This document shows, piece after piece, positions 1 to 64,000 of a stretch of DNA of 64,000 bases (positions are counted from its first letter, which is position 1; the number at the start of each line of letters is the position of its first letter). The translations under genes and the position numbers were made by a program. The notes below the pieces were generated by a model. That model saw only the letters and a program-made list of their open reading frames with translations, searched no databases and had not been told where the DNA came from. The DNA is from Actinomycetes bacterium. Its GTDB lineage: Bacteria; Actinomycetota; Acidimicrobiia; Acidimicrobiales; RAAP-2. The stretch covers positions 16,707-80,706 of the forward strand of contig JAKATH010000001.1 of NCBI GenBank assembly GCA_021828055.1. Direction: 5' to 3'.

Positions 1-654
1 ATCGCCGTCGTCGCCGGGTTGATCTCGACCTTTCTCTCGGTCATCATCGGCGTGTCTGCGGCGTACCTCGGCGGAGTCCTGGACGGGATCCTCTCGCTCC
101 TCACGGACTCCTTCCTCGTGATCCCGGCATTCCCCCTGGTCGTCGTCATCGCCGCGTACTCGAACGGCGGCGGAACGCCCATCATCATCGCGGTGCTCGT
201 CGTGACCGGATGGTCGTTCGGAGCCCGACAGCTGCGCGCGCAAGGCCTTTCACTGCGGAACCGCGACTTCTTGGCTGCCGCGCAACTCCGAGGTGAGCGC
301 CGTCTCCGGATCATCGTGTTCGAGATGCTTCCCTCGATGACCTCGCTCATCGTCGCGAATTTCCTCGGAGCGGCCGTTTACTCTGTCCTGACTGCAGCCG
401 GTCTGGAATTCATCGGCCTCGGCAACGTCAATACTGAGAGCTGGGGCACCATGCTCTATTGGGCCCAGAACAACCAGGCACTGACAGCCGGGATCCCGCT
501 GTGGGCACTTGCTCCTGGACTTGCGATCGCCTTGCTGGGTGGTGCGTTCGCCCTCTTGAACTACGCCTTCGACGAGGTCAGCAACCCTGCGCTGCGCCAC
601 GTCGTCCTCACGCGGCCCCATCGACATCGGATCGGGAGACAGCGTGCTTCTTGA
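1..654 (+). CDS. ABC transporter permease, peptide/nickel (DppC/OppC-like) family; 5' end outside window
   Basis: Frame open from the window edge to TGA 652-654. Hydrophobic multi-TM sequence with a permease EAA-type loop (AAQLRGERRLRIIVFEMLP). Followed by two ABC ATPase genes. Confidence 0.8.
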   Translation: MAVVAGLISTFLSVIIGVSAAYLGGVLDGILSLLTDSFLVIPAFPLVVVIAAYSNGGGTPIIIAVLVVTGWSFGARQLRAQGLSLRNRDFLAAAQLRGERRLRIIVFEMLPSMTSLIVANFLGAAVYSVLTAAGLEFIGLGNVNTESWGTMLYWAQNNQALTAGIPLWALAPGLAIALLGGAFALLNYAFDEVSNPALRHVVLTRPHRHRIGRQRAS

Positions 655-1612
655 GGTCGACGAGCTATGCATCGAGTACCTCGGCGCGGCGCCTATTCGG
701 GCCGTCGACCAGGTCAGCTTCTCGCTCGAAGAGAACGCGTTCCTCGGTATCGTCGGGGAGTCCGGGTGCGGCAAGTCGACGCTGCTGTTCGGCATCGCAC
801 AGCTGCTCTCGCCTCCAGCAGTCATCCGATCTGGATCGGTTCGGTTCATGCACCAGGACCTCGCAGGACTCGACGAAGCTCGCCTGCGCCCGATGCGCTG
901 GCGCAACTTCTCCGTTGTGATGCAGAGCGCGATGAGCGCGCTCAATCCCGTGAAGACCGTGAGCGCTCAGTACACCGATGTCATGCGTGCACACGGCGAG
1001 CGAGATCGTGCTGCGATCAGAGCCAGATCACAGGAGGTGCTCCGGCTGGTCGGCATCGACCCCGTGCACCTGCACAGCTATCCCCACCAGCTCTCCGGAG
1101 GAATGCGGCAGCGAGTCATGATCGCAATGGCTCTGCTGTTCTCTCCCCAACTGATCCTGATGGACGAGCCAACTTCAGCGCTCGACGTCGTCGCCCAGAG
1201 GTCCCTGATGGTTCAGATCAAGGAGCTGCAGCGGCAACTCGGTTTCGCTGTGATCTTCGTCACTCACGACATGTCGCTCGTCGCCAACTTTTCGGACCGC
1301 TTGGCTGTCATGTACGCGGGGAGGTTCATCGAGCTCGGCGGCACGAGAGCAACGTTCGATCGCCCACTGCATCCCTACACGAGGGGGCTTCTGGATGCTT
1401 TTCCCTCGATCTCGGGACCCAGGAAGCCGTTGATCGGCATCGGCGGCTACCCGCCAGATCTGGCAGATCTGCCTACCGGGTGCCGGTTCCATCCTCGCTG
1501 CCCGGTTCGGATCGAAGGCCTGTGCCAGCTCGTCGAGCCCGAGAGCCATCTCCTCGGCGACTCAGAGGTGCGCTGCCATCTCTACACAGAGGAGCAGTCG
1601 GGTGTCGGATGA
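644..1612 (+). CDS. ABC transporter ATP-binding protein (peptide type, DppD/OppD-like)
   Basis: Walker A GESGCGKS, signature LSGGMRQR, Walker B LILMDEPTSALD, C-terminal CRFHPRCP motif. GTG start overlaps the permease end by 11 nt. Confidence 0.9.
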   Translation: MLLEVDELCIEYLGAAPIRAVDQVSFSLEENAFLGIVGESGCGKSTLLFGIAQLLSPPAVIRSGSVRFMHQDLAGLDEARLRPMRWRNFSVVMQSAMSALNPVKTVSAQYTDVMRAHGERDRAAIRARSQEVLRLVGIDPVHLHSYPHQLSGGMRQRVMIAMALLFSPQLILMDEPTSALDVVAQRSLMVQIKELQRQLGFAVIFVTHDMSLVANFSDRLAVMYAGRFIELGGTRATFDRPLHPYTRGLLDAFPSISGPRKPLIGIGGYPPDLADLPTGCRFHPRCPVRIEGLCQLVEPESHLLGDSEVRCHLYTEEQSGVG

Positions 1613-2660
1613 CGCGCACTCGTCGTCCCAAGGAGGCGACGGCGGCAAGGAGACGCTCCTACGCGTCGCTGGGTTGACGCGGCACTTCCGTGTCGGCGGC
1701 GTGTTCGGAAAGACCTTGCACGCCGTCGATGACGTCGACCTCGACATCGGAGAAGCCGAAATTGTCGCGCTCGTCGGTGAGTCCGGCTCGGGGAAAAGCA
1801 CCGTTGCACGCCTCTTGGCGCGAATGTACCGTCCGACGAAGGGCGCCATCTGGTTCGCGGGCCGCGACATCTCCCGGATCTCCTCCAGGAAGGACCTGTT
1901 GGCGTACCGCGGGCACGTCCCCATGGTGTTCCAGGACCCCTTCAGCTCCCTCAATCCCGTGCACACGATCGGCTACGTCATGCGGAGGGGCCTGCGCCTG
2001 CACAGACCGGAGCTGAGCAGGTCGGCCCAGGAGGCGGCGGCTGTCGAAGCGCTCGAGTCGGTGGGCTTGGTGCCGGGCGGGGCGTCGATGAGCAAGTTCC
2101 CTCACGAGCTCTCCGGAGGGCAGCGCCAGCGGGTGGGGTTCGCACAGGCGATCAGCTGGCGGCCTCGCCTCATCCTCGCGGACGAACCGGTCTCGATGCT
2201 CGACGTGTCGCTCCGGATCGGAGTCTTGAACCTCATGCTCGGGCTGCGCGAGAAGGGGATCTCGCTTCTCTACATCACTCACGACATCGCCTCTGCACGG
2301 TACGTCGCCGATCGCATCGTCGTCATGTACGCAGGTCACCTCGTTGAGATCGGTCCGACCGAAGAGGTGCTGCACGAACCTGTTCACCCGTACACCCGCG
2401 TCCTCCTGTCGGCCGTCCCCGATCCTCGAGCCACGACCGAGATCGCGGCTGCGGACATCGGTGAGCCTCCTCGAGTCGTCGAGCCGGGCGAAGGTTGCCG
2501 ATTCCGATGGCGCTGCCCGCTCGTCGTGGACGTCTGCTCGAAGATCACCCCCCGCCTCGCCGTCACCTCGTCAGGACATGTGGCGGCGTGCCACGTCACC
2601 ACGGGAGCCGAGCCGGCGATCGCCGACGTGGCGCCCGCAGACGACGGTCACGACACGTAG
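1602..2660 (+). CDS. ABC transporter ATP-binding protein (peptide type, DppF/OppF-like)
   Basis: Walker A GESGSGKS, LSGGQRQR, LILADEPVSMLD, CRFRWRCP. GTG start overlaps the previous gene by 11 nt. Confidence 0.9.
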   Translation: MSDDAHSSSQGGDGGKETLLRVAGLTRHFRVGGVFGKTLHAVDDVDLDIGEAEIVALVGESGSGKSTVARLLARMYRPTKGAIWFAGRDISRISSRKDLLAYRGHVPMVFQDPFSSLNPVHTIGYVMRRGLRLHRPELSRSAQEAAAVEALESVGLVPGGASMSKFPHELSGGQRQRVGFAQAISWRPRLILADEPVSMLDVSLRIGVLNLMLGLREKGISLLYITHDIASARYVADRIVVMYAGHLVEIGPTEEVLHEPVHPYTRVLLSAVPDPRATTEIAAADIGEPPRVVEPGEGCRFRWRCPLVVDVCSKITPRLAVTSSGHVAACHVTTGAEPAIADVAPADDGHDT

Positions 2661-3259
2661 CGGCTGCCCGCGACCCAGAACCTCCACTCCGCCTCCGTCG
2701 CCCGGGAGATCCCGACCCGTGGCCCGCGTGCCAGCGCGGCGCCGGTCGGCGGCGCCACGCCGTCGTCGAGGAGGCGGACCGGCGACGACGCCGACAGGAG
2801 GTCCACCCCGTCGTGCTCCTTTGCGATCCCGAGCGCGCTGGTGAGGTTGGCCGGTCCCCGGCACAGGTCGCGCTCGGGCAGCGGGGCGCCCCCGCGGCGG
2901 CGCGCGGCGCGTGCCGCCGCCATCTCGTCGATCCCGGTCACCGGCTCGAGCGCGCGCAGCAGTGCCGCGCCGGCCACACCCTCCTCCCCGCAGACGACGT
3001 TGGCGCACCAGTGCATGCCATAGGAGAAGTACACGTACAGGAGCCCGGCGCGACCGAACATCGTGGCGTTGCGCGCGGTCCGGCCGCGGAAGGCGTGCGA
3101 CGCAGGATCGGTCGCGCCGTGGTACGCCTCGACCTCCACGATGCGGGCGGACCGGTTGCCGTGGACCACCAGCTTGCCCAAGAGCCGCGGCGCCACCTCG
3201 AGCGGGTCTGCGGCGAGCATCTCGCGCACCACTGGCGACGCCTCGCCTGCCCGTCGCAA
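2648..3259 (-). CDS. mpg: DNA-3-methyladenine glycosylase (AAG/MPG family)
   Basis: IVEVEAYHG..DPASHAFRGRTARN..MFG..GLLYVYFSYGMHWCANVV. The TTG start is uncertain (GTG/ATG 30-40 nt downstream are possible). The 3' end overlaps the convergent ABC gene by 13 nt. Confidence 0.8.
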   Translation of the reverse strand: MRRAGEASPVVREMLAADPLEVAPRLLGKLVVHGNRSARIVEVEAYHGATDPASHAFRGRTARNATMFGRAGLLYVYFSYGMHWCANVVCGEEGVAGAALLRALEPVTGIDEMAAARAARRRGGAPLPERDLCRGPANLTSALGIAKEHDGVDLLSASSPVRLLDDGVAPPTGAALARGPRVGISRATEAEWRFWVAGSRYVS

Positions 3260-3261
3260 GG

Positions 3262-4734
3262 TCAGCCGCTGGACGCCGCGCCGGCGGGTCCCGCCGGCGC
3301 CGCGGGCGCCGCCGGCGCCGCGTCCGCCACGGGCGCCGCGCGCAGCGTCTGCACGCGGATCGCGAGCCGGGAGCGGTCCACGTCGAGCCTCCGCACGAAC
3401 CGCTCCACCTGCTCGGTGAGGGGCACAGGGCCTGCCCCGCCCGGCGTCGTCCGCCGGACCACCGGCACGCCGGGCTCGAGCAGCTGCGCCCCGGCGTCAC
3501 CGAGGTCCGGGTGCGCCTGGACGAGCTCGACGAGCGGAACGTGACGTGCGGTCGACTCGCGCACGAGGCCGGCGACGAGCGCGTGGGCCTGGCGGAACGG
3601 CGTGCCGCGCGCGACGAGGAGCTCTGCGAGGTCGACGGCGGCCGACGTCGGACCGTCGGCCGCCGCCTGCATCCTCTCCTGGTGCCACTCGACCGTCGCG
3701 TAGAGGCCCGCCAGCGCGCGGAGCGTCGCGCGCACCTGCGCAACCGCGTCGAACAGCGGCTCCTTGTCCTCCTGGAGGTCGCGGTTGTACGCGAGCGGGA
3801 GGCCCTTCAAGGTCGTCAGCATCCCGGTGAGATGGCCGACCAGCCTGCCGGCCTTCCCTCGGGCGAGCTCCGCCACGTCGGGGTTCTTCTTCTGGGGCAG
3901 CATCGAGCTGCCGGTCGCGTACTGGTCCGCGAGCGTGCAGAACCCCCACTCCTCGCTCGACCAGAGCACGATCTCCTCGCCCATCCGGGAGAGATGGACT
4001 CCGAGCAGCGCGAGGTCGAACAGGGCCTCCGCCACGAAGTCGCGGTCGCTCACCGCGTCGAGCGAGTTGTCGAAGCGCGAGGCGAAGCCGAGCTGCTCGG
4101 CGACGAAGTCCGGGTCGAGCGGGAGCGAGGAGCCCGCGAGGGCGCCCGCGCCGAGCGGTGACACGTCGAGGCGCTCGACGGTCGAGACGAGCCGGTCGAC
4201 GTCTCGTGCGAGCGCCCACCCGTGAGCGAGCAGGTGGTGCGCGAGCAGCACCGGCTGCGCCCGCTGAAGGTGGGTGTAGCCCGGGAGATAGGCGTCCCCC
4301 GCCTCCGTGGCGCGTCGCAACAGCACCTCTTGGAGCGCGACGACCACTCCTGCGACGTCCAGCAGCGAGCGGCGCGACCACAGCCGGAGGTCGGTCGCCA
4401 CCTGGTCGTTGCGGCTGCGGCCCGTGTGCAGCTTGGCGCCAAGGTCGCCGCAGAGCTCGATGCACCGCCGCTCGACCGCGGTGTGGATGTCTTCGTCTGT
4501 GGGCGCGAACGCGAAGACCCCTGCGGCGAACTCACCGGCGATCTGCGCGAGCGCGTCGATCAGCGACGAGGCCTCCTCGTCGGTGAGGATCCCCGCCTTC
4601 ACCAGCCCCCGCACGTGCGCCTTCGACCCTGCGATGTCGTCGACCGCCAGCTCCTTGTCGAACGACACGCTCACCGAGAGCTCGGCGACCTCGTCGGCCA
4701 TGCCCTCGGCGAACCGGCCCTGCCAGAGGGTCAC
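3262..4734 (-). CDS. argH: argininosuccinate lyase
   Basis: MTLWQGRF N-terminus, fumarate-lyase signature GSSMLPQKKNPD. ATG overlaps the argG stop (ATGA). Ala/Pro-rich repetitive C-terminal tail. Confidence 0.95.
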   Translation of the reverse strand: MTLWQGRFAEGMADEVAELSVSVSFDKELAVDDIAGSKAHVRGLVKAGILTDEEASSLIDALAQIAGEFAAGVFAFAPTDEDIHTAVERRCIELCGDLGAKLHTGRSRNDQVATDLRLWSRRSLLDVAGVVVALQEVLLRRATEAGDAYLPGYTHLQRAQPVLLAHHLLAHGWALARDVDRLVSTVERLDVSPLGAGALAGSSLPLDPDFVAEQLGFASRFDNSLDAVSDRDFVAEALFDLALLGVHLSRMGEEIVLWSSEEWGFCTLADQYATGSSMLPQKKNPDVAELARGKAGRLVGHLTGMLTTLKGLPLAYNRDLQEDKEPLFDAVAQVRATLRALAGLYATVEWHQERMQAAADGPTSAAVDLAELLVARGTPFRQAHALVAGLVRESTARHVPLVELVQAHPDLGDAGAQLLEPGVPVVRRTTPGGAGPVPLTEQVERFVRRLDVDRSRLAIRVQTLRAAPVADAAPAAPAAPAGPAGAASSG

Positions 4735-5948
4735 GACTCCGCGCGCCCCTCACCCTGGCGCGCCGCCCACGTCGCGATGCCGAGGCCCCACAGCCGGACG
4801 AACCCCTCTGCGTCCTCGTGGTGGAAGGCGTCCCCGCTGTCGTAGGTGGCGAGGCTCCGGTCGTAGAGCGCGACCGGGCTCCGCCGGCCGACCACGAAGC
4901 CCGCGCCCGGCGGCGAGAACCGCAGCTTGACCTCGCCGGTCACGTGCCGCTGGGACTCCGTCATGAAGGCGTCCAGCGCCTGCTTGAGCGGCGAGTACCA
5001 CATCCCGTCGTAGACGAGCTCCGCCCACCGCGGCTCGAGGCGCGCCTTCTCGTGCTGGAGGTCGCGCTCCAAGGTGAGGTCCTCCAGGTCCGCATGGGCC
5101 ATCAGCAGGGCGAGCGCGCCCGGGGCCTCGTAGATCTCTCGGCTCTTGATCCCGACGCGGCGGTTCTCGACCATGTTGAGCCGGCCGAAACCGGTCGAGC
5201 CCGCGAGACGCCCCAGCGCGACGACGAGGTCGTCGCCGGCCAGTCGCTCCCCGTCCAGCGAGACCGGCACGCCCTGCTCGAAGCCGACGACGACCTCGAC
5301 CGGCGAGCTCGCCGTGATCCTCGTCATCGTGAAGATGTCCTCGGGAGGGTCCACCCACGGGTCTTCGAGCACGCCGCACTCGATCGACTTGCCCCAGAGG
5401 TTCTCGTCGATCGAGTACACCTTCTCCTTGGTCACGGTGATGGGGATGTCCCATTTCGCCGCGTACTCGACCGATTGCTCACGGGTGAGGCCCCACACGC
5501 GTGCGGGCGCGATCACGTCGAGGTCGGGGGCAAGGGCACGGGTCGCGACCTCGAAGCGGACCTGGTCGTTGCCCTTCCCGGTGCAGCCGTGCGCGACCGC
5601 GTGGGCACCGTGGTCGCGAGCGGCGCGCACCAGGTGGCGAACGATGACGGGGCGGGAGAGCGCGGAGACGAGGGGGTACTTGCCTTCGTAACGGGCGTTC
5701 GCGCGCACGGCGGCGAAGCAGAACTCCTCGGCCATCTCCTGGCGGGCGTCGACCACGATCGCTTCGGCAGCGCCGGCTGCGAGCGCGCGCTGGCGAATCG
5801 CCTCCCAGCTGTCCGAGGTCGCGTCGGCCTCCTGGCCGACGTCGACCGCGACCGCGATGACCTCGGCGTCACGGTTCTCGATGAGCCACCTCACCGCGAT
5901 CGAGGTGTCGAGACCCCCGCTGTACGCAAGCACGACTCGCCGCATCAT
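4731..5948 (-). CDS. argG: argininosuccinate synthase
   Basis: MMRRVVLAYSGGLDTS P-loop N-terminus. Start set at ATG 5948, preceded by GAGGAGG and in ATGA overlap with the argR stop. The Arg-rich upstream extension of the track ORF is rejected. Confidence 0.93.
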   Translation of the reverse strand: MMRRVVLAYSGGLDTSIAVRWLIENRDAEVIAVAVDVGQEADATSDSWEAIRQRALAAGAAEAIVVDARQEMAEEFCFAAVRANARYEGKYPLVSALSRPVIVRHLVRAARDHGAHAVAHGCTGKGNDQVRFEVATRALAPDLDVIAPARVWGLTREQSVEYAAKWDIPITVTKEKVYSIDENLWGKSIECGVLEDPWVDPPEDIFTMTRITASSPVEVVVGFEQGVPVSLDGERLAGDDLVVALGRLAGSTGFGRLNMVENRRVGIKSREIYEAPGALALLMAHADLEDLTLERDLQHEKARLEPRWAELVYDGMWYSPLKQALDAFMTESQRHVTGEVKLRFSPPGAGFVVGRRSPVALYDRSLATYDSGDAFHHEDAEGFVRLWGLGIATWAARQGEGRAES

Positions 5949-6496
5949 TCCTCCTCGTCTGCGCCGGTGCCCTCGTCTGCGCCGGTGCCCTCGTCTGCGC
6001 CGGTGCCCTCCCGACCGTTCGGCCCAAGGTCGAGCCCTGCGAAAGCTGCGAGGCGCTCCGCGACGTCGCGGGCACGGTGGCTCTCGGCGACCACCACGAG
6101 CAGGGTGTCGTCGCCTGCAACGGTCCCGACGACGCCGTCGAGCCCGCTCCGATCCACAGCCGATGCTACGACATGCGCGCAGCCCGGCGGCGTGCGCAGC
6201 ACGACCAGGTTCTGCGACGTCGCGAGGTCCACCGCCCACTCCCCGAGCACCCGCCGCAGGTGGTCCATCGGGGCCACCTGCTGGGTCGGCAGATCAGGAA
6301 GGGCGTACGCGGTCTCCCCACCGGGCAGGCGGACCTTCTGGGCGCCCAGCTCCTCCAGGTCCCGCGACACCGTCGTCTGGGTCGCCTCGACGCCCTCGGC
6401 AGCCAGCAGCTCGACGAGGATCTGCTGGCTCCCCACCGCCTGGTGCTCCAAGAGGCGCGCGATCCGGTGCTGGCGCTGGTTCTTGCCGAGCTTCAC
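5945..6496 (-). CDS. argR: arginine repressor
   Basis: Winged-helix N-domain (QTTVSRDLEELG) and C-domain GTVAGDDTLLVV. GTG 6496 is in GTGA overlap with the argD stop. C-terminal EGTGAD x3 repeat. Confidence 0.9.
   Translation of the reverse strand: MKLGKNQRQHRIARLLEHQAVGSQQILVELLAAEGVEATQTTVSRDLEELGAQKVRLPGGETAYALPDLPTQQVAPMDHLRRVLGEWAVDLATSQNLVVLRTPPGCAHVVASAVDRSGLDGVVGTVAGDDTLLVVVAESHRARDVAERLAAFAGLDLGPNGREGTGADEGTGADEGTGADEEE
5954..6007. repeat. perfect tandem repeat, 18 bp x3
   Basis: CTCGTCTGCGCCGGTGCC x3. Encodes EGTGAD x3 at the argR C-terminus and ends 6 nt before the argG start codon. Confidence 0.95.
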
Positions 6497-7722
6497 GGGC
6501 CGACCTCCCCCGGCGCGGCGGCCCCCGAGCCGCCGACCTCGTCCAGCGCGGCGGCCCCCGAGCCGCCGACCTCGTCCAGCGCGCCGTCCAGGAGGCCGAG
6601 CGCCTCGTCGAGCTCGACGTCCTCCACGAGCAGCGAGGGCGCGAGGCGCAGCGTGTCCGTGCGGACAGCGTTCACGAGGAGCCCGCGAGCGAGCGCGGCA
6701 GCCGCGACCTCGGCCGCGCTCGGCGAGGAGAGCTGCGCTGCGAGGAGCAGCCCCGCGCCTCGCACCTCGGTCACGCCGGGAACCCGCCGGAGCCCGGCGG
6801 CGAGCCGTGCGCCTGCCCGGCGGGCCCTGGTGCAGACGTCCTCGCGCTCCATCACCTCGAGCGTCGAGCGAGCCGCGGACATCGCCAGCGGCTGGCCCCC
6901 GAAGGTCGTCGCATGGTCGCCCGGCCCGAAGGCGGCCGCCACCTCGGCGCTCGCCCAGCAGGCCCCCACCGGGACGCCGTTGCCGAGCGCCTTCGCCATC
7001 GTGACCACGTCGGGGCGGAGGTGCTGCGCCTGGAAGGCGAACCAGCGCCCGGTCCGGCCCAGTCCCGTCTGGACCTCGTCGCACATGAGCAGCACCCCGC
7101 GCTCGGTGCACAGCCGTCGCAGTCCCGCCAGGTAGTCCGAAGACGGGACGACGACGCCGCCCTCTCCCTGGATCGGCTCGACCAGCACCGCGCCGACCCG
7201 GGCCGGGTCGAGCGCGGCGGCCATCGCGTCGAGGTCGTCGTAGGGCACGTGGAGGAAGCCCTCGGGCAGCGGCTCGAAGGGGACGTGCTTTGCCGGCTGG
7301 CCCGTCGCCGTCAAGGTGGCGAGGGTCCGGCCGTGGAAGGAGCCCCACGTCGACACCACGACGTGGCGGCCGCGCCCTGCCCAACGGCGCGCGAGCTTCA
7401 AGGCGCACTCGTTCGCCTCGGCTCCCGAATTGCAGAAGAAGACCTGGCCGCCCGCAGGATCGTCCCCGCCTCCGACGAGCCGGTCGATGGTCTCAGCCAC
7501 CTGGGGCGCGAGCACGTTGCCGTAGAGGTTGGACACGTGCAGGAGCGTCGCAGCCTGGTCCGACAGCGCGCGGGCCACGTCGGGGTGGGCATGCCCGAGC
7601 GACGTCACCGCGAGCCCCGAGACGAAGTCGAGGTACCGCCGCCCCTCGGTGTCGAAGAGCACGCTCCCCTCGCCCCGCACGAAGACCACCGGGACGGGCG
7701 CGTACGTGTCCATCAGCGACAC
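6493..7722 (-). CDS. argD: acetylornithine aminotransferase
   Basis: Class-III aminotransferase motifs FCNSGAEANE and DEVQTGLGRTG. GTG 7722 has GGTGGAGG 7 nt upstream (alternative starts 7779 and 7713). C-terminal LDEVGGSGAAA x2. Confidence 0.9.
   Translation of the reverse strand: MSLMDTYAPVPVVFVRGEGSVLFDTEGRRYLDFVSGLAVTSLGHAHPDVARALSDQAATLLHVSNLYGNVLAPQVAETIDRLVGGGDDPAGGQVFFCNSGAEANECALKLARRWAGRGRHVVVSTWGSFHGRTLATLTATGQPAKHVPFEPLPEGFLHVPYDDLDAMAAALDPARVGAVLVEPIQGEGGVVVPSSDYLAGLRRLCTERGVLLMCDEVQTGLGRTGRWFAFQAQHLRPDVVTMAKALGNGVPVGACWASAEVAAAFGPGDHATTFGGQPLAMSAARSTLEVMEREDVCTRARRAGARLAAGLRRVPGVTEVRGAGLLLAAQLSSPSAAEVAAAALARGLLVNAVRTDTLRLAPSLLVEDVELDEALGLLDGALDEVGGSGAAALDEVGGSGAAAPGEVGP
6515..6580. 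repeat. perfect tandem repeat, 33 bp x2
   Basis: GCGGCGGCCCCCGAGCCGCCGACCTCGTCCAGC x2. Encodes LDEVGGSGAAA x2 at the argD C-terminus. Confidence 0.95.
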
Positions 7723-7753
7723 GAGCGGACCTCCACCGGTCGCCCCGACCGGG

Positions 7754-8620
7754 TCACGGGACCACCATCGTGCCGGCACCCCCGTCGGTGAACAGCTCGA
7801 GCAGCAGGACGTGCGGCACCCGCCCGTCGAGCACGTGCGCCCGGCGCACCCCCGCCTGCACCGCCCGCACGCACGCCTCGGCCTTCGGCGCCATCCCGCC
7901 CGCCGCCGCCCCCGACTCGATCAACTGCGAGAGCTGGCCGGCCGTCAGCCGCCGCACGAGCGTGCCCGGGTCCGAGACGTCGGAGCGCAAACCCTCCACG
8001 TCGGTGAGGAACACGAGCTTCTCCGCGCCGAGCGACTCCGCGAGCGCGCCGGCCACCGTGTCCGCGTTGATGTTGTACGCCTGCCCGCTCTGGTCCGCGC
8101 CGATCGTCGCGACCACGGGGATCAGCCCCTCGGCGAGCAGGCGCCGCAGGATGGTCGGGTCGACGCCGATGACCGTCCCCACGAAGCCGAGCCCGCTGGA
8201 GTGGGCGGTGGCCGTGATCAGCTTGGCGTCCTCCCCCGAGAGCCCCACTGCGAGCGGTCCGTGCACGTTGATCGCAGAGACGATGTCGCGGTTGACCTTG
8301 CCGACGAGGACCATCCGCGCGATGTCGAGCGTGTCGGCGTCGGTGACGCGCAACCCGTCGCGGAACTCCGGTTCCTTGCCCAGCCGCCGCAGCAGCTCGC
8401 CGATCTGCGGCCCGCCCCCGTGGACGACGACGGGCTTGATCCCGACGGAGTGGAGGAGCACGACGTCCTGGGCGAACGACGCGAGAGGCGACGCCTCCGA
8501 GCCGGCGAGGGCGCTCCCGCCGTACTTCACGACGACCACCGCGTCCCGGAAGCGCCTGATGTAGGGAAGCGCCTCCACGAGCACCCCGGCCCGCGCTCCG
8601 TCCAGCCCGCCGCCGGTCAC
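7754..8620 (-). CDS. argB: acetylglutamate kinase
   Basis: VVVKYGGSA, HGGGPQI and NINADT motifs. GTG 8620 is in GTGA overlap with the argJ stop. Confidence 0.93.
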   Translation of the reverse strand: MTGGGLDGARAGVLVEALPYIRRFRDAVVVVKYGGSALAGSEASPLASFAQDVVLLHSVGIKPVVVHGGGPQIGELLRRLGKEPEFRDGLRVTDADTLDIARMVLVGKVNRDIVSAINVHGPLAVGLSGEDAKLITATAHSSGLGFVGTVIGVDPTILRRLLAEGLIPVVATIGADQSGQAYNINADTVAGALAESLGAEKLVFLTDVEGLRSDVSDPGTLVRRLTAGQLSQLIESGAAAGGMAPKAEACVRAVQAGVRRAHVLDGRVPHVLLLELFTDGGAGTMVVP

Positions 8621-9795
8621 GACGTGGTCCGGTTCTCGTCGATGTACCCGTGGCCGAGGTCGGTGGCGAGCACCGCGCCCTCCCCCGAGCCCATCCCGAG
8701 GCTGCACGAGATCTCCACGGCCCTCCCGGCCATGTGCGCAGCGACCGACTCCGTGTCGTGCGGGGCCGCCACCCCGCGCTCGCAGACGACGATCCCGCCG
8801 TAGGAGACGGAGGTCCGGTCCAGCTCGAACGCGACTCCTGCGGCGCCCAGCTCGCTCACGACCCGCCCCCAGTACGGGTCGGCGCCGTTGAGCGAGCACT
8901 TCACGAGCAGCGAGCTCGCGACCTTGCGCGCCGCGACGTGCGCCTCGGCGTCGCATGCCGCGCCGGTGACCACGACGCGCGCCATCTTGGTCGCCCCCTC
9001 CGCGTCCGCGACCATCTGGGTGGCGAGCGACCGGCAGACCTCGGCCACCGCGGCGCCGAGCCGGTCCGTCGGCACCGGCCCGGCCTCGCCGCTCGCCAGC
9101 AGGAGCACGGTGTCGTTGGTCGAGGTGCACCCGTCGACGGTGACCCGGTTGAACGACGCGTCCACCGCGTCGCGAAGGAGCGCGTGCAGGGTCCCGGGCG
9201 ACACGTCCGCGTCGGTCGTCAGCACCGCGAGCATCGTCGCCATGTGCGGGGCCAGCATGGCCGCGCCTTTCGCCATCCCCCCGACGGTGCAGCGCGAGCC
9301 GTCCAGCTCCACGTGCGCGAGCGCTTCCTTCGGCACCGTGTCCGTCGTCATGATCGCCTCTGCGGCCGCGCGCCCTGCGCCCTCCCCCGGCGCCCGTGCG
9401 CGCACGACCGCTCCCACCGCGCCGAGGACCTCGACGGGGAACGGGATGCCGATGAGACCGGTCTGGCAGACGAGCACCTCGTGGGGGGCCGCGCGGACCC
9501 CGCCCGCGACGAGCGCGCACAGCTCCTCGGCGGCACGGATCCCTGCCGGTCCCGTGGCCGCGTTGGCGTTCCCCGAGGTGCAGACGACCGCCGCCGCCCG
9601 CCCCGCGCTCTTGTCCAGGTGCTCCCGGCTGACCTGCACCGGCGCGGCCGCGGCCAGGTTCTCGGTGAAGACGCCGGCGGCGGGCACCGCCCGTCCGTCG
9701 GCGGTCGTGACGACCGCGACGTCCGAGGACCCGTCCGCCTTGATGCCGACCGCCCCTCCGGCCGCCACGAACCCCTTCGCGGCGGTGACGCTCAC
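8617..9795 (-). CDS. argJ: bifunctional ornithine acetyltransferase / N-acetylglutamate synthase
   Basis: Autoprocessing site HMATMLAVLTTDA and GMAKGAAMLAP. GTG 9795 is in GTGA overlap with the argC stop. Confidence 0.93.
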   Translation of the reverse strand: MSVTAAKGFVAAGGAVGIKADGSSDVAVVTTADGRAVPAAGVFTENLAAAAPVQVSREHLDKSAGRAAAVVCTSGNANAATGPAGIRAAEELCALVAGGVRAAPHEVLVCQTGLIGIPFPVEVLGAVGAVVRARAPGEGAGRAAAEAIMTTDTVPKEALAHVELDGSRCTVGGMAKGAAMLAPHMATMLAVLTTDADVSPGTLHALLRDAVDASFNRVTVDGCTSTNDTVLLLASGEAGPVPTDRLGAAVAEVCRSLATQMVADAEGATKMARVVVTGAACDAEAHVAARKVASSLLVKCSLNGADPYWGRVVSELGAAGVAFELDRTSVSYGGIVVCERGVAAPHDTESVAAHMAGRAVEISCSLGMGSGEGAVLATDLGHGYIDENRTTS

Positions 9796-10802
9796 GGGTA
9801 CACCGCGGCGAGCGGCAGCCCAGCCCCCTCGTCGAGGCCGAGCGCGAGGTTGGCGCACTGCACCGCCTGGCCGGCTGCGCCCTTCACCAAGTTGTCGAGC
9901 GCGCACAGCGCCACCAGCCAGCCGGTCCGCTCGTCCACCCTCGCGGTCACGTGCGCGGTGTTCGAGCCGGTGGTCGACTTCGTGGACGGCGGCTCCTCGG
10001 TCACGACCACGAACGGCTCCTCGGCGTACGTGTCTTCGAGAAGACCGATGGCCTCGCCGGTCGTGAGCTCGTGCGCCGGCCGCGCGTAGCACGTCGCGAG
10101 GAGGCCTCTCGTCATCGGGACGAGGTGGGGGGTGAACAGCACGGAGCAGCCGAGGACCTGCTCCATCTCGGGCGTGTGCCGGTGCGTGAGCAGGCCGTAC
10201 GCCCGGAAGTCCTCGTCGACGGCGCCGAACTGCAGGCCCGGTGCGGTCGAGCGGCCCGCGCCGGAGGCGCCGCTCGCTGCGTCGACGACCACCGCGCCCT
10301 CCACGGCGCCTGCCCGGACGAAGGGCGCGAGCGCGAGGGCGGCCGCGGTCGGGTAGCACCCGGGCGCCGCGACCAGCCGGGCGCCGCGCAGCTCGTCGCG
10401 GAAGAGCTCGGGAAGCCCGTAGACGAAGCCGGCCAGCATCTCCGGCGCGCGGTGCTGCCCCCCGTACCAGCGCGGATATGCCGACGCGTCCTTCAGCCGG
10501 AAGTCGGCCGCGAGGTCGACGACGACGCCGACGCGGCCCGCGATCTCCGGGACCAGGCGCTGCGACTCGCCGTGCGGCAGCGCGAGGAAGACGGCGTCGA
10601 GGCCGCAGAGCGCTCCGGCGTCGGTCTGCTCGTACCGGAGCGCCGGGTAGGCGGCGGCAAGGGCGGGGGTGTGCCGCCCGACCGGCTCGCCGGCGCTCGT
10701 GCCCCCCGTCGCGACCACGACCTCGAGCTCCGGGTGGGCGGCGCACAGCCGGAGGAGCTCGGTCCCGCCGTACCCCGACGCCCCTACGACTCCAGCTTTC
10801 AT
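9792..10802 (-). CDS. argC: N-acetyl-gamma-glutamyl-phosphate reductase
   Basis: VVGASGYGG Rossmann N-terminus and catalytic APGCYPTAA. Confidence 0.95.
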   Translation of the reverse strand: MKAGVVGASGYGGTELLRLCAAHPELEVVVATGGTSAGEPVGRHTPALAAAYPALRYEQTDAGALCGLDAVFLALPHGESQRLVPEIAGRVGVVVDLAADFRLKDASAYPRWYGGQHRAPEMLAGFVYGLPELFRDELRGARLVAAPGCYPTAAALALAPFVRAGAVEGAVVVDAASGASGAGRSTAPGLQFGAVDEDFRAYGLLTHRHTPEMEQVLGCSVLFTPHLVPMTRGLLATCYARPAHELTTGEAIGLLEDTYAEEPFVVVTEEPPSTKSTTGSNTAHVTARVDERTGWLVALCALDNLVKGAAGQAVQCANLALGLDEGAGLPLAAVYP

Positions 10803-10803
10803 C

Positions 10804-10841
10804 GGTGCAAGTATACACAGACAACCGCATATCTATGCAAA
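10804..10841 (-). promoter_or_regulatory. tandem ARG boxes (ArgR operator) overlapping a TATACT -10 box just upstream of argC
   Basis: AT-rich island in GC-rich DNA. Minus strand reads ATTTGCATAGATATGCGG-TT-GTCTGTGTATACTTGCAC, with cores TGCATAgaTATGCg (10826-10839) and TGTGTAtaCTTGCA (10806-10819) 20 bp centre to centre. TATACT lies 7 nt before ATG 10802. Confidence 0.6.
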
Positions 10842-10897
10842 TCGCCGGTCGCTCGGCAACCTCGCGGCTGCAGTCGATCGGTCAGCGGGCCGGCCCG

Positions 10898-13474
10898 TCA
10901 GCGAAGCGCCGCACCGGTGTCGGCGGCAGCGGCGTCGATGGCCCGCCGGCGGAGCCGCCCGACCTCCTCGTCGGTGAGCGTTCGGTCCAGCGCTGCGAAC
11001 CGGAGCCGGTAGGCGAGGCTCCGGTGGCCCTCAGGGACCCCGGGGCCGCGGTACACGTCGAACAGCACGACCGACTCGAGAAGCCCCCCGTCCCCCTCGC
11101 CGGCACCGCCGGCCTCCCGGACGCCCCGGACCTCGCCGGCCTCCCGGACGCCGCGGACCGCGCCGGCACCGCCGGCCTCCCGGACGCCGCGGACGCCGCG
11201 GACCAGTGCCGCCTCGACCCGGGCGGCGGGCACGGTGTCGGCGACCACGAGCGCGACGTCCACGTCGGCGGAGGGAAACCGGCTGAGCGCGCGGGCCTGG
11301 TCGGGCCGCCTCGGCGTGACCGACGGGTCGAGCAGCCGCCCGAGGTCCACCTCGAGCCAGCCGATCCGGCCGTTCTCTGCCGGGTGCCCGAGCGTCTCGG
11401 CGACCGCGGGGTCCACCTCCCCGACCGCCCCGATCGTCGTGCCCCCCGCGCCGGCCCCCCCCGCCGCCACCAGCAGCGCCGAGCGCGTCGGATGGAGGCC
11501 GGGCACCGACCCGTCGGCCACCAGCTCGACCGGCTCGAGCCGCAGGGCGTCCGCGAGCACCCGCCATGCGGCAAGGGCGCTGCGCGCGTCGTCGCCGTCG
11601 CTCGCGAGCACCGACGAGAGGAGCTCGCGCTCTGCGGGCAGCACCGCCGTCTCCGACCCCGATGCGCCGCCCCGCGCCGTGCGGGCCCCGGCGTCGGGGT
11701 GGGAGAAGACGATGCCGATCTCGAAGAGCCTGACCCCGCCCTGCCGGCGGTTCGCGTTCCGTGCGAGCGCGCGCACGAGCCCCGGGAGCATCGAGCGGCG
11801 GAGCCACGCCTCCTCCTTGGCGATCGGGTTCGACACCTCGACGGCGGCACCGGTCAGTCCCATCGCCACGTGGTCGGCGTCGTCGACCAGGCTCGGCGTC
11901 CACGCCTCGAGCCCGCCCACACCGCACATCGCGTCGCCGACCAGGCGTCGCTCGCGCTGGTAGCGCGTGAGCCCGCCCGGCTCCGGCCACGACGGCCGGT
12001 GACGCGGGATCCGCGAGTAGCCGTAGGTCCGGGCGATCTCTTCGATGACGTCGTCGACGCCGTGCGGCGCCGGGCGGACGTCAGGGCGGTTGGTCGGGAC
12101 GGTCACCATGAGCCCGTCGTCTCTCGTCTCGGCGCCGAAGCCGAGCGGCTCGATCAGCGCCGCCGCCTCTTCGGCGTCGATGCCGACCCCGAGGACCGCG
12201 CGCACGCGCCGGGACGAGACCAAGATCCGCTCGGGCGCGGGCACTTGGCCGCGCACGTCCAGCTTGCCGGTGGCCGTCGGTGCCCCGACCAGCTCGCAGA
12301 AGCGGTCCACGGCGCGGTCGATCCCCCACGGATCGCACCCCCGCTCGAAACGCGCGGACGCCTCGGTGCGCAGCCCGAGCCGCTTCGAGGTCCGGGCGAT
12401 CGCCATGGGCGAGAAGTACGCCGCCTCGAGCAGCACCCGCGTCGTCGAGTCGGAGATCTCGCTCGACTCGCCGCCCATGATCCCTCCGATCCCCACCGCG
12501 GTCCCCTCCGCGTCGCAGATGAGGCAGTCCTCGCCCGTGTCGCCGAGCCCTCGGCCAGGGGTCCCGAGGGTTCGCTCGACGCCGTCCAACGTGACGAGCT
12601 TCTCGCCCGGCCGCGCCCGCCGGACGACCAGCCCGGCACCTGCCAGGCGGTCGAGGTCGTAGGGGTGCGTCGGCTGCCCCAGCTCGAGCATCACGTAGTT
12701 CGACGCGTCGACCACGCCGCTGATCGGGCGCATGCCCGCGAGCAGCAGCCGTCGTGCCAGCCAGCGCGGCGACGGGGCGACGCGCACCCGGTCGAGGACG
12801 ACGGCCACCATGCGCGGGCACAGGTCCAGGTCCTCGACCTCGAGCGAGGCGAGGGAGGCGACCGGCGTCCCGAGGTCGGGCGCGGGCGCGGGAGCGGGCA
12901 GCGTGAACGGCAGCCGGAGCCTTCCGGCGAGGTCGCGGGCGACCCCGGCGATCGACCACGCGTCCGGCCGGTTGCCCTCGACCGTGATGTCGAAGACGAC
13001 GTCCGGCTCGACGCCGAGCGCCTCGGTGAGCGGGACGCCCGGACGTGCGCCCTCGACGTCGTTCAGCACGAGGATGCCTTCGTGGTCGTCGGACAGGCGG
13101 AGCTCGCGGGCGGAGCAGAGCATGCCGTTGGACGTCGCGCCCTTCATCTTGCGGCGCTCGATCCGGAAGTGGCCCGGGAGGACCGCGCCGACCGGCGCGA
13201 GGGGGACGAGGTCGCCCGGCGCGAAGTTCCACGCCCCGCAGACCACCTCGAGCGGGCCCGCACCGGCGTCCACCGTCACGAGCCGGATGCGGTCTGCGCC
13301 GGCGATGGCGTCCACGCCCTCGACCAGCGCCACCACGACGTCGCCGAGGCCCTCGCCGACGTGCTCCACGCCTTCGACGACGAGCCCCAGGTCGTCGAGG
13401 CTCGCTGCGAGCGCGGTGGGATCGGACGTGTCGAACGGCGCGAAGTCGCGCAGCCAGCTGAGCGGGGCCTTCAT
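10898..13474 (-). CDS. pheT: phenylalanine--tRNA ligase beta subunit
   Basis: 858 aa. MKAPLSWLRDF N-terminus, tRNA-binding domain (GAWNFAPGD..KMKGATSNGMLCSARELRL), B3/4, B5 and C-terminal FDX-ACB domains. Confidence 0.95.
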   Translation of the reverse strand: MKAPLSWLRDFAPFDTSDPTALAASLDDLGLVVEGVEHVGEGLGDVVVALVEGVDAIAGADRIRLVTVDAGAGPLEVVCGAWNFAPGDLVPLAPVGAVLPGHFRIERRKMKGATSNGMLCSARELRLSDDHEGILVLNDVEGARPGVPLTEALGVEPDVVFDITVEGNRPDAWSIAGVARDLAGRLRLPFTLPAPAPAPDLGTPVASLASLEVEDLDLCPRMVAVVLDRVRVAPSPRWLARRLLLAGMRPISGVVDASNYVMLELGQPTHPYDLDRLAGAGLVVRRARPGEKLVTLDGVERTLGTPGRGLGDTGEDCLICDAEGTAVGIGGIMGGESSEISDSTTRVLLEAAYFSPMAIARTSKRLGLRTEASARFERGCDPWGIDRAVDRFCELVGAPTATGKLDVRGQVPAPERILVSSRRVRAVLGVGIDAEEAAALIEPLGFGAETRDDGLMVTVPTNRPDVRPAPHGVDDVIEEIARTYGYSRIPRHRPSWPEPGGLTRYQRERRLVGDAMCGVGGLEAWTPSLVDDADHVAMGLTGAAVEVSNPIAKEEAWLRRSMLPGLVRALARNANRRQGGVRLFEIGIVFSHPDAGARTARGGASGSETAVLPAERELLSSVLASDGDDARSALAAWRVLADALRLEPVELVADGSVPGLHPTRSALLVAAGGAGAGGTTIGAVGEVDPAVAETLGHPAENGRIGWLEVDLGRLLDPSVTPRRPDQARALSRFPSADVDVALVVADTVPAARVEAALVRGVRGVREAGGAGAVRGVREAGEVRGVREAGGAGEGDGGLLESVVLFDVYRGPGVPEGHRSLAYRLRFAALDRTLTDEEVGRLRRRAIDAAAADTGAALR
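11084..11203. repeat. imperfect tandem repeat block inside pheT
   Basis: GCCGGCCTCCCGGACGCC occurs three times. Encodes VRGVRGVREAGGAGAVRGVREAGEVRGVREAGGAGEGDGG. Confidence 0.8.
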
Positions 13475-13521
13475 GGCCGGGTCACCCCTCGTGCGATCAT
13501 CTGCGTCCCGCCTTCAGGCTC

Positions 13522-14634
13522 TCAGAGCAGCCTCAGGAACCGGACGTCGTTCTCGGTCAGGATGCGCATGTCCGCGATGACGTGACGCATCTGCGCGCAC
13601 CGGTCGATGCCGAAGCCGAAGGCGAACCCGGACCACTCTTCGGGGTCGATGCCCACGGCCTCGAACACGGCCGGGTCCACCATGCCGCATCCGGCGAGCT
13701 CGACCCAGCCCGTCGACGAGCACGTCCGGCAGCCCCCGCCACGACAGATCGTGCACGTGACCTCCACCTCCGCGGAGGGCTCGGTGAACGGGAAGTAGCC
13801 TGGCCGCAGCCGCGCGTGGATGTCGGGACCGAAGTACGCCGTCGTGAACGTCTCGATGGTCCCGGCCAGGTCGGCGAAGGTGATGCCCCGGTCGACGACG
13901 AGCCCCTCCATCTGGTGGAAGACCGGCAGGTGCCGCGCGTCGGCGGTCTCCCGGCGGTAGCAGCGACCCGGGATCACCGCGTGGACGGGTGGCTGCCGGT
14001 CCTCCATGAGGTGGATCTGCACCGGGGAGGTGTGCGTCCGCAGCACGACGGTCTCGGGCTGGCCGAGCTCGAGGTAGAAGGTGTCCCACATGCTGCGCGC
14101 GGGGTGCGCAGGCGGGATGTTCAGCGCCTCGAAGTTGTACCAGTCGGTCTCCGCCTCGGGCCCCTCCTCGACCGTGAAGCCCATTGCGACGAACACGTCC
14201 TCGAGCTCGCGCCGGGTCTGGGTCACGAGGTGGAGCCGGCCCCGGGTGACGGCGGAGCGGACCTCGTCCGCGGTCACCTCGGTCAGGTCGAGTCGGTCGC
14301 GCCCGAGCATCAGGGCGCGCTCGGCCGCGGCGAGCTCCTCCCCCCGCGCCGCGGCCAGCGCCTCGAGGCGCGCCCGGGCGTCGTGGAGGGCCTTGCCGGC
14401 CGCACGCCGTGCGTCGGGGTCGAGCGCCGCGAGGTGCCGGTGCGCCGTCGCCAGCGCGCTCCGCTTCCCCAGCACGGCCGTCTCGACCTCCGCCAGCGCG
14501 GCGCTCGACGCGGCACCGGCCAGCGCGCCCGCGGCCTCGAGCTCGAGCCGGTCCACCTCCTCGCCCGGGCCGCTCCGGTCGCTCCGGCCGCTCGGGCCGC
14601 TCCGGTCGCCCGGGCCGCTCGGGGTTCGGGTCAT
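13522..14634 (-). CDS. pheS: phenylalanine--tRNA ligase alpha subunit
   Basis: Class II motifs FTEPSAEVEV, GCGMVDPAV and GFAFGFGIDR. ATG 14634 is in ATGA overlap with the upstream methyltransferase stop. Repetitive N-terminus. Confidence 0.93.
   Translation of the reverse strand: MTRTPSGPGDRSGPSGRSDRSGPGEEVDRLELEAAGALAGAASSAALAEVETAVLGKRSALATAHRHLAALDPDARRAAGKALHDARARLEALAAARGEELAAAERALMLGRDRLDLTEVTADEVRSAVTRGRLHLVTQTRRELEDVFVAMGFTVEEGPEAETDWYNFEALNIPPAHPARSMWDTFYLELGQPETVVLRTHTSPVQIHLMEDRQPPVHAVIPGRCYRRETADARHLPVFHQMEGLVVDRGITFADLAGTIETFTTAYFGPDIHARLRPGYFPFTEPSAEVEVTCTICRGGGCRTCSSTGWVELAGCGMVDPAVFEAVGIDPEEWSGFAFGFGIDRCAQMRHVIADMRILTENDVRFLRLL
14563..14622. repeat. imperfect short repeats at the pheS 5' end
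   Basis: GGGCCGCTCCGGTCGC x2 with related filler. Encodes SGPGDRSGPSGRSDRSGPG. Confidence 0.7.
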
Positions 14635-15497
14635 CGGGGCATCGTAGATCGACGCCGGCGGAGGGCTTCGAAGCAGATCACCGCGCACGCGATCCCGACG
14701 TTGAGCGACTCCGCGCGTCCGGCCATCGGGATCCCGACGGAACCGTCGAGCTCCAGCCCGTCGGGCAGCCCCCACGCCTCGTTGCCGAGCACGATCGCGC
14801 TGCGGACGGTCCAGTCGACCGCCGCGTAGTCCTCTCCGCCGCGCGCCACCGCGCCGAGGCGCCGGTAGCCGGACCGGCCCAGCCGCCGGAGCACCGTGGC
14901 CGCGTCCTCGCCGAGGACGACCGGCACGTGGAAAAGCGACCCCGCCGACGCGCGGACGGTCTTCGGGTTGTAGGGATCGACCGCGCCGGCGCACACCACG
15001 ACGGCGCCCACTCCGGCAGCATCCGCGGTGCGGAGCACGGTGCCGGCGTTGCCGGGGTCCCGGACGTCGGCCAGCACCACGACGAGCTGCGCCTCCGCGG
15101 GCACCTCGGGCACGTCGAGCGCGGGGAAGACCGCCAGCACCGGCTGGGGCGTGGCGGTGGAGGCGACCCGCTCGATCACCCCCGGGGCGAGCTCGTGGAC
15201 GCGGGCGCCGGCGGCCAGCGCGAGCCTCACCACCTCGGCGACGCCTGCTGCGGCGGACCCGCCGCCCGCGCCGCCCGCGCCGCCCGCGCCGCCCCCGCCG
15301 GTCGCGCCGCCCGCGCCGGACGCCGCCCCTGCCGCGACGTACAGCGACTCGGGCACCGCGCCGGCGAGCATGCCGGTGCGGACGACCTCGATCCCCTCCG
15401 CGACGAACGCACGCTCCGCCCGGCGGGCGGCACGGCGGTTGAGCAGGCGGCGGACGCGGCGCACCCGCTGGTGCGAGTACGCGAGGCCGAGGCTCAG
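14631..15497 (-). CDS. TrmH/SpoU-family RNA 2'-O-methyltransferase
   Basis: SpoU motifs [33 protein letters not shown] and [22 protein letters not shown]. The start is uncertain: CTG 15497 in CTGA overlap with the rplT stop, or GTG 15464. Confidence 0.8.
15261..15296. repeat. tandem repeat, 9 bp x4
   Basis: GCCGCCCGC x3 plus GCCGCCCCC. Part of a Gly/Ala-rich insert in the TrmH-family gene. Confidence 0.85.
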
Positions 15498-15856
15498 GGC
15501 GCTTGCAGCGCCGCGCCCGCGATCGCGACGAGCGCTGAGAAGGCGTCGTCGTCGGTCACCGCCAGGTCGGCGAGCACCTTGCGGTCGACGTCCACGCCGG
15601 CCAGGTGGAGGCCGGCGATGAGCTTGCTGTAGCTCATCCCGTGGAGCCGGGCCGCCGCGTTGATGCGCTGGATCCACAGCTTTCGGAAGTCGCCCTTCCG
15701 GGCCCGGCGGTCGCGGTACGCGTACTGCAGGGAGTGCATCACCTGCTCGTTGGCGGCACGGTACGTGCGGCTCTTGTTGCCGTAGTAGCCCCGTGCCTGC
15801 TCGAGCACCGCGCGGTGGTGCTTGCGGCCGTGGACGGCGCGCTTGACTCGTGCCAT
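15494..15856 (-). CDS. rplT: 50S ribosomal protein L20
   Basis: [26 protein letters not shown]..., full-length L20. Confidence 0.97.
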
Positions 15857-15869
15857 CGGTGCTCCCCTC

Positions 15870-16064
15870 TCAGATGCCGAGCATGCGCTTCACACGCCGC
15901 TCGTCGCCGCTGGCGAAGTCCGTCTCCCGGGCCAGCCGGCGCGTGCGGACGCTGCTCTTCTTCTCCAGCAGGTGCGACCGGTTCTGCTTGCGGCGGCGCA
16001 GGCGGCGGGTGCCCGTGATCTTCACGCGCTTCGCGGCCCCCCTGTCCGTCTTCATCTTCGGCAT
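15870..16064 (-). CDS. rpmI: 50S ribosomal protein L35
   Basis: [18 protein letters not shown]..., 64 aa, between infC and rplT. Confidence 0.97.
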
Positions 16065-16074
16065 CTCGGCGCTC

Positions 16075-16653
16075 CTACCCCTCTAGTTCCTGGTCCTGGT
16101 GCTTCTGCCGCGCAGCCGCCGACTGCTTGGCGCGCCTGTCCGGCGCCAGCACCATCACCATGTTCCTGCCGTCGAGCCGGGGCTCCGCCTCGATCTTGGC
16201 GGTGCCGTCCGTCTGCTCGGCGATCCTGTCGAGGATCCGCTTCCCGAGCTCGGGGTGGAAGACCTCGCGCCCTCGGAACATGATCGTGATCTTGACCTTG
16301 TGGCCGTCCTCGAGGAACCTCGCCACCTGCCGGGTCTTGGTCTCGAAGTCGCCGGGCCCGATCTTGGGCCGGTACTTCATCTCCTTCAATCCGACGTGGA
16401 CGGTCTTGCGCCGGCTCTCCTTGGCCCGTTGCGCCTCGTCGAACTTGAACTTTCCGTAGTCCATGATCCGACAGACGGGCGGGTTGGCCATCGGGGCCAC
16501 CTCGACGAGATCCATGTCGAGCCCTCTGGCGATGCTCAGCGCCTCGGGCAGCAGCTTGATCCCGAGCTGCTCCCCGTCCGGGGCGACGAGGCGGACCTCG
16601 CGTGCCCGGATGCGGTCGTTGATCCGGTGCTCAGGTGCAGTGGCAGTGACGAT
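16075..16653 (-). CDS. infC: translation initiation factor IF-3 (non-canonical ATC start inferred)
   Basis: The track ORF starts at MDLVEV, but the frame upstream encodes the conserved RINDRIRAREVRLVAPDGEQLGI. No ATG/GTG/TTG is available. ATC 16653 lies 10 nt after GAGAGG; ATC 16623 is the alternative. Confidence 0.8.
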   Translation of the reverse strand: MVTATAPEHRINDRIRAREVRLVAPDGEQLGIKLLPEALSIARGLDMDLVEVAPMANPPVCRIMDYGKFKFDEAQRAKESRRKTVHVGLKEMKYRPKIGPGDFETKTRQVARFLEDGHKVKITIMFRGREVFHPELGKRILDRIAEQTDGTAKIEAEPRLDGRNMVMVLAPDRRAKQSAAARQKHQDQELEG

Positions 16654-16822
16654 GCGGCATCGTCCTCTCTATCTCGGGCCGGCGGTCCTTCCGCGACCAC
16701 GATCTGGCAAGCGGAGCCGTACCCGACCGGGCAATGCCACGTCGACCCGGCGCACTGTGCGTGGCCGGGTGGAGACCCCTCGTCGAGCGGGCCCCGCTTC
16801 CTCGACTCCATAGGCTACCAGC

Positions 16823-17218
16823 ATGAGCCTGTGGACCCCTTCGGGTGAGCATCGGGTGGGTGACGGACGGTCCGGGGAGGCCCCGACGGCGGGCCCCGGC
16901 CCTGGCGCGGGGGAACCCGGAGGGAGCCCGCAAGACGGGGACGACGTGAGCGGCGACGTCGCCGCCCTGCGCCAGCAGCTCGCCGACGCCCCCGCAGCGG
17001 TGGTCGTCGCCAACCACTGCTACGCCCTGTTCGAGCTCGGTGCCGTCTACCTCTCGAGCTCGCCTCCGAGCCTCGAGCACGCGCGCCTGGCCATCGACGC
17101 GCTCGGGTGCCTGGTCGACGGGCTCGGCGAGCGGATCGGCGATGCCTACCCAGCGTTGCGCGATGCGCTGGCTCAGATGCGGCTCGCCTACGTCCAGATC
17201 TCCGCCGCCGGCGGCTAG
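16823..17218 (+). CDS. conserved hypothetical protein, resembles the DUF1844 family often found next to infC in actinobacteria
   Basis: High-GC3 ORF with a core ...VVANHCYALFELGAVYLSSSPPSLEHARLAIDALGCLVDGLGERIG...LAQMRLAYVQ. TAGGCT box 6 nt before the ATG. Family name is from memory only. Confidence 0.6.
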   Translation: MSLWTPSGEHRVGDGRSGEAPTAGPGPGAGEPGGSPQDGDDVSGDVAALRQQLADAPAAVVVANHCYALFELGAVYLSSSPPSLEHARLAIDALGCLVDGLGERIGDAYPALRDALAQMRLAYVQISAAGG

Positions 17219-17225
17219 CCGGAGG

Positions 17226-17465
17226 TCACGCGGGCTCGACCGCGGGCCAGCCGACGTCGAGCTTGGTGACCTGGACCGCCTCCATCCGTCCGAGGTGACC
17301 GGGCGCGACCTCGAAGGCGACCCGGGTCCCGACGTCGATGGCCCGACTGCCGTCCGTGATCGCCGTGCAATGGAACGACCACGTGCCACCGACGTCGCCG
17401 GCGACGACGCCGAGCCCACGACGGTCGTCCCATTCCGACACCACGCCTACGCGAAGCGGCCCCAT
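17226..17465 (-). CDS. cold-shock-domain (OB-fold) protein
   Basis: GVVSEWDDRRGLGVVAGDVGGTWSFHCTAITDGSRAIDVGTRVAFEV. Start taken at ATG 17465. The in-frame upstream (T/V)ES repeat up to TTG 17579 could be an N-terminal extension. Confidence 0.65.
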   Translation of the reverse strand: MGPLRVGVVSEWDDRRGLGVVAGDVGGTWSFHCTAITDGSRAIDVGTRVAFEVAPGHLGRMEAVQVTKLDVGWPAVEPA

Positions 17466-17528
17466 GCTCTCGACGCTCTCGGTGCTCTCGACGCTCTCGG
17501 TGCTCTCGGTGCTCTCGACGCTCTCGGT
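17466..17528. repeat. tandem repeat, 9 bp x7 (two unit variants)
   Basis: GCTCTCGAC / GCTCTCGGT in order ABABBAB, abutting ATG 17465 of the cold-shock-domain gene. In frame as (T/V)ES x7. Confidence 0.95.
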
Positions 17529-17659
17529 GCTGCAGGCACGGCTCGGCCCGCGCCCACCTCGCACCGTGGAGAACCGCAAGTCCGATCCAGAACGATCGGT
17601 GGAGATCCGACGGTACCACGGGACCTGCGCTGTCGAAGGCCCAGCAGGTGTCGCGTCAC

Positions 17660-17705
17660 CCGACGGCCGGCGGCATCGAGCTCGGTCGACGCCGCCGGCC
17701 GTCGG
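17660..17705 (-). terminator. strong GC-rich hairpin downstream of hisG (intrinsic-terminator-like, no U tract)
   Basis: 15-bp perfect stem CCGACGGCCGGCGGC / GCCGCCGGCCGTCGG with a 16-nt loop, 62 nt after the hisG stop. Confidence 0.45.
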
Positions 17706-17766
17706 TCACCGCCCTGGCCGGCGAGCTGGGCATCGGGCACGGCAGCTCGAAGACGATGCGTGCGAG

Positions 17767-18663
17767 TCAGTGGACGATCTTGGACAGGGCGAGCTCCAGG
17801 ATGTCGGTCGCGCCCTCGTCCTTCAGCGCCGGGATCAGCGTGTTGATGTCCGCCTTGGCGACGACCGTCTCCAAGGCGAACCCCCGGCCGCCCGACAGCT
17901 CGGACACGGTCGGGGCGCGCATCGACGGGAGCACGTCGAGGACCGCGTCGAGCTTCTCTGCGGGCACGTTGAGCTTGACGAGCACCTTCTCGCGCGCCTC
18001 GAGCGCGCCGGCGAGGAGGGTGTGGAGCTGCCCCATGGCGTGGCGCTTCCCGGGATCCTGCGCGGCGAGCGGGTTCGCGATGAGCTCCGTGCGCGAGACG
18101 AGCAGCGTCTCGAGCACCCGGAGGCCCGCTGCCCTGAGCGCCCTCCCCGTCTCGGTGATCTCCACGACGCAGTCGGCGACGTCGGGAACCTTCGCCTCGG
18201 TCGCGCCGTAGGAGAGCGACACGTCGGCGTCGATCCCGTGCGCCGAGAGCGCGCGGGCGGTGAGCTGCGGGTACTCGGTGCTCACCCGGAGCCGCCGTCC
18301 GGCGCCCCCCGCCGCGCCCGCCAGGTCCGCCAGGCTGTGCCACGGGGAGTCCCCGGCGACGGCGAGCACCACGCGCACCGGGTTGACGCTGGCCTTCGAG
18401 TAGGCGAGCTCCCCGAGCGTCACGACGTCCGCGGCCCGCTCCTCGATCCAGTCGCGCCCCGTGATCCCGATGTCGAACAGGCCCTCGGCCACGTACACGG
18501 GGATCTCCTGGGGACGCAGGATCCGGACCTCGCTCACGCGGGGATCGGAGATCGACGCGCGGTAGTCGACGTCGGACGCCCGCGACACGGCGAGGTCGGC
18601 CGCCTCGAACAGGGCGAGCGTCGCGTGCTCGAGCGACCCCTTCGGCAGGACGATGCGGAGCAC
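17767..18663 (-). CDS. hisG: ATP phosphoribosyltransferase (long form)
   Basis: VLRIVLPKGSL N-terminus, ...YPQLTARAL...VEITETGRALRAAGL..., C-terminal regulatory domain. GTG 18663 is 11 nt after the ribH stop. Confidence 0.9.
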   Translation of the reverse strand: MLRIVLPKGSLEHATLALFEAADLAVSRASDVDYRASISDPRVSEVRILRPQEIPVYVAEGLFDIGITGRDWIEERAADVVTLGELAYSKASVNPVRVVLAVAGDSPWHSLADLAGAAGGAGRRLRVSTEYPQLTARALSAHGIDADVSLSYGATEAKVPDVADCVVEITETGRALRAAGLRVLETLLVSRTELIANPLAAQDPGKRHAMGQLHTLLAGALEAREKVLVKLNVPAEKLDAVLDVLPSMRAPTVSELSGGRGFALETVVAKADINTLIPALKDEGATDILELALSKIVH

Positions 18664-18674
18664 GGTCCGCCGGC

Positions 18675-19223
18675 CTACGACACGGCCCGGAGGAGCCGCG
18701 CCATCTCGACCGCCGTGGCGGCGGCCTCCCGGCCCTTGTCCGAGCGCGCGAGCGCCTGGGCGGCGGTGTCGGTGGCGAGCACGCCGAACGCGACGGGCAC
18801 GCCGGTGTCGCACGCCACGCGCTGGATCCCGTGCGCGCACTCGTTCGCGACGAGGTCGTAGTGGCCGGTCTCGCCGCGCACGACCGCGCCGAGGCAGACC
18901 ACTGCGTCGACCCCGGCGCCGACGAGCGCACGCGCGAGCAGCGGCAGCTCGAACGCCCCCGGCACCCACGCGACCGTCACGTCGTTGCGGTCGACGCCGA
19001 GCTCGTCGAGGGTCTCGAGCGCGCCCTCGAGGAGCCGCAGGGTGACCGCGCCGTTGAACCGGGAGCAGGCGATCCCGACCCGCAGCCCCCCGCCGGGGTT
19101 CCGCTCCCCCGCGCCGGCGCCGGCGCCGAGCACGGGTCCCGCGGAGACCAGGCGGCCCACCCGGCCGGCGAACGGCTCGAGCGCGCCCTCGGGCATGCCC
19201 ATCCCTGTCTCGGCCCCCATCAA
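18675..19223 (-). CDS. ribH: 6,7-dimethyl-8-ribityllumazine synthase
   Basis: VPGAFELP and GAVVRGETGHYDLV. ATG 19223 is in ATGA overlap with the ribBA stop (a later Met start is possible). Confidence 0.9.
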   Translation of the reverse strand: MMGAETGMGMPEGALEPFAGRVGRLVSAGPVLGAGAGAGERNPGGGLRVGIACSRFNGAVTLRLLEGALETLDELGVDRNDVTVAWVPGAFELPLLARALVGAGVDAVVCLGAVVRGETGHYDLVANECAHGIQRVACDTGVPVAFGVLATDTAAQALARSDKGREAAATAVEMARLLRAVS

Positions 19224-20494
19224 CCGGCCCCCAGGTCGTCGAAGCCGTCGAAGCCGTCGAGGCCGTCGAGGGCGTCGAGGCCGTCGAGGCCGTCGAGGCC
19301 GTCGATCAGGTGCCCCATGCGCTCACGCTTCGTGCGGAGGTAGGCGAGGTTCTCGGGGTTCGGCACGGGCTGCAGGGGCACCCGCCCGACGATCTCGAGC
19401 CCGAAGCCGTCGATGCCGCCGTACTTGGACGGGTTGTTCGTCATGAGCCGCATGGTGGTGACGCCGAGGTCGACCAGGATCTGCGCGCCGATGCCGTACT
19501 CGCGCGTGTCGACGGGAAGGCCGAGCGCGACGTTCGCGTCCACGGTGTCGTGGCCCTGCTCCTGGAGGCGGTACGCACGGATCTTGTGCGCGAGGCCGAT
19601 GCCTCGCCCTTCGTGGCCGCGCAGGTACACGACCACCCCCCGGCCCTCCTCGGAGATGAGGTCCATCGCCTCCCGCAGCTGCGTGCCGCAGTCGCAGCGC
19701 AACGAGCCGAACACGTCGCCGGTCAGGCACTCCGAGTGCACGCGCACGAGCACGTCCGGCGCGATCTCTCCTCTCACGAGGGCGAGGTGCTGCTCGCCGT
19801 CGAGCACCGAGGCGTAGACGACCGCCCGCCAGTCCCCGACCTCCGTGGGGATCCGCGCCTCGGAGACGCGGCGCACGAGCTTCTCCGTCCGCCGGCGCCA
19901 CCGGATCAAGTCCCCGATCGAGATGAGCGGGAGCCCGTGGCGCTCGACGAACCGCTCGAGGTCGGCAAGCCGCGCCATCCCGGACTTGTCCTCGCTCACG
20001 ATCTCGCACAGCACGCCCGCCGGCGTGAGCCCGGCCGCCCGGGCGAGGTCGACGGTCGCCTCGGTGTGGCCGCCGCGCTTCAGCACCCCGCCCGGGCGGG
20101 AGCGGAGCGGGAAGATGTGGCCCGGACGGTTCAGGTCCTCGGGGCGGGTCGAAGGGTCGATGAGCGCCCTGATCGTGGCGGCGCGGTCGGCGGCGGAGAT
20201 ACCGGTCGTGGTCGTGCGCCGCGCGTCGACGCTCACCGTGAAGGCGGTCCGCTGCGACTCGGTGTTCTCGCTGACCATCAGCGGCAGCTGGAGCTCGTCG
20301 GCGCGCTCGGGGGAGACCGGCACGCAGATCACACCGGAGGTGTGCGCGAGGAAGAAGGCGATCGTCTCGGGCGTGGCGGCCTCGGCCGCCATCACGAGGT
20401 CGCCCTCGTTCTCGCGGTCCTCGTCGTCGACGACGACGACCATCCCGAGCCTGCCGATGGCATCGATCGCCGCTTCGACGGCGGAGAAGGGCAT
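19220..20494 (-). CDS. ribBA: bifunctional 3,4-dihydroxy-2-butanone-4-phosphate synthase / GTP cyclohydrolase II
   Basis: DDEDRENEGDLV (DHBPS half) and HSECLTGDVFGSLRCDCG (GCHII half). C-terminal GLD-type 9-bp repeat tail. Confidence 0.93.
   Translation of the reverse strand: MPFSAVEAAIDAIGRLGMVVVVDDEDRENEGDLVMAAEAATPETIAFFLAHTSGVICVPVSPERADELQLPLMVSENTESQRTAFTVSVDARRTTTTGISAADRAATIRALIDPSTRPEDLNRPGHIFPLRSRPGGVLKRGGHTEATVDLARAAGLTPAGVLCEIVSEDKSGMARLADLERFVERHGLPLISIGDLIRWRRRTEKLVRRVSEARIPTEVGDWRAVVYASVLDGEQHLALVRGEIAPDVLVRVHSECLTGDVFGSLRCDCGTQLREAMDLISEEGRGVVVYLRGHEGRGIGLAHKIRAYRLQEQGHDTVDANVALGLPVDTREYGIGAQILVDLGVTTMRLMTNNPSKYGGIDGFGLEIVGRVPLQPVPNPENLAYLRTKRERMGHLIDGLDGLDGLDALDGLDGFDGFDDLGAG
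19239..19301. repeat. tandem repeat, 9 bp x7
   Basis: GTCGA(A/G)G(C/G)C units. Encodes the DGLDGLDGLDALDGLDGFDGFD tail of RibBA, 16 nt upstream of the ribH start. Confidence 0.95.
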
Positions 20495-21549
20495 CAGGGC
20501 ATCCTTCCCTCGCCCGCGGGCGCCAGCTCGACGCGGAGGTCCTCGCCCAGCTGCTCGACCGACACGATCCGCCCGCGCCACACGTCGCCGATCGTGCCGG
20601 CGCCAGGCCCGTGGAAGAGGGGCCGGCCGTCGTCGCCGCCGAACAGCTTCGGCGCGAGGTAGAGCACGTAGCGGTCGACGAGACCGGCCGCGTGGAGGTC
20701 GTGGGCCACCTTCGCCCCACCCTCCACGAGGAGCTGCACCACGCCGCGGCGGGCCAGGTCCGAGAGGACGTCCGCCAGCTCTCCCGAGAGCTCGAGCGCG
20801 GGCTGCACCCTGGCGCCCTGCGGAGCGTGCCCGAGCACGACCCGCAGCGGCTGACGCGGTACGACGGTCGCGCAGGCGGCGGGGGGGCGCACCGTGAGCT
20901 CGGGGTCGTCGGCCCGCACGGTTCCAGCACCGACGAGCACGGCGTCGGACGCGGCGCGCAGCTCGTGCACGTCCCGCCGGGCCGCCTCCCCCGTGATCCA
21001 GCGGCTCGACCCGTCCGGCGCGGCGGTCCTGCCGTCCATGGTGGCAGCGAGCTTCAGGACCACCCACGGCCTGCCGGTCCTCCTGTGCTTCAGGTACGGG
21101 GCGAGCTGCCGCTCGACCGCCTCCGCCTGCGTCCCGACGGACACCTCGACGCCACGGGCCCGGAGCGCAGCGACTCCCCGGGCCGCCACGGCCGGGTCCG
21201 GGTCGACGAGCGCCACGACGACGCGCGCGACCCCCGCGGCGAGGATCGCGTCGACGCACGGCGGGGTACGGCCGAACTGCACGCACGGTTCGAGCGTCGT
21301 GTACAGGGTCGACCCCGCTGCGCTGTCGCCGGCCTCCGCCGCCAGCGCCAGCGCGGCGACCTCGGCATGGGGGCCGCCGGGCGGCGCGGTGGCCGCCTGG
21401 TAGGTGGCGGTCCCGGTCACGAGGACGGCGCCGACCCACGGGTTCGGCGACGCGCGCAGGCGGGCGGACTGCGCGGCGGCGATCGCACGGGCCATGTGCT
21501 CCTGGTCATCATGGGCCGTGCCGGGGGTCCCGGCGATCGTCGGCTGCAC
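20494..21549 (-). CDS. ribD: bifunctional riboflavin biosynthesis deaminase/reductase
   Basis: Zinc deaminase motifs HAEVAAL and PCVQFGRTPPC plus the reductase half. GTG 21549 follows GGGAGG; ATG 21495 is the alternative. Confidence 0.88.
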   Translation of the reverse strand: MQPTIAGTPGTAHDDQEHMARAIAAAQSARLRASPNPWVGAVLVTGTATYQAATAPPGGPHAEVAALALAAEAGDSAAGSTLYTTLEPCVQFGRTPPCVDAILAAGVARVVVALVDPDPAVAARGVAALRARGVEVSVGTQAEAVERQLAPYLKHRRTGRPWVVLKLAATMDGRTAAPDGSSRWITGEAARRDVHELRAASDAVLVGAGTVRADDPELTVRPPAACATVVPRQPLRVVLGHAPQGARVQPALELSGELADVLSDLARRGVVQLLVEGGAKVAHDLHAAGLVDRYVLYLAPKLFGGDDGRPLFHGPGAGTIGDVWRGRIVSVEQLGEDLRVELAPAGEGRMP

Positions 21550-21617
21550 CTCGCCTCCCAGTTGTGGGCCCTCTGCCTGCCCGCGGCCTGCCTGCACGTG
21601 CCTGTGGCCAGTCGAGT

Positions 21618-22322
21618 CTACCGGCCCTCGGAACGGCCCCCGCCGTGCGAGAGCACCGCGGCGCGGATCTCCTCGGTCGCTTCCCACGGGCGGTCCGCGC
21701 CGAAGATCGCCGACCCCGCGACGAACACGTTCGCCCCGGCAGCGGCCGCCCTCGGCGCGCTGTCCCGGTCGATGCCGCCGTCGACCTCGAGGTCGGCCAA
21801 GAGGCGCCGCTCGTCGAGCGCGCGGCGCACCGCGGCGATCTTGGGCAGGACCTCCGCCATGAACGCCTGCCCGCCAAACCCGGGGAACACCGTCATGCAC
21901 AGCACGAGGTCCACCCGGTCGAGGTAGGGCTCGACAGCCTCGAAGGGGGTGTCCGGGCTCGCCGCCAGCCCGACGCGCATCCCGAGCGCGCGGCACTGGT
22001 CGATGAGCTCGTCGGTGCGGCCCACCTCGACGTGGACCGTGCACCCGTCGGCACCGGCGTCCCGAAAGGCCCCGAGGTAGGCGCCCGGGTCGGTCATCAT
22101 CAGGTGGCAGTCGAAGTACAGCCCCGAATGCCTGCGGAGGGAGGCGACCACCGGCGGGCCGATGGTCAGGTTCGGCACGAAGTGCGCGTCCATGACGTCG
22201 ACGTGGAGCCAGTCGGCGACGCCGGCCACCTCGCCCACCGCTTCGGCCAGGCTGCCGAAGTCGGCGGAGAGCAGGGAGGGCGCCATCTTCAGCGTGCCCG
22301 GCTCGCCGTGCTCCCGTGCCAT
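21618..22322 (-). CDS. rpe: ribulose-phosphate 3-epimerase
   Basis: HVDVMDAHFVPN, MTVFPGFGGQ and EVDGGI. Alternative start ATG 22286. Confidence 0.92.
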   Translation of the reverse strand: MAREHGEPGTLKMAPSLLSADFGSLAEAVGEVAGVADWLHVDVMDAHFVPNLTIGPPVVASLRRHSGLYFDCHLMMTDPGAYLGAFRDAGADGCTVHVEVGRTDELIDQCRALGMRVGLAASPDTPFEAVEPYLDRVDLVLCMTVFPGFGGQAFMAEVLPKIAAVRRALDERRLLADLEVDGGIDRDSAPRAAAAGANVFVAGSAIFGADRPWEATEEIRAAVLSHGGGRSEGR

Positions 22323-22333
22323 CGGCTGCGAGC

Positions 22334-23281
22334 CTACGAGCCGCCGAGCCGCTCGCCGCCGACCGGGCGCGCGCCACGCAGCCATTCGGCCGCGCGCATG
22401 GGCGCTCTCCCTTCGGGCTGCACCCGCAGCAGCTGCAGCGCGCCGCGCCCGGTGACGGCGGTGGAGCCGACGAGGGACCCGGGCGCCGCCCCGACGCCGG
22501 CCGCCCCGACGCCGGGCGTCGCGACCGCCTCGGCGTCCAGCACGAGCAGCCGCCGCCCCCGCCACGTCGTCCACGCGCGGTCCAGGCGCACGACCCGTGC
22601 GAGCTCGGCAGCCGGCCGCGACCATGTGAGCCGGAGCTCTTCGGGGTCGAGCTTCTCCGCGTACGTCGGCTCGCCGGCTTGCGGCAGGGGCTCGGCGAGC
22701 GGGCGGCCGAGCACGTCGACGAGGAGGCGGGTGCCGACCTCGACGAGACGGCCGCGCAGCGACCCGAGGTGCTCGCCGGGCGCGATCTCGACCTCCCTGC
22801 TCGCGTACAGCGGGCCGGTGTCGAGCTCCTCTGCGAGCGCCATGACGCACACGCCGGTCACCGCGTCGCCGGCGAGGATCGCCCGCTCGACCGGCGCCGC
22901 GCCGCGCCAGCGCGGGAGCAGCGAGAAGTGGAGGTTCACCATCGGGAGCCGCTCCAGGACCGGCCCGGGGACGACGCGGCCGTAGGCGACCACGACGCCG
23001 AGCTCGGCACCCGCGTCGGCGACCGCGTCGAGCGCGTGGGCGACCGGGAGCCCGAGCTGCTCGGCCTCCGCCTTCACAGGGCTCGCGGAAGTGCCCGCTC
23101 CCCTGCCGCGCCGGCGGTCGGGCCGGGTGACCACGAGCCGCACGTCGTGCCCGGCCCGCACGAGCGCGCGCAGCGGCGTCACCGCGAGGGCAGGCGTGCC
23201 GAGGTAGACGAGCCTGCGGCTCGCCGCCGCCGGCGCGCCGGCCGTCTTCGTGCTCGCGGCGCCCGGTCCCCGCTCGCTCAG
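22334..23281 (-). CDS. fmt: methionyl-tRNA formyltransferase (start unresolved; CTG 23281 proposed)
   Basis: HFSLLPRWRGAAPVERAI motif. The conserved N-terminal RLVYLGTPALAV lies upstream of the first canonical start (GTG 23182). See the def-fmt finding. Confidence 0.75.
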   Translation of the reverse strand: MSERGPGAASTKTAGAPAAASRRLVYLGTPALAVTPLRALVRAGHDVRLVVTRPDRRRGRGAGTSASPVKAEAEQLGLPVAHALDAVADAGAELGVVVAYGRVVPGPVLERLPMVNLHFSLLPRWRGAAPVERAILAGDAVTGVCVMALAEELDTGPLYASREVEIAPGEHLGSLRGRLVEVGTRLLVDVLGRPLAEPLPQAGEPTYAEKLDPEELRLTWSRPAAELARVVRLDRAWTTWRGRRLLVLDAEAVATPGVGAAGVGAAPGSLVGSTAVTGRGALQLLRVQPEGRAPMRAAEWLRGARPVGGERLGGS

Positions 23282-23302
23282 CGCCCGGTCCCCGCTCGCT
23301 CA
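23259..23302. repeat. perfect tandem duplication, 22 bp x2
   Basis: GCGCCCGGTCCCCGCTCGCTCA x2, between def and the conserved part of fmt. Confidence 0.95.
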
Positions 23303-23308
23303 GCGCTC

Positions 23309-23363
23309 GATCACCCGGCGATCACCCGGCGAGCACGCGGCGATCACCCGGCGAGCACGCGGG
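23309..23363. repeat. tandem duplication, 22 bp x2.5, of the def 3' end including its stop codon
   Basis: GATCACCCGGC + GATCACCCGGCGAGCACGCGGC + GATCACCCGGCGAGCACGCGGG. The real def stop is 23344-23346. Confidence 0.95.
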
Positions 23364-23832
23364 CGCGCAGCACCTTCAGCGCCTCGCGCCGCTGGTCCTC
23401 GTCGAGCCGCTCGATGAGGAGCGTCCCGTCCAGGTGGTCCACCTCGTGCTGGAAGACGCGCGCCTGGTACTCCTCCGCTTCGATCGACAGCTCCTTCCCG
23501 TCGAGGTCGAGGCCGCTCAGGTGCACCCTGTTCGGACGGACGATGGTCCAGCTGAGGCCGGGGACCGAGAGGCATCCCTCCTCGAAGGTCCACTCTCCCG
23601 ACGTCTCGGTGATGCGCGGGTTGATCACGACCTGCGGGCCGTCGCCGATGTCGTAGACGAAGAGCCGCCGCCGCACGCCGACCTGGTTGGCGGCGAGGCC
23701 CACGCCAGGAGCCTCGCGCATGGTCTCGATCATGTCGCCGACGAGCCTGGCGAGGCGGCCGTCGATCTCTTCCACGTCCTTCGTCGGCTGCTTGAGGACC
23801 GGGTCCCCGTACGTGCGAATGCTGAGCACCAC
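23344..23832 (-). CDS. def: peptide deformylase
   Basis: GVGLAANQVG, EGCLSVPG and QHEVDHLDG. TAAACT box 5 nt before the GTG start. Confidence 0.95.
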   Translation of the reverse strand: MVLSIRTYGDPVLKQPTKDVEEIDGRLARLVGDMIETMREAPGVGLAANQVGVRRRLFVYDIGDGPQVVINPRITETSGEWTFEEGCLSVPGLSWTIVRPNRVHLSGLDLDGKELSIEAEEYQARVFQHEVDHLDGTLLIERLDEDQRREALKVLRARVLAG

Positions 23833-23934
23833 TCCCGAGTTTAGGCGAGGAACCCGGCGCGGCAGCAGGGCACGGCTGCGCCGCGTACGGCCGGCCGCTA
23901 CCGAGGCCGGGCCGCGAGGAGGGGCCGAAGGTCG

Positions 23935-25677
23935 TCACACGTCGACGGGGTCGACGCGAACGCCGCCCTGCAGGGGCGTGACGGCGTCGCACAGCGTCCG
24001 GTGGTCGGGCGCGCGCAGGAGCCAGAGGCCTGGCTGCAGCGGCGACACCTCCACGCCCTCGGCGCCGAGGTCGGGCGTGGCGTCCGCCTTCAGCGTCGCC
24101 AGCGCGCTGAACGGCGGCAGGCGCAGCGCCTCCCGCAGGTCCAGCTCTGTGAAGAGCCCCGGGTCCCCGCCCGCCGCGGCGCGCAGCACGTCGTGGGTCG
24201 GGAGCCGGGTCTGGACCATCACGATCCCCGCCCTCCCTCCGGCGACGCCGCCGCCCTCCCGGTCTCCACGGCCGCCGACGAGACGCCCCGCTCGCACGAG
24301 CAGCGCGAGCGACTCCTCCCCAGCGGAGAAGCGCGGAGCGAGGAGGTGCTGGTCGAAGTCCAAGAAGACGATCGCCTCGGCGCGCCGCACCCGGTGCAGC
24401 ACCGCCTCCGTGCCGACCAGGACAGGTGTGCGGGGAACGGCCGCCTCGGCGTCGCGGGAGCCGGTCCGCCGGCCGGAGACCTCCCCGACCGGCACGCCCA
24501 GGAGCGCCTCGAGCTCCTCACGGGCCCGCCCGACGCCCATGCGAAGGACCCTCAGGCGCACCGAGCCGCACGCCGCGCACACGACGGGCCGCTCCGCCCC
24601 GCACCTCCTGCAGCCCAGCACGTCGCCGGCCGACTCCACGGCACGCCCGCACTCCGCGCAGCGCACGAGCCCGCCGCACGCCGCGCACGCGAGCAGCCTC
24701 GCCCGTCCCGCCCGGTTGAGCACGCACACGACGCGTCCGCCGCCGGCCACCACCTCGCGGGCGAGGGCCACCAGCTCCTCGGAGAACAGCCCGGTGCGAG
24801 GGTCCGCGCCCCGGCGGTCGACGACGAAGACCGCTGGCCATCCCGACCGCTCGGTCGAGCGCTCGGGGGCCTCGAGCGGGCCGTAGCGGGCTCGCTGCAC
24901 CGCGGTCGGACAGGGCGAGACGAGCACGCACGGCGCGCCGTCCCGCGCGGCGCGCTCGGCCACCACCTCCACGGCGTCGTAACGGTCGTGGTAGTCGTGC
25001 ACGTCGAGGACCACCGCCGCGGCGAGCGACGGCACCGGCGCCCACGCCGCCGCCCGGGACCCGACCACGACCGGCCACCCCGCCGCGGCCTCCGCCCAGC
25101 TCGACGCCACGTCGAGGCCCCGGGCCCGGAGCCTCTGGCCGAGCCGGTCGGCCCACCCGGTGCTCGGCGCGAGGACGAGCACCGACCTCCGCCCCGGCCC
25201 CGCAGGGCCCGCCGCCCCTGCCGCGGCGATCACCTCGAGGACCGCCGGGAGGAGGTCCTGCGCCGGGGGCAGGCGGCGGAGCGCCGCACCCGGACGGAGC
25301 GGGCCCGCCGCGACCGCGCGTCCCGCCGGCCGCATGCCGCCGGCCGGCGGGGCCGGCAGCGCCGAGACGTTGCGGTCGGGCGACGCGGTGCGCAGCAGGG
25401 TCGCGACCGGCATGGCCCAGCGCCATGCGCCCCACTCGGCGAGCTGGAGGACGCCCGCGGGCGGGCCCCACCCCGACACCCCGGTCACCTCGCGCACCTC
25501 GACGCCCGCCGGCGGCGTGACCCCGATCTCGGCGACCCACGCGCCGACACGACGTCCGTGGAACGGCACGCGCACCCGGGTGCCCAGCCGGACGTCGCGC
25601 TGCCAGCGCAGGGGCACCGAGTAGTCGAACCGGCGCCGGCTCACCGCCGGCACGTCCGGGACGACGCGGACGATCAG
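23935..25677 (-). CDS. priA: primosomal protein N' (PriA) family protein with degenerate ATPase motifs
   Basis: N-terminal [20 protein letters not shown] and four CxxC pairs ([14 protein letters not shown]...CRRCG...CAACG). No GKT/GKS Walker A. Start inferred at CTG 25677 in CTGA overlap with the metK stop. Confidence 0.75.
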
Positions 25678-26864
25678 AGGCCCAGCACGCGCCGGAGGTC
25701 GTCGACCCTCGGCGTCTGCTCCCAGGTGAACTCCTTGTCGCTGCGGCCGAAGTGCCCGTAGGCGGCGGTCCGGCGATAGATCGGGCGCCGGAGGTCGAGG
25801 TCCCGGATGATCGCCGCGGGCCGGAGGTCGAACAGCTCGCGCAAGGCGGCCACGATGCGCTCGGGGTCGACGGTCTCGGTGCCGAAGGTCTCGAGCGCGA
25901 GCGACACGGGCCTGGCGACGCCGATCGCGTACGCGACCTGCAGCTCGCAGCGGCGGGCCGCGCCGGCCGCGACCACGTGCTTGGCGACCCAGCGTGCGGC
26001 GTAGGCGGCGGAGCGGTCGACCTTGGAAGGGTCCTTCCCCGAGAACGCGCCTCCGCCGTGGCGCGCCATGCCGCCGTAGGTGTCGACGATGATCTTGCGA
26101 CCGGTCAGCCCCGTGTCCGCGTGCGGCCCGCCGAGCTCGAAGAGCCCCGTCGGGTTCGCGAGCAGCCTCATGTGCTCGGTGTCGAGGTCCTTGGGGAGGA
26201 GCGGGTGCACGACGTGCTCGGCGAGGTCCGGGAGGAGCAGCGTGTCGATGTCGACGCCGGGCTGGTGCTGCGTCGAGATCAGCACGGTCTCGATGGCCAC
26301 CGGGCGGCCGGCGTCGTAGGTGACGCTGACCTGGGTCTTGCCGTCGGGGCGCAGGTACGGCAGCACCCCGACGCGCCGCACCTGCGACAACCGCTGCGAG
26401 AACCGGTGCGCGAGCCAGATCGGCATCGGCATGAGGTCCGGCGTCTCGTCGCACGCGTACCCGAACATCATCCCCTGGTCCCCCGCGCCCTGGGCGTTCA
26501 GCTGGTCCTCGCCGCCCGAGCCGCTGCGCAGCTCGAGCGCCGCGTCGACGCCTCGTGCGATGTCGGGGGACTGGCCGTCGAGCGCGACGATCACCCCGCA
26601 CGTGTGGCCGTTGAACCCGTACGCGTCGTTGTCGTAGCCGATCTCGGTGATCACCTGCCGCACGAGCGTCGGGAGGTCGACGTACGTCTCGGTCGTCACC
26701 TCGCCGGCGACCACGACGAGCCCGGTGGTGAGCAGCGTCTCGCACGCGACCCGGCTCATGGGGTCCTTCTCCAAGAGCGCGTCGAGGACCGCGTCGGAGA
26801 TCTGGTCCGCGATCTTGTCCGGGTGACCCTCGGTGACCGACTCCGACGTGAAGGTGGTTCTCAT
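25674..26864 (-). CDS. metK: S-adenosylmethionine synthase
   Basis: [13 protein letters not shown] and [16 protein letters not shown]. Confidence 0.97.
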
Positions 26865-28198
26865 CAGCTCTCTCCAGTGTCTCGGACGTCGGCGTCCGGA
26901 GCGGGGCCGGCGTCCGGAGCGGGGCCGGCGTCCGGAGCGGGCCCGGCGTGCGGAGCGGGGCCGGCGTGCGGAGCGGGGCCGCCCAGCCGTGCGACCACCG
27001 CGTCCAGGACCGCGTCGGCCACCTGTCGCTTGGTCCCGAGCGGCACCTCGGTCGCCCCGCCGCCGGCGTCGAGGATGGTGACCTCGTTCGTGTCGCGGTC
27101 GAAGCCGGCGCCCGGCGCGGACACGTCGTTCACCACCAGCACGTCCACGCGCTTGCGCTCCAGCTTCCGCCGCGCGCCGGCGACGGCGTCCTCCGTCTCG
27201 GCCGCGAACCCCACCAGCACCTGCCCCGGTCGCCGCCTGGCGACGAGCCCGGCCAGGATGTCCGGGGTCGGCTCGAGGACGAGCTCAGGGATCCCGTGCA
27301 CCTTCTGGCCCGACGGTGCCTTCGGCCGGAAGTCGGCCACCGCGGCGGCCATCACGACGACGTCCGCGCCGGGCGCGGCCTCCTCCATGGCAGCCTCCAT
27401 GTCCGCAGCGGACTCCACGCGCACGGTCTCGACGCCCGCGGGCGCCGGCAGGCCGGACGCGGTCACGAGCGTCACCCGTGCGCCGCGCGCCGAGGCCGCC
27501 TCGGCGATCGCGTGGCCCTGCTTCCCCGACGAACGGTTGGTGATCACCCGCACGGGATCGATCGCCTCGCGAGTGCCGCCCGCGCTCACGACCACGCGCC
27601 GTCCCGCGAGGTCCGCACGCTCTGGAAGGCGGCGCCGAGCGTCCCCCCCACCGGCTGCGTCCGCAGACCCGAGGTCGAGCGCGGCGAGCACGGCCTCCAC
27701 GATGGTCCCGGGCTCGGCCATGCGGCCGGCGCCCTCGTCCCCGCCCGCGAGCCTGCCGGTCTCGGGGGGGACGATGTGCACGCCGCGGCGCCGAAGGGTC
27801 GCGACGTTGTCGGCCACCGCGGGATGCTCCCACATCTGGGTGTGCATGGCGGGGCAGATCACCACGGGGGCGCGCGTCGCGAGCAGGGTTGCGGTGAGCA
27901 GGTCGTCGGCCATCCCGGCCGCGTACCGCGCGAGCAGGTCCGCCGTCGCCGGCGCCACCACCACGACATCGGCGGTCTGGCCGAGCGTGGTGTGCGCGAT
28001 CCTGCCTTCGAGCGGCGCCCACAGCCCCTCGGGAACGGGGTCGGACGCCAGCGCCGAGAAGGTGGCGGCCCCGACGAAGCGGCGCGCGGCATCGGTCAGC
28101 ACGGGCGTCACGCGGTGTCCCATGTCCACGAGACGCCTGCACACCTCCACCGCCTTGTAGGCGGCGACGCCGCCGGAGACGCCGAGGACGATCCGCAC
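26864..28198 (-). CDS. coaBC: bifunctional phosphopantothenoylcysteine decarboxylase / phosphopantothenate--cysteine ligase
   Basis: [10 protein letters not shown] flavoprotein N-domain and a ligase C-domain (NRSSGKQG). C-terminal GPAP(H/D)A x5 tail. Confidence 0.93.
26891..26980. repeat. tandem repeat, 18 bp x5
   Basis: GGCGT(C/G)CGGAGCGGGGCC units with 1-2 mismatches. Encodes GPAP(H/D)A x5 at the CoaBC C-terminus, 27 nt upstream of the metK start. Confidence 0.95.
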
Positions 28199-28244
28199 CG
28201 GGCGGCGACGATCCTGCGAGGCCTTCGGGAGAGCCGCCCGGGGC

Positions 28245-28601
28245 CTAGCCCGCCGGCGGTCGCTCGTCGATGACCGCGGGGTCCTCCCCGAAGGCGCCGC
28301 CCGCCACCGCCGCCTGCATCGCCTCGCTGAACGCCCGCTCCTCGCCGTCGTCCTCTTCCTCGGGCTCCCGCTCGTACTCGATCTTGTCGGCGGCGATCTC
28401 CTCGAAGGCGATCGAGAGCGGCTTGCCCGACACCGAGGTCACCTGTGGCGGGACGATCCGGCCGAGCCCCTCGCCGAGGCTGTTGTAGTAGGCGTTGATC
28501 TGCCGCGCCCGGAGCGCGCCGAGCGCGACGAGGGTGAACTTCGAGTCCACCTTGTCGAGCAATTGCTCGATCGGGGGGTCCATCAGGGTGCTACGGGCCA
28601 T
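28245..28601 (-). CDS. rpoZ: DNA-directed RNA polymerase subunit omega
   Basis: IEQLLDKVDSKFTLVALGALRARQIN. The start overlaps the gmk end by 11 nt (a start at Met7 is possible). Confidence 0.9.
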   Translation of the reverse strand: MARSTLMDPPIEQLLDKVDSKFTLVALGALRARQINAYYNSLGEGLGRIVPPQVTSVSGKPLSIAFEEIAADKIEYEREPEEEDDGEERAFSEAMQAAVAGGAFGEDPAVIDERPPAG

Positions 28602-29145
28602 CGGCGTCCTTTCCGCGGATCTTGGACACTATACCGGCCAGCTCCTGCACGGCCCGGTCCAGGTCGCCGTTGACGACCACGTGCTGCGCGAGCTCTCGGC
28701 CGCGCGCCACCTCCTCACGGCCCTTGTCGAGCCGGAGCCGGACCTGCGCCGCCGGGTCGCCGCGGGCGACCAGCCGCGCCTCCTGGACCTCCGCGGACGG
28801 CGGCAGGAGGAGCACCACCACCGCGTCCGGGCACCTCGCCACGACCTGCTCGGCGCCCTGGAGGTCGATCTCGAGGAGCACGTCGGCGCCGGCCGGGGGG
28901 TCCGGCGTCGGCGTCCCGTAGAGGTTGCCGAGGTACTCGGCCCACTCGAAGAACCCGCCCTCGGCGATCCGGCGGCGGAATTGCTCCGGCGTCGCCCACA
29001 CGTAGGCGTCCTCGGCCTCGCCCGGGCGCCGTGGTCGCGTCGTCCAGGATCGGCTCAGCCACAGATCGGGCACCCGCGCTCTGAGCGCGCCCGCGACGGT
29101 GCCCTTGCCTGCACCGCCGGGGCCGATCAGGACGAACGTCGTCAG
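28591..29145 (-). CDS. gmk: guanylate kinase (CTG start inferred)
   Basis: P-loop GPGGAGKG (29101-29124) lies upstream of the first canonical start (GTG 29073). SRSWTTRPRRPGE and EWAEYLGNLYGT. CTG 29145 is in CTGA overlap with the mihF stop. Confidence 0.85.
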   Translation of the reverse strand: MTTFVLIGPGGAGKGTVAGALRARVPDLWLSRSWTTRPRRPGEAEDAYVWATPEQFRRRIAEGGFFEWAEYLGNLYGTPTPDPPAGADVLLEIDLQGAEQVVARCPDAVVVLLLPPSAEVQEARLVARGDPAAQVRLRLDKGREEVARGRELAQHVVVNGDLDRAVQELAGIVSKIRGKDADGP

Positions 29146-29462
29146 CGCGAGGCGGTCTGTTCGAGGAGGTCGGCCCGCTGCTTGGCCCCCAGGCCCTGCA
29201 GCCGGCGGCTCTCGGCGATCCCGACGGCGCCCATGAGCCGGCGCGCCTTCACCTTGCCGAGCCCCGGAAGGGACTCGAGCACGGAGACGACCTTCATCTT
29301 CCCGACGGTCTCGTCGGACTCCGCCTGGTCCAGGAGCTGGGCAAGGGTGAGGGAGCCCATCTTCAGCCTCTCCTTCACCTCCGCCCGCTCCCGTCGCACC
29401 TTGGCGGCTTTCTCCAGCGCGGCTTGACGCTGCTCGGCGGTGAGTGCGGGGGGTTGCGGCAT
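29142..29462 (-). CDS. mihF: actinobacterial integration host factor
   Basis: MPQPPALTAEQRQAALEKAAKVRRERAEVKERLK...VLESLPGLGKVKARRLM. Position before gmk matches mycobacterial synteny. Confidence 0.88.
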   Translation of the reverse strand: MPQPPALTAEQRQAALEKAAKVRRERAEVKERLKMGSLTLAQLLDQAESDETVGKMKVVSVLESLPGLGKVKARRLMGAVGIAESRRLQGLGAKQRADLLEQTASR

Positions 29463-29484
29463 GTGCCGACTGTAGCCTCCCTGC

Positions 29485-30360
29485 TCAGGGCAGGGTGGCA
29501 GCGAGGTCGTCCCGCAGGCGCGACGCAGCCGCCCGCAGCCCCTTGGGCCCCTCGGACAGCAGCACCCGAGACGCCGACGGGAGGACGGTGCCCGGTGCGC
29601 AGCGCGCGAACCGTCGCGCCACGTCGGCCACGGTGGCACCCTGCGCGCCCAGCCCCGGCGCCAGCACCACCCCGGCGAGGTCGCTGAGCCCTTCGGGCGG
29701 GTTCCTTCCCGTCGCGCCGACGACCACTCCGACCGAGCCGAGACCGCCCGCCCGGCCGAGCTCCTCCGCGTTCCACCGGCTGACCGCACGCACCATCGAC
29801 GCCTCGACCGTGGCGCCGTCGCGGCCCACCGCCTCCTGGAGCTCACGGCCCTCGGGGTTCGAGCTCGTCACGACGACGAAGAGCCCCCGCCCCGTCGCAC
29901 GTGCGGCGACGACCATCGGGAGGAGCGCGCCGATGCCGACGTAGGGCGTCGCCGTGACCGCGTCCGCGGCGAGGGGGCCGCGGAACCACGCGTCGGCGTA
30001 CGCCTCGGTGGTGCTGCCGATGTCCCCGCGCTTGGCGTCCGCGATGACGAGCATGCCAGCGCCGCGTGCTGCGGCGACGATCCGCTCGAACGCCGAGATC
30101 CCTCGTGCCCCGTGCCGTTCGAAGAACGCGACCTGTGGCTTCACCGCCGCGACGACGCCATCGAGCTCGCGGACGCACGCCTCCCCGAACGAGAGGAGCC
30201 CGTCGGCGTCGTCGAGGAGCCCGAAGACGTCGAGGAGCGCCGGGGAGGGGTCGATGCCGACGCAGAGCGGGCCGAGCGCGCGGAGCGCGGCCCTGACGCG
30301 CTCGCCGAAGGTGGCGGTGCCGGTGGGCCCGGCGGGCCCGCGGTCAGCCGAGGGCGGCAC
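29485..30360 (-). CDS. pyrF: orotidine 5'-phosphate decarboxylase (type 2)
   Basis: CVGIDP and DAKRGDIGST motifs. Overlaps the pyrD end by 17 nt. Confidence 0.9.
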   Translation of the reverse strand: MPPSADRGPAGPTGTATFGERVRAALRALGPLCVGIDPSPALLDVFGLLDDADGLLSFGEACVRELDGVVAAVKPQVAFFERHGARGISAFERIVAAARGAGMLVIADAKRGDIGSTTEAYADAWFRGPLAADAVTATPYVGIGALLPMVVAARATGRGLFVVVTSSNPEGRELQEAVGRDGATVEASMVRAVSRWNAEELGRAGGLGSVGVVVGATGRNPPEGLSDLAGVVLAPGLGAQGATVADVARRFARCAPGTVLPSASRVLLSEGPKGLRAAASRLRDDLAATLP

Positions 30361-31268
30361 CGATCAGCTCCTCTGCGGTCGTCCTGCGCCGCGCGCACCA
30401 GCGCGCCAGCTCCTCTTGGACTCGCCACGGTGCGCGGGGGTCCGCGAACGTCGCGGTGCCGACCTGGACGGCGTTCGCCCCCGCCATGAGCATCTCCGCC
30501 GCGTCCCTCCCCGACGCGACGCCGCCCACGCCCACGATCGGCGTGTCTGGGAACGCCTGCCGGCAGTCGTGGACGGCACGGACGGCGATCGGGTGGAGCG
30601 CCGGTCCCGACAACCCGCCGGCGAACGGCGTGCGGCCGCCGTCGACGTCCACCCACATCGCCGGCATCGTGTTCACCAGCGTGAGGCCGGACGCGCCCGC
30701 CTCGAGCGCCGCCGCGGCCACCGCGCAGATGTCCGGCACCGCCGGGCTGAGCTTCGCCCACACCGGGACCCCGCTGCGCCCGAGCACGCCGGCCGCCGCG
30801 ACGACCGCCTCGGCGGTCCCCTCGGGGGAGTGGGCGAACACGTGGCCAGAGAGGTTGGGGCAGCTCACGTTCACCTCGACGGCGGCGACCCCGGGCGTGA
30901 CCTCCCCGCCAACGAAGAGGAGCGCCGCCGCTGCAGCTGCGAACTCTGCGGACGTCCGGCCCCAGATGCTCGCGACCACCGTCGCGCCGTGGGCGAGCAG
31001 CTCGGGAAGGTCCCGCGCGCGCCACTCGGCGACACCGGGGCCCTGGAGCCCGACGCGGTTCAGCATCGAGCCGCCCGCGGCGCCGTGGACGCGCATGCCG
31101 TCGTTCCCCGGCCAAGGGTACGCCGCGAGCGACTTCACCACGACCGCCCCGAGGTCGGCGAGCGGACCGTAGGCCGCGAGCTCGGCCCCGTGGCCCGACG
31201 TCCCCGACGCGGTCATCACGGCGGAGCGGAGCCGCAGGCCGCCCACCCTCGTCGCGAGCGCGCGCCGC

Positions 31269-31288
<20 letters not shown>
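30344..31288 (-). CDS. pyrD: dihydroorotate dehydrogenase (class 1-like catalytic subunit)
   Basis: [18 protein letters not shown] and [11 protein letters not shown] 31288 with GGAG 7 nt upstream, overlapping the carB end by 20 nt. No pyrK partner seen. Confidence 0.85.
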
Positions 31289-34598
<3,310 letters not shown>

Positions 34599-34630
34599 GT
34601 CCCGCTCCCTTCCGTCCGTCTCGAACCGGG

Positions 34631-35698
34631 CTAGCCGAGCATCTCGGCGAACGCGCGGAACAGGTACCTGGCGTCGTGCGGTCCGGGGCCCGCCTCTGGG
34701 TGGTACTGGACGGAGAACGCGCTCGCCCCCGCGAAGCGCACGCCCTCGACGACCCCGTCGTTCAGGTTCACGTGCGTCACCTCGGCTCCGGGGACGTCGG
34801 TCACCGCGTAATTGTGGTTCTGGCTCGTGATCTCGACGGCCCCGTCGGCCAGCCGCTGCACGGGATGGTTGGTCCCGTGGTGGCCGAACAGGAGCTTGTA
34901 CGTCGAGCCGCCGAGCGCTGCGCAGAGGAGCTGATGGCCGAGGCAGATCCCGAAGATGGGCACCTTGCCGACCAGGTCGGCGATCGCCGACGTCGGCCCG
35001 GGGAGCGCGGCCGGGTCGCCGGGCCCGTTGGAGAGGAGCACGCCGTCGGGCTCCATGGCCAAGACGTCGGAAGCCGGCGTCGACGCGGGGACCACCGTCA
35101 CCGTCCCGAGCCGTTCGAGCTGCCGGAGCATCGTCCGCTTCACGCCGAAGTCGTACGCGACGACCCGGCGCGCTCCGCTCCCGCGCACGTACGCGGCCGG
35201 CGTGGTGACGTCCGACACGAGGTCGCGGCCGTCGGTCGGCAGCGCCTGCGCGGCGGCTTCGCGCAGCGCCGCCTCGCCGGCGGTCCCGAAGGCGCAGGGC
35301 ATGGCGCCCTTGTCGCGCAAGTGGCGCGTCAGGCGGCGCGTGTCGACGCCGCTCACCGCGGGGACCCCCTGGCGCCGGAGCCAGCCGTCGAGGCTCTCCC
35401 ACGCGCGCCAGCTCGAGGGCTCCGGCGTGAGGTCGCGGACGACGACGCCGCGGCAGTGGACCCGGCCCGACTCGTCGTCCTCGCCGTTCGTGCCGTAGTT
35501 CCCGATGTGCGGGTACGTGAAGGCCACCACCTGGCCGGCGTACGACGGGTCGGTGAGCACCTCTTGATAACCGGAGAGCGCAGTGTTGAAGACGAGCTCG
35601 CCCGTCGCGACCGGCTCCGGCGAGCCGGCGGCCTCGCCCTCGAACACCTCGCCGTCGGCGAGCACGAGCAGCGCAGGGGCGCGCGCGCCCCCGCTCAC
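34631..35698 (-). CDS. carA: carbamoyl-phosphate synthase small subunit
   Basis: GATase triad region GICLGHQLL and [11 protein letters not shown] 35698 is in GTGA overlap with the pyrC stop. Confidence 0.93.
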
Positions 35699-36981
35699 CG
35701 CTGCGCCTCCGCGTCGACGACGACCGCCTCGCCCGCCACGATCGTATGGCGGTTCCTGCCCGTGAACGTCCACCCGGCGAAGGGGGTGTTGCGGCTCCGG
35801 CTCGCCAGGCGCGCCGGGTCGACCGTCCAGGTCGCCGCTGGGTCGATGACGCAGAGGTTGGCGGCGGCGCCCTCCACCACCGGGCCGCCCTGGCGCGGCG
35901 CCAGGCCGGCGATCCGAGCGGGCCGCCAGCTCATGCGGTCGAGCGCGAGCTCGAGACCGAGGAACGAGAGCACGACCGGCAGCGCCGTCTCCAGCCCGAG
36001 CATGCCGGGCGGCGCCTCGTCGAAGGGAAGGTCCTTCGCCTCGGGGGCGTGCGGGGCGTGGTCGGTCGCGATCGCGTCGATCACCCCGTCGGCGAGCCCG
36101 GCACGCAGGCACTCCACGTCCACCTCCGTGCGCAGCGGCGGGCTCACCTTGAACGTGGGGTCGTACCCGGCGCACGCGGCGTCCGTGAGCACGAGGTGGT
36201 GCGGGGCAGCCTCGGCGGTGACGGACAGCCCCTCGGACTTGGCCCGCCGGACCAGCTCGACCGAGCCCGCGGTCGACAGATGGAGGAAGTGGAGCCGGGC
36301 ACCGGTGAGACGCGCGAGCGCGATGTCGCGGGCGACCATCGTCTCCTCGGCGGCCGCGGGGGCTCCCGGCAGCCCGAGCCGGCTCGAGCACGCCCCCTCG
36401 TGCATGGCGCCGCCCGCCGCCAGGGCGGCGTCCTCGCAGTGCTGGGCAAGGGTCACGCCGAGGCCGCGTGCGTAGTCGAGCGCCCGGCGCATCAGCGCGC
36501 CGTCCTGGACGCCCGCGCCGTCGTCGGTGAAGATCCGGACACCGAGCGCGGCGAGCTCGCCCATTGGCGCCAGCCGCTCCCCCTCCCGCCCGACCGTGAT
36601 CGTCCCCGCGACCGCCACCTCGACGAGGGCGCGTGCCCCGAGCCTGAGCACCTCCTGGGCGACCGCGGCGCAGTCGACCGGCGGCTCGGTGTTGGGCATG
36701 GCGACCACCGCCGTGTACCCGCCGAGCGCGGCCGACCGCGCGCCCGTCTCCACCGTCTCGGCCTCCTCCCTCCCCGGTTCGCGCAGGTGGGCGTGGAGGT
36801 CCACGAGGCCGGGCGCCACCACGCACCCGCCTGCGTCCAGGACCTGCGCGCGGCTGGGCGCCTCACGCGCGACGTCGGGCCCCACGGCGCGGACGACCCC
36901 TCCGGCGACCACCACGTCGGCCCGCCGGCGACCGCACGCGTCCAGGACCTCGCCGCCCCGCAGCACGAGCGGGCGGCTCAC
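35695..36981 (-). CDS. pyrC: dihydroorotase
   Basis: [15 protein letters not shown] and DHAPH. GTG 36981 is in GTGA overlap with the pyrB stop. Confidence 0.92.
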
Positions 36982-37892
36982 GCCGCACCGCCGAGCAGCA
37001 GGAACAGGACGGCCATCCGGACCGCGACCCCGTTGGTCACCTGGCGCGTGACCACCGCCTGGGGCAGGTCGGCCACGTCGCTCGCGATCTCGACGCCGCG
37101 GACCATTGGACCGGGGTGGGTGACGACCGCGTCGGGGTCCAGGAGCTGAGCCCGCCGAGCGGTCAGGCCGAAGCGGGCCGTGTACTCGCGCAGCGTCGGG
37201 ACGAACGCGCCGCTCCCGCGTTCGGCCTGCAGCCTGAGCAGGGACACGACGTCGGCTTTGGGCAACTCCGCGTCGAGGTCGTCGCCCACCTCGACCGGCC
37301 ATCCCTCGAGGGAGGCGGGCAGCAGGCTCCCCGGCGCGACGAGGGTCACCGACGCGCCGAGCGCGTGGTAGGCGAGGACCTGGGACCGGGCCACCCGGCT
37401 GTGGAGGACGTCGCCGACCACGAGGACCCTCAGCCCCTCGATCTGGCCGCGTACCTGCCGGACCGTGAAGCAGTCGAGCAACGCCTGGGTCGGGTGCTCG
37501 TGCCACCCGTCGCCCCCGTTCACCACCTTGCAGCGCCGCACCCACCTGCTCACCTGCACGGGCACGCCGGCCGACGCGTGCCGAACGACGAGCGCGTCCA
37601 TCCCCATCGCCTCGATGGTCTCGACGGTGTCCCGGACCGACTCGCCCTTCTTCACCGAGGATGCGCCGACCGAGAACGAGAGCACGTCGGCGGACAGGCG
37701 CTTGGCCGCCGTCTCGAAGGAGAGCCGGGTGCGGGTCGAGTCCTCGAAGAAGAGCGTCGCGATCGCCTTGCCGCGCAGCGTCGGGACCTTCCGGATCGGG
37801 CGCGTCCCCACCTCGGCGAAGGCCTCCGCGACGCGCAGGACCTCCTCGATCCCGTCGCGTCCGAGGTCCGACACCGAGAGCAGGTGTGTCAC
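36978..37892 (-). CDS. pyrB: aspartate carbamoyltransferase catalytic subunit
   Basis: STRTRLSFE and [11 protein letters not shown] 37892 is in GTGA overlap with the pyrR stop. Confidence 0.95.
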
Positions 37893-38473
37893 TGCAGGGT
37901 TCCGATCGTCACGCCGTCCTCGGACACGTCCACCATCTCGTCCCGGCGGGTCGGGAGGTTCTTCCCGACGTAGTCCGGCCTGATCGGGAGCTCTCGGTGG
38001 CCGCGGTCGACCATCACCGCCAGCTGCACCGTGCGCGCCCGTCCGAAGTCGCTCAGCGCGTGCAGCGCCGCCCGAACGGTGCGCCCGGTGAACAGCACGT
38101 CGTCGACGAGCACCACGGCCTTGCCTGTGAGCTCGCAGGGGATCTCGGTCACCGCCTCGGGCAGCACGGGCCGGAGCCCGATGTCGTCGCGGTAGAAGGC
38201 GACGTCGAGGGTCCCCGTCGGGACGTCGGCGTCCTCCGCTTCGCGCAGCGTCTCGGCGATGCTGCGGGCCAGCGGCACGCCGCCAGTCTGCAACCCGACG
38301 AGCACGACGCCGTCGAGGCCGCTGTTGCGCTCGGCGATCTCGTGCGCCATCCGGACGAGCGCGCGGTGGAGGTCGGCTGCGGAGAGGACTTGGGTCCGTG
38401 GGACGAAGATGCGGCCGCGGGTGTGACTGCGCTCGCGCTCGGCCAACGGTCCTCCTGTCCGTACGGGCCTCAC
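37889..38473 (-). CDS. pyrR: bifunctional pyrimidine operon regulator / uracil phosphoribosyltransferase
   Basis: [17 protein letters not shown] and PRPP motif [13 protein letters not shown]. Alternative TTG start 38446 sits 4 nt after AGGAGGA. Confidence 0.9.
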
Positions 38474-38522
38474 GGGACCCGCTTCACGGTCGAAGGGAGA
38501 CTCTACCCTGCGGATCCGCCCG

Positions 38523-39023
38523 TCAGCGCACCTGCGCCGCGACCGTGCGCAAGATGCCGTTCACGAAGGCGCCGGACTCCTCGGTGGAGTAGGTCTTGGC
38601 GAGCTCGACCGCCTCGTCGAGCACGACGGCCGTCGGGGGCCCCTCCGGGTCGAGCAGCTCGGCGACGGCCATCCGCAGGACCAGGCGATCGACGACGGCC
38701 ATCCTCTCGAGGGGCCATCCGATCGACGCGGCGGCGACGAGCGCGTCGGCGCGGACCCGGTGGCGTTGCACGGCGGCGACGAGATCGGCCGTGAACCGGT
38801 CGGGCGGGACCGCCAGCGCACCCACGACCGCGGCCGGCGCCTCCCGCTTGAGCTCCGCCTCGTAGAGCAGCCCGAGCGCGCGTTCGCGCGACTGGTGCCT
38901 CGTCGGCTCGTCGGTCGGCACGGTCGCTCGTAGCTCGTCGGTCGGCACGGTCGCTCGTGGCTCGTCGCTGTCGGTCGGGGCTCGTCGCCCCGGGTCGGGC
39001 CTCGGCCGTTCGGCCTCGCGCAC
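38523..39023 (-). CDS. nusB: transcription antitermination factor NusB
   Basis: [14 protein letters not shown] ... [25 protein letters not shown]. Repetitive N-terminal extension, start uncertain. Confidence 0.88.
38906..38980. repeat. tandem repeat, 27 bp x2 plus a degenerate third copy
   Basis: GCTCGTCGGTCGGCACGGTCGCTCGT(A/G) x2. Encodes (E/D)(P/L)RATVPTD repeats in the NusB N-terminal extension. Confidence 0.9.
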
Positions 39024-39038
39024 GTCCGCCGGGCCCGC

Positions 39039-39599
39039 TCAGGCCCGTGCCAGGTACTCGCCGGTCCGGGTGTCGACCCGGATCGACTCCCCCGGGTTGA
39101 CGAACAGCGGCACCTGCACCACGAGCCCCGTCTCGACCGTCGCGGGCTTGCGGGCGCCCGAGACCCGGTCTCCCTGGATGCCCGGCTCCGTGGCGGTCAC
39201 GGTCAGCTCCACGGCAGCGGGAAGGTCGACGCCGATGATGTCGCTCCCGTGCATCTGGAGGTAGACGGCGTTCCCCTCCTTCAGGTAGCTGGCGGCGTCG
39301 CCGAGCGTCGGGCGGGCCACCTGGATCTGCTCATAGCTCGTCGAGTCCATGAAGACGTACTCGTCGCCGTCGCGGTAGAGGAACTGCATCTCGTGCTTGT
39401 CGATGATGGCCTGCTCGATCTTCTCGTCGGCACGGTAGGTCTTGTCCAAGACCGCACCCGTGCGCACGTTCTTCAGCCTCGTGCGGACGAACGCGCCGCC
39501 CTTGCCGGGCTTCACGTGCTGGAACTCGACGACGGTGAAGAGACCTTCGGGGAGGTCGAGCGTCATGCCGTTCTTCAGGTCGTTGGTGGAGACGGGCAT
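39039..39599 (-). CDS. efp: elongation factor P
   Basis: KPGKGGAFVRTRLKN, 186 aa, full length. Confidence 0.97.
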   Translation of the reverse strand: MPVSTNDLKNGMTLDLPEGLFTVVEFQHVKPGKGGAFVRTRLKNVRTGAVLDKTYRADEKIEQAIIDKHEMQFLYRDGDEYVFMDSTSYEQIQVARPTLGDAASYLKEGNAVYLQMHGSDIIGVDLPAAVELTVTATEPGIQGDRVSGARKPATVETGLVVQVPLFVNPGESIRVDTRTGEYLARA

Positions 39600-39677
39600 C
39601 GGGTCCTCTCGGCGCTCCTGTGCTCTTGGCTGCTCTGTGCTGCTCCGGTCGCGCTCGGCGCTCGCCTGCCCGCGTCG

Positions 39678-40763
39678 TCACGCCGCGATCGTCTTGGCGA
39701 AGTTCGTGAGGGCTCGGCTCCCCGTCTCGATCACCACCAGGGTGTCCTCGATCCGGACGCCGCCGGTCCCCGGGAGGTACACCCCCGGCTCCACCGTGAC
39801 GATCATGCCTGCGGCCAGGGTAGCAGTGCCCAGCGCGTTCACCGTCGGCGCCTCGTGGATGTCGAGCCCCACGCCGTGACCGGTGCCGTGCTCGAACCGC
39901 TCCGCCCAGCCGGCCGCCGCGATCACGTCGCGGCAGATTGCGTCGACCGTTCGGCACGCCACGCCCGGAGCCACCGCCGCCACCCCGCGCGCCTGGGAGT
40001 CGGCCACGACGTCGAACACCCTGGCCAGCTCGCCCTCGGGCTCGCCCCCCACGAAGAACGTCCGGGTCATGTCCGACCGGTAGCCGTCGAAGGTCGCGCC
40101 GAAGTCGATCACGACGGCCTCCCCCCGCCCGATCCTGCGGTCCGTCGGGCGGTGGTGCGGCTTGGCCGAGTTCGGCCCGGCCGCGACGATGGTCTCGAAG
40201 GCGACGCTCTCGGCGCCCCCCCGGCACATCGCGGTGTCGAGATCCAACGCGAGCTCCGCCTCCGTCACCCCGCTCGACAGCATGGTGACCACCTCTTGGA
40301 GCGCGGCGTCGGCGATCGCGGCCGCGCGCGCGATGCGGTCGACCTCCCCGTCGTCCTTTCTCTCGCGCAGCGCCTCGACCTGCCCGCTCGTCGGGACCAC
40401 CTCGCCCACGAGCTCTCTCCACTGCCGGCTGTCGTTCCAGCTCACGTGGTCCGCCTCCAGGCCGACGTGCGCCGCGGCGGAGACGAACGCCCTCACCGCC
40501 TCCCGCTGGGCCCCCAGCGCGCCGACGGTGATCTCGACGGCGGCGCCGGCCGCCGCCACCTGCTCGGCCGACTGCGTGCGGTACCGCCCGTCGGTCGTGA
40601 GCAGCGCGCCATGTGCGCTGACCGCGAGCATGCCGGCGGAGCCGGTGAAGCCCGTCAGGTAGCGGACGTTCGAAAGGTTCGTGACGACGAGCGCGTCCAC
40701 GCCCGCGTCGTCGAGCCGTGCCCGCAGCCGGTCGAGCCTGCCTGCGACGTCCAAGGGGATCAT
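39678..40763 (-). CDS. Xaa-Pro peptidase, M24B family
   Basis: HGTGHGVGLDIHE, VEPGVY and IED metal ligands. ATG 40763 is in ATGA overlap with the aroQ stop. Syntenic with mycobacterial pepQ. Confidence 0.88.
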   Translation of the reverse strand: MIPLDVAGRLDRLRARLDDAGVDALVVTNLSNVRYLTGFTGSAGMLAVSAHGALLTTDGRYRTQSAEQVAAAGAAVEITVGALGAQREAVRAFVSAAAHVGLEADHVSWNDSRQWRELVGEVVPTSGQVEALRERKDDGEVDRIARAAAIADAALQEVVTMLSSGVTEAELALDLDTAMCRGGAESVAFETIVAAGPNSAKPHHRPTDRRIGRGEAVVIDFGATFDGYRSDMTRTFFVGGEPEGELARVFDVVADSQARGVAAVAPGVACRTVDAICRDVIAAAGWAERFEHGTGHGVGLDIHEAPTVNALGTATLAAGMIVTVEPGVYLPGTGGVRIEDTLVVIETGSRALTNFAKTIAA

Positions 40764-41269
40764 GGTCGTGGCTCCTCGTCTTCCTGGAGACCTTCGCGTG
40801 GGGGCCCGGACGCCGGGGGCGGCCCGCCTCGCACGTGCGCGCGCGCCCCGCAGATCCGCACCGCGGCTTCGACTGCGAGCTCGTAGCCGAGCCCGCCCAT
40901 GCCGGCGACGAGCCCGTCTGCGACCGGCGCGATCACCGAGGTGTGCCGGAACGGCTCCCGGGCGGCGGGGTTCGACAGGTGGAGCTCGACGACCACGCCG
41001 TCGTACGCACGGAGCGCGTCGTGGAGCGACCAGCTCGTGTGCGTGAGCGCACCGGCGTTCACCACCACCGCGTCGGCCCGCCCTCGTGCCGCGTGAACGG
41101 CGTCGACGAGCGCACCCTCGTCGTTGGTCTGGAAGTGGTCGAGCGTCCAGCCGTGGGACTCGGCGGCGGCCGTGGCGCGCCGGACGTGCGCGGCGAGCGA
41201 GCCGGCGCCGTACACCCCCGGCTCGCGGAGACCGAGCAGGTCCAGGTTCGGGCCCGAGAGCAGCGTCAC
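40760..41269 (-). CDS. aroQ: type II 3-dehydroquinate dehydratase
   Basis: LSGPNLDLLGLREPGVYG and HLSN. GTG 41269 is in GTGA overlap with the aroB stop (GTG 41275 alternative). Pro/Glu-rich C-terminal tail. Confidence 0.9.
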   Translation of the reverse strand: MTLLSGPNLDLLGLREPGVYGAGSLAAHVRRATAAAESHGWTLDHFQTNDEGALVDAVHAARGRADAVVVNAGALTHTSWSLHDALRAYDGVVVELHLSNPAAREPFRHTSVIAPVADGLVAGMGGLGYELAVEAAVRICGARAHVRGGPPPASGPPREGLQEDEEPRP

Positions 41270-42330
41270 GTGCACGTGAGCTCCTCCAGGGCGGCGAGCA
41301 CGCCCTCCGGCGCGACCTTGCGCACGAGCTCGACGCCTGCGGGGCCGTCGAGCACGAACGCCAGGTCGTGCGCAGCCTTCTTGTCACGTGCCATGTACGA
41401 GAGGAGCTCTTCCTTGTCGACGCCCGCGAGGCCCGAGGGGAGCCGGCCGGAGAGGCCGAAGCGTGCCAGCACCTCGCGATGGAACGCCACCCGGTCGTCC
41501 CCGATACGGCCGAGACGTCGGGCGAGCAGCGCAGCGTAGACGAGCCCGACGGCCACCGCCTCCCCGTGGCGGAGGTCGTCGCCCGCCTCCAGCGCGGCGG
41601 CCTCGAGCGCGTGGGCGAGGGTGTGCCCGTAGTTCAGGAGGACCCGCTCCCCCGTGTCACGCTCGTCTGCCGCGACCGCCGCCGCCTTGCGGGCGACGCA
41701 GCGGGCGACCTGGGCCTCGAGCCCGAGCAGCGGGAGGTCGGGCTCTCCGAGAAACGCGTACTTCGCCATCTCGCCGCGTCCCGACGCCCACTCGCGCGCC
41801 GGCATGGTCTCGAGCAGCGCGGTGTCGCAGATGACCCCGGACGGCTGCCAGAAGGCGCCCACGAGGTTCTTCCCTTCGGGGAGGTCGACCCCGGTCTTCC
41901 CGCCGATCGCCGCGTCGACCTGGCAGAGCAGCGACGTCGCGACGGTGCAGTACGGCGTGCCGCGGTGGTAGCAGGCCGCCACGAACCCTGCGAGGTCGGT
42001 CACGACGCCGCCGCCGACGGCCACCACCACGTCGTTCGTCGCGAGGCCCGCGCGTGAAAAGGCCCGGCAGAGCGCCTCCACGTTGGCCAGCGTCTTCGCG
42101 CGCTCTCCCGCCTCCACGGTGTGGACGGTGAACGGGACGCCGGGGTCGATCCCCGCGAACCACGGCGCGGCGGCGACCGCCTCGTCGGTGACGACCGCCA
42201 CCCGGCGCGCGGCCGGCACACGCGTCGCGAGCAGGCTCGAGAGCTCGGCCGACGCACCCTCGCCCACGAGGACGTCGTAGCCCCGCGCGCGCACGGCAAC
42301 AGGCACGGTGGTCACGTTCGACGCGCTCAT
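41266..42330 (-). CDS. aroB: 3-dehydroquinate synthase
   Basis: GGGVVTDLAGFVA, GKTGVDLP and NYGHTLAHA. ATGA overlap with the aroK stop. Confidence 0.93.
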   Translation of the reverse strand: MSASNVTTVPVAVRARGYDVLVGEGASAELSSLLATRVPAARRVAVVTDEAVAAAPWFAGIDPGVPFTVHTVEAGERAKTLANVEALCRAFSRAGLATNDVVVAVGGGVVTDLAGFVAACYHRGTPYCTVATSLLCQVDAAIGGKTGVDLPEGKNLVGAFWQPSGVICDTALLETMPAREWASGRGEMAKYAFLGEPDLPLLGLEAQVARCVARKAAAVAADERDTGERVLLNYGHTLAHALEAAALEAGDDLRHGEAVAVGLVYAALLARRLGRIGDDRVAFHREVLARFGLSGRLPSGLAGVDKEELLSYMARDKKAAHDLAFVLDGPAGVELVRKVAPEGVLAALEELTCT

Positions 42331-42893
42331 GCGCCCGCCCGCGCCTTGGGTACCCGTCGCTGCACCTCGTCGGCCACGCCCACAGGGTCGAGGTCGTCCA
42401 CGTCGACGACCACTCCGGCGACCTCTTGGTAGAGACGGCGTCGCTCCCGGTCGAGGCGCACGAGCACGCCCTCGGGGTCGTGGCAGAGGAGGGGCCGGTG
42501 GTCGTCGGCGCCCGAGCCGTCGCGGGCCGGCGCGGCCATGTCCGCGCGCACGCGCCGGAGCAGCGTCTCGGGCTTCGCACGGAGCCACACCACCGTGCCG
42601 GCGCGCCGAAGGAGCGCCCGGTTCGCCGGGTCGAGCACCGCGCCCCCCGCGACCGAGACGACCGCGGGCTCGTCGTCCTCCAGCGCGGCGGCGAGCGCCC
42701 TGCTCTCCGCGGGGCGGAACGCCTGCTCGCCGCCGGCCTCGAAGAGCTCCTTCACGGTGCGCCCGGTGAGCGCCCGGACCTCGTCGTCCGAGTCGACGTA
42801 CCGCCAACCGAGGCGGCGCGCGAGCAGCTCGCCGACCGTCGTCTTGCCGGCGCCCATCATCCCGACGAGGAGCACGCGGCGTGGCGTCGTCAT
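42327..42893 (-). CDS. aroK: shikimate kinase
   Basis: [12 protein letters not shown]-loop. ATGA overlap with the aroC stop. Confidence 0.92.
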
Positions 42894-44083
42894 GCGCGCT
42901 CGGGCGGTGACAGCGTCTCGCCGAGCGCGCCGAGGTAGCCGTCGCGGTTCCGGACCACCTCTGCGACCGAGTCCCCGCCAAACTTCCTCAGAGCCTCGCC
43001 CGCGAGCACGAGCGCCACCATCGTCTCGGCGACGACGCCCATCGCGGGCACCGAGGTGACGTCCGTGCGCTCCTTGAAGCTCACGGCCGGTTCGTTCGTG
43101 GCCACGTCCACCGTCGCGACGACGGGCCGGCTCAGCGTCGCCAGGGGCTTCATCGCCGCGCGGGCCACCAGGAGCCCGCCGATCGACATGCCGCCCTCGA
43201 TCCCGCCCGCGCGTGCCGTGTCGCGGACGTAGCCGCCCGACGCGGCGGCGGCGTGGTCGACGCGGATGGCGTCGTGCGCGGCGGAGCCGCGCCGCGTGGC
43301 CACCTCCCACCCGTCGCCGATCTCCACCGCCTTCACCGCCGGGATGCTCACCAGGGCCTGCGCGAGAAGGCCGTCGAGCCGGCGGTCCCACTGCACGTGG
43401 CTCCCGAGCCCGACGGGGACGCCGTAGGCGAGCACCTCTGCCACCCCGCCCAAGGAGTCGCCCTCCTTCGCCGCGGCCCTCACCGCGGCCACCATCCGCT
43501 CTTCGGCTTCAGGGTCGGCCGTCCGCACGGGTGAGGCGTCGATCCGCTCCAGGTCCTCGGGCCTGGGCCGCGTCTCGTCGTTCGCGCGCTCGGGGCCGAG
43601 CTGGACGACGTGGCTCAGCACGTGCATCCCGAGCCGGGCGAGCAGCAGCTTGGCGAGCGCGCCGGCCGCCACCCTCGCAACCGTCTCGCGGGCGGACGCT
43701 CGCTCGAGCACGTCGCGCGCGTCGTCGAAGCCGTATTTCTGCATGCCTGCGAGGTCCGCGTGGCCGGGACGGGGCTGGGTCAGCACCGTCGCGGGCGCGC
43801 CGGGAGCGGGCGACATCTCCTCGGTCCACTTCCGCTCCCACTCGGAGTTGCCGATCTCCATCGCGACCGGCGACCCCAGGGTCCGCCCGTGCCGCACGCC
43901 GCCCAGGATGCTGAGCTCGTCCGCCTCGAAGCGCATCCTCGGTCCTCGGCCGAAGCCCAGACGGCGACGGCGCAGCTCCGCGCTCACGTCGTCGGCCGTC
44001 ACCCGCAGCCCGGCGGGCAGGCCGTCGACCACGACGACGAGCGCCTTGCCGTGCGACTCACCGGCCGTCAGGTACCGCAGCAT
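42890..44083 (-). CDS. aroC: chorismate synthase
   Basis: [13 protein letters not shown]-terminus, 397 aa. Confidence 0.95.
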
Positions 44084-44155
44084 CCCCCCACGCTACCGAG
44101 CGCCGGGTGCCCAGAGCGTCGTCGCCGCGCGGGCGAGGCGCTCGCCGCGCGAGGC

Positions 44156-44950
44156 CTAGCGGCCATGGAGCCAGACGCCGCCCAGCCAGGCGCCCCACAG
44201 GACGCCGAACATCGTGCCGAGCGCGAGGGCCGGCGCGAACGGGAAGCGGCGGCCGCGGGTGAAGAGGACCGCGACGCCGAACACGGCGCCCGCGACGAAC
44301 GCCGCGAGGAACCCGAGGTAGAGGGCCGCGAACCCGAGCCATCCGAGCGCGCCGCCACACAACCCGGCGAGCCGCACGTCCCCGAAGCCCATCGCCTTGG
44401 GGGAGATCCACCACACCGCCCCGAAGAGGAAGAACGCGATCGCACCGCCACCGAGTGCCTCGACCGCCGGGCGCCACGCGTGGCTCGTCGCCGAGGCGGC
44501 CAGAAGCGCCGCTCCCACCGCCGCCGCCGCCGCGTAGACGACACGGCGCGGGACGAGCCCGGTGCGGAGGTCGGTGACCGAGACGACCACGAGCGCGCCG
44601 GCGAGCACGCAGTACGCAGCGAGCTGCGGGACCGCTCCGAGCCGAACCGCGGCGAGCGTGCAGGCGGCCGCGGTGACCAGGGACACGGCTCCCGTCTCGA
44701 GCGCGGCCGGCCCACGGGCACGCACCACGGTCCCGGCCACGTCCCCCGGCGAACGGGCACCGGCTGCCGGCGTGCTGGGCGGCGGCCCGGCGGCGGCCAG
44801 CGAGGGGGAGCCGAGGGCTCCGTCGGCGGCCACGAGGGGCTCGACGGGCGCGGGGGCCGGGCGCCGGACCCGTCGCGCGACGAGGTCGAGCAACGGGCCG
44901 GCTGCTGCTCCGCCGGCGCCGCAGACGGCCACCACCCCCCAGGCCGTCAT
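44156..44950 (-). CDS. prepilin peptidase (A24 family) membrane protein
   Basis: Two catalytic Asp motifs (VTDLRTGLVP and MGFGDVRLAG) in a polytopic hydrophobic protein. Confidence 0.8.
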   Translation of the reverse strand: MTAWGVVAVCGAGGAAAGPLLDLVARRVRRPAPAPVEPLVAADGALGSPSLAAAGPPPSTPAAGARSPGDVAGTVVRARGPAALETGAVSLVTAAACTLAAVRLGAVPQLAAYCVLAGALVVVSVTDLRTGLVPRRVVYAAAAAVGAALLAASATSHAWRPAVEALGGGAIAFFLFGAVWWISPKAMGFGDVRLAGLCGGALGWLGFAALYLGFLAAFVAGAVFGVAVLFTRGRRFPFAPALALGTMFGVLWGAWLGGVWLHGR

Positions 44951-44957
44951 CGGGTGA

Positions 44958-45596
44958 TCAGTAGTACGGGTTGGCGCCGCCCGCGTGGTCCGTCACGTCC
45001 ACCACCCGGGTGAGCTCGGGGACCTCTTCGCGGAGCGCGGTCTCGATTCCCTGCGTCAGCGTCATGCGGGACATCGCGCAGCCCTGGCAGCCGCCCGAGA
45101 GCCGCAGGTACGCGACACCGCCGCCCTCGTCGATCGCGACGAGGTCGGACCGGCCGCCGTGCGCGGCGATCGAGGGGTTGACCATCTCCTCCAGCACCTC
45201 CCTCACGCGGGTGCCGAGAGGGCCGTCGAGGCCCGCCGCCATCACCTCTTCGGGGACGCCGAGCTCCTCGGGCTCGGGCGAGTTCGGGTTCGCCAGGACG
45301 AGGCCGCCCTCGCCCTCTGGGTTCCACTCGAGCCTCGCGCCGCGCAGCCGGTCGACGCTCGACTTCGGGATCACGACGGTCAGCTCGTCGTCCACGACGA
45401 CCGCGTCGTCGTCCCCGGCGTCCGCCCGGGCCTGGAAGTAGAGGTCGTAGACGAACTGGCCATGCTGCACGCCGCGCACCTCGAGCCACAGCGCGAGTCC
45501 GCCAGGGTCCTGTTCATCAGCGAGCGCCTCGCGCACGACCTGGCGCGCCTCGGGCGACAGCGTGACGACGGCGAGCTCTTCCGCGATCTGTGCCAT
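44958..45596 (-). CDS. Nfu-type Fe-S cluster assembly protein (degenerate A-type N-domain + NifU C-domain)
   Basis: C-domain VNPSIAAHGGRSDLV...LRLSGGCQGCAMSRMTLTQGIE. ATG 45596 lies 6 nt after TACAAT. Confidence 0.8.
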   Translation of the reverse strand: MAQIAEELAVVTLSPEARQVVREALADEQDPGGLALWLEVRGVQHGQFVYDLYFQARADAGDDDAVVVDDELTVVIPKSSVDRLRGARLEWNPEGEGGLVLANPNSPEPEELGVPEEVMAAGLDGPLGTRVREVLEEMVNPSIAAHGGRSDLVAIDEGGGVAYLRLSGGCQGCAMSRMTLTQGIETALREEVPELTRVVDVTDHAGGANPYY

Positions 45597-45602
45597 CGCG
45601 CC

Positions 45603-45619
45603 ATTGTACGGGGTATGGT
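45603..45619. promoter_or_regulatory. back-to-back -10 boxes for two divergent, probably leaderless genes
   Basis: TACAAT (minus, 45603-45608) is 6 nt before ATG 45596. TATGGT (plus, 45614-45619) is 8 nt before ATG 45628. The intergenic spacer is only 31 bp. Confidence 0.5.
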
Positions 45620-45627
45620 CCGGCGCC

Positions 45628-46410
45628 ATGGCCACCCGCCGCGTCCCCGTCCACGAATGGGTGAGCTTCGAGGACCCCGACGAGGACCGGACCTGGGTCT
45701 TCGACGTGACCTTCCTCACCAGCAGCTGGACCTGCATCTACGGCCGGGGCTGCCAGGGGGTCCTCACCGAGCCCGCTCCCGAGCTGGTCCACGGGTGCTG
45801 CTCCTATGGGGCGCACTTCGTCGACGACGACGACGTCCGCCGCATCGAGCGGGCGGCCGCGACGCTGAGCGACAGCCAGTGGCAGTACCGCGGCCGTGCC
45901 CTGAAGAAGGGGATCACCCGCGAGACCAGGCGGGGCGAGACCGTCACCCGGCTCGTCGACGGCGCCTGCATCTTCCTCAACCGCCCGGGCTTCCCCACCG
46001 GTCCGGGGTGCGCGCTCCACCAGGCAGCGCTCGCCTTGGGGCGGCGCCCGCTCGACCTCAAGCCGGAGGTGTGCTGGCAGCTGCCGCTCCGCAGGGAGGA
46101 CCAGGTCGCCGACGACGGCCACGTCACCTCGACGGTCGGGCAGTGGGACAGGCGCCACTGGGGAGCGGGGGGGCAGGAGTTCGCGTGGTGGTGCACCGAG
46201 TCCGACCAGGCGTTCGTCGGCACCCGGCCCGTGTACGAGGAGATGGCCGACGAGCTCGCCGAGATGACGGGCGGGAAGGTGCACCGGTTGCTCCGCGCCT
46301 ACCTCGAGGACCGGACCCAGCGAGTGCGGGAGCCGCTCCCCCACCCCGCGGTCCGTCGCCGCGAACGTCACGAGCAGGGACGCTCCCTCCCGGGGAGCGA
46401 CGCCGGCTGA
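45628..46410 (+). CDS. conserved cysteine-rich hypothetical protein (possible Fe-S/Zn cysteine-cluster protein)
   Basis: High-GC3 ORF with Cys motifs SSWTCIYGRGCQGV, HGCCSYGAHF, DGACIFLNRPGF, PGCALH and EVCWQLP. Start taken at Met23 of the track ORF. Confidence 0.7.
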   Translation: MATRRVPVHEWVSFEDPDEDRTWVFDVTFLTSSWTCIYGRGCQGVLTEPAPELVHGCCSYGAHFVDDDDVRRIERAAATLSDSQWQYRGRALKKGITRETRRGETVTRLVDGACIFLNRPGFPTGPGCALHQAALALGRRPLDLKPEVCWQLPLRREDQVADDGHVTSTVGQWDRRHWGAGGQEFAWWCTESDQAFVGTRPVYEEMADELAEMTGGKVHRLLRAYLEDRTQRVREPLPHPAVRRRERHEQGRSLPGSDAG

Positions 46411-46431
46411 CGCACCAGCCCTGCGCGCCGG

Positions 46432-46701
46432 TCAGTCGTCGAGCGGGTCGCGCTCCCAGTCGTCGTGCGAGGGCGCGAGCGACCCGAGGATCCGGTCGTA
46501 CTGGTCCTCTTCGGCGAGGCACCACGACGCGTGCACATCCTCGGGCTCGGCTCCGCACTCCGGGCACCGCTCCCCAGCGGTGGTGACTGAACGCTTGAGG
46601 CTTCGCGCTTCTTCGAAGCGCCGATGGCGTCCCTTCTTCACGACCACTCCCTTGCTGCCCGTCCGCGCTCGAGACGCTTGGTCGACCGAGCCTGGGGCCA
46701 T
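46432..46701 (-). CDS. small basic hypothetical protein with CPxC..H..C zinc-knuckle-like motif
   Basis: MAPGSVDQ...KKGRHRRFEEARSLKR...ERCPECGAEPEDVHASWC...; 89 aa from an internal Met of the track ORF. Confidence 0.5.
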   Translation of the reverse strand: MAPGSVDQASRARTGSKGVVVKKGRHRRFEEARSLKRSVTTAGERCPECGAEPEDVHASWCLAEEDQYDRILGSLAPSHDDWERDPLDD

Positions 46702-46840
46702 GTAGACGACCTGGCCGACACCTGCCCATCTCAATCGGCGAGCGCCCGGCCGCGCTGGAAGTGTAGTCGTTGGAACGCGCCCCACCTCGTCGCCTCCGGG
46801 GTGTGTGCGCCGGCTCCACCCCTCGTATGCTGGCCTGACG

Positions 46841-47053
46841 ATGCATTTCGACACTCACGCGATGCTCGCGCGGTTCCGTGAACGGGCCAAGGCGGTCAAA
46901 GACCGCGGGCTCCCTCCGGTGGAGGGGCCGGAGCGCCAGAGGTTCAGGGAGCAGGCGCAGCTCGACTACATGGACTTCGCAATGATCGGCGACGCAGAGG
47001 CGACGCTCGAGGACGGGATCCTGACCCTGCGGATCGACCTCCGCCCCCGCTGA
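46841..47053 (+). CDS. small hypothetical protein (70 aa)
   Basis: MHFDTHAMLARFRERAKAVKDRGLPPVEG... with coding-like third-position bias. TATGCT lies 9 nt before the ATG. Confidence 0.45.
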   Translation: MHFDTHAMLARFRERAKAVKDRGLPPVEGPERQRFREQAQLDYMDFAMIGDAEATLEDGILTLRIDLRPR

Positions 47054-47055
47054 CC

Positions 47056-47601
47056 TCAGCCGCCGTAGCTCATGCGGGTGTCTTCCATCCGCAGGAGCGG
47101 AGGCAGGTCGCCTTCGGGGCCGCCGACCGCGACGACCTCGCCCACGAACAGCTCGTGGCTGCCGAGCAGAAGGCGGTGCCGCAGCGAGCAGTCGAGCCAG
47201 GCGGCCGCGCGCGCGAGCACGGGCGCTCCCGTCACGTGCACGTCGACCGGCTCCCCCGCCATCGATACGACGGCGCCGCCGTTCTCCCTCTCGATCTCGT
47301 CTTCTCGGACGGGCTTGACGAAGCGCCGGACCACCGCACGCTCCTCCCGTGCGAGCAGGCTCAGCGAGAAGCCCCCGCCCGCAGCCACGAGCCCGTGGGT
47401 CACGGAGGCAACGTCGACCGCCACCCCGACGAGCTTGGGCTCGACCGCGACCTGGACCGCGAGGTTGGCGGTCATCAGGTTCACCCTGCCGCCCGCCGCG
47501 CTCCCCACCACGTAGAGGCCGCTCGGCATCGCCCACAGGACCCGCCGACGGAGACGGTCCTCGACACTGTCGGGCACGCCGCCTCCGGCACGTCCCGGCA
47601 T
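47056..47601 (-). CDS. flavin reductase-like FMN-binding protein
   Basis: LWAMPSGLYVVGSAAGGRVNLMTANLAVQVAVEPKLVGVAV...GSHELFVGEVV. The ATG shares 1 nt with the upstream stop (TGATG). Confidence 0.8.
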   Translation of the reverse strand: MPGRAGGGVPDSVEDRLRRRVLWAMPSGLYVVGSAAGGRVNLMTANLAVQVAVEPKLVGVAVDVASVTHGLVAAGGGFSLSLLAREERAVVRRFVKPVREDEIERENGGAVVSMAGEPVDVHVTGAPVLARAAAWLDCSLRHRLLLGSHELFVGEVVAVGGPEGDLPPLLRMEDTRMSYGG

Positions 47602-48116
47602 CAGAGGATCCCTGTTGTGACCGGCAGCACGGTCGTCGTCGTGGTGGGCGGCGTCGTCCCCGTGAGGATCCGGACCCGGCGCAGCACGTCGCCGAAGAGG
47701 GCCGCCGCCCGAGCGCGGTCGCGTCCGAACGCGCCGAACAGCCGGGTGCCCGCAGCCGGCGACCGGTAGCACGCCTCCGCGGCGTCGTACTCGAGCCCGT
47801 AGGCGTGCGCGAGGAGCTGGGTGACCAACGTGTCGGGTGAGGGCAGGTCGTCGTTGAATGTCTGCGCGCTGGTCGCCATCGCCGCGCACACGGTGTGCGC
47901 GGCATCGATGCCCTTGCCCGCGGCCAGCGCCTTGCGCACGTCCTGCCCGTCCTGCTCGAGCGTGCCGATGTCCTGGCCCAGGCTCGTGCTGCTCACCCAG
48001 CTCCGTAGGCGCTGCGCCGGAGTGCCCGACACGCCGTGACCCAGGGAGACGAAGGCCACGACCCCGACCGCGGCGACCACGAACGCCCCCAGCCCGAGCC
48101 ACCACCTGCTGATCAC
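47601..48116 (-). CDS. membrane-anchored hypothetical protein
   Basis: N-terminal TM helix ISRWWLGLGAFVVAAVGVVAFV and a Thr/Pro-rich C-terminus. GTG 48116 is in GTGA overlap with the micro-ORF stop. Confidence 0.7.
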   Translation of the reverse strand: MISRWWLGLGAFVVAAVGVVAFVSLGHGVSGTPAQRLRSWVSSTSLGQDIGTLEQDGQDVRKALAAGKGIDAAHTVCAAMATSAQTFNDDLPSPDTLVTQLLAHAYGLEYDAAEACYRSPAAGTRLFGAFGRDRARAAALFGDVLRRVRILTGTTPPTTTTTVLPVTTGIL

Positions 48117-48193
48117 CCCTCCAGGTCCGCCTCGGTCGCCGGCGCCACCTGAGGCGCCCTGGCCGTTTCGGTCACCGGCGCCACCTGGGTCAT
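48113..48193 (-). CDS. candidate 26-codon bridging micro-ORF (MTQVAPVTETARAPQVAPATEADLEG)
   Basis: ATG 48193 is in ATGA overlap with the tyrS stop, and its TGA is in GTGA overlap with the next gene's start. GC3-rich, and contains an in-frame 36-bp-period duplication. Confidence 0.35.
   Translation of the reverse strand: MTQVAPVTETARAPQVAPATEADLEG
48131..48190. repeat. imperfect direct repeat, 36-bp period
   Basis: CTCGGTCGCCGGCGCCACCTGAGG vs TTCGGTCACCGGCGCCACCTGGGT (20/24), inside the tyrS-downstream micro-ORF. Confidence 0.8.
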
Positions 48194-49458
48194 TCGACGA
48201 CGAGCAGGTGGTACTCGCGCCTCCCCCGCCGCAGCACGAGGTAGCGGTCGTGCAGCAGGTCGCCCGGGCCGAGCGACCGGTCGAGGTCGTCCACGCGCCG
48301 GTTGTTCACGTATGCGCCGCCCTGCGCGATGGTGCGGCGCGCCTCGCCCCTCGAGGCGACGAGCCCCGACGACGTCAGGGCGTCGACCAGGCCCACCTCG
48401 CCGCTCAGGAACGCCGACCGCGCGACGCTGCTCGACGGCGCCTCGCCGACGACGTCGAGCAGCGTCCGCTCGTCGAGCGCGGCGATCTCCTCGCCGAACA
48501 AGGCGCGCGACGCGCGCTCCGCCTGCTCGGCCTCCGCCTCGCCGTGCACGAGGACGGTCACCTCGCGCGCGAGCGCGCGCTGCGCGGCGCGGCGCTCGGG
48601 ACGCTCTGCGGTCTCCGTGTCGAGCGCCTCGACCTGGTCGTGCTCCAAGAACGTGAAGTACCGGAGGTACGTGCCGACGGCAGCGTCCTCGGTCTTGAAG
48701 AGGAACTGGTAGAAGTGGAACGGGCTCGTGAGCGCCGGGTCGAGCCACACGGCTCCCGAGGAAGTCTTGCCGAACTTCGTCCCGTCGGGCTTCAGGACGA
48801 GCGGCGTCGTCATCCCGTGCGCCGTCTTCCCGGACAGCTTGCGGATCAGCTCGACGCCCATCGTGATGTTGCCCCACTGGTCGCTCCCGCCGACCTGCAG
48901 CTCGCAGCCGTAGTCCTCGTGGAGCCGGAGGAAGTCGTAGGCCTGGAGGAGCATGTAGCTGAACTCGGTGTACGAGATCCCCTGATCGGCACGCTCGAAA
49001 CGCGAACGGACGGCTTCCTTGGCCACCATCTGGTTCACGGTGAAGTGCTTGCCGACGTCGCGGAGGAAGTCGATGACGGGCAGCCGGGAGAGCCACGCGC
49101 TGTTGTCGAGCACGAGCCCGTCCTCGAGGTCGATGAAGCGTGCGAGCTGCGGTCGGATGCCCTCGAGGTGGGCTGCGAGCTGCTCGACGGAGAGGAGCGG
49201 CCGCTCGTCGGTCTTGCCTCCCGGGTCGCCGATCATGCCGGTGCCCCCGCCGCAGAGCGCGATGGGCCGGTGGCCGGCGAGCTGGAAGCGGCGGAGCGTC
49301 GCGAGCTGGAGCAGGCTCCCGATGTGAAGACTGGCGTTCGAGGGGTCGAATCCGACGTAGAAGGTCATCCGGTCGTCATCGAGGCGGGACCAGAGGCGCT
49401 CGTCGGTCACCTGGTGCACCACCTTGCGGAAACGGAGGTCCTCCGACAGGGTCGGCAT
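48190..49458 (-). CDS. tyrS: tyrosine--tRNA ligase
   Basis: FDPSNASLHIGSL (HIGH), KFGKTS (KMSKS) and a C-terminal S4 domain. Confidence 0.96.
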   Translation of the reverse strand: MPTLSEDLRFRKVVHQVTDERLWSRLDDDRMTFYVGFDPSNASLHIGSLLQLATLRRFQLAGHRPIALCGGGTGMIGDPGGKTDERPLLSVEQLAAHLEGIRPQLARFIDLEDGLVLDNSAWLSRLPVIDFLRDVGKHFTVNQMVAKEAVRSRFERADQGISYTEFSYMLLQAYDFLRLHEDYGCELQVGGSDQWGNITMGVELIRKLSGKTAHGMTTPLVLKPDGTKFGKTSSGAVWLDPALTSPFHFYQFLFKTEDAAVGTYLRYFTFLEHDQVEALDTETAERPERRAAQRALAREVTVLVHGEAEAEQAERASRALFGEEIAALDERTLLDVVGEAPSSSVARSAFLSGEVGLVDALTSSGLVASRGEARRTIAQGGAYVNNRRVDDLDRSLGPGDLLHDRYLVLRRGRREYHLLVVE

Positions 49459-49528
49459 CGGACCAGCCTGCCATATCCCGCGTTCTGCCCATTCGCAGCG
49501 AACGCGCGCCCTCTCGTCGCCCGGCGCC

Positions 49529-51238
49529 CTACGGCGCCCCCGTGGGCTGCAGGCCGGCGCGCCTCAACGCGTCGCCGACGGCCGCGTGCACCCGGCCGTG
49601 CACGGCCGCGTTCTCCTGCCGGGACGGCACCCGCGCCCGGACCACCGTGACGCCCTCGCCGCGGCGCGCCGCCCGCACCGCCTCTTGCAGCTCGCAGGGC
49701 GTGCCCACGTCCGCGGTCCGATGACCGAGCCCCGCCGCCGCGCGCACCACGTCGGGCGCCTGGGGCGTCGCGAACAGCCGTTCGAACCTGGCCCTGTCGA
49801 CGGCGTCCACCTGCTCCAGGAACTCGAAGATGCCGCCGCCGCCGTTGTCGACCACCACGATGGTGCAGGGCGTGCTCTGCGCGCCGCACGGCGCGACGAG
49901 CGATGACAGGTCGTGGAAGAACGCGAGGTCCCCCACCAGCGCGACCACCGGGCCCACCGCCGCGGCCGCCGCGCCCAGGGCGGTCGAGCACACGCCGTCG
50001 ATGCCGTTCGCGCCGCGGTTGGCGAGCACCTTCGGGGGCGCGGGGCGCGGCCGCGCGAACCACTCGAGGTCGCGCACCGGCATCGACGAGGAGACCACGA
50101 CGGTCGTGCCCCCGGGCACCTCGCCGAAGAGCCGGCGCGCGACGAGCGGCTCGCTGAGGCAGTCCCCGCCGAGGGCGGCGTCGACGGCCTCCTGCGCGAC
50201 GCGCTCGGCGTCCTGCCACCCTTCGAGCCAGCCGGGGGACGGCGCAGGGCGCGGGACGCAGAGCGCGGCGGCGAGCCACGCCGCGGGGTCGGCGCGGTGG
50301 ACGACGGCGGCGCGGCGGTCCGCGTCGTCCCACCGCCACCACGGATCGACCGCGACCGCCGCCGCCTCGGACAGGTAGGCCGGGACCGCCTTCGACGCCC
50401 ACGACGCGCCCAGCCGGACGACCGCGTCGGGTCGGAGTGCCGCTGGCGCGTGGCGTGCGATCGCGTCGGCCGCCGCGACGACGTTGGGGTGCGGGACCCG
50501 GCACCCCGAACGGGGGTCGGCGAGCACCGGCCAACCGAGCTGCTCGGCGAGCGCGAGCACGCCTGCGGGCGGACCGCACCCCGCCCCGGCGAGGAGGACC
50601 CCGTTGGCGGCCGGCCAGGTCCACCGCTCGGCGGCGCCGGCGTGGACCACGACGCGGTGCGCGGCCTCACCGGCGGGCCGTCCCTCGGGCAGCGGCCCGG
50701 GCGCGCAGGCGAGCGGCTCGCGGAAGGCCAGGTTCAGGTGGACGGGGCCCGGGCCCAGGGGGCCCGAGATCGCTTCGACCGCCGCACGCGCCCCCAGCGA
50801 CCGCCACGACCACGCGGCCTCCTCGGCAGGGACGCCGGGGTCCGCTCCCCATCGGAGCGCGCCAGGGTAGATGCCCCGCTGGTCGATGGTCTGGGGCGCG
50901 CCGACGCCGTGCAGCTCCGGCGGGCGGTCAGCGGTGCAGACGATCAGCGGGACTCGCCCGTGGTGGGCCTCGACGACCGCGGGGTGGAGCTCTGCCGCGG
51001 CGGTCCCGCTCGTCACGGAGACGACGACCGGGCGCCCGGTCGCGCCCGCGAGCCCGAGGGCGAAGAACCCCGCGCCGCGCTCGTCCAGCCGGACATGCAG
51101 GCGGATCGCCTGGTTCCCGGCGAGCGCGAGGGCGAGCGGGGTCGAGCGCGAGCCGGGGCAGACCACGGCGTCGCGCACGCCGGCACGCACCCACTCGTCG
51201 ACGAGGGTCGCCGCGAAGGTGGCCTGGACTACGCTCAT
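49529..51238 (-). CDS. menD: 2-succinyl-5-enolpyruvyl-6-hydroxy-3-cyclohexene-1-carboxylate synthase
   Basis: ThDP enzyme with N-terminal TFAATLVDEWVRAGVRDAVVCPGSRSTPLALA and the GDLAFFHD ThDP motif region. Confidence 0.92.
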   Translation of the reverse strand: MSVVQATFAATLVDEWVRAGVRDAVVCPGSRSTPLALALAGNQAIRLHVRLDERGAGFFALGLAGATGRPVVVSVTSGTAAAELHPAVVEAHHGRVPLIVCTADRPPELHGVGAPQTIDQRGIYPGALRWGADPGVPAEEAAWSWRSLGARAAVEAISGPLGPGPVHLNLAFREPLACAPGPLPEGRPAGEAAHRVVVHAGAAERWTWPAANGVLLAGAGCGPPAGVLALAEQLGWPVLADPRSGCRVPHPNVVAAADAIARHAPAALRPDAVVRLGASWASKAVPAYLSEAAAVAVDPWWRWDDADRRAAVVHRADPAAWLAAALCVPRPAPSPGWLEGWQDAERVAQEAVDAALGGDCLSEPLVARRLFGEVPGGTTVVVSSSMPVRDLEWFARPRPAPPKVLANRGANGIDGVCSTALGAAAAAVGPVVALVGDLAFFHDLSSLVAPCGAQSTPCTIVVVDNGGGGIFEFLEQVDAVDRARFERLFATPQAPDVVRAAAGLGHRTADVGTPCELQEAVRAARRGEGVTVVRARVPSRQENAAVHGRVHAAVGDALRRAGLQPTGAP

Positions 51239-51243
51239 CGCAC

Positions 51244-52011
51244 GTGCTGCACGTGGAGTCGAGCGGGTCGGGACCGCGGCTCGTGCTCGCGCACGGGTTC
51301 ACCCAGACCGCGAGGTCGTGGGGACGCTTCGCCGATCTCGTGGGCGCAGGCCGGGAGCTCGTCCGCGTCGACCTCCCCGGCCACGGGGGATCCGCGGGCG
51401 TGCGAGCGAACCTCGTCGAGTGCGGCGCTCTCCTTGCCGAGGTCGCGGGAGCAGGCGGCAAGCCGTTCGACCTCCTCGGCTACTCGCTCGGCGCCCGCGT
51501 CGCCCTGCACGCCGCGCTCGGCAGCCCCGACGGGCTCGGTCGCCTCGTCCTGATCGGCGCGACCGGGGGCATCGAGGACGCTTCGGCGCGAGAAGAGAGG
51601 CGGCGCCGCGACATGGCGCTCGCCGCGGATGTGGAGGCGGACCTGGACGCGTTCCTCGCGCGTTGGGTGGCCCAGCCGATGTTCGCCGCGCTGGGCGACC
51701 CCGGCATGGAGCAGCGGCGCCGCAACGCCCCAGCCGGTCTCGCGTCGAGCCTGCGGCTCGCGGGCACGGGCGCCCAGGACCCGTTGTGGGACCGCCTCCA
51801 GGAGCTTCGAGCTCCTCTCCTCGCCCTCGCAGGCGCGGACGACGTGCGGTTCGCGCTCGCGGCGGCGCGCCTCGCCACGGCCGCGCCAGCCGGGGTCTTC
51901 TCCCTCGTCCCAGGCGCGGGACACGCGGCGCACCTCGCCCAGCCGGAGCTGTGCGCAGGGGTCGTCCGCCGCTTCCTCGACGCCGGGCGGCCGGCCTGCG
52001 CGGGGTCCTGA
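51244..52011 (+). CDS. menH: alpha/beta hydrolase, probable SHCHC synthase
   Basis: LVLAHGF oxyanion region and nucleophile elbow GYSLGA, within the men cluster. GTG 51244 (GTG 51253 alternative). Confidence 0.75.
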   Translation: MLHVESSGSGPRLVLAHGFTQTARSWGRFADLVGAGRELVRVDLPGHGGSAGVRANLVECGALLAEVAGAGGKPFDLLGYSLGARVALHAALGSPDGLGRLVLIGATGGIEDASAREERRRRDMALAADVEADLDAFLARWVAQPMFAALGDPGMEQRRRNAPAGLASSLRLAGTGAQDPLWDRLQELRAPLLALAGADDVRFALAAARLATAAPAGVFSLVPGAGHAAHLAQPELCAGVVRRFLDAGRPACAGS

Positions 52012-52034
52012 AGGGCGCGCCCGGAGCCCGGGGC

Positions 52035-52961
52035 TCACAGCACGATCCCGAGCGCGAGCAGAGCACCCACCGCGAGCTGCAGCTGTCCCGTCCTCGCAAG
52101 CACCGCCAGCAGCTCCCGTCCGCTCGCGCCGTGGAGCACCGCGCGCGAGGGCCTCAGCGCGAGAGGGAGCGCGCCCAGCGCGACGAGCGCCCACGGACGG
52201 ACCGCCGCCGCGCCCGCGATCCCCGCCACGACCCCTGCGAGGGAGCCGACGTAGAGCCAGCGTGCGCGCCGGGGGCCGACGCGCACGGCGAGGGTCCGCT
52301 TCCCCGCCGCCGCGTCCCCGGCGACGTCGCGCAGGTTGTTCGCCTCCAGAAGCGCGGTCGACAGGAGCCCGACCGGGACGCACACCCACCACAGGCCGAA
52401 CGCCTGGCGCTGCACGTACGCCGAGCCCACCGTCGCGACGACGCCGAAGAAGATGAAGACGAACGCCTCGCCGAGCCCGAGGTAGCCGTAGGGCCTCGGT
52501 CCGCCCGTGTACAGCCACCCGGCGACGACGCACGCAGCGCCCACCGGGACCAGCCACCACGTGGTCGACGCGGCCAGCGCGAGACCCGCCGCGCCCGCGA
52601 CCCCGAAGCACGCGAACGCCGCTCGCCGGACCGACTCGGGCGTCGCCGCGCCCGACGCGACGAGGCGCAGCGGCCCGACACGTCCCCGATCCGTGCCGCG
52701 GACCCCGTCGGAGTAGTCGTTGGCGTAGTTCGTGCCGACCTGCAGCGCGAGCGCGACGACGAGCGCCATCCCCGCGCGCCACCAGATGACCGCGTCCGGG
52801 CCGGCGACCAGCCGCCCGCCGCCGGGTGCGCCGCTCCGCAGCCACCATCCCACGGCGGTTCCCACGACGACCGGCACGGCCGCCGCCGGGAGCGTCCGAG
52901 GCCGCGCGCCGGCCACCCAACGCGACAGGGGCCCCGGGACCGCCGCAGGCGCCGAGCTCAC
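52035..52961 (-). CDS. menA: 1,4-dihydroxy-2-naphthoate polyprenyltransferase
   Basis: UbiA-type polytopic protein with NYANDYSDGVRGTD and NNLRDVAGD Asp-rich motifs. Confidence 0.92.
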   Translation of the reverse strand: MSSAPAAVPGPLSRWVAGARPRTLPAAAVPVVVGTAVGWWLRSGAPGGGRLVAGPDAVIWWRAGMALVVALALQVGTNYANDYSDGVRGTDRGRVGPLRLVASGAATPESVRRAAFACFGVAGAAGLALAASTTWWLVPVGAACVVAGWLYTGGPRPYGYLGLGEAFVFIFFGVVATVGSAYVQRQAFGLWWVCVPVGLLSTALLEANNLRDVAGDAAAGKRTLAVRVGPRRARWLYVGSLAGVVAGIAGAAAVRPWALVALGALPLALRPSRAVLHGASGRELLAVLARTGQLQLAVGALLALGIVL

Positions 52962-52979
52962 GGGCGGCTCAGCTCTTCG

Positions 52980-53879
52980 TCAGGGACGGCGGGGAAATCT
53001 CGAGAAGTCCGGCGCTCGCCGCTCGACGTACGCGTCACGCCCCTCCTGCCCCTCCGCGGTCATGTAGAAAAGCATGGTCGCGTCCCCGGCGAGCTGCTGG
53101 ATGCCCGCGAGGCCGTCGTCTGCCGCGTTCATGCCGGCCTTGAGCATGCGCAGCGCGATCGGGCTCAGCGAGAGCATCCGCCGGCACCACGCCGCGGTCT
53201 CGGACTCGAGCTCCCCGAGCGGGACGACCGCGTTCACGAGACCCCAGTCGAGCGCCTCCCGCGCGTCGTACTGGCGGCACAGGAACCAGACCTCCTTCGC
53301 CCGCTTGAGCCCGATCGTGCGAGCGAGCAGGCCCGCGCCGTAGCCGCCGTCGAAGCTCCCGACCTTGGGCCCCGTCTGGCCGAACCGCGCGTTGTCCGCC
53401 GCGACCGTGAGGTCGCACACCAGGTGGAGGACGTGCCCACCTCCGATCGCGTAGCCCGCGACGCTCGCTACGACGGGCTTCGGGAGCCGCCGGATCTGGA
53501 CCTGGAGGTCGAGCACGTTGAGCCGGCCGACGCCGCGGCGCGCCAGCATGTCGTCCCCGACGTAGCCGTCGTCGCCGCGGATCCGCTGGTCGCCGCCCGA
53601 GCAGAACGCGTCGGGCCCCTCGCCTCTCAAGACCACCACACCCACATCGGGGTCGTCGCGGGCCAGCTCGAAGGCGTCGGAGAGCTCGAACAGGGTCTGC
53701 GGCCGGAAGGCGTTGCGCACCTCGGGGCGGCAGATCGTGATCCTCGCGATCCCTTCCGCCGTCTCGTAGCGTATGTCCCGCCATTCGCCGGACTCCTCGA
53801 ACTCCGGGAGCGGCAGCGCGCGCAGCTCGTCGAGCGGGTCGGGTGACTTGCCGGAGATGACCGTGCCCACCGCGTCCAT
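52980..53879 (-). CDS. menB: 1,4-dihydroxy-2-naphthoyl-CoA synthase
   Basis: Crotonase fold: [16 protein letters not shown] and [11 protein letters not shown]. Confidence 0.95.
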
Positions 53880-53900
53880 GGTCCTCTAACCTACCGGCAG

Positions 53901-55052
53901 GTGCCGGAGCTCGTCGCACTCGATCTTCCCGGTGGACCCGGGTTCGTCGACGCGTTGCGAGCAGCCTGGGACGCCGGCGACGCCGTCGCGCCGCTCGATG
54001 CGCGCCTTCCCGCTGCTGCCGCGCGCGCGCTCCTCCGCGCGCTCGCGCCGACGAAGGTGGTCGGCGGCGACGGCGACGTCGTCACGCTCGAAGGCGGCGT
54101 CCCGGTCGCAGAGGGGGACGCTGTCGTGGTCGCGACGAGCGGGTCGACCGGCACGCCGCGCGGCGTCGTGCTCACGCACGACGCGATCCACGCGAGCGCT
54201 CGGGCGACGAGCGCACGCCTGGGCGTCGACCCCGCCCGGCACCGCTGGCTGGCGTGCCTCCCGCTCTCCCACATCGGGGGCCTGTCGGTGCTGACGCGCT
54301 CGCTCGTCACCGGGGTCCCGTGCACCGTGCTCCCCGGCTTCGACGCCGACGCGGTCGAGGCCATCGGCCGGCGCGGCGACGCCACGCACACGTCGTTCGT
54401 CGCGACCGCGCTCGAGCGGGTCGACCCGGCGCTCTTCACCTGCATCCTGCTCGGCGGCGCCGCGCCGCCGCCCGCGGTCCCCGCCAACGTGGTGACCACC
54501 TACGGGATGACCGAGACCGGCTCGGGCGTCGTCTACGACGGCGTCACGCTCGACGGCGTGGACGTGGCGGTGGGAACCGGGCGTGCCGGGGAGGGCCGCG
54601 CCGGCGAGGTCCTCCTCCGCGGGCCCATGCTGCTTCGCGCCTATCGCGACGGGGCCGACCCGAGGGTGCCGGGCCCCGACGGGCGCGGCGGCTGGCTCCC
54701 GACGGGCGACGGGGGGCGCCTCGAGGGCCGTCGCCTCGTCGTCGACGGCCGGCTCACAGACGTGATCACCACCGGCGGCGAGAAGGTCTGGCCCGTCCCC
54801 GTCGAGCGGGCGATCGCCGCCCTCGCCTCGGTCGCCGACGTAGCGGTGTGGAGGCGCGCGGACCCCGAGTGGGGCGAGCGGGTGGTCGCGTGGGTCGTCC
54901 CCGCGGACCGGGCGGCTCCGCCCCAGCTCGCCTCCCTGGTCGAGGCGGTGAGGGCGACGCTGCCGCCTTGGGCCGCGCCCAAGGAGCTGGTGCTCACCGA
55001 CCGCCTGCCGCGGACGCCGTCGGGAAAGGTGCGGCGGGCGGGCCTCTCCTGA
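53901..55052 (+). CDS. menE: o-succinylbenzoate--CoA ligase (short actinobacterial form)
   Basis: AMP-binding motifs TSGSTGTPRGV, YGMTETG and PRTPSGKVRR. TAACCT lies 8 nt before GTG 53901. Confidence 0.85.
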   Translation: MPELVALDLPGGPGFVDALRAAWDAGDAVAPLDARLPAAAARALLRALAPTKVVGGDGDVVTLEGGVPVAEGDAVVVATSGSTGTPRGVVLTHDAIHASARATSARLGVDPARHRWLACLPLSHIGGLSVLTRSLVTGVPCTVLPGFDADAVEAIGRRGDATHTSFVATALERVDPALFTCILLGGAAPPPAVPANVVTTYGMTETGSGVVYDGVTLDGVDVAVGTGRAGEGRAGEVLLRGPMLLRAYRDGADPRVPGPDGRGGWLPTGDGGRLEGRRLVVDGRLTDVITTGGEKVWPVPVERAIAALASVADVAVWRRADPEWGERVVAWVVPADRAAPPQLASLVEAVRATLPPWAAPKELVLTDRLPRTPSGKVRRAGLS

Positions 55053-55097
55053 CGGAGGCTGGCTCCGCGCCGGCGTCCATGCCGGAGGGCGCGTCGT

Positions 55098-55865
55098 CTA
55101 CGCGATGCCCCCGGACGGCCGGCTCGTCGCGCCGCCGTCCACGGTGAAGACGGTGCCGGTGACCCACGACGCCTCGTCGGAGACGAGGAAGAGGGCGGCC
55201 GCCGCCACGTCGTCGGGCTCGCCGATCCGGCGCATCGGGATCTGGGAGGCGACCAGCTCCTCGTGGGGCTCCCACAACACACGGGCGAAGCGGGTGCGGA
55301 CGAGCCCGGGCGCGATCGCGTTCACCCGCACGCCGGGAGCGAGCTCGTACGCGAGCTGCTTGGTGACGTGGATCACCGCGGCCTTGGTGGCGCTGTACCA
55401 ACCGATGCCGGGCTCGGGGCCGAGGCCGCCGGCGGAGGCGATGTTCAGGATCGACCCGCCTCTTTCGCGCAGCGCCGCGGCGTACGCCGCCTGGCACCAC
55501 GCGAGGAGGCCCAGGAGGTTGACCTCCAGCGTCTTGGTCGCCCGCCCGCGGTCGATCTCGAGGAGCGGGCCGAAGTGGGGGCTCGTCGCGGCGTTGTTGA
55601 CCAGGACGTCCAGCGAGCCGAACCGCTCGATGGTCGCGTCGACACACGAGGTCACCTGCGACGGGTCCCCGGCGTGCGCGACGTGCCAGGCCACCTCGCC
55701 GCCCGAGCCGGCGAGCCCGGCGGCGGCCGACTCCAAGGCGTCTGCCTTCCTCGACGAGAGCATCACCGAAGCTCCCGCCTCCACGTAGCGCCGCGCGATC
55801 GCGAGGCCGATGCCTCTGCTCGCACCGGTGACCAGCGCAACCTTGCCGTCGAGCCGCACGTCCAT
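55098..55865 (-). CDS. SDR-family oxidoreductase
   Basis: [12 protein letters not shown] and YSATK catalytic motif. Start at an internal ATG of the track ORF. Confidence 0.9.
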
Positions 55866-55910
55866 GGCCGACCACGCTATCGACGCGCCGCCGCCCCTAC
55901 CATCGGCGCC

Positions 55911-57947
<2,037 letters not shown>

Positions 57948-57997
57948 GCTCGTCTGGCCGCCCGGCGCGTCGACCGGGTGCGCATCGAGGAGGTGAG

Positions 57998-58948
57998 GTG
58001 CCCGGCACGAGACGCCAGGGCCTGCATGCGCCAGCGCACGCGCGAAGAGGGACCGCGACGCGGCGCGGCGGGTCCGTCTCGGGCGAGGACGCCGGCGGCG
58101 GCGTGTCCGTCTCGGGCGAGGACGTCGGCGGCGGGTCCGTCCAGGGCGAGGACGCCGGCGGCGGCGTGTCCGTCTCGGAGGAGCAGCCGGCGGCGACCGC
58201 CGGCGCTGCACGCTCGAGGGAGACCCCGGCGGGATCCTCCTCGCGAGCCGCAGGGCCCCGCCGCGGCCGCGCGCTCCTGCGGGATGTCGTGCACCGGGAC
58301 CGGACGCTCACCGCGGGGGGCGCCGAGCTCCGGCTCCTCGTGCTCGCTTGCACGCCGGACGACACGACCGCCGTCGACCTCGCATCGGGTTCACTGGTAC
58401 GGCTCCGCGTCCCATGGCCGGCCGGCCACGCGCCGGACCTCGCCCTCTTCGACGTGGTGGAGGCCACCTTGGCCGACGACCCCGAGTCCGACGACCTCGC
58501 CCAACCCGAGGCGGTGACGGTCGCCGCGCCCCCACGCCACGTCGGGTCGCTGCAGGGGCGGCGGGTGCGCAGGGTGCTCGCGCGCCTCGTGACCACCCGC
58601 GACGACCCGCTGCTCGGGTTCCACGGGCCGTCCGCACCCTACTGGGGCTTCCACGGGCTCCGGCCTTCCCTGGCGCTGATCCGGCCGGCGCGCGGACCGC
58701 AGCTCCTGCGCCGCGGCGCCGACGGCTCGACCTGGGTCCGCTTCGGCTGGGCGCGCGACGACGTCTGGCTTCCCGTCGAGGACGGCCGCGCGGCCCGGGC
58801 GCTCGCCGCGTCGCGCCGCGACCGCCTGTCGGGGAAGGCCCTCGCGGCGGCGCTCGGCTTCTCTCCGCACTACCTCCTCGTCGCGCTGAGCGGTCCTCGC
58901 GGCGGCCACTGCTACAAGATCTGCGCGGCGGTGCTGCCGAAGGGCTGA
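57998..58948 (+). CDS. hypothetical protein, repeat-rich N-terminus + uncharacterised C-terminal domain
   Basis: High-GC3 frame. GTG 57998 lies 4 nt after GAGGAGG (alternative GTG 58289, downstream of the repeats). The C-terminal domain ...PYWGFHGLRPSLALIRP...GGHCYKICAAVLPKG is not recognised. Confidence 0.6.
   Translation: MPGTRRQGLHAPAHARRGTATRRGGSVSGEDAGGGVSVSGEDVGGGSVQGEDAGGGVSVSEEQPAATAGAARSRETPAGSSSRAAGPRRGRALLRDVVHRDRTLTAGGAELRLLVLACTPDDTTAVDLASGSLVRLRVPWPAGHAPDLALFDVVEATLADDPESDDLAQPEAVTVAAPPRHVGSLQGRRVRRVLARLVTTRDDPLLGFHGPSAPYWGFHGLRPSLALIRPARGPQLLRRGADGSTWVRFGWARDDVWLPVEDGRAARALAASRRDRLSGKALAAALGFSPHYLLVALSGPRGGHCYKICAAVLPKG
58072..58180. repeat. tandem repeat, 33/30/33 bp plus a partial copy
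   Basis: GTCCGTCTCGGGCGAGGACGCCGGCGGCGGCGT-type units. Encodes SVSGEDAGGGV-like repeats. Confidence 0.9.
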
Positions 58949-59010
58949 CGCGAGCCCCACCGAAGCGCAGACGCGAGGCCCGCGGAAGGGCTGGCCGGCC
59001 CTCCCCGAAC

Positions 59011-59064
59011 GTCCGCGACCCCCGCAGGCAGGCGAGCGTCCGCGACCCCCGGAGGCAGGCGAGC
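59011..59064. repeat. tandem repeat, 27 bp x2 (1 mismatch), in a convergent intergenic gap
   Basis: GTCCGCGACCCCCGCAGGCAGGCGAGC / GTCCGCGACCCCCGGAGGCAGGCGAGC. Confidence 0.95.
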
Positions 59065-59072
59065 CCTGGACG

Positions 59073-59741
59073 TCAGCGGGAGAACTTGCCTCCGGCCAGG
59101 TCCTCGGCCATGGCCCAGCCGAAGGCGACAAGCCGGTCGCCCCGCTCGGAATCGACCGCTCCGAACACCTCGAGCGCACCCTCGGGGAGCTTCACCTTGG
59201 GGTGCACGAAGTCCAGACCTCCGGCTGCGGAGCCGTCTCCCTTCACGACGAAGGTCCGGTCGTCGAGCCTGGACTCCGCCCCGAACCGCTTCGCGAGACG
59301 CCGAGCCCACGCTCGCTCCTCGCCCGAGGGGCGGTGGCCGGCGGCCGGGACGACGTCAACGAGCCCGGTGAACGCGCAGAAGCCGTCCGCTCGCACGAGC
59401 CTCGTGCCGAGCAGGACGTCCTCGTCGGGGAACGCGAGCAACGCCCGCCGGAACTGGTCCGCCATCATGGCCTTCAGCGCGGACTCGGCCCGGCTGGTCC
59501 GGTCGACCGAGGCCACGCCCACGAGCAGCGACGGCGTGCCGCCGATCCGCTCGAGCGTGCAGAATGAATAGCCGCGGAGCTTCCTCCCGTCCCTTACGGT
59601 CGTGACGAGCACCCACTCCTCACGTTCCTTGGACAGGAACCCGATGTCGAACCCGAGGGGCTCTACTCCGAGATCGGCAAGCTCTTCCAGCTCAGCGTCA
59701 CTGAGTGCGGTGCAATCCTTCGTGGTGACCACCATCGGCAT
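59073..59741 (-). CDS. hypothetical protein (222 aa), locally reduced GC
   Basis: Clean ORF with TAGAAT 6 nt before the ATG. The first ~60 codons have visibly lower GC3 than neighbouring genes. No family recognised. Confidence 0.65.
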   Translation of the reverse strand: MPMVVTTKDCTALSDAELEELADLGVEPLGFDIGFLSKEREEWVLVTTVRDGRKLRGYSFCTLERIGGTPSLLVGVASVDRTSRAESALKAMMADQFRRALLAFPDEDVLLGTRLVRADGFCAFTGLVDVVPAAGHRPSGEERAWARRLAKRFGAESRLDDRTFVVKGDGSAAGGLDFVHPKVKLPEGALEVFGAVDSERGDRLVAFGWAMAEDLAGGKFSR

Positions 59742-59858
59742 GGCGAGATTCTACCGCCCGAGCCGAGCGGCCACATCCGTGACGGACCGGCGATGGCCGC
59801 GCCCGGACCGCGCCACGCAGCGCCGCGGCGCCGTCCACGGGGCTGAGACGGCGAGGGC

Positions 59859-60419
59859 TCACAGGTACGTCCCCGGGCGTGGCGGGACCGGTTCGTCGTC
59901 GTCCGGGCGCGGCAACCCTCGTTGGCGCATCTGGTCGAGCTGCGCCCTGGCAGCCATCTGCTGAGCGACCAACGTCGCCTGGATGCCGTGGAACAGCCCC
60001 TCCAACCACCCGACGAGCTGGGCCTGCGCGACCCTGAGCTCCGCCTCTGAGGGGACCCCGTCGTCGAAGGGGAACGCCATGCGGTCGAGCTCCTCGGACA
60101 GGTCCGGCGAGAGGCCGGAGGAGAGCTCCCGGACCGACTGCTCGTAGATCTCCTTCAGCCGCACGCGTCCGGCTTCGTCCAACTGCGCCTGGCGGACCTC
60201 CTCGAGAAGCTGTTTGACCATGGTGCCGATCCGCATCACCTTGCCGGGCTGCTCGACGGATTCGCGGCGCTCCTCGGGGCCTTCCCCTCCGTCCCTGCTC
60301 GCGCCGTCGCCTCCGGCACCCGGTGTCGCGGAGGGCGACCGTCCGGGCCCCGGCAGCACCTCGTCGGGCGAGACCGCCTGCTCGGCGTCCGTCGTCGGTG
60401 TCGAGTCCACTGTGCTCAT
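59859..60419 (-). CDS. bpa: bacterial proteasome activator (Bpa/PafE family)
   Basis: KVMRIGTMVKQLLEEVR...AQAQLVGWLEGLFHGIQATLVAQQMAARAQL...GTYL. Closely resembles my recollection of M. tuberculosis Rv3780, including the C-terminal Tyr-Leu. Confidence 0.85.
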   Translation of the reverse strand: MSTVDSTPTTDAEQAVSPDEVLPGPGRSPSATPGAGGDGASRDGGEGPEERRESVEQPGKVMRIGTMVKQLLEEVRQAQLDEAGRVRLKEIYEQSVRELSSGLSPDLSEELDRMAFPFDDGVPSEAELRVAQAQLVGWLEGLFHGIQATLVAQQMAARAQLDQMRQRGLPRPDDDEPVPPRPGTYL

Positions 60420-60486
60420 ACCGTCGATGATGCCAGAGGCAGGGGGGTGCCAGCGGATCTGCCGACGGCCTCGCTTCAGAGCGGGG

Positions 60487-61683
60487 TCACGGCTTCGGCG
60501 CCCACGCGAGCAGGGGGACGAACATCTCGTCCGGCGTGAGCGAGCCGTGACGGCAGACGAGGCGCTGCTCGCCGGTGTCGGCAGGGTCCAAGAAGGCAGT
60601 CGCTGCGAACGGCACGAGAGCGACGTCCCCGAGCCGCGCGCGCACGTCCGCGGCGGGGGTGCCGCCGAGCCAGCCGTCGTCGACGATCTGCTCGACGCCT
60701 CGCACCCACGCGACGTCGCCGTACCGCTCGGAGGCGACGGCGAGGAGGTCGTCTTTCGCGCCAGGCCGCGCGTGCAGCCACCGGAACCGACCCTCTCCCG
60801 AGAGCAGGGTGACGGCAGCCATCACGTCGGCGCCGAACACTTCGATCGACGGGCCGACGTCGACCTGTCCGTGGTCGGCGGTCACGACCAGCACCGCTCC
60901 GGGCGGGAGCACCTCGAGGAGGTCGCCGACCAAACGGTCCGCGGCACGAAGCTCGGCGTCGTAGTGCTCGCCCAGCCCGCACGCGTGCGCAGTGCGGTCG
61001 ATGCCGTCGTAGTAGGCGTAGACGAAGGGCGCGCCGCGCTCGAGGAGCCTCCGCACCTCGACGACGAGGCCGGCGGGCGTGCGCCAGCCGTAGAGGGGTG
61101 AGTCGCCGAGGTGGGCCGCGGTGAACCCGGTCGCGGCGTACTCGTTCCTGGAGACGACGGGCGTCGGTGAAGGGCTCGCCGGGAACGCCCGGCGCGGCTG
61201 GAAGGTCCGAGGGGGGACGAGCCGGCGCCCGTCGCGCTCCCCGAGCCGCCACCCGAGCACGTTCAGGATCTCGTCGCCCACGGCGACGCGGTAGCCGACC
61301 ACGCCGTGCTCCGACGGAGGGAGCCCGGTCGTCAGGCTGGTGAGCGCCGAAGCGGTCGTGCTGGGTGCGACCGACGTGACGGTCGTGCCCGTGCCGCTGC
61401 CGAGCACGGGCGCCAGACGCGAGGCCCTCGCGTCGAGCTGGCGCGAGCCGAGGCCGTCGAGCACGAGGAGCACGACCTGACGGGCTCCATGGACCGGCTC
61501 GGGAAGCCAGTCGGCACGGGGTCCTTCGGCACGGGGTCCTTCGGCACGGGGTCCTTCGGCCGGCTCGTCGGCCGCGCCGACCTCGGCGAGCAGGAGACGG
61601 ACGACCTCGGTCAGGCAGCGGCCGCCGAAGTCCGGCAGCACCGGCTCGGGCCCCGTTGCGGCCGGCACCGGGCTTGCGACCAT
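60487..61683 (-). CDS. alkaline phosphatase superfamily protein (nucleotide pyrophosphatase/phosphodiesterase-like)
   Basis: VLLVLDGLGSRQL, ...PSTTASALTSLTTGLPPSEHGV, ...TADHG. Start at internal ATG 61683. N-terminal AEGPR x3 repeat. Confidence 0.8.
   Translation of the reverse strand: MVASPVPAATGPEPVLPDFGGRCLTEVVRLLLAEVGAADEPAEGPRAEGPRAEGPRADWLPEPVHGARQVVLLVLDGLGSRQLDARASRLAPVLGSGTGTTVTSVAPSTTASALTSLTTGLPPSEHGVVGYRVAVGDEILNVLGWRLGERDGRRLVPPRTFQPRRAFPASPSPTPVVSRNEYAATGFTAAHLGDSPLYGWRTPAGLVVEVRRLLERGAPFVYAYYDGIDRTAHACGLGEHYDAELRAADRLVGDLLEVLPPGAVLVVTADHGQVDVGPSIEVFGADVMAAVTLLSGEGRFRWLHARPGAKDDLLAVASERYGDVAWVRGVEQIVDDGWLGGTPAADVRARLGDVALVPFAATAFLDPADTGEQRLVCRHGSLTPDEMFVPLLAWAPKP
61511..61560. 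repeat. perfect tandem repeat, 15 bp x3.3
   Basis: TCGGCACGGGGTCCT x3 plus TCGGC. Encodes AEGPR x3 near the phosphodiesterase-like N-terminus. Confidence 0.95.
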
Positions 61684-61770
61684 TGCCGACCAGCGTAGAA
61701 GTCGGCCGGCCCGCCAGGCGAGCCGGCGTCCCGCGCCAGGACGGGTCGGCGGCTCCTCCTGCACGAGAAG

Positions 61771-61793
61771 ACGTCCCGGTAACATCGGGACGT
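61771..61793. promoter_or_regulatory. perfect 8-7-8 palindrome overlapping the -10 box and start codon of the Rrf2 gene (candidate auto-operator)
   Basis: ACGTCCCG-gtaacat-CGGGACGT. TAACAT (61780-61785) lies 6 nt before GTG 61792, which is inside the right arm. Confidence 0.55.
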
Positions 61794-62319
61794 GAGAGTG
61801 TCCACCCGCGGCGACTACGCGTGCCGAGCCCTGCTCTCGCTGGCCTTGCACGGCGCCACGTCGACACCCACCTCAGTCCGCGACATCGCGGAACGGACCG
61901 GGCTCCCTCAGCCGTACCTCGAGCAGATCCTCCTCGCGCTGAAGGGAGCGGGGCTCGTCCGCTCCAAGCGCGGCGTGGGAGGCGGCTACGTGCTCGCACG
62001 CGAGCCGGCCGACATCACCCTCGCACAGGTGGTGTCGGCGGTCGACGGACCGATCGTGGCCGGCGACTTCGGTGAGCCGCACGAGAACGGCGCCTGCGAC
62101 CACGAGGGGCAGTGCGTCCTCCTCGCGGTGTGGGCCGAGGTCGGAACCACCATGCGCGAGCACCTCCAGTCGTTCACGCTCGCCGACATGGTCCGTCGCG
62201 CGCGAGGAACGCGCTCGGAAACGCCGCCTCCCGCGCCGGGACCGACGTTCGACGACGACCGGGGCCAGGGGGGAGCCGCTCTCGAAGGCATGCTCGGATC
62301 CCTCGCCGGGCCCGGGTAG
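61792..62319 (+). CDS. Rrf2-family transcriptional regulator
   Basis: MRVSTRGDYACRALLSLAL...SVRDIAERTGLPQPYLEQILLALKGAGLVRSKRGVGGGY. Cys residues at ...NGACDHEGQC.... Confidence 0.92.
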   Translation: MRVSTRGDYACRALLSLALHGATSTPTSVRDIAERTGLPQPYLEQILLALKGAGLVRSKRGVGGGYVLAREPADITLAQVVSAVDGPIVAGDFGEPHENGACDHEGQCVLLAVWAEVGTTMREHLQSFTLADMVRRARGTRSETPPPAPGPTFDDDRGQGGAALEGMLGSLAGPG

Positions 62320-62418
62320 GCCCGGCTCGGTCGGGCCCGGCTCGGTCGGGCCCGGCTCGGTCGGGCCCGGGCTCGGCCAGGCCCCAGCTCGGTCGGGCCC
62401 CAGCTCGGCCGGGCCCGG
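62319..62418. repeat. tandem repeat, 15 bp x3 perfect followed by ~4 degenerate copies
   Basis: GGCCCGGCTCGGTCG x3 (62319-62363), then GGCCCGGGCTCGGCCAG, GCCCCAGCTCGGTCG and so on. Starts at the last base of the Rrf2 stop codon. Confidence 0.9.
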
Positions 62419-62429
62419 GATCTTCAGCC

Positions 62430-63038
62430 TCAGGGCGCAGACGGGGGTTCGCCGGGAGCGCCCGAAGGCTCCACCAGCACGTTCCAACGGGAGACGACGG
62501 GCGTCTCGCGCTCCCAGCCGAGCGCGCACACCGCACCGGGGCCGAGAGACAGGAGCCGGCCGCCGGCTGGCGGAAGGCCGACCCATCTGGCCGCCATCAC
62601 GCGGAGGAAGTGGCCGTGCGAGAAGAGGATCACGTCGCCGCCGGCTTTCCGTGCCCGCCCGATCACGCGGTCGGCTCGGCGCCCGACGTCTGCCGCCGAC
62701 TCGCCGCCTGGTACGCCGTCCGCCCAGAGCGTCCAGCCGGGCCGCCCCGCCCGGATCCGCTCCGTCGTCTCGCCCTCGTACTCCCCGTAGTCCCACTCGA
62801 CGAGGTCGGCACAGGCATCTGCGCGGCCCCCGAAGCCCGCCAGCCGGCAGGTCTCCGCTGCGCGTGACAGCGGGCTCGTGAGCACGAGTGCCGGGTCCGG
62901 GACCAACCGGGAGAGCCATCGGCCGGCGACTCTCGCCTCGACCATTCCAATCGGCAGCAGCGGCACGTCGGTGCGGCCCGTGTGACGCCCCGTCGCGCTC
63001 CACTCGGTCTCACCATGACGGACCAGCCAGACGTCCAC
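62430..63038 (-). CDS. histidine phosphatase family protein (phosphoglycerate mutase-like)
   Basis: LVRHGETEWS catalytic RHG motif and the downstream FSHGHF motif. Confidence 0.9.
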   Translation of the reverse strand: MDVWLVRHGETEWSATGRHTGRTDVPLLPIGMVEARVAGRWLSRLVPDPALVLTSPLSRAAETCRLAGFGGRADACADLVEWDYGEYEGETTERIRAGRPGWTLWADGVPGGESAADVGRRADRVIGRARKAGGDVILFSHGHFLRVMAARWVGLPPAGGRLLSLGPGAVCALGWERETPVVSRWNVLVEPSGAPGEPPSAP

Positions 63039-63047
63039 ACCTGAACG

Positions 63048-63426
63048 TCACCATCCCCGGCGGCCGCCTGCAAACCGCCCAGCGCCCAAGGGACGCGCCC
63101 GCAGGCCGGGTGAGCGCCTGGAGTCCCGCTCGGGGATGGGGATGGCCGGGTCCTCCCCGGTGCCGGGCGGAGCGAGCCGCCCCGGCCCGAACCGGTCGTT
63201 CCGGGCTCCGACCTGGCCGTTCGAGCACGGAATGACACCGAGGGCATGGGCGTTGTACCCGAACGGGTAGGGCTGTCCTGTGGAGCGAGTCGAGCCCCAC
63301 CCGCCGCTTCCGGGCGGAGACGTAGCCGATCCAGACCACCACGACGATCCAGACCACCACGACGATCCAGAAGAGAGCGACGAAGCACCCGACCATGAGC
63401 ACCTTCACCAAGAGCAGCGCAGCCAC
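63048..63426 (-). pseudogene. possible frameshifted gene for a small membrane-anchored protein
   Basis: The N-terminal TM helix frame ([39 protein letters not shown]) loses GC3 bias near 63275-63285. The +1 frame then shows ~85-90% GC3 and stops at TGA 63048-63050, 9 nt before the phosphatase GTG. Confidence 0.3.
63328..63371. repeat. perfect tandem repeat, 18 bp x2.4
   Basis: GATCCAGACCACCACGAC x2 plus GATCCAGA, 24 nt upstream of the sigma ATG. In frame (WIVVVV x2) in the antisense hydrophobic ORF. Confidence 0.95.
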
Positions 63427-64000
63427 CGCCGACAGCCTCGGCCTGCTTCTCCGCGACCTCGACCAGTACCCGATGCCCGATCACGATCAGCAGGTCGCGT
63501 TGGCGAAGCGGGTCGCGGCCGGCGACGAGAGCGCACGCAAGCAGATGGTGGCCGCGAACCTCCGTCTCGTCGTGCACTGGGCCCGCCGGTACCAGGACCG
63601 CGGCGTGGACCTCGCCGACCTCGTGCAGGAAGGGACCTTCGGGCTGCTCCGAGCGGTCGAGAAGTTCGATTGGGAGCGCGGCTTCCGGTTCTCCACGTAC
63701 GCGACGTGGTGGATCCGGCAGGCGTTGCAGCGCGCCGTCCAGCAGCACGGCCGCACGATTCGCATCCCCCTCGAAGTCGGTGAACGGCTCCAGAGGATCG
63801 ACGCGATCGCGGCAGAGCTCGCGGGCCAGCTCGGACGCCAGCCCACCGACGAGGAGCTGGCCGAGGTGACGGGCATGACGATCGAAGAGCGCCGACACCT
63901 CGAGGACGTCGCCCGGGTGACGGCCAGCCTCGACCAGCCCGCGACCATGGACTCGTCGACGCCGCTCGGCGAGCTCGTCGCGCCGGACGGCGACGACTGG
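63395..64000 (+). CDS. RNA polymerase sigma-70 family factor (group 1/2-like regions 2-3), 3' end outside window
   Basis: Not in the ORF track because no stop falls in the window. ATG 63395 follows an in-frame TAG at 63323. [41 protein letters not shown]...RTIRIP. Confidence 0.88.

Follow-up and report, generated by a model that had tools for sequence, protein, structure and literature searches.

Short tandem duplications at unusual, lineage-specific density in housekeeping genes of an uncultured Acidimicrobiia bacterium

Does a stretch of bacterial DNA that appears crowded with short head-to-tail duplications hold more of them than chance and relatedness would give, and what process could have produced them? 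The DNA analysed here (the window) is a 64 kb stretch from an uncultured high-GC Acidimicrobiia bacterium (74% GC), in which a sequence-only reading had listed 18 arrays. Tandem Repeats Finder (TRF), run across the whole window, called arrays at 16 of these 18 places with the periods given there (Table 1), and the gene names had been assigned correctly; of the listed sites, the argH tail proved weak and the pair at 48.1 kb is not tandem. After merging, 16 arrays reach a score of 80 or more and 24 a score of 60 or more, compared with 0.1 and 1.4 in dinucleotide shuffles of the window; codon shuffles, in which intergenic arrays stay unshuffled, hold 4.1 scoring at least 80, about the number of intergenic arrays, so that the claimed density does exceed both controls. 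By TRF, copies are 92–100% identical to one another in 11 arrays. The arrays are real, exceed both chance and relatives, are specific to the lineage, vary between strains and follow patterns of frame, position and microhomology. Strains were compared through about 19 metagenome contigs of the same species, drawn from five or more ENA samples and ~94–100% identical to the window.

Table 1. Tandem arrays and related repeat features in the window.
Feature	Position	Strand	Repeat structure
argH C-terminal P/A-rich tail	3278..3340	-	weak 9-bp periodicity; TRF 72% matches, score 68
argR C-terminal tail	5953..6010	-	18 bp x3.2, (EGTGAD)x3; TRF 100% matches; polymorphic
argD C-terminal tail	6499..6583	-	33 bp x2.6, ALDEVGGSGAA x2; TRF 94% matches; polymorphic
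pheT internal insertion	11095..11205	-	TRF periods 27 and 36; VRGVREAGGAG-type units, residues 757-794
pheS N-terminal extension	14548..14623	-	TRF 27 bp x2.8 or 9 bp x5.9; residues 4-29
SpoU/TrmH-family methyltransferase Gly/Ala-rich insertion	15260..15339	-	TRF 9 bp x6.6; residues 42-69
Cold-shock-domain gene (csp) upstream array	17465..17531	-	TRF 9 bp x6.8 or 27 bp x2.4; polymorphic
ribBA C-terminal tail	19233..19305	-	9 bp x8.1, (GLD)n; TRF 92% matches
Second def-fmt duplication	23259..23306	-	22 bp x2.2 perfect; TRF 100% matches; unrelated to 23308-23362 unit
def end duplication	23308..23362	-	TRF 22 bp x2.5 and 11 bp x5
coaBC C-terminal tail	26890..26981	-	18 bp x5.1, (GPAPHA)x2(GPAPDA)x3; TRF 95% matches, score 163
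carB internal loop	33104..33194	-	periods 9 and 21; TRF scores 46-76; moderately degenerate
nusB 5' end	38906..39004	-	27 bp x2.3 plus degenerate copies; TRF 97% matches
tyrS-downstream spacer pair	48127..48187	.	two 25-nt copies, 88% alike; start-to-start spacing 36 nt (repeat search)
Family-less 316-aa protein	58057..58195	+	33 bp x4.4, residues 20-66; TRF 83% matches, score 187
Non-3n array	58937..58993	.	23 bp x2.5; TRF 79% matches, score 79
Intergenic array between convergent genes	59006..59064	.	TRF 27 bp x2.2; polymorphic
Phosphodiesterase-family protein N-terminal region	61511..61560	-	15 bp x3.3 perfect, (AEGPR)x3; TRF 100%; polymorphic
Rrf2-family gene downstream array, between convergent genes	62319..62418	.	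15 bp x6.5; TRF score 138; polymorphic
Sigma-70-family gene 5' UTR	63327..63383	+	18 bp x2.5-3.2; TRF 100% matches for 2.5 copies; polymorphic

The coding arrays fall outside the HMM-matched cores of their proteins. The ArgR HMM spans residues 4–153 of 183, leaving the repeat tail outside, and the ArgD match ends at residue 385 of 409; the two arrays end 5 nt before the argG ATG and 3 nt before the argR start, respectively. In strain contig L172 the ArgR tail carries 6.2 copies against 3.2 in the window, encoding (EGTGAD)x6 versus x3, and ArgD is 11 residues shorter, with a single copy of the unit against 2.6. At the ArgR-tail site L180 holds a different, perfect 33-bp duplication (x2.1), and L084 and L085 have no array there. 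The argH tail, where the HMM match stops at residue 447 of 490, was rejected as a recent array: it is low-complexity sequence with weak TRF support, and L084 (93% identical) has a P/A-rich tail of similar length without repeats. This tail is identical in L178, L179 and L180.

Further along, PheT orthologues that cover the insertion site (L006, L009–L015, L017) show a gap of 25–35 residues, and ~22 residues of the TrmH-family insertion are missing in most relatives, L011 and L015 having other sequence there. The PheS HMM match begins at residue 69, and comparison of the PheS N-terminus of relatives revealed no repetition. RibBA matches in relatives stop at ...GHLLEGLD, the point at which the window has (GLD)n, and the tail is thus an expansion of an ancestral GLD; the array ends 10 nt before the ribH start. 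All four arrays are identical to the window in the strain contigs L165 and L172 (pheT), L164 and L165 (pheS and TrmH-family) and L164 (ribBA). At csp, by contrast with the window, L164 lacks exactly 27 bp (window 17475–17501). The csp ATG (17463) directly follows the array, which by its sequence context could encode an N-terminal extension or, more likely, belong to the 5' UTR; the CSD domain begins at residue 45 of the long ORF, and homology to most relatives begins at residues 43–47. Similarly, the NusB domain begins at residue 43 of a long ORF, and each 27-bp unit of the nusB array (identical in L082 and L083) contains an in-frame GTG, so that the start codon itself has been duplicated. Among the arrays earlier called N-terminal, those at csp and nusB may therefore be 5' UTR instead of coding sequence.

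The def–fmt junction carries two 22-bp duplications, both identical in L001. The duplication at the def end, with its 11-bp sub-repeat, copies the last def codons and the stop (RVLAG*), the extra copies being untranslated. The first copy of the other places a TGA in the fmt frame, as seen in both sequence and translation, and no in-frame ATG, GTG or TTG precedes the conserved LxxLGTP motif, unlike in 11 of 11 relatives; the fmt start does look broken, as had been proposed. The accompanying statement that 22 bp is the only unit length not divisible by three (non-3n) did not hold, because the 23-bp array at 58937–58993, which begins in the last four codons (stop included) of the 57998–58948 gene and runs into a spacer between convergent genes, had been overlooked. 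The coaBC array ends 26 nt before the metK start, beyond the Pfam DFP domain that ends at residue 376 of 444, and is identical in L001. Over 4.1 kb, L175 differs from the window by 11 substitutions, three inside the carB array, whose length is unchanged, and the other eight clustered at the contig end. The 48.1 kb site was rejected as a tandem array, being a direct repeat pair that TRF did not call.

Near the end of the window, the array-bearing 316-aa protein had no Pfam hit, and its array is 100% identical in L177. The intergenic array at 59006 has 4.1 perfect copies in L174 against 2.2 in the window. In the phosphodiesterase-family protein, whose Pfam domain begins at residue 70, L167 lacks 15 bp (window 61511–61525) and L168 does not. 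The neighbouring array begins at the last base of the Rrf2-family stop codon; one 15-bp unit (window 62319–62333) is missing from L167, L168 and L170, and L169 and L171 have variant arrays. The sigma-70-family gene, which has sigma-70 domains, is preceded by an array ending 11 nt before its ATG at 63395, with an in-frame TAG upstream and no start codon within; L169 and L170 lack 18 bp of it (window 63327–63344).

Taken by reading frame, all 11 coding arrays that score at least 80 have periods divisible by three, and the claim that units inside coding sequence preserve the frame was borne out for every clearly coding array. Ten of these 11 are found no more than ~41 residues from a protein terminus, where chance would place ~28%, a figure estimated from coordinates (66 called genes, ~19,600 codons). 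As for the non-3n units (22, 22/11 and 23 bp), all or most of each is located beyond a stop codon, and only 1–6 terminal codons are involved. Intergenic DNA, 3,872 bases or 6% of the window, holds 5 of the 14 arrays that pass strict criteria, the 22- and 23-bp units included, a density ~8-fold higher than in the coding part. Mutational input appears roughly position-blind, with purifying selection shaping the survivors: in coding DNA only 3n units persist, and only in termini, linkers or loops outside the conserved fold, and in non-coding DNA any unit length does.

The array ends suggest how such units might arise. Nine perfect or near-perfect stretches with at least two whole units at their own period each carry a residual partial copy of 3–9 nt, where chance extension is estimated at ~0.9 nt. 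We infer a mechanism of slippage or microhomology-mediated duplication, in which segments of 9–36 bp with a few GC-rich microhomologous bases at their borders would be duplicated head to tail, through replication slippage or template switching, and the resulting arrays would later expand or contract by whole units. Microhomology-mediated tandem duplications (MTDs) can revert, and the propensity for them is ~1000-fold higher where the microhomology is long and GC-rich (PMC8639346); slippage between direct repeats of less than 30 bp is regarded as the source of many small variable segments in bacteria (PMC2884548). Our best reading, which we consider likely, is that the arrays are independent, recent variable-number tandem repeats (VNTRs), not one element, formed by microhomology-flanked duplication and slippage at a high, lineage-specific rate and filtered by selection. 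The density, the absence from orthologues and the strain differences support the earlier proposal of local duplication or slippage, with young or homogenised copies, over a dispersed element, and the excess over relatives probably reflects raised formation in the lineage and not weaker removal.

An alternative that we hold to be improbable is that selection maintains the arrays as regulatory or adaptive devices, contingency-like, with copy number tuning translational coupling or disordered acidic tails. In nine to ten cases a start codon is indeed no more than ~30 nt from the array (argG, argR, ribH, metK, the sigma-factor gene, csp, nusB, pheS and the fmt region), natural populations are polymorphic in copy number, and the ArgR tail has gained two different arrays in 98%-identical strains. 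However, C-terminal arrays sit close to the next start by default, because the operons are compact; at least three arrays (58937, 59006, 62319) separate convergent genes and have no start close by, two are internal (pheT, carB), the units share no motif, and frame-preserving units of 9–36 bp are unable to switch genes on or off. The suggestion that copy number tunes coupling found no support. At argG, the window, L172 and L180 share exactly the same 17 nt before the ATG, which hold a Shine-Dalgarno-like run GAGGAGGA and a TGATG stop/start overlap, despite the differing arrays upstream.

Under strict criteria the 14 arrays in the 64 kb window amount to 2.2 per 10 kb, and 57 high-GC related loci hold 24 in 861 kb, a mean of 0.28 per 10 kb (Poisson P = 7e-9), so that the window stands ~8-fold above its relatives. 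In the 12.9 kb shared with the closest syntenic relative (L003, 74% GC, RibBA 82% identical in a set spanning 65–82%), L003 has no short-unit array scoring at least 60, whereas the window has five scoring at least 96. Since relatives of the same or higher GC have almost no arrays (L007 and L008, 76%; L086, 75%), the excess is not accounted for by GC-rich microhomology alone; it is lineage-specific among equally GC-rich relatives. Orthologues covering the pheT, TrmH-family, ribBA and coaBC arrays have gaps or lack the tails. Together with the loss of arrays in both kinds of shuffle and the near-identity of copies in 11 of them, these comparisons already largely refute the very unlikely view that such density is ordinary for a 74% GC genome and that Gly/Ala/Pro/Asp-rich low-complexity tails merely look periodic. 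That view draws on the degenerate, low-complexity character of the argH tail and of parts of the TrmH-family, carB and pheS arrays, on long non-repetitive tails at matching places in L084, and on other high-GC loci with 1–2 arrays per 10 kb (L037, L022); only L035 exceeds the window in raw density, through a PE_PGRS-like Gly-rich repeat region, a different phenomenon. The density within the window is uneven, with one strict array in 28–56 kb, seven in 7–28 kb and four in 59–64 kb, and its genome-wide extent is an extrapolation from 64 kb plus ~7.3 kb.

Near-identical strains, as anticipated, differ by whole repeat units. Of the 15 arrays that strain contigs cover, 7 show changes of one to three units, and an additional polymorphic 18-bp array lies just outside the window. 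As the other 8 show no length variation, instability is moderate, well below that of classical contingency loci. Where a contig matches the window at 97.9% identity or more along its full length, its length differences are without exception either whole-unit array changes or 3-bp (GCG)n steps. Because copy numbers differ between co-occurring strains, the duplication process appears to be ongoing. The strain contigs are only partly independent of the window: L177 is 100% identical to it over 12.75 kb, and the two may share an environment or study of origin. Assembly or polishing artefacts, the least probable explanation, could be argued from the fact that all data are metagenome assemblies, from the mosaic of near-identical and 4–8% diverged stretches in L172, which could be a chimeric contig, and from the larger copy number of the window in 5 of the 7 variable arrays, but every array is shorter than the final megahit k-mer (k141, implied by contig names) and thus resolved by the de Bruijn graph, the arrays reappear in megahit contigs assembled from five or more other ENA samples (ERZ27237319, ERZ27237313, ERZ27237336, ERZ27237159, ERZ27236955), at 5953 and 59006 it is the window that has the smaller copy number, and other samples also differ among themselves (L167 versus L168 at 61511).

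Among known systems, flap-endonuclease defects (yeast rad27; E. coli Pol I 5'-nuclease mutants) give rise, across the genome, to duplications some tens of bp long with direct repeats of a few bp on either side. This mutator signature resembles the duplications in the window and is a lead on cause, not a finding; no relevant repair or replication gene lies in the window. Moxon-type simple-sequence contingency loci share with the arrays repeat-mediated hypermutability and length polymorphism in populations. Phase-variable loci of this type have units of 1–8 nt, and a change in them alters the reading frame or promoter spacing in surface or restriction genes, whereas the units here, of 9–36 nt, preserve the frame of housekeeping genes, making on/off switching impossible. 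Repeat-protein genes (PE_PGRS-like Gly-rich genes, as in L035, or long-period surface-protein repeats, as the 138-bp repeats of L003) also reach high TRF density, but do so through a single related unit in one or two genes, in contrast to ~18 unrelated units at ~18 places. MTDs (PMC8639346) are likewise bounded by short GC-rich microhomology (matching the 3–9 nt residual copies here), reversible and tolerated in frame within genes. In yeast, MTDs have been reported as rare subclonal variants, and the frequency of detection in E. coli was ~20-fold lower (PMC8639346); the arrays in the window instead represent alleles that are fixed or common in a bacterial population in the wild, often with more than two copies.

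The closest match is with bacterial VNTR or minisatellite loci, such as those used for MLVA typing, which also consist of head-to-tail units of ~9–60 bp, differ between strains by whole units, have 3n units inside genes and are presumed to arise by slippage. The phenomenon is thus best read as one of a known kind, mechanistically ordinary slippage at an unusual rate. In Legionella pneumophila Philadelphia, 26 intragenic repeats were counted genome-wide, 7 of them polymorphic (PMC2639597), compared with ~11 in the 60 kb of coding sequence in the window. Moreover, the arrays here reside in core housekeeping genes (argR, argD, pheS, pheT, ribBA, coaBC, carB, nusB) and not in genes for surface or virulence functions, and the excess is confined to one lineage among equally GC-rich relatives.

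The short tandem arrays of the window are real, statistically solid and lineage-specific, and they reflect an ongoing process of a known kind. The window has a GC content of 73.6%, 60.1 of its 64 kb are coding according to GC3/codon-usage gene calls, and it is filled with compact housekeeping operons, most of them on the minus strand: argCJBD-argR-argG-argH; pheS and pheT; infC-rpmI-rplT with a SpoU/TrmH-family methyltransferase gene; hisG and the rib operon; rpe-fmt-def-priA-metK-coaBC; pyr and car genes; efp-nusB, aro genes and tyrS; and the genes for an Rrf2-family regulator and a sigma-70-family protein. The gene names given in the sequence-only reading were correct. In the greedy gene call, a 1,067-bp gap is left at 45738–46804; a plus-strand ORF at 45451–46410 (GC3 93%) was dropped because it overlaps the 5′ end of a NifU-domain gene by about 290 nt.

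After merging of overlapping Tandem Repeats Finder (TRF) rows, we counted 24 arrays with a score of at least 60 and 16 with a score of at least 80. Sixteen of the 18 arrays listed by eye in the sequence-only reading were recovered, with places and periods as stated there. The other two fell away: the argH tail shows only a weak 9-bp periodicity (72% matches, TRF), and the supposed 36-bp period at 48.1 kb consists of two copies of 25 nt, 88% alike, at a spacing of 36 nt. The argH tail of L084, a locus from a relative (93% identical), is P/A-rich, equally long and not repetitive. A repeat in priA (24647–24703, score 70) was rejected as a recent duplication, being the conserved CxxC zinc-finger repeat found in all relatives, and an ARAGORN tRNA call inside the same gene (24092–24182, minus strand; anticodon undetermined) was taken as a false positive. 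Since Rfam at gathering thresholds gave no match in the whole 64-kb window, no known RNA element accounts for the intergenic arrays; this null result includes the FMN riboswitch near the rib operon and the ribosomal-protein leader near infC-rpmI-rplT.

The density of arrays exceeds that expected from composition. Forty dinucleotide-preserving shuffles of the window gave 1.4 arrays with a score of at least 60 and 0.1 with a score of at least 80, and within-gene codon shuffles gave 4.1 at the higher score, approximately the number of intergenic arrays, which this procedure leaves unshuffled. Under strict criteria (score at least 80, period 9–60, at least 85% matches), the window holds 14 arrays, or 2.2 per 10 kb, unevenly placed with seven in 7–28 kb, one in 28–56 kb and four in 59–64 kb. 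For comparison, we used the surroundings of ribBA from 80 species representatives and of argG from 80 metagenome contigs; the 57 loci with a GC content of at least 68% carry 24 strict arrays in 861 kb, which is 0.28 per 10 kb (Poisson P = 7e-9 for the window), so that the earlier claim of unusual density holds when tested against shuffles and against related high-GC sequence. Arrays of this kind might be ordinary for such GC-rich DNA; however, three loci with a GC content as high as that of the window (L007, L008 and L086) contain no strict arrays, and composition alone is therefore not the cause. Similarly, along 12.9 kb of synteny shared with the relative's locus L003, nothing in L003 scores 60 or more, whereas the window has five arrays scoring at least 96; the arrays of L003 that score at least 80 have a 138-bp period, belong to a non-syntenic gene and were not accepted as comparable. 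Only one locus, L035, exceeds the window in raw TRF density (7.5 per 10 kb, the highest), and it was rejected as a second case, its density coming from one related CCGCCG/Gly-rich, PE_PGRS-like coding repeat.

The closest GTDB species representatives are uncultured Acidimicrobiia/Acidimicrobiaceae MAGs whose RibBA is 80–82% identical. By tblastn of window proteins to 16 relatives, the pheT, TrmH-family, ribBA and coaBC arrays correspond to a gap or a missing tail in every covering relative, two TrmH-family orthologues excepted, showing that these arrays are lineage-specific; some relatives have the pheS N-terminus, in a non-repetitive form. The RibBA match in relatives ends at ...GHLLEGLD, and the window continues as ...IDGLDGLDGLDALDGLDGFDGFDDLGAG, so that a local GLD seed was expanded. 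Judged by HMM coordinates, the arrays fall outside the conserved protein cores: the match covers residues 4–153 of 183 in ArgR, 2–385 of 409 in ArgD and 3–402 of 424 in RibBA, begins at residue 69 in PheS, and for the DFP domain of CoaBC ends at residue 376 of 444.

To compare strains, contigs of the window's own species were retrieved by exact-protein look-ups with array-free neighbouring genes; look-ups with ArgG and RibH themselves returned nothing. This yielded about 19 megahit contigs (among them those cited below with handles between L164 and L180), drawn from five or more ENA samples and approximately 94–100% identical to the window, most of them differing from it. Whole-unit differences of one to three units were seen at seven of the 15 arrays that they cover, establishing copy-number polymorphism between strains.

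Arrays of the window that differ by whole units in strain contigs (window positions)
Start	Location	Window	Strain contigs
5953	ArgR tail	(EGTGAD)x3	L172 (EGTGAD)x6
6499	ArgD tail	33 bp x2.6	L172 single copy
17465	csp 5′ region	27 bp x2.4	L164 minus 27 bp (17475–17501)
59006	intergenic	27 bp x2.2	L174 4.1 perfect copies
61511	phosphodiesterase N-terminus	15 bp x3.3	L167 minus 15 bp; L168 unchanged
62319	3′ of Rrf2-family gene	15 bp x6.5	L167, L168, L170 minus 15 bp; L169, L171 variant arrays
63327	sigma-factor 5′ UTR	18 bp x2.5	L169, L170 minus 18 bp

One additional whole-unit difference lies outside the window. Two contigs, L178 and L179, extend about 7.3 kb beyond its left edge and bring one more perfect 18-bp array (x2.7, L179 7739–7786). 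This array lies some 3 kb to the left of window position 1, close to the 5′ end of a gene for an SBP_bac_5 solute-binding protein, and has one unit less in L178 (567 vs 561 aa). The ArgR tail is a recurrent target, since L180, 98% identical to the window in argG-argH, carries a different perfect duplication there, (PKNATPGTAGT)x2, and the tail of L084 has a similar length and is non-repetitive. No length difference was found in covering contigs for the arrays at 11095, 14548, 15260, 19233, 23259, 23308, 26890 and 38906, and for the array at 58057 the sole covering contig, L177, is 100% identical to the window. Because many covered arrays show no length difference, the instability is moderate. 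Among contigs at least 97.9% identical over their whole length, length differences consist of whole array units or a 3-bp (GCG)n step and nothing else; this step, at 23228–23230, separates the window from the near-identical locus L001, is accompanied by a base change next to it, and is the single indel that near-identical strain contigs show beyond the listed arrays. Assembly error as the source of the arrays is not credible, because the copy-number differences go both ways and occur among the other samples too, and every array is shorter than the final megahit k-mer (k141, implied by the contig names).

L177, a 12,751-bp contig of sample ERZ27237319, is identical to window 46443–59193, and other contigs of this sample differ from the window by SNPs and array units. 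Given 100% identity over 12.75 kb, a shared environment or study is the probable origin of the window, with several strains co-existing there. Another contig of the sample, L172 (ENA ERZ27237319 k141_647185), has mosaic identity to window 4542–14564, with one substitution across 7400–11900 between flanks that are 4–8% diverged, reflecting either recombination of diverged strains or a chimeric metagenome contig. At the carB array (33145–33166), three of the 11 substitutions of L175 over 4.1 kb fall inside the array with no length change, the remaining eight being grouped at the end of the contig; this suggests that units of the array were replaced or converted.

The arrays also show a pattern of frame and position. 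All 11 clearly coding arrays with a score of at least 80 have a period divisible by three, as had been noticed from the sequence, and 10 of them are no more than 41 residues away from a protein terminus, compared with a chance expectation that we estimate from gene coordinates at about 28%. Units of other lengths sit wholly or mostly beyond a stop codon. The earlier statement that 22 bp is the only such unit does not hold, as TRF called a further array outside the list, of 23 bp at 58937–58993, which starts within the final four codons of its gene and continues into the DNA separating convergent genes. Non-coding DNA makes up 3,872 bases, or 6% of the window, and contains five of the 14 strict arrays. 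Roughly position-blind mutation filtered by purifying selection would give this pattern of frame and position.

Nine perfect or near-perfect stretches spanning at least two whole units of their array's own period end in a partial extra copy of 3–9 nt (CCTC, GCGCG, GCT, GCGC, CGG, CGA, TCGGC, GGCCCGG and CGATCCAGA), where chance extension would, by our estimate, give about 0.9 nt. Such residual copies are the footprint expected if the first duplication arose between short direct repeats. The ArgD tail of L172 is single-copy (the copies compared are 6–8% diverged), and one-unit-shorter alleles occur at 17475, 61511 and 63327; all of these could be ancestral or revertant. Variant units in CoaBC are grouped in neighbouring copies (GPAPHA x2, then GPAPDA x3), L172 departs from the window at one and the same unit position in two neighbouring ArgR units (window 5987 and 5969), and the array at 17465 has higher-order periods of 9, 18 and 27; together, these observations indicate repeated rounds of duplication.

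The arrays had also been proposed to tune translational coupling, and C-terminal arrays do end 3–26 nt before the next start at argR, argG, ribH and metK. This proximity is accounted for by the compactness of the operons and the tolerance of protein tails for insertions, and at least five arrays lie far from any start. Moreover, the window, L172 and L180 share the same 17 nt directly before the argG ATG, GACGAGGAGGAATGATG, with a Shine-Dalgarno-like run and the stop/start overlap, although their upstream arrays differ, so the idea that copy number alters the geometry of the stop/start junction is not upheld. An effect of the arrays through mRNA structure is conceivable.

Gene starts are touched by duplication in several places. 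At the def-fmt junction, the first 22-bp duplication copies the last def codons together with the stop codon, leaving the extra copies untranslated, and the second is placed between def and fmt. The fmt start had been described as apparently broken, and it does look so: on the minus strand (23182–23302), the 29 codons from an in-frame TGA (23300–23302) to the conserved RLVYLGTP (LxxLGTP) motif include no ATG, GTG or TTG, whereas 11 of 11 relatives examined have a canonical start 2–19 codons upstream of the motif. The separate assembly L001 has the same start region, apart from its (GCG)n step and adjacent base change. A GTG that overlaps the def stop shares the frame of fmt but runs into the TGA; hand removal of one copy per duplication gave, in no combination, a stop-free canonical in-frame start. 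The start chosen by gene finders, GTG at 23182, would presumably remove the first beta-strand of the fold, which we judge implausible. Candidates are a CTG start at 23281–23279, with GGGGA upstream at 7-nt spacing, read-through of the TGA, or lost expression. In nusB, each 27-bp unit of the array (38906–39023, minus strand) carries an in-frame GTG, and duplication therefore copies a possible start codon; gene callers take the second GTG copy (141 aa), and a 166-aa ORF from GTG 39023 is also open. The cold-shock-domain gene (csp, 17461–17579, minus strand) was called with a 44-residue N-terminal extension containing an array that varies by 27 bp between strains; an ATG directly follows this array and homology to most relatives begins at residues 43–47, so that the array probably lies in the 5′ UTR rather than in a protein extension.

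We propose that short segments between short direct repeats would be duplicated first, and that the resulting arrays would then change by whole units, with either a raised formation rate or weaker removal possible in this lineage. The arrays possibly point to a natural duplication-mutator state. In its full form, which we consider improbable, the species would carry a heritable change, for example in the Pol I 5′-nuclease or FenA, the counterpart of yeast rad27, that affects how lagging-strand flaps are processed, forks restarted or ends joined and that raises microhomology-flanked tandem duplication genome-wide; the tails of essential proteins, and 5′ UTRs as well, would then show standing length polymorphism, open to selection. 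Yeast rad27 and E. coli Pol I 5′-nuclease mutants give such short-repeat-flanked duplications, which serves as a lead only, and no relevant replication or repair gene lies within the window. Microhomology-mediated tandem duplications can revert, arise about 1000-fold more readily with long GC-rich microhomology, and were detected about 20-fold less often in E. coli than in fission yeast (PMC8639346). Slippage between direct repeats of less than 30 bp is the accepted explanation of many small variable bacterial segments (PMC2884548).

Duplication of a seed, its expansion and subsequent decay make these arrays a clean natural example of the birth of disordered tails and linkers, with RibBA showing the first steps, from ancestral ...EGLD to (GLD)n, and with three states of the ArgR tail among strains that share at least 94% identity. 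The data also show that many length alleles of essential housekeeping genes can be present in one environmental bacterial population. The arrays provide ready strain markers for an uncultured lineage and are a warning for gene callers, because the nusB, csp and fmt starts are made ambiguous or duplicated by them. If the 8-fold excess over equally GC-rich relatives extended genome-wide and were traced to a specific change in replication or repair, this would amount to a rare parallel in the wild to the duplication-mutator phenotypes of the laboratory.

With high-identity units of at least 9 bp (14 strict arrays) and whole-unit differences between strains, the arrays belong with VNTRs or bacterial minisatellites, and both marks of microhomology-mediated tandem duplication, a bounding direct repeat and a single-copy or shorter allele, are found. 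The arrays do not appear to form a family of dispersed elements with a shared motif (REP/BIME, MITE or MIRU-like), the TRF consensus units appearing unrelated by eye apart from GC-rich codons. Nor are they contingency loci: phase-variable SSRs have frame- or promoter-shifting units of 1–8 nt in surface, virulence or restriction-modification genes, whereas here the coding units measure 9–36 nt, are divisible by three and keep the reading frame, and it is housekeeping genes that host the arrays (arg, phe-tRNA ligase, rib, coaBC, carB, nusB, def/fmt, csp and sigma-factor genes). A literature search on repeat-rich housekeeping genes in Actinobacteria or Acidimicrobiia found nothing specific, an absence that is no proof of novelty. 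Legionella pneumophila Philadelphia has 26 intragenic tandem repeats genome-wide, seven of them polymorphic (PMC2639597), compared with about 11 here in 60 kb of coding sequence, in genes such as argR, pheS, pheT, ribBA, coaBC, carB and nusB. What is unusual is therefore the density and the hosts of the arrays, and not their kind, which is already known and constitutes no new class of element.

Follow-up and report, generated by a model that had tools for sequence, protein, structure and literature searches.

A putative CTG start of fmt behind a relay of overlapping stop and start codons at an acidimicrobial def-fmt junction

The stretch of 64,000 nucleotides that was analysed (hereafter the window) raises the question where the translation of fmt begins. 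On the minus strand, the C-terminus of def (...RVLAG) is followed by the stop codon TGA 23346-23344, and the reading frame of fmt is open from 23299 on, with GTG 23182 as its first in-frame ATG, GTG or TTG and none earlier. The def stop is overlapped by a GTG (23347-23345) that shares the fmt frame, and the same frame contains a TGA at 23302-23300 and a CTG at 23281-23279. These elements were first pointed out in an initial annotation of the locus, and all of them hold on the minus strand. The features to which we will refer are the following.

23344-23832, minus strand: coding sequence of def (peptide deformylase), with a GTG start and the stop TGA 23346-23344 (ORF list; Pfam Pep_deformylase, E=2e-50).
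23300-23347, minus strand: mini-ORF A, which starts at the GTG over the def stop (GTGA) and runs for 15 codons (VIAACSPGDRRVIER) up to the stop TGA 23302-23300.
23311-23325, minus strand: mini-ORF B, GTG ATC GCC GGG TGA (VIAG-stop), of which the TGA overlaps GTG 23314.
From GTG 23314, minus strand: mini-ORF C, four codons (VIER-stop), nested in mini-ORF A and sharing its frame and stop.
23301-23303, minus strand: CTG over the leader stop (CTGA); the putative ancestral position of the coupled start, now outside the fmt frame (chain analysis).
23259-23362, minus strand: 11-nt lattice of eight units that spans both 22-bp repeats (TRF; unit-by-unit reading).
23281-23302, minus strand: upstream copy of a 22-nt unit (TGAGCGAGCGGGGACCGGGCGC), the lineage-specific extra copy, with GGGGA at 23293-23289 (TRF, 100% identity; single-copy in the related loci L001, L171, L161 and L170).
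23259-23280, minus strand: downstream copy of this 22-nt unit, which falls within fmt as proposed and codes for SERGPGA following the CTG.
23279-23281, minus strand: CTG, the proposed fmt initiation codon, in frame and 26 codons ahead of the L of LGTP.
22334-23281, minus strand: coding sequence of fmt (methionyl-tRNA formyltransferase) as proposed, 315 codons plus stop (Pfam Formyl_trans_N and Formyl_trans_C; 1fmt alignment E=1e-48; dN/dS 0.37-0.39).
23180-23182, minus strand: GTG, the first canonical in-frame start, used in database call P0001; its use implies the loss of the residues that correspond to about residues 1-14 of E. coli Fmt.

The N-terminus of Fmt

For the contig of the window, the public protein database holds a truncated call of 282 amino acids (P0001) that starts at GTG 23182, the first in-frame ATG, GTG or TTG and the choice of the gene caller. 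That this call would be correct, and that Fmt would thus function without its first strand, is extremely improbable. The match to Pfam domain Formyl_trans_N (PF00551, E=1.8e-31), which together with Formyl_trans_C (PF02911, E=1.4e-9) makes up the domain pair of Fmt, starts with the V of RRLVYLGTP (profile position 4). In the alignment with E. coli Fmt (1fmt, residues 3-304, E=1.3e-48) residue 3 pairs with the S ahead of RRLVY, and RRLVYLGTP is aligned to the E. coli sequence LRIIFAGTP. Since these matches begin upstream of GTG 23182, a start at this codon would leave the protein without its first beta strand and its GTP loop; the part dropped, RRLVYLGTPALA, pairs with residues 3-14 of E. coli Fmt and with the Pfam profile from position 4 onward, and the strand is part of the product only when translation starts further upstream. 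The deletion of the N-terminal motif by a start at GTG 23182 is thereby confirmed. Moreover, the 39 codons upstream of GTG 23182 are open, conserved in relatives and of coding-type GC3, and the truncated calls in the relatives start at varying, non-homologous positions, as gene-caller artefacts would.

The remainder of the gene is intact. The catalytic motif N-x-H-x-SLLPRWRGAAP is represented by NLHFSLLPRWRGAAP, aligned to NVHGSLLPRWRGAAP of E. coli, and the core comprises 292 open codons from LVYLGTP onward, with a dN/dS of 0.37-0.39 in comparisons with L001, L161 and L170. The internal stops, frameshifts or relaxed core constraint of a pseudogene were not found, where it should be kept in mind that a very recent loss of expression is invisible to dN/dS. 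The N-terminal extension looks like coding sequence as well: the pattern L-S/R/N-x-R-G-P/S-G-A-A is found in the window, L001 and L161 and is partly conserved in L170, and the GC3 of the extension (0.95) equals that of the core. Gene order and two-domain enzyme are the same as in the E. coli def-fmt operon and Fmt structure (1fmt/2fmt), but the Fmt of the window differs by an Ala/Gly/Pro/Ser/Thr-rich N-terminal extension of 20-odd residues and by the lack of a canonical start. No initiator tRNA was found in the window; the single ARAGORN hit, at 24092-24182, which lies inside priA and for which no anticodon was determined, was discarded as probably spurious.

Fmt genes without a canonical start among relatives

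A set of 157 related Acidimicrobiales loci was searched for an ATG, GTG or TTG located 4-45 codons ahead of the LGTP motif. Such a codon was lacking ahead of the N-terminal strand of fmt in 16 of the 157 loci, as compared to none of 144 def and one of 62 rpe genes in the same loci (Fisher p = 2.5e-5 for the excess in fmt beside these controls). N-truncated database calls were found for 22 of the 120 best Fmt homologues and for 17 of the 45 closest, and all nine truncated homologues for which the contig was examined (P0010, P0011, P0014, P0017, P0032, P0053, P0062, P0043, taken to be from L003, and P0024, taken to be from L081) were contig-internal and truly without a canonical start. Within the window, 20 ORFs with a first canonical start at least 20 codons past the upstream stop were tested, and besides fmt infC alone, which has an in-frame ATC and no canonical start, showed a domain N-terminus upstream of that start. 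A genome-wide relaxation of start-codon use is ruled out by the def/rpe controls and the within-window control. The lack of ATG, GTG and TTG is evidently a clade-wide property of fmt and not caused by the duplications at the junction, with which the initial annotation had associated it; it affects about 10% of the Acidimicrobiales loci and about 40% of the nearest clade. The non-canonical start is not conserved across orthologues: its distribution is patchy, and a neighbour-joining tree requires no fewer than 12 changes of state to explain it.

Nearly all start-less fmt genes possess an in-frame CTG, either at the position of the ATG/GTG of relatives or over a TGA (CTGA). The CTG replaces exactly the ATG/GTG of M(A)RLVFLGTP in L016, L028, L133, L034, L056, L096, L102 and L146, and lies over the def TGA, in the fmt frame, in L002, L003, L006, L030, L104, L117, L164, L168 and L173. 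A near-cognate codon thus takes the orthologous start position when AUG, GUG and UUG are missing. In the window, the stretch from the upstream stop to the N-terminal strand contains a single in-frame CTG, ATT, ATC or ATA, namely CTG 23281, whose homologue in L001, L161, L170, L002, L003, L164, L168 and L173 is the in-frame CTGA codon. Two in-frame ACG codons further downstream (23251-23249 and 23245-23243) are other weak start candidates. Exceptions are L165 and L166, in which the N-terminal strand is not preceded by any NTG in frame, and L167, where the only in-frame CTG encodes the L of RRLVY; in all three the def TGA stands in the fmt frame. Finally, L001 and L161 have an additional GTG closer to the motif, so that the use of CTG is not required there. 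In Aquihabitans sp. McL0605 (L031), an in-frame CTGA is followed by a GTG after four codons.

The position of CTG exactly over TGA in many relatives would also suit a fusion of frames, in which the peptide is not released at NUGA, the ribosome shifts by -1 and CUG is read as leucine, resulting in a Def-Fmt or leader-Fmt protein (the equivalent in the window is a +1 shift from the CTG 23303 frame). A fusion of this kind, between uORF and PPE2 through stop suppression and frameshifting at an AUGA overlap, has been described for Mycobacterium tuberculosis (PMC11260477). Nevertheless, we consider it improbable here. In L016, L034, L056 and L102 an in-frame stop is found merely 7-9 codons upstream of the motif and there is no overlap, which calls for true CTG initiation. 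Slippery heptamers were not seen at the overlaps, and a stimulatory structure is absent from the junction: its RNA folds no better than shuffled sequences (z = -1.03), and Rfam gave no match there at gathering threshold or E <= 1, except for one meaningless miRNA hit. In the window, moreover, the route from CTG 23303 enters the wrong frame.

Natural CUG starts in bacteria are very rare, and we found no literature report on an fmt gene started by CTG. In E. coli a CUG start yields 1-2% of what AUG gives and is rejected by IF3 (PMC5499595); in mycobacteria CUG starts are rare and a change of AUG to CUG served as knock-out of a uORF start (PMC11260477). A study on reinitiation at non-canonical codons (PMC4648390) was set aside, considering that it concerns a eukaryotic system. 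The closest parallel is infC, the gene for IF3, whose AUU/AUC start has been reported in all bacterial species, is discriminated against by IF3 and is autoregulatory (PMC5499595 and references therein). Like infC, fmt is a gene of the initiation machinery with a start outside AUG, GUG and UUG that recurs among orthologues, but in fmt the trait is patchy. We know of no feedback loop via Fmt. In practical terms, gene callers that accept only ATG, GTG and TTG truncate Fmt, with loss of a structural strand, in a considerable fraction of the Acidimicrobiales genomes, and such annotations provide wrong Fmt proteins to their users, including those who work on def and fmt as antibiotic targets.

[quoted passage not shown] The two 22-bp units had been taken to be unrelated, which they are not: both lie on one 11-nt lattice, with units that start on the minus strand at 23347, 23336, 23325, 23314, 23303, 23292, 23281 and 23270, and of which the fourth (GTGATCGAGCG) and the fifth (CTGAGCGAGCG) differ at 2 of 11 positions. 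Five of the eight units begin with NTGA (three GTGA and two CTGA), so that every NTGA of the junction falls on the same lattice, and each GTGATC unit gives rise to a short ORF whose TGA overlaps the following start. Comparison with the relatives indicates that the first array (23308-23362) is old and common to them, and that the 22-nt duplication (23259-23306) is specific to the genome of the window, being missing from every relative examined.

The window contains 59 TRF rows, most of which have a period that is a multiple of 3, and the def-fmt arrays are the top-scoring ones among those with other periods. In the species of L001 the 11-nt array is a hot spot for substitutions (L171, L172). 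Exact-sequence look-ups with the Def and the called Fmt of the window matched no other contig, and scans of genomes and metagenomes for closer relatives yielded none above 87% identity. The sequence GGTGATC occurs 26 times in the window against 8.6 expected; it was rejected as a general ribosome-binding motif, as it is also in-frame coding sequence for Val-Ile or Asp-His and the enrichment is therefore uninformative.

When def, the short ORFs and fmt are read as a chain, the overlapping codons form a continuous relay in the nearest relatives. In L170 it runs from def via VTER-stop and CTGA to fmt, in L161 via VTAE-stop, VIGR-stop and CTGA, in L001 via a 15-codon ORF, VIDR-stop and CTGA, and in L171 via VISG-stop, a 15-codon ORF and CTGA; in all four fmt is reached in frame, in L171 despite five substitutions in the array relative to L001. 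Homologues of mini-ORF A are present in these same loci, and a 4-nt NTGA overlap is found in all of them as well as in L002, L003, L164, L168 and L173. In the window the overlap is present between def and mini-ORF A (GTGA 23347-23344) and between mini-ORF A and CTG 23303, and absent at CTG 23281. As it stands, the relay of the window is broken: the coupled CTG 23303 is out of frame, where it opens a decoy ORF of 561 codons, and 18 nt separate the leader stop from the in-frame CTG 23281, which is preceded by GGGGA and 7 nt. The question raised in the initial annotation, whether one repeat copy restores a simple arrangement, can be answered positively: without one 22-nt copy the chain reads def-GTGA, 15-codon leader, CTGA and fmt, in frame, a relay as in the four relatives. 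The continuity of the relay is in part an automatic outcome of the 11-nt period.

[quoted passage not shown] In E. coli and Haloferax the coupling depends on distance, as it goes down by 40-80% at +14 nt and is nearly gone at about 20 nt or more (PMC10666635). Like the ATGA/GTGA pairs described in these studies (Huber et al. 2019, PMC6728339; 2023, PMC10666635), the 4-nt NTGA overlaps link def, mini-ORFs and fmt on one strand, and a dependence on very short distances would explain the need for mini-ORFs in an array that has grown. They differ in that the final start would be CTG instead of ATG, GTG or TTG, that one to three ORFs of 4 or 15 codons, derived from the 11-nt repeat, intervene, and that the last link has lost its register in the window. 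Expression that depends on a uORF is also known from Mycobacterium tuberculosis, where uPPE2 and PPE2 overlap by AUGA (PMC11260477). There too, an actinobacterial short upstream ORF has a stop that overlaps the main start and is needed for the downstream gene, but that system has an AUG as main start and involves a riboswitch, whereas here the main start would be CTG and the short ORFs would themselves be coupled to the full-length def.

Fate of fmt after the duplication in the window

Considering the state of the relatives, we think that fmt of the window is probably initiated at CTG 23281-23279, as would hold for a large share of the closest relatives, with an ancestral coupling to def via CTGA and an expression that is now reduced. 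In the ancestral state, CTG would have overlapped the TGA of def itself or that of a short ORF begun at the GTGA over the def stop, and ribosomes ending def would have been passed on to fmt through termination-reinitiation. The 11-nt repeats may represent duplicated copies of this stop/start module. Since 11 equals 12 - 1, every GTGA copy forms an ORF of 4 or 15 codons whose TGA overlaps the following start, and because these self-formed ORFs overlap the next start, the hand-on would survive expansion of the array. The recent, perfect 22-nt duplication (22 = 1 mod 3) would then have copied the CTGA unit. As a result, CTG 23303 over the leader stop stands in the wrong frame, and the in-frame CTG follows only 18 nt after that stop, behind the weak Shine-Dalgarno-like GGGGA. 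Short-range reinitiation or direct initiation at CTG 23281 could still supply Fmt, though less of it. The sequence anatomy, the clade-wide absence of canonical starts, the in-frame CTG of the relatives and the repair of the relay by removal of one copy are observed; we infer from them the use of CTG as a start, an operating coupling and a lowered expression.

The initial annotation had left three options, a non-canonical start after a def-coupled leader, read-through of the TGA, and damage, of which the first is best supported by the relatives. If ribosomes were to begin efficiently at the canonical, def-coupled GTG 23347 and then read through TGA 23302-23300, the product would be an Fmt with an N-terminal extension of 38 residues. 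UGA is the leakiest stop codon, and with the GTG over the def stop in the fmt frame and a single TGA in between, a canonical coupled start combined with about 1% read-through could rival direct initiation at CUG. Yet this arrangement is owed to the 22-nt duplication alone, as the GTG stands in another frame in every relative and when only one copy is present. Read-through thus cannot account for the clade-wide pattern, nor is it ancestral, because GTG 23347 entered the fmt frame only via the duplication. The in-frame stop is not conserved either, and a promoting structure or known element is not seen in the fold or in Rfam, which makes this route very improbable, although it may contribute in a minor way at present.

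A damaged or strongly hypomorphic allele is a serious alternative, because the stop-coupled CTG has lost the fmt frame through the duplication; we regard it as unlikely. In that case the 22-nt duplication would stem from very recent slippage, from a minority variant that became fixed in the assembly or from faulty assembly, little or no Fmt would be made, and weak formylation would be tolerated or compensated by an fmt copy elsewhere. The 100% identity of the copies and their absence from every relative examined fit such an event, as does the general proneness of this genome to tandem repeats. In addition, the relay is broken in the window only and repaired by the deletion of one copy, the -4 overlap has stayed with the decoy CTG 23303, and coupling is largely lost at a distance of 18 nt (PMC10666635). 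On the other hand, the fmt core is intact, without stops and with a dN/dS of 0.37-0.39, although this ratio is blind to a very recent event. The exact in-frame CTG has been kept together with its ancestral downstream context, GGGGA now lies 7 nt upstream of it, and a strongly deleterious allele would hardly form the consensus of a contig of 122 kb. The 48-bp repeat is well inside read length, which makes an assembly artefact unlikely, and a second fmt copy is not found within the 64-kb window.

Starting from initiation at CTG 23281, a wider interpretation may be put forward, though we hold it as tentative and somewhat doubtful. In a branch of Acidimicrobiales, fmt could be the second gene of the initiation machinery, after infC, whose synthesis is set by start-codon fidelity, with an IF3-discriminated CUG that is reached only via the def stop/start chain. 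The 11-nt GGTGATC unit (Shine-Dalgarno-like sequence, GTG and TGA) could then serve as a self-copying relay that is expandable without loss of coupling, and the window would represent the breaking duplication, of 22 nt and including the CTGA unit. If true, the recurrence of CUG starts in the gene for the initiator-tRNA formylating enzyme, beside the ATC-started infC, would tie the level of Fmt to the fidelity of initiation. As to the 11-nt repeat itself, it illustrates how an intergenic region could grow by tandem duplication of a stop/start overlap with the translational coupling kept, and the 22-nt duplication of the window provides a natural counter-example to such a coupling-preserving expansion.

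The def-fmt junction

The junction between def (peptide deformylase) and fmt (methionyl-tRNA formyltransferase) comprises the following features; the arrays were obtained with Tandem Repeats Finder and the units are read in 11-nt steps starting at the def stop.

23832-23344, minus strand: def, C-terminal end ...RVLAG-TGA
23308-23362: tandem array, period 22, 2.5 copies, 93% identity (alternatively period 11, 5.0 copies, 86%)
23259-23306: tandem array, period 22, 2.2 copies, 100% identity
start 23347, minus strand: unit 1, GTGATCGCCGC
start 23336, minus strand: unit 2, GTGCTCGCCGG
start 23325, minus strand: unit 3, GTGATCGCCGG
start 23314, minus strand: unit 4, GTGATCGAGCG
start 23303, minus strand: unit 5, CTGAGCGAGCG
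start 23292, minus strand: unit 6, GGGACCGGGCG
start 23281, minus strand: unit 7, CTGAGCGAGCG (sequence as unit 5)
start 23270, minus strand: unit 8, GGGACCGGGCG (sequence as unit 6)

Both adjacent 22-period arrays described in the initial annotation were recovered. Translation of the minus strand from GTG 23347 gives VIAACSPGDRRVIER up to a stop and then ASGDRALSERGPGAASTKTAGAPAAASRRLVYLGTPALAV..., which confirms that the TGA at 23302-23300 and the CTG at 23281-23279 are in the fmt frame and that fmt has no ATG, GTG or TTG ahead of GTG 23182. The two repeat units had been called unrelated, but only two positions distinguish unit 4 from unit 5, and both 22-nt repeats are therefore parts of one family. 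Since 11 equals 12 - 1, a GTG and the TGA of the following unit share a frame, which results in a 4-codon ORF; if the following unit lacks this TGA, the frame closes only at the TGA four units later, as a 15-codon ORF. The conserved 3' end of 16S rRNA reads GAUCACCUCC, and the GGTGATC of each unit is presumably complementary to it, so that each unit may also be a ribosome-binding site for the following start. GGTGATC is enriched in the window, an enrichment confounded by coding, and the window contains no 16S gene. The junction showed no unusual RNA fold (z = -1.03) and no Rfam match.

The expectation that a start at GTG 23182 removes the conserved N-terminus is supported by the alignments. 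The Pfam formyltransferase N-domain match begins at the V of RRLVYLGTP (profile position 4) and the S immediately preceding RRLVY aligns with residue 3 of E. coli Fmt (1fmt), so that this start would cost Fmt its first strand and GTP loop. This truncated product, of 282 aa, is the entry for the contig in the public protein collection (P0001); given the loss, it is exceedingly improbable that Fmt is made from GTG 23182. No further copy of fmt occurs within the 64-kb window. In the fmt interior (22485-22515, minus strand), GVGAA occurs twice through a perfect 15-bp tandem duplication, an in-frame insertion into a variable linker, in the stretch aligning between the two Fmt domains.

A mini-ORF chain in four related junctions is out of register in the window

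The closest fmt genes to that of the window (G+C 74%) occur in metagenome-assembled Acidimicrobiales genomes. Among the related def-fmt loci fetched (L numbers), Fmt protein identity is 87% for L001, 83% for L161 and 79% for L170, with the next group at 73-77%; no contig identical or near-identical to the window was found. In the nearest relatives an unbroken chain connects def to fmt: via TGA/GTG, VTER and TGA/CTG in L170, via VTAE, VIGR and CTG in L161, via a 15-codon ORF, VIDR and CTG in L001, and via VISG, a 15-codon ORF and CTG in L171/L172 (each peptide ending at a stop). L001 and L171/L172, from different samples, have identical Fmt protein and flanks and differ by five substitutions, all within the 11-nt array (the 33 nt that follow the def stop), which suggests gene conversion or slippage among the repeat units. 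The CTGA-led 22-nt unit is single-copy in all of these loci, with its CTG in the fmt frame, and the peptides that follow the CTG are conserved (LSERGPGAA, LSGRGPGAA, LRGRGPGAA, LNGRGSVTA). The GC3 of the N-terminal extension is 0.93-0.96 (window, L001, L170), similar to the 0.945 of the fmt core.

Peculiar to the window is a perfect second copy of the 22-nt unit. Because 22 is 1 modulo 3, CTG 23303 is off the fmt frame and the in-frame CTG 23281 is off the chain of NTGA overlaps (start codon overlapping a TGA stop). The 15-codon leader (GTG 23347 to TGA 23302-23300) still terminates on a CTGA; CTG 23303 now opens a 561-codon ORF in the wrong frame, and CTG 23281 lies 18 nt past the leader stop, where no NTGA step can reach it. 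We consider a frameshift fusion improbable. As the initial annotation had envisaged, removing one copy in silico yields a simple arrangement, in which def, a 15-codon ORF, a CTGA and fmt follow each other in frame. The layout that would call for read-through (GTG 23347, TGA, fmt) owes its existence solely to the duplication, which makes read-through of the TGA decidedly improbable. In its core fmt is intact, with a dN/dS (0.37-0.39) that indicates purifying selection; a damaged allele, a variant or an artefact is unlikely, with some weight left to this reading.

From the comparisons, we lean towards a fmt start at CTG 23281 with a weakened relay. Ribosomes would be handed from def to fmt via termination-reinitiation, and the two-copy allele would yield less Fmt. 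Termination-reinitiation is known at NTGA overlaps (PMC6728339) and, in a uORF-dependent form, in M. tuberculosis (PMC11260477); reinitiation is 40-80% lower at +14 nt, and little of it remains from about 20 nt onwards (PMC10666635). A GGGGA 7 nt ahead of CTG 23281, supplied by the upstream 22-nt copy, may give some independent ribosome binding.

Canonical fmt starts across the clade

In each fetched locus the [LFMV]G[TS]P motif was located and an ATG, GTG or TTG was sought 4-45 codons upstream, within the open frame only. A canonical start was absent from fmt in 16 of the 157 related loci (L002 and L081 being identical in sequence and L137 a false motif), versus 0/144 for def and 1/62 for rpe in the same loci (Fisher p = 2.5e-5). 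The single rpe case (L049, about 3959-4010), without a canonical start ahead of the conserved N-terminus, has a CTG in frame 5 codons upstream, and close by an ATG in another frame. The start-less trait requires at least 12 state changes on a neighbour-joining tree built from 156 distinct Fmt cores, a frequency of change that fits weak selection on start-codon identity just as well as regulation. The N-terminal strand is missing from the calls of 22 of the 120 best database homologues, 17 of them within the best 45. All nine truncated homologues examined (P0010, P0011, P0014, P0017, P0032, P0053, P0062, P0043 and P0024) lie in the interior of their contigs, and a canonical start is genuinely absent from each. 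Judged by these sequences, the missing start is a property of the clade and not a result of the duplications.

Two patterns stand in its place. In the first, a CTG occupies the homologous position where relatives carry the ATG/GTG of M(A)RLVFLGTP (LARLVF... in L016, L028, L133; LRLVF/LRLAY... in L034, L056, L096, L102, L146); L016, L034, L056 and L102 have an in-frame stop just 7-9 codons upstream of the motif and thus no alternative to CTG. In the second, a CTG in the fmt frame overlaps the def stop as CTGA (L002, L003, L006, L030, L104, L117, L164, L168, L173), with the geometry of the ATGA/GTGA/TTGA overlaps of other relatives. In the full set of loci, 93 def genes end in CTGA, and the CTG is in the fmt frame in 45 of these versus 31 expected (p = 0.003, uncorrected for relatedness).

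These positions point to CTG as the fmt initiation codon. Against it counts the weakness of CUG, which in E. coli reaches 1-2% of AUG and is rejected by IF3 (PMC5499595) and is seldom used in mycobacteria (PMC11260477), as does an additional GTG nearer to the motif in L001 and L161. Furthermore, L165/L166 (two independent assemblies, about 1399-1445) have no in-frame NTG ahead of the N-terminal strand, and in L167 (about 1141-1185) the only one is the L of RRLVY; all three have the def stop TGA in frame with fmt, and another explanation is needed for them, be it read-through, frameshifting or a loss of function.

In Acidimicrobiales, tandem duplications recur at the def-fmt junction. In L006 (about 1640-1700) a 27-bp tandem duplication repeats PRPAWPERH at the def C-terminus, immediately ahead of the CTGA overlap, and the homologue P0026 has a 13-residue one (PADPAAPGLRRPL twice) within the Fmt N-terminal extension.

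The individual parts are of known kinds, namely coupling through stop/start overlaps, short ORFs upstream of a gene, and non-canonical start codons on genes of the initiation machinery (infC). In the literature searched we found no description of a recurrent CTG start on fmt, of a mini-ORF chain made from an 11-nt tandem repeat of a stop/start module, or of a natural allele whose register is broken by a 22-nt duplication. The junction is instructive for annotation and start-codon biology, on evidence drawn entirely from sequence comparison.

infC and other features of the window

Among 20 control ORFs (stop-to-stop, first canonical start at least 20 codons past the upstream stop), a Pfam domain begins ahead of that start only in infC, as it does in fmt; this genome therefore does not resort to non-canonical starts as a rule.

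16075-16668, minus strand: infC (IF3), in-frame ATC at 16653-16651

In the open frame the IF3_N domain begins at codon 16, ahead of the first canonical start at codon 51. The ATC sits nine bases after GAGAGGA and is likely the infC start, of the classical IF3-regulated (autoregulated) kind (PMC5499595). Like fmt, infC is an initiation gene without a canonical start, its candidate being ATC instead of CTG.

The window holds 59 tandem-repeat rows in 64 kb, and its genome seems to undergo short tandem duplication unusually readily. The periods are mostly multiples of 3 (9, 15, 18, 21, 27, 33), so that most repeats could expand without a frame shift. An ARAGORN 'tRNA-???' with a two-base anticodon (24092-24182, minus strand), within the priA coding region, is probably a false positive.

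Follow-up and report, generated by a model that had tools for sequence, protein, structure and literature searches.

The window analysed here is a stretch of 64,000 nucleotides from a soil actinobacterium of the order Acidimicrobiales in which the genes pyrF-mihF-gmk-rpoZ-coaBC-metK follow one another in this order; the three central genes are read from the minus strand. The gene mihF (29142..29462) codes for an actinobacterial integration host factor of 106 amino acids (NF041260 actino_IHF, 131.5 bits; PF22525) whose translation runs from the ATG at 29462 to the TGA at 29144-29142. Some gene callers shorten MihF to 72 amino acids (L089-L092). A −10-like hexamer of the TANNNT type, TACAGT (29469..29474), is found 6 nt 5′ of the mihF ATG. 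The gene rpoZ (28245..28601; TIGR00690, 54 bits) starts with ATG at 28601 and is preceded by its own Shine-Dalgarno (SD) sequence (GGAAAGGA). Between mihF and rpoZ lies the guanylate kinase gene gmk (28591..29145), recognized by its matches to PF00625, TIGR03263 and PDB structures. It codes for 184 amino acids when read from a CTG codon (29143..29145), ends with the TAG stop at 28593-28591 and overlaps the 5′ end of rpoZ by 11 nt. The CTG is proposed here as the gmk initiation codon from an order-wide comparison and from the NCBI coding sequences of relatives.

The 3′ end of mihF reads ...GCC TCG CGC TGA, and the CTG at 29145-29143 has its TG in common with this stop codon (CTGA), as the preliminary description had stated for the minus strand. 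From CTG the gmk frame continues with ACG ACG TTC GTC CTG ATC and then GGC CCC GGC GGT GCA GGC AAG GGC. It is translated as L-TTFVLI-GPGGAGKG, the product following the CTG being TTFVLIGPGGAGKG. The first ATG, GTG or TTG of this frame is the GTG at 29073 (29071..29073), which is codon Val25 and lies 17 codons past the first Gly of the Walker A motif (P-loop) GPGGAGKG (29101..29124); the preliminary description was thus right in placing the P-loop 5′ of every canonical start. The frame is open for ~113 codons 5′ of the CTG, or 120 codons when counted from the first P-loop Gly, and holds no canonical start over that distance. The figure of about 15 other stop/start overlaps in the window, given at the outset for ATGA and GTGA junctions, is roughly right: a tally based on a crude gene map yields 12 overlaps of the canonical NTGA type (five ATGA, six GTGA and one TTGA) plus three one-base overlaps of the TGATG type, so that coupling would be routine in this genome. 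The CTGA and the lack of NTG codons are not beyond chance as a bare pattern. The chance of 24 codons without NTG is estimated at ~0.4 if ~4% of codons are assumed to be NTG, and at 74% GC a TGA is often preceded by C. The significance of the arrangement rests on gene function and on the comparison with relatives, not on the pattern itself.

The protein started at CTG is a divergent guanylate kinase. Its residues 3-174 align with positions 4-180 of the 182 of PF00625 (72 bits, cut-off 25.2) and with positions 3-179 of the 180 of TIGR03263, where the score of 140 bits stays under the equivalog cut-off (160.45) and indicates the divergence. The best PDB match has an E value of 3e-29, and the alignment of 27 solved chains, of which 25 are guanylate kinases and two are MAGUK p55, begins at query residue 2-4. 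Residue 4 of the yeast Guk1 chain (1ex6, 186 amino acids) pairs with query residue 4, a precedent for a Gmk in which strand beta1 is preceded by just three or four residues. Initiation at GTG 29073 would leave the protein without beta1, without the P-loop and without the greater part of helix 1. The GMP-binding motifs are all intact (SRSWTTR, Y, EWAE..YGT, IDxQG and RLxxRG), and the conserved elements present in the window Gmk are GPGGAGKGT, SRSWTTR, AYVW, EWAEYLGNLYGT, EIDLQG and RLVARGD; this set includes the P-loop solely if translation begins 5′ of GTG 29073. The P-loop of the window has Gly where most Gmk carry Ser (GPSG), and 82 of 84 relatives share this Gly.

The segment upstream of GTG 29073 evolves as a coding sequence. 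Across 84 genomes the P-loop varies little or not at all at its residues G, P, G, G, K, G and T; its fifth position is Ala in 72 genomes and either Val or Thr in the other 12, and all four synonymous codons are used for Gly, Pro and Thr. Invariance of the protein combined with variation of synonymous codons shows that this DNA is translated. Codons −5 to +16, numbered back from the first P-loop Gly with the Ile of FVLI as −1, give pS 0.38 and pN 0.09 within the clade of the window (pN/pS 0.24), the signature of purifying selection. The counterpart of GTG 29073 is GTA in L087 and GTC in L088, both close relatives, and this codon is therefore not maintained as a potential start; its position inside the protein also makes it implausible in that role.

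The start region was compared in 87 Acidimicrobiales genomes. Eighty species-representative loci came from GTDB genomes, among them Illumina and Nanopore MAGs as well as one closed chromosome, and six further loci were added through exact protein look-up; in a protein search, 3985 relatives passed E <= 1e-10. The homologous start codon is CTG in 47 genomes, TTG in 8, GTG in 6 and ATG in one, while 25 have none of these. At codon −6 the corresponding species counts are CTG 36, TTG 7, GTG 4 and ATG 1; CTC occurs there once, with a GTG as the next codon, and CTT, CTA and TTA never. The clade of the window carries one additional codon, its CTG being at −7. Exchange with TTG, GTG and ATG at a homologous position is the behaviour of a near-cognate start codon. 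Absence of any ATG, GTG or TTG ahead of the P-loop points the same way and is found in the window; among the 84 genomes classified, 31 carry CTG and lack a canonical start both over 20 codons and in the open frame upstream. Fitch parsimony on a neighbour-joining protein tree reconstructs CTG at the root with ~20 changes, and CTG is present in every major branch. The CUG start thus appears to be ancestral and to have been retained in much of the Acidimicrobiales, in about half of the species examined.

Restriction of this position to NTG is seen most directly in its leucine codons: 43 are NTG against one CTC, while the internal Leu at −2 has 21 against 41 and the NTG share of Leu in gene bodies is 54% (Fisher 2e-12, a statistic that ignores shared ancestry). 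Synonymous sites nearby are well mixed, Val at −3 being GTC in 40 genomes, GTG in 34, GTA in 4 and GTT in 4 with 23 parsimony changes. At the level of these comparisons, the start position is limited to NTG. In-frame stops two or three codons 5′ of the CTG occur in L069 and L076 (TGA TCC TCG CTG ATC) and in L043 (TGA GCC GAA CCG CTG ATA), and they confine the start to CTG or the next ATH codon. Many relatives share a conserved GAR CCN ahead of the CTG. The embedded mihF stop codon accounts for this sequence in the 25-nt class, and the reading of GAR CCN as coding sequence elsewhere was rejected on account of in-frame stops. Profile and structure alignments, purifying selection, codon restriction across the order and upstream in-frame stops together support an N-terminus at CTG or within a codon or two of it. 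The alignment of Gmk orthologues proposed at the outset as a check thus places the expected N-terminus at or near the CTG, and the same four lines of evidence bear out the earlier argument that a kinase deprived of its P-loop is implausible and that a CTG start is the simplest reading.

The start has probably moved or changed several times within the order. Most of the ~25 genomes without NTG at the position have GTG at −3 and are called as “MLIGPGG”, and in five the choice is reduced to ATC or ATT at −5. One sub-lineage (L018-L021, L034, L037, L038, L047, L049, L052-L054, L058, L059, L080, L084) lost the NTG, which is replaced by CAC, CGC, CGT or AAG, and kept the ATC, ATT or ATA that follows; at its GC content, Ile is rarely encoded by ATT or ATA. 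In eleven of its species a GTG precedes the P-loop Gly by three codons, and five lack any canonical start, which implies that they start at an ATH codon. In L036, a Nanopore MAG (CAVSNH010000003.1) that reads CCG TTT CTC TTC GTT CTC TTC GGC, no canonical or near-cognate start codon was found close enough to the P-loop; either a Nanopore base error in the T run or a further exception may account for this.

These species lend some weight to a start at another non-canonical codon close by, ACG 29142-29140, ACG 29139-29137 or an equivalent of ATC, next to which the CTG would be incidental: in about 17 species CAC, CGC or AAG followed by ATC, ATA or ATT replaces any NTG at the position, five of them being without a canonical start. 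Moreover, the codon after CTG is ACG or AGG in all members of the clade of the window, and among the protein records of three related MAGs at NCBI, P0001 and P0004 begin gmk at CTG while P0003 (L088) begins it at ATC, two codons past the CTG. We nevertheless regard this placement as improbable. The third codon, ACG 29139-29137 in the window, varies within the clade (ACG, GTC, ATC or ACC), E. coli initiates less well on ACG and AGG than on CUG, and the occurrence of CTG, TTG, GTG and ATG at one position across the order points to that very codon.

No SD sequence was found by duplex energy upstream of the gmk CTG, either in the window or across the order. Assuming a generic anti-SD sequence, the duplex formed within the 18 nt 5′ of the gmk start has −0.4 kcal/mol in the window, compared to −10.4 for mihF and −8.1 for rpoZ; the order median for gmk of −2.4 is weaker than the −3.2 of random positions. 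The lack of an own ribosome-binding site and the bases common to stop and start on the same strand are two hallmarks of translational coupling. No terminator-like site was found between mihF, gmk and rpoZ. Each of the 20 species inspected has a TANNNT hexamer ~6 nt (5-7 nt) 5′ of the mihF ATG, a scan for E. coli-type promoters found nothing, and TANNNT shortly before ATG is the layout of leaderless actinobacterial mRNAs. This organization suggests that the mihF-gmk-rpoZ transcript is leaderless, in which case the GGGAGG farther upstream of mihF would not act as an SD sequence.

The CTGA overlap is found in the whole clade of the window (the window itself, L006-L009, L086-L088, L089, L091 and L093), and about ten related species keep it though adjacent synonymous sites vary. 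An independent CTGA, at a different mihF end (...AAG TCC TGA / CTG ATC CTC), occurs in a second clade, which comprises eight species. Many relatives have their CTG 4-60 nt 3′ of the mihF stop (4 nt in the “TGAGCCACTG” class), still without SD. Termination-reinitiation, advanced in the preliminary description, thus fits the clade of the window with its 4-nt overlap and missing SD but does not extend to the many species with a downstream CTG, and coupling by overlap cannot be the general mechanism across the order. What the lineage has in common is a weak gmk start, devoid of SD and located directly behind mihF, rather than the overlap as such.

If programmed frameshifting or readthrough of the stop codon gave a MihF-Gmk fusion, no separate gmk initiation would be needed. 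The gmk frame is indeed open throughout mihF in the window, and mihF and gmk share one frame in L069 and L076, with TGA and two codons between them. Yet no slippery heptamer is present at ...GCC TCG CGC TGA, no Rfam element matches the junction and its predicted fold is unremarkable (z = +0.6). The frame offset from mihF to gmk is 0, 1 or 2 depending on the species with spacings of 17 to 101 nt, and L043 has an in-frame stop in the spacer from the mihF stop to the CTG. Frameshifting or readthrough was rejected as a general mechanism on these grounds and has very little probability here.

An error of sequencing or assembly, or a decaying pseudogene used from GTG 29073 or a later codon while the real gmk lies elsewhere, might be read into the 160- and 136-amino acid products of public gene callers and the sub-threshold TIGR03263 score, but is hardly credible given that the P-loop and beta1 are under purifying selection, that the GMP-binding motifs are intact, that GTG 29073 is not kept as GTG and that the junction DNA is identical over 161 bases in five assemblies, four ENA metagenome assemblies and the NCBI MAG GCA_027411535.1. 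These assemblies have an identical MihF, and their gene caller output the 136-amino acid Gmk. The feature also occurs in Illumina and Nanopore genomes and in one closed chromosome of relatives, OY969604.1. A corrected sequence that reveals a canonical start, a refutation envisaged in the preliminary description, is excluded by the five independent identical assemblies together with the CTGA kept in related species. No second gmk was found within the 64,000-nt window.

Initiation at the CUG 29145-29143 is therefore the reading we favour: gmk is very probably translated from this codon by fMet-tRNA, in the window by termination-reinitiation after mihF. In the proposed sequence of events, 70S ribosomes would translate a presumably leaderless mihF mRNA and terminate at its UGA, and some of them would then reinitiate two bases downstream on the CUG with fMet-tRNA to yield the 184-amino acid guanylate kinase, (f)M-TTFVLIGPGGAGKG. 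Reinitiation appears the most likely route because the CUG has two bases in common with the mihF stop and lacks an SD sequence. Decoding by fMet-tRNA and dependence on mihF termination are the parts that we infer. If the initiator tRNA reads the CUG, the N-terminus is expected to be TTFVLIGPGGAGK (Met removed) or (f)MTTFVLIGPGGAGK; decoding as Leu would give LTTFVLIGPGGAGK.

It may be speculated that CUG is a deliberately weak start that holds Gmk far below the abundant nucleoid protein MihF. Local conservation is confounded in the clade of the window, where the C of the CTG is the third base of the last mihF Arg codon and the TG belongs to the stop. A synonymous change of the last mihF codon (CGC to CGG, or TCC to TCG) would create GTG and is seen in none of the ~18 genomes of the two overlap clades; across the order CTG exceeds GTG about 8 to 1, though third-position G and C are about equally common. 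This excess is consistent with selection for a weak start and could also reflect shared ancestry.

Two other genes of the window have unusual starts. A GC3 sliding-window estimate of coding boundaries was abandoned for truncated genes, being too blunt (overshoot of 20-30 codons), and the N-terminus of profile matches was used instead on ten suspicious ORFs. In infC (16075-16668, minus strand) the match to the IF3 profile TIGR00168 begins at residue 12 of the open frame, and the first ATG, GTG or TTG is found at residue 52 (ATG 16515). The likely start is ATC 16653-16651, ~10 nt past the SD-like AGAGAGGA, which is a non-canonical infC start of the classic type. A 9-codon uORF initiated by ATG (from 16660) overlaps this ATC in another frame. 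In fmt (22334-23299, minus strand), coding for Met-tRNA formyltransferase, the conserved RRLVYLGTPALA lies 5′ of the first canonical start, GTG 23182, and CTG 23281-23279 is the only upstream start of translation table 11. The related loci compared for fmt were L089-L092 and L095-L174. In most of 80 metagenomic relatives, the Gly of the conserved GTP motif is preceded at a distance of seven codons by ATG or GTG. L098, L099, L100 and L160 have CTG at this usual start codon and lack a canonical start; in the clade of the window the codon is AGC, GTC, GCT or GGC, and no canonical or shared near-cognate start codon was found for fmt in this clade. In-frame stops lie 13-14 codons upstream of the GTP motif in L091 and L095, and the frame offset from def to fmt varies among relatives. 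The def-fmt spacer (23259-23362) holds two tandem arrays. The first (23259-23306), a 22-nt unit present 2.2 times with 100% identity, yields both an in-frame TGA and an in-frame CTG upstream of fmt; the second (23308-23362), an 11/22-nt unit present 5/2.5 times, re-copies the last def codons and stop (gtgctcgccgggtga). An exact-protein look-up for def and fmt contigs of the same species found no record. The state of fmt, with CTG at the start in some members and no canonical or shared near-cognate codon in the clade of the window, underlies a broader idea, namely that the CUG of gmk is an anciently selected, IF3-sensitive control of the Gmk:MihF ratio within a leaderless operon and the symptom of an unusual start-codon regime of the whole lineage. 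We consider this rather unlikely.

CTG is a permitted start of translation table 11. In E. coli, CUG reaches ~1-2% of AUG initiation (0.02-3% depending on the construct) and is grouped with the near-cognates of 1-2%, all other codons giving 0.1-1% (Hecht et al., bioRxiv 10.1101/063800). The CUG of gmk resembles these rare starts (CTG, ATT, ATC and ATA) as a near-cognate codon read by initiator tRNA, but whereas that work brought together reporter data and scattered annotations, gmk presents an apparently ancestral CUG on an essential gene in a clade at the level of an order. In M. tuberculosis, Ribo-RET found CTG not to be enriched at start sites (PMC9094748), so its use is no general actinobacterial habit. 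A literature search found no paper on a CTG start of gmk or on CTG starts specific to Acidimicrobiia or Actinobacteria, and CUG does not occur in the text of a 2025 review (PMC12548453).

Coupling at 4-nt stop/start overlaps is experimentally established (Huber et al. 2019, PMC6728339), although GTGA and CTGA do not occur in the text of that study. The gmk junction shares with such NUGA overlaps the bases common to stop and start, the co-directional and operon-like arrangement and the missing downstream SD; it differs by using CUG in place of AUG, GUG or UUG and by the many relatives with non-overlapping genes whose CTG is 4-60 nt downstream.

A close parallel is infC with its AUU or AUC start. 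Both are housekeeping genes in which a weak near-cognate start is kept over long evolutionary distances, and both are shortened by gene callers limited to ATG, GTG and TTG, as happens for infC in the window too. Unlike gmk, infC has an SD sequence and an autoregulation in which IF3 discriminates against its own start, while gmk has a CUG, no SD, a position directly behind another ORF and no demonstrated regulatory loop. To our knowledge, few conserved near-cognate starts exist on essential bacterial genes besides infC. The actinobacterial cluster mihF-gmk-rpoZ, which we take to be Rv1388-Rv1390 in M. tuberculosis, has the same gene order as the window. Mycobacterial Gmk (PDB 1znw, 1s4q) has ~20 more N-terminal residues, so that its start, presumably canonical, is not directly before beta1. 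The gmk CUG is a well-supported and phylogenetically deep example of the known near-cognate starts and no new mechanism.

This finding has consequences for annotation. Many of the best 120 of the 3985 relatives, all of them Acidimicrobiales-type MAGs, were called as proteins of 160 or 136 amino acids without a P-loop. Dozens of Acidimicrobiales Gmk clusters (among them P0002, P0007-P0016 and P0018-P0023) are stored as N-terminally truncated products of 134-166 amino acids that lack it, and the Gmk of the window itself is stored at 136 amino acids. These truncated records are a systematic artefact of gene calling restricted to ATG, GTG and TTG. Metabolic reconstructions and checks for essential genes that need full-length domain matches can be misled by them; the NCBI pipeline already rescues some gmk genes with CTG or ATC starts. 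For the Acidimicrobiales, the gmk junction offers a natural system to test how reinitiating or 70S-type ribosomes act on weak start codons and whether such starts set the stoichiometry of proteins within operons.

Follow-up and report, generated by a model that had tools for sequence, protein, structure and literature searches.

In classic termination-reinitiation, two protein genes are joined directly through their stop and start codons, and the ribosome that terminates on the first serves the start of the second (Huber et al., 2019, PMC6728339; PMC10666635). The coupling drops steeply with distance, and in Haloferax and E. coli reporters it was nearly abolished at about 20–38 nt (PMC10666635; Huber et al., 2019, PMC6728339). 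[quoted passage not shown] In M. tuberculosis, NUGA is the commonest overlap, with more than half of ORFs initiated at NUGA/URRUG overlaps without a canonical Shine-Dalgarno (SD) sequence (bioRxiv 10.1101/2022.06.01.494293). Short uORFs with NUGA overlaps deliver ribosomes to SD-less genes in mycobacteria; they lie at the 5′ ends of transcripts, where they are initiated de novo and are often leaderless (bioRxiv 10.1101/2022.06.01.494293; Shell et al., 2015, PMC4633059, as cited in the 2025 review).

Here we describe a 26-codon micro-ORF that fills the spacer between tyrS, the gene for tyrosyl-tRNA synthetase, and a downstream gene that we call ds, in the genome of an uncultured actinobacterium (a MAG of 2.64 Mb, 84% complete and 71% G+C). 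The window, that is, the whole stretch of DNA analyzed, comprises 64,000 nt. We use the term relay ORF for an ORF that runs from a start overlapping the stop of one gene to a stop overlapping the start of the next. The ORFs at this locus are co-directional, and the overlap motifs at both ends of the micro-ORF are those of classic termination-reinitiation, in which likewise a terminating ribosome serves the downstream start. Unlike the classic case, two junctions would act in series through a non-conserved mini-ORF, and the relay spans 73 nt, a gap of a size that left almost no direct reinitiation in reporters (PMC10666635). Like the mycobacterial NUGA uORFs, the micro-ORF is small, has no apparent role other than to bring a ribosome through a 4-nt overlap, and precedes a gene lacking a canonical SD sequence; in contrast to them, it would be operon-internal and itself fed by reinitiation. 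The resemblance to MIRUs extends to a short intercistronic element, often tandemly repeated, with a small ORF that overlaps the neighboring start or stop by 4 nt, in Actinobacteria, whose insertion or expansion would leave translational coupling unbroken. However, the 36-nt unit of the relay occurs at one junction only, unlike a dispersed repeat, and relatives of the window carry unrelated spacers with unrelated local repeats of 27, 15, 15, 18, and 12 nt. Because the unit is confined to a single locus and the repeats of the relatives are unrelated, the relay is better regarded as a locally generated spacer than as a member of a repeat family; a shared family is also unlikely since the spacers of the genus relatives cannot be aligned with one another. 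No new mechanism is called for, and among known systems the micro-ORF fits best under termination-reinitiation coupling, as a relay ORF of local origin.

Results

Organization of the locus

On the minus strand, a menD-like gene for a TPP enzyme is followed by tyrS, the micro-ORF, ds, and a flavin reductase-like gene. The ATGA, GTGA, and TGATG junctions follow one another in series (Table 1), so the whole stretch from tyrS to the flavin reductase gene is a chain of stop-start overlaps. An earlier note, made on the sequence of the window, had drawn attention to the overlaps of the micro-ORF with the tyrS stop and with the ds start, to the 73-nt spacer, to the preponderance of G or C at third codon positions, and to an in-frame duplication with a period of 36 nt. 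Both overlaps lie at the coordinates it gave, the spacer length is correct, and 92% of the third positions are G or C. The duplication is real: two 25-nt cores (48127–48151 and 48163–48187) are 88% identical, and identity over the full 36 nt is 75%. That the spacer is "exactly filled" by the ORF is true if the ATG at the tyrS stop is taken as the start; the claim hinges on that choice, as the frame itself stays open far upstream, to 49096, a total of 327 codons. Long open frames of this kind are usual in G+C-rich DNA.

Table 1. Features of the tyrS–ds–flavin reductase locus (positions in the window).
Feature	Position	Strand	Basis or remarks
tyrS, tyrosyl-tRNA synthetase gene, 422 aa	48190..49458	-	stop TGA 48190-48192; Pfam tRNA-synt_1b, E 1.6e-79, plus SYY C-terminal/S4 domain
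ATGA, tyrS stop overlapping the relay-ORF start ATG 48191-48193	48190..48193	-	sequence; the final codon of tyrS, GAA, is a rare one
Candidate relay micro-ORF MTQVAPVTETARAPQVAPATEADLEG, 26 codons plus stop TGA 48113-48115	48113..48193	-	open frame, both overlaps
Repeat unit 1, codons 3-14, QVAPVTETARAP	48152..48187	-	repeat search, period 36
Repeat unit 2, codons 15-26, QVAPATEADLEG	48116..48151	-	repeat search; the one unit present in G012 and G010 aligns here
GTGA, relay-ORF stop overlapping the ds start GTG 48114-48116	48113..48116	-	sequence
ds, downstream gene, 171-aa protein with N-terminal membrane helix, helical bundle and Thr-rich tail	47601..48116	-	
TGATG, ds stop overlapping the flavin reductase start by 1 nt	47599..47603	-	sequence
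Flavin reductase-like gene, 181 aa, third in the putatively coupled chain	47056..47601	-	Pfam Flavin_Reduct, E 1.9e-27
Inverted repeat, 3′ arm, perfect 10 nt, ds codons 3-5	48101..48110	-	pairs with 48203-48212
Inverted repeat, 5′ arm, perfect 10 nt, last codons of tyrS	48203..48212	-	pairs with 48101-48110

The spacer between the menD-like gene and tyrS (49459–49528) measures 70 nt, gives no match to the T-box or any other Rfam family, and leaves the tyrS ATG without an obvious SD sequence ahead of it. A consensus scan of positions 46900–49700 returned no promoter-like or terminator-like sites. The Ds protein has no family match in Pfam or NCBIfam and no significant fold match in the PDB; its AlphaFold model has a pLDDT of 75.6 and a pTM of 0.70. 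Homologs of ds are present in 371 of 401 sampled genomes of the family, nearly always between tyrS and the flavin reductase gene. They share a membrane anchor or lipoprotein signal (the protein is often a lipoprotein in other genera), a helical bundle in which two Cys are invariant, and a tail rich in Thr. The flavin reductase-like protein has weak NCBIfam matches to reductases of the HpaC/StyB type, all of them below cut-off.

We considered three other ways in which ds could be reached. A ds start further upstream in its own frame is not available in the window or in eight other genus genomes (9/15), where, reading upstream, a stop comes before any in-frame ATG, GTG, or TTG. Read-through of the tyrS stop would, in the window, lead into another stop after five codons. 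A programmed −1 frameshift at G GGG UGA, which would fuse the relay peptide to Ds, finds its slippery context in the window copy only and leaves the conserved start of the relay unexplained.

Relay-like patterns within one genome

The earlier note had taken the coupling of the micro-ORF at both of its ends as an argument for translation. We compiled a crude list of 1,772 gene ends from the source genome and searched it for relay-like patterns, defined as a short open frame that follows TGA and terminates at an [AG]TGA whose frame is that of the next coding ORF. TGA stops preceded by C (CTGA), which form no canonical start, provided the control class. The pattern followed 5.6% of the ends with A before TGA and 8.4% of those with G, vs. 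5.8% in the CTGA control, and thus no genome-wide excess of relay ORFs was found over that control. Since relay-like patterns arise at a chance rate in a single genome, double coupling is by itself no evidence, and the argument from the window sequence is a weak one; the micro-ORF becomes significant only through comparison with relatives. These rates, together with the 327 open codons, are what speak for a functionless open frame that arose by chance in G+C-rich non-coding DNA. We hold such an origin to be very improbable, as the frame is kept in relatives through at least six to seven indels, the purine that forms the start is kept as well, and relay ORFs have arisen repeatedly and independently.

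The same crude survey counted 266 directly overlapping stop-start pairs and 78 relay-like candidates among the 1,772 gene ends. Of 356 crude gene ends with a TAG or TAA stop, 242 have G as the preceding base; antisense ORFs that slipped through the composition filter (CTAC on the sense strand) may account for this as an artefact.

Conservation of the frame in the genus

Orthologs of tyrS were found in 37 of 41 relatives. A first scan of metagenomes found nothing, and a second one, run with alignment, gave one new junction at the level of the genus, so that the genus set holds 16 tyrS–ds junctions from 15 genomes and one metagenome contig. As the earlier note had proposed, we looked in these relatives for conservation of the ORF and for indels that break its frame. 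An ORF runs from A/GTGA at the tyrS stop to an xTGA at the ds start in all 16 junctions, with the frame and both overlaps intact. Its length is 8 codons in six junctions, 11 in two, 14 in four, and 25, 26, 31, and 48 codons in the others. The corresponding spacers measure 19, 28, 37, 70, 73, 88, and 139 nt, all of which are 1 mod 3. The start codon of ds, always followed by A, is GTG in 14 cases, ATG in one, and TTG in one; the TGA at the ds start is not independent evidence, because it is forced by the conserved Met-Ile/Thr N-terminus of the protein.

Whatever the tree, seven distinct spacer lengths require at least six changes; by Fitch parsimony, the tyrS tree needs seven. Every one of these changes is a multiple of 3, which would happen with a probability of (1/3)^6–7, or about 5e-4 to 1.4e-3, if the spacer were indifferent to frame; no frame-breaking indel was found. 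As the relatives are kin, counts of genomes overstate their independence, and the proper units are events, namely the six to seven or so length changes, about six codon changes, and the separate origins described below. Taken together, the junctions indicate that the overlap and the frame of the relay ORF are kept by selection among the genus relatives. The comparative data thus lend support to the earlier note's idea that the micro-ORF relays ribosomes; that it is translated, and that expression of ds depends on it, we infer from the sequences.

Four of the length changes in the genus are in-frame tandem repeats, found in the spacers of four genomes with periods of 36, 27, 15, and 15 nt. In the closest relatives of the window, G012 and G010 (TyrRS 93–94% identical), the 37-nt spacer equals that of the window minus one 36-nt unit. 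Because they carry a single unit, the duplication is specific to the window lineage, and it is likely, from this alignment, to be a later in-frame expansion of the relay. A search for the unit elsewhere did not place it in a dispersed family: it occurs at the tyrS–ds junction only, and its 20-nt core, with up to two mismatches allowed, matches just the two copies in the 2.64-Mb assembly (84% complete).

The start-forming base at the tyrS stop

The frame could be maintained even if the start at the tyrS stop were of no use to ds. It may be a relic that captures ribosomes, with selection asking only that they stop at or before ds and with ds initiated independently. Such damage control would likewise hold the spacer at 1 mod 3, and the direct overlap from which the start would be left over is the ancestral state, judging from most members of the family. 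What separates it from a start that is used is the fate of the base that forms the start. Ten of the 16 genus junctions have A immediately ahead of the tyrS TGA, which makes an ATG, and the other six have G, which makes a GTG; C and T never occur there. The last codon of tyrS has changed at least six times (GAG, GAA, GGA, CGA, and CGG are found), with its third base always A or G. The A-ending codons among these are rare, with genome-wide shares of 9% (CGA), 9% (GGA), and 11% (GAA) in their codon families.

We compared this position with 112 columns of the tyrS alignment that hold a fourfold-degenerate codon in each of the 14 near-complete sequences. There, the third base is C in 50%, G in 43%, T in 3.7%, and A in 3.2%. 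Only two of the 112 columns are free of C and T, and none has more than five A. Synonymous sites are saturated at the divergence of the genus, and a neutral relic start would therefore have decayed. Mutation pressure of this kind should also have erased a start that was a nuisance, and yet A was kept in 10 of 16 junctions and C or T never appeared over at least six codon changes. Moreover, fusion in frame, which gives long N-terminal extensions of Ds, is tolerated in other genera and absent in this one. From these comparisons, the start-forming base appears to be under selection, which speaks for a start in use rather than for a tolerated remnant, and we consider damage control around a relic start unlikely.

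Peptide, RNA structure, and SD sequences

A high proportion of G and C at third positions, as in the window copy, would be expected if the ORF encoded a functional small protein or a regulatory leader peptide, and the spacer might otherwise act as a cis-regulatory RNA. The peptide fails the test of conservation, since neither its length, which varies six-fold (8–48 codons), nor its sequence is kept, and the sequences are unrelated between subclades of the genus. The codon usage is not that of a real protein either. The pooled G+C of the relay ORFs at the three codon positions (GC1/2/3) is 0.75/0.78/0.85, the real proteins of the source genome have a low GC2, and the relay of the relative G006 has a GC3 of 0.46. 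The relay ORFs also lack Tyr codons and a Pfam match. As for a cis-regulatory RNA, curated families such as the T-box gave no match in Rfam at E ≤ 1 in positions 46000–50000, and spacers from different subclades do not align. A role for the peptide or for the spacer RNA in its own right is thus highly improbable.

Nor did we find a stable conserved RNA structure, the fold of the whole region having a z of only −1.7 in the window. The micro-ORF is, however, enclosed by the perfect inverted repeat between the 3′ end of tyrS and the 5′ end of ds, and the MFE fold pairs both regions in a longer helix. The 3′ end of tyrS might thus hide the ds start, passing ribosomes might open the helix, and ds might then be initiated de novo, an arrangement that could also accompany a relay. 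In the window, the duplex reaches −38.5 kcal/mol, with a z of −2.8 vs. shuffled sequences. Against this, the helix is not conserved: 13 of the 15 genus members give z values from −1.8 to +0.8, and it is strong only in the window and about two or three relatives. Melting of the structure would also leave the frame lock and the conserved start base unexplained. The 10-nt helix may add coupling of this sort locally, but it cannot explain the comparative pattern, and as the explanation of the locus we regard it as quite unlikely.

A well-placed SD core is absent ahead of ds in 15 of the 16 genus junctions. We give this little weight, because few starts in the source genome have such a core at all: by a rough count, cores stood 4–10 nt ahead of about 18% of well-defined starts, vs. 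11.5% of control positions inside genes. These frequencies suggest that SD-independent or coupled initiation dominates in the source organism.

The wider family and the second junction

To place the genus in its family, we read about 50 further tyrS–ds junctions. Most commonly, tyrS and ds overlap there directly by 4 nt, the A/GTGA at the tyrS stop supplying the ds start codon. In some other genera, ds carries a long in-frame N-terminal extension beginning MTD..., which was never found in this genus. Relay ORFs between tyrS and ds occur independently in five further lineages. They have 15 codons in G022, 33 in G054, 13 in each member of a clade of three (G202, G268, and G334), and four in each member of another (G271, G400, and G041). 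In G098 (locus L054), from another genus, two 4-codon ORFs are chained just past the tyrS stop (GTGACCAGCGGATGACCGGCGGATGAAGG), the product of a duplicated 12-nt stretch with the ATGA in it.

Among the junctions read, every spacer of at least 19 nt is bridged by a relay ORF. Those without one are short, 2–10 nt or perhaps about 16 nt, as in G232 and G178 (10 nt), in the metagenome contig L071 (a TAA stop and 7 nt), and in G056, which has a TAG stop and an ambiguous ds start.

The junction between ds and the flavin reductase gene, which in the window is the direct TGATG, holds relay ORFs in five genus members (loci L037, L038, L041, L039, and L044 of G001, G015, G005, G011, and G004); in ascending order, the five lengths are 4, 6, 15, 15, and 23 codons. 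The two of 15 codons and the one of 23 begin at a TTGA, and the one of four codons is reached by a TGATG. The 23-codon ORF consists in part of an in-frame 18-nt repeat in triplicate, encoding RRLCAT three times. Overall, relay ORFs have originated at least six times at the first junction and three times at the second.

Discussion

We propose that the 26 codons are translated as a relay frame, that the encoded peptide has no function of its own, and that the frame keeps termination-reinitiation coupling across a 73-nt spacer. On the comparative sequence evidence, we put the probability of this reading at about 0.7. Ribosomes that terminate tyrS at its UGA would reinitiate at the AUG within the same AUGA, translate the spacer, and terminate at a second UGA, which forms a GUGA with the GUG of ds. 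From that GUG they would start again, and translation of the flavin reductase gene would follow by way of the UGAUG junction. In this way, the relay would turn one impossible jump of 73 nt into two restarts at zero distance.

The prevalence of the direct overlap in the family and the existence of genera with an in-frame extension of ds (MTD...) suggest how the relay came about. An indel in the ancestor of the genus likely shifted ds out of register with the old overlapping start codon, which, together with the spacer, was left to become the relay. Because the genus has kept in register an ORF that is free of any conserved sequence, and because related lineages have reinvented the relay, the coupling of these genes itself appears to be under selection. 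A relay ORF would be an easy evolutionary fix once an overlap breaks. More tentatively, the putative operon of tyrS, ds, and the flavin reductase gene might be translationally chained as a whole, any widened overlap being "repaired" by a frame-locked relay, with in-frame duplications that may tune the supply of ribosomes downstream in the manner of a VNTR. We raise this broader scheme as a possibility and regard it as doubtful.

If this broader scheme holds, spacers that are locked in frame and not conserved in sequence would be a general comparative signature of translated ORFs that look non-coding in uncultured bacteria. The tyrS–ds junction is a natural experiment on whether reinitiation coupling needs an exact overlap of stop and start, a question usually put to reporters. 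Finally, for annotation, some of the "intergenic spacers" of high-G+C genomes may be translated, and conservation of frame without conservation of sequence can reveal them.
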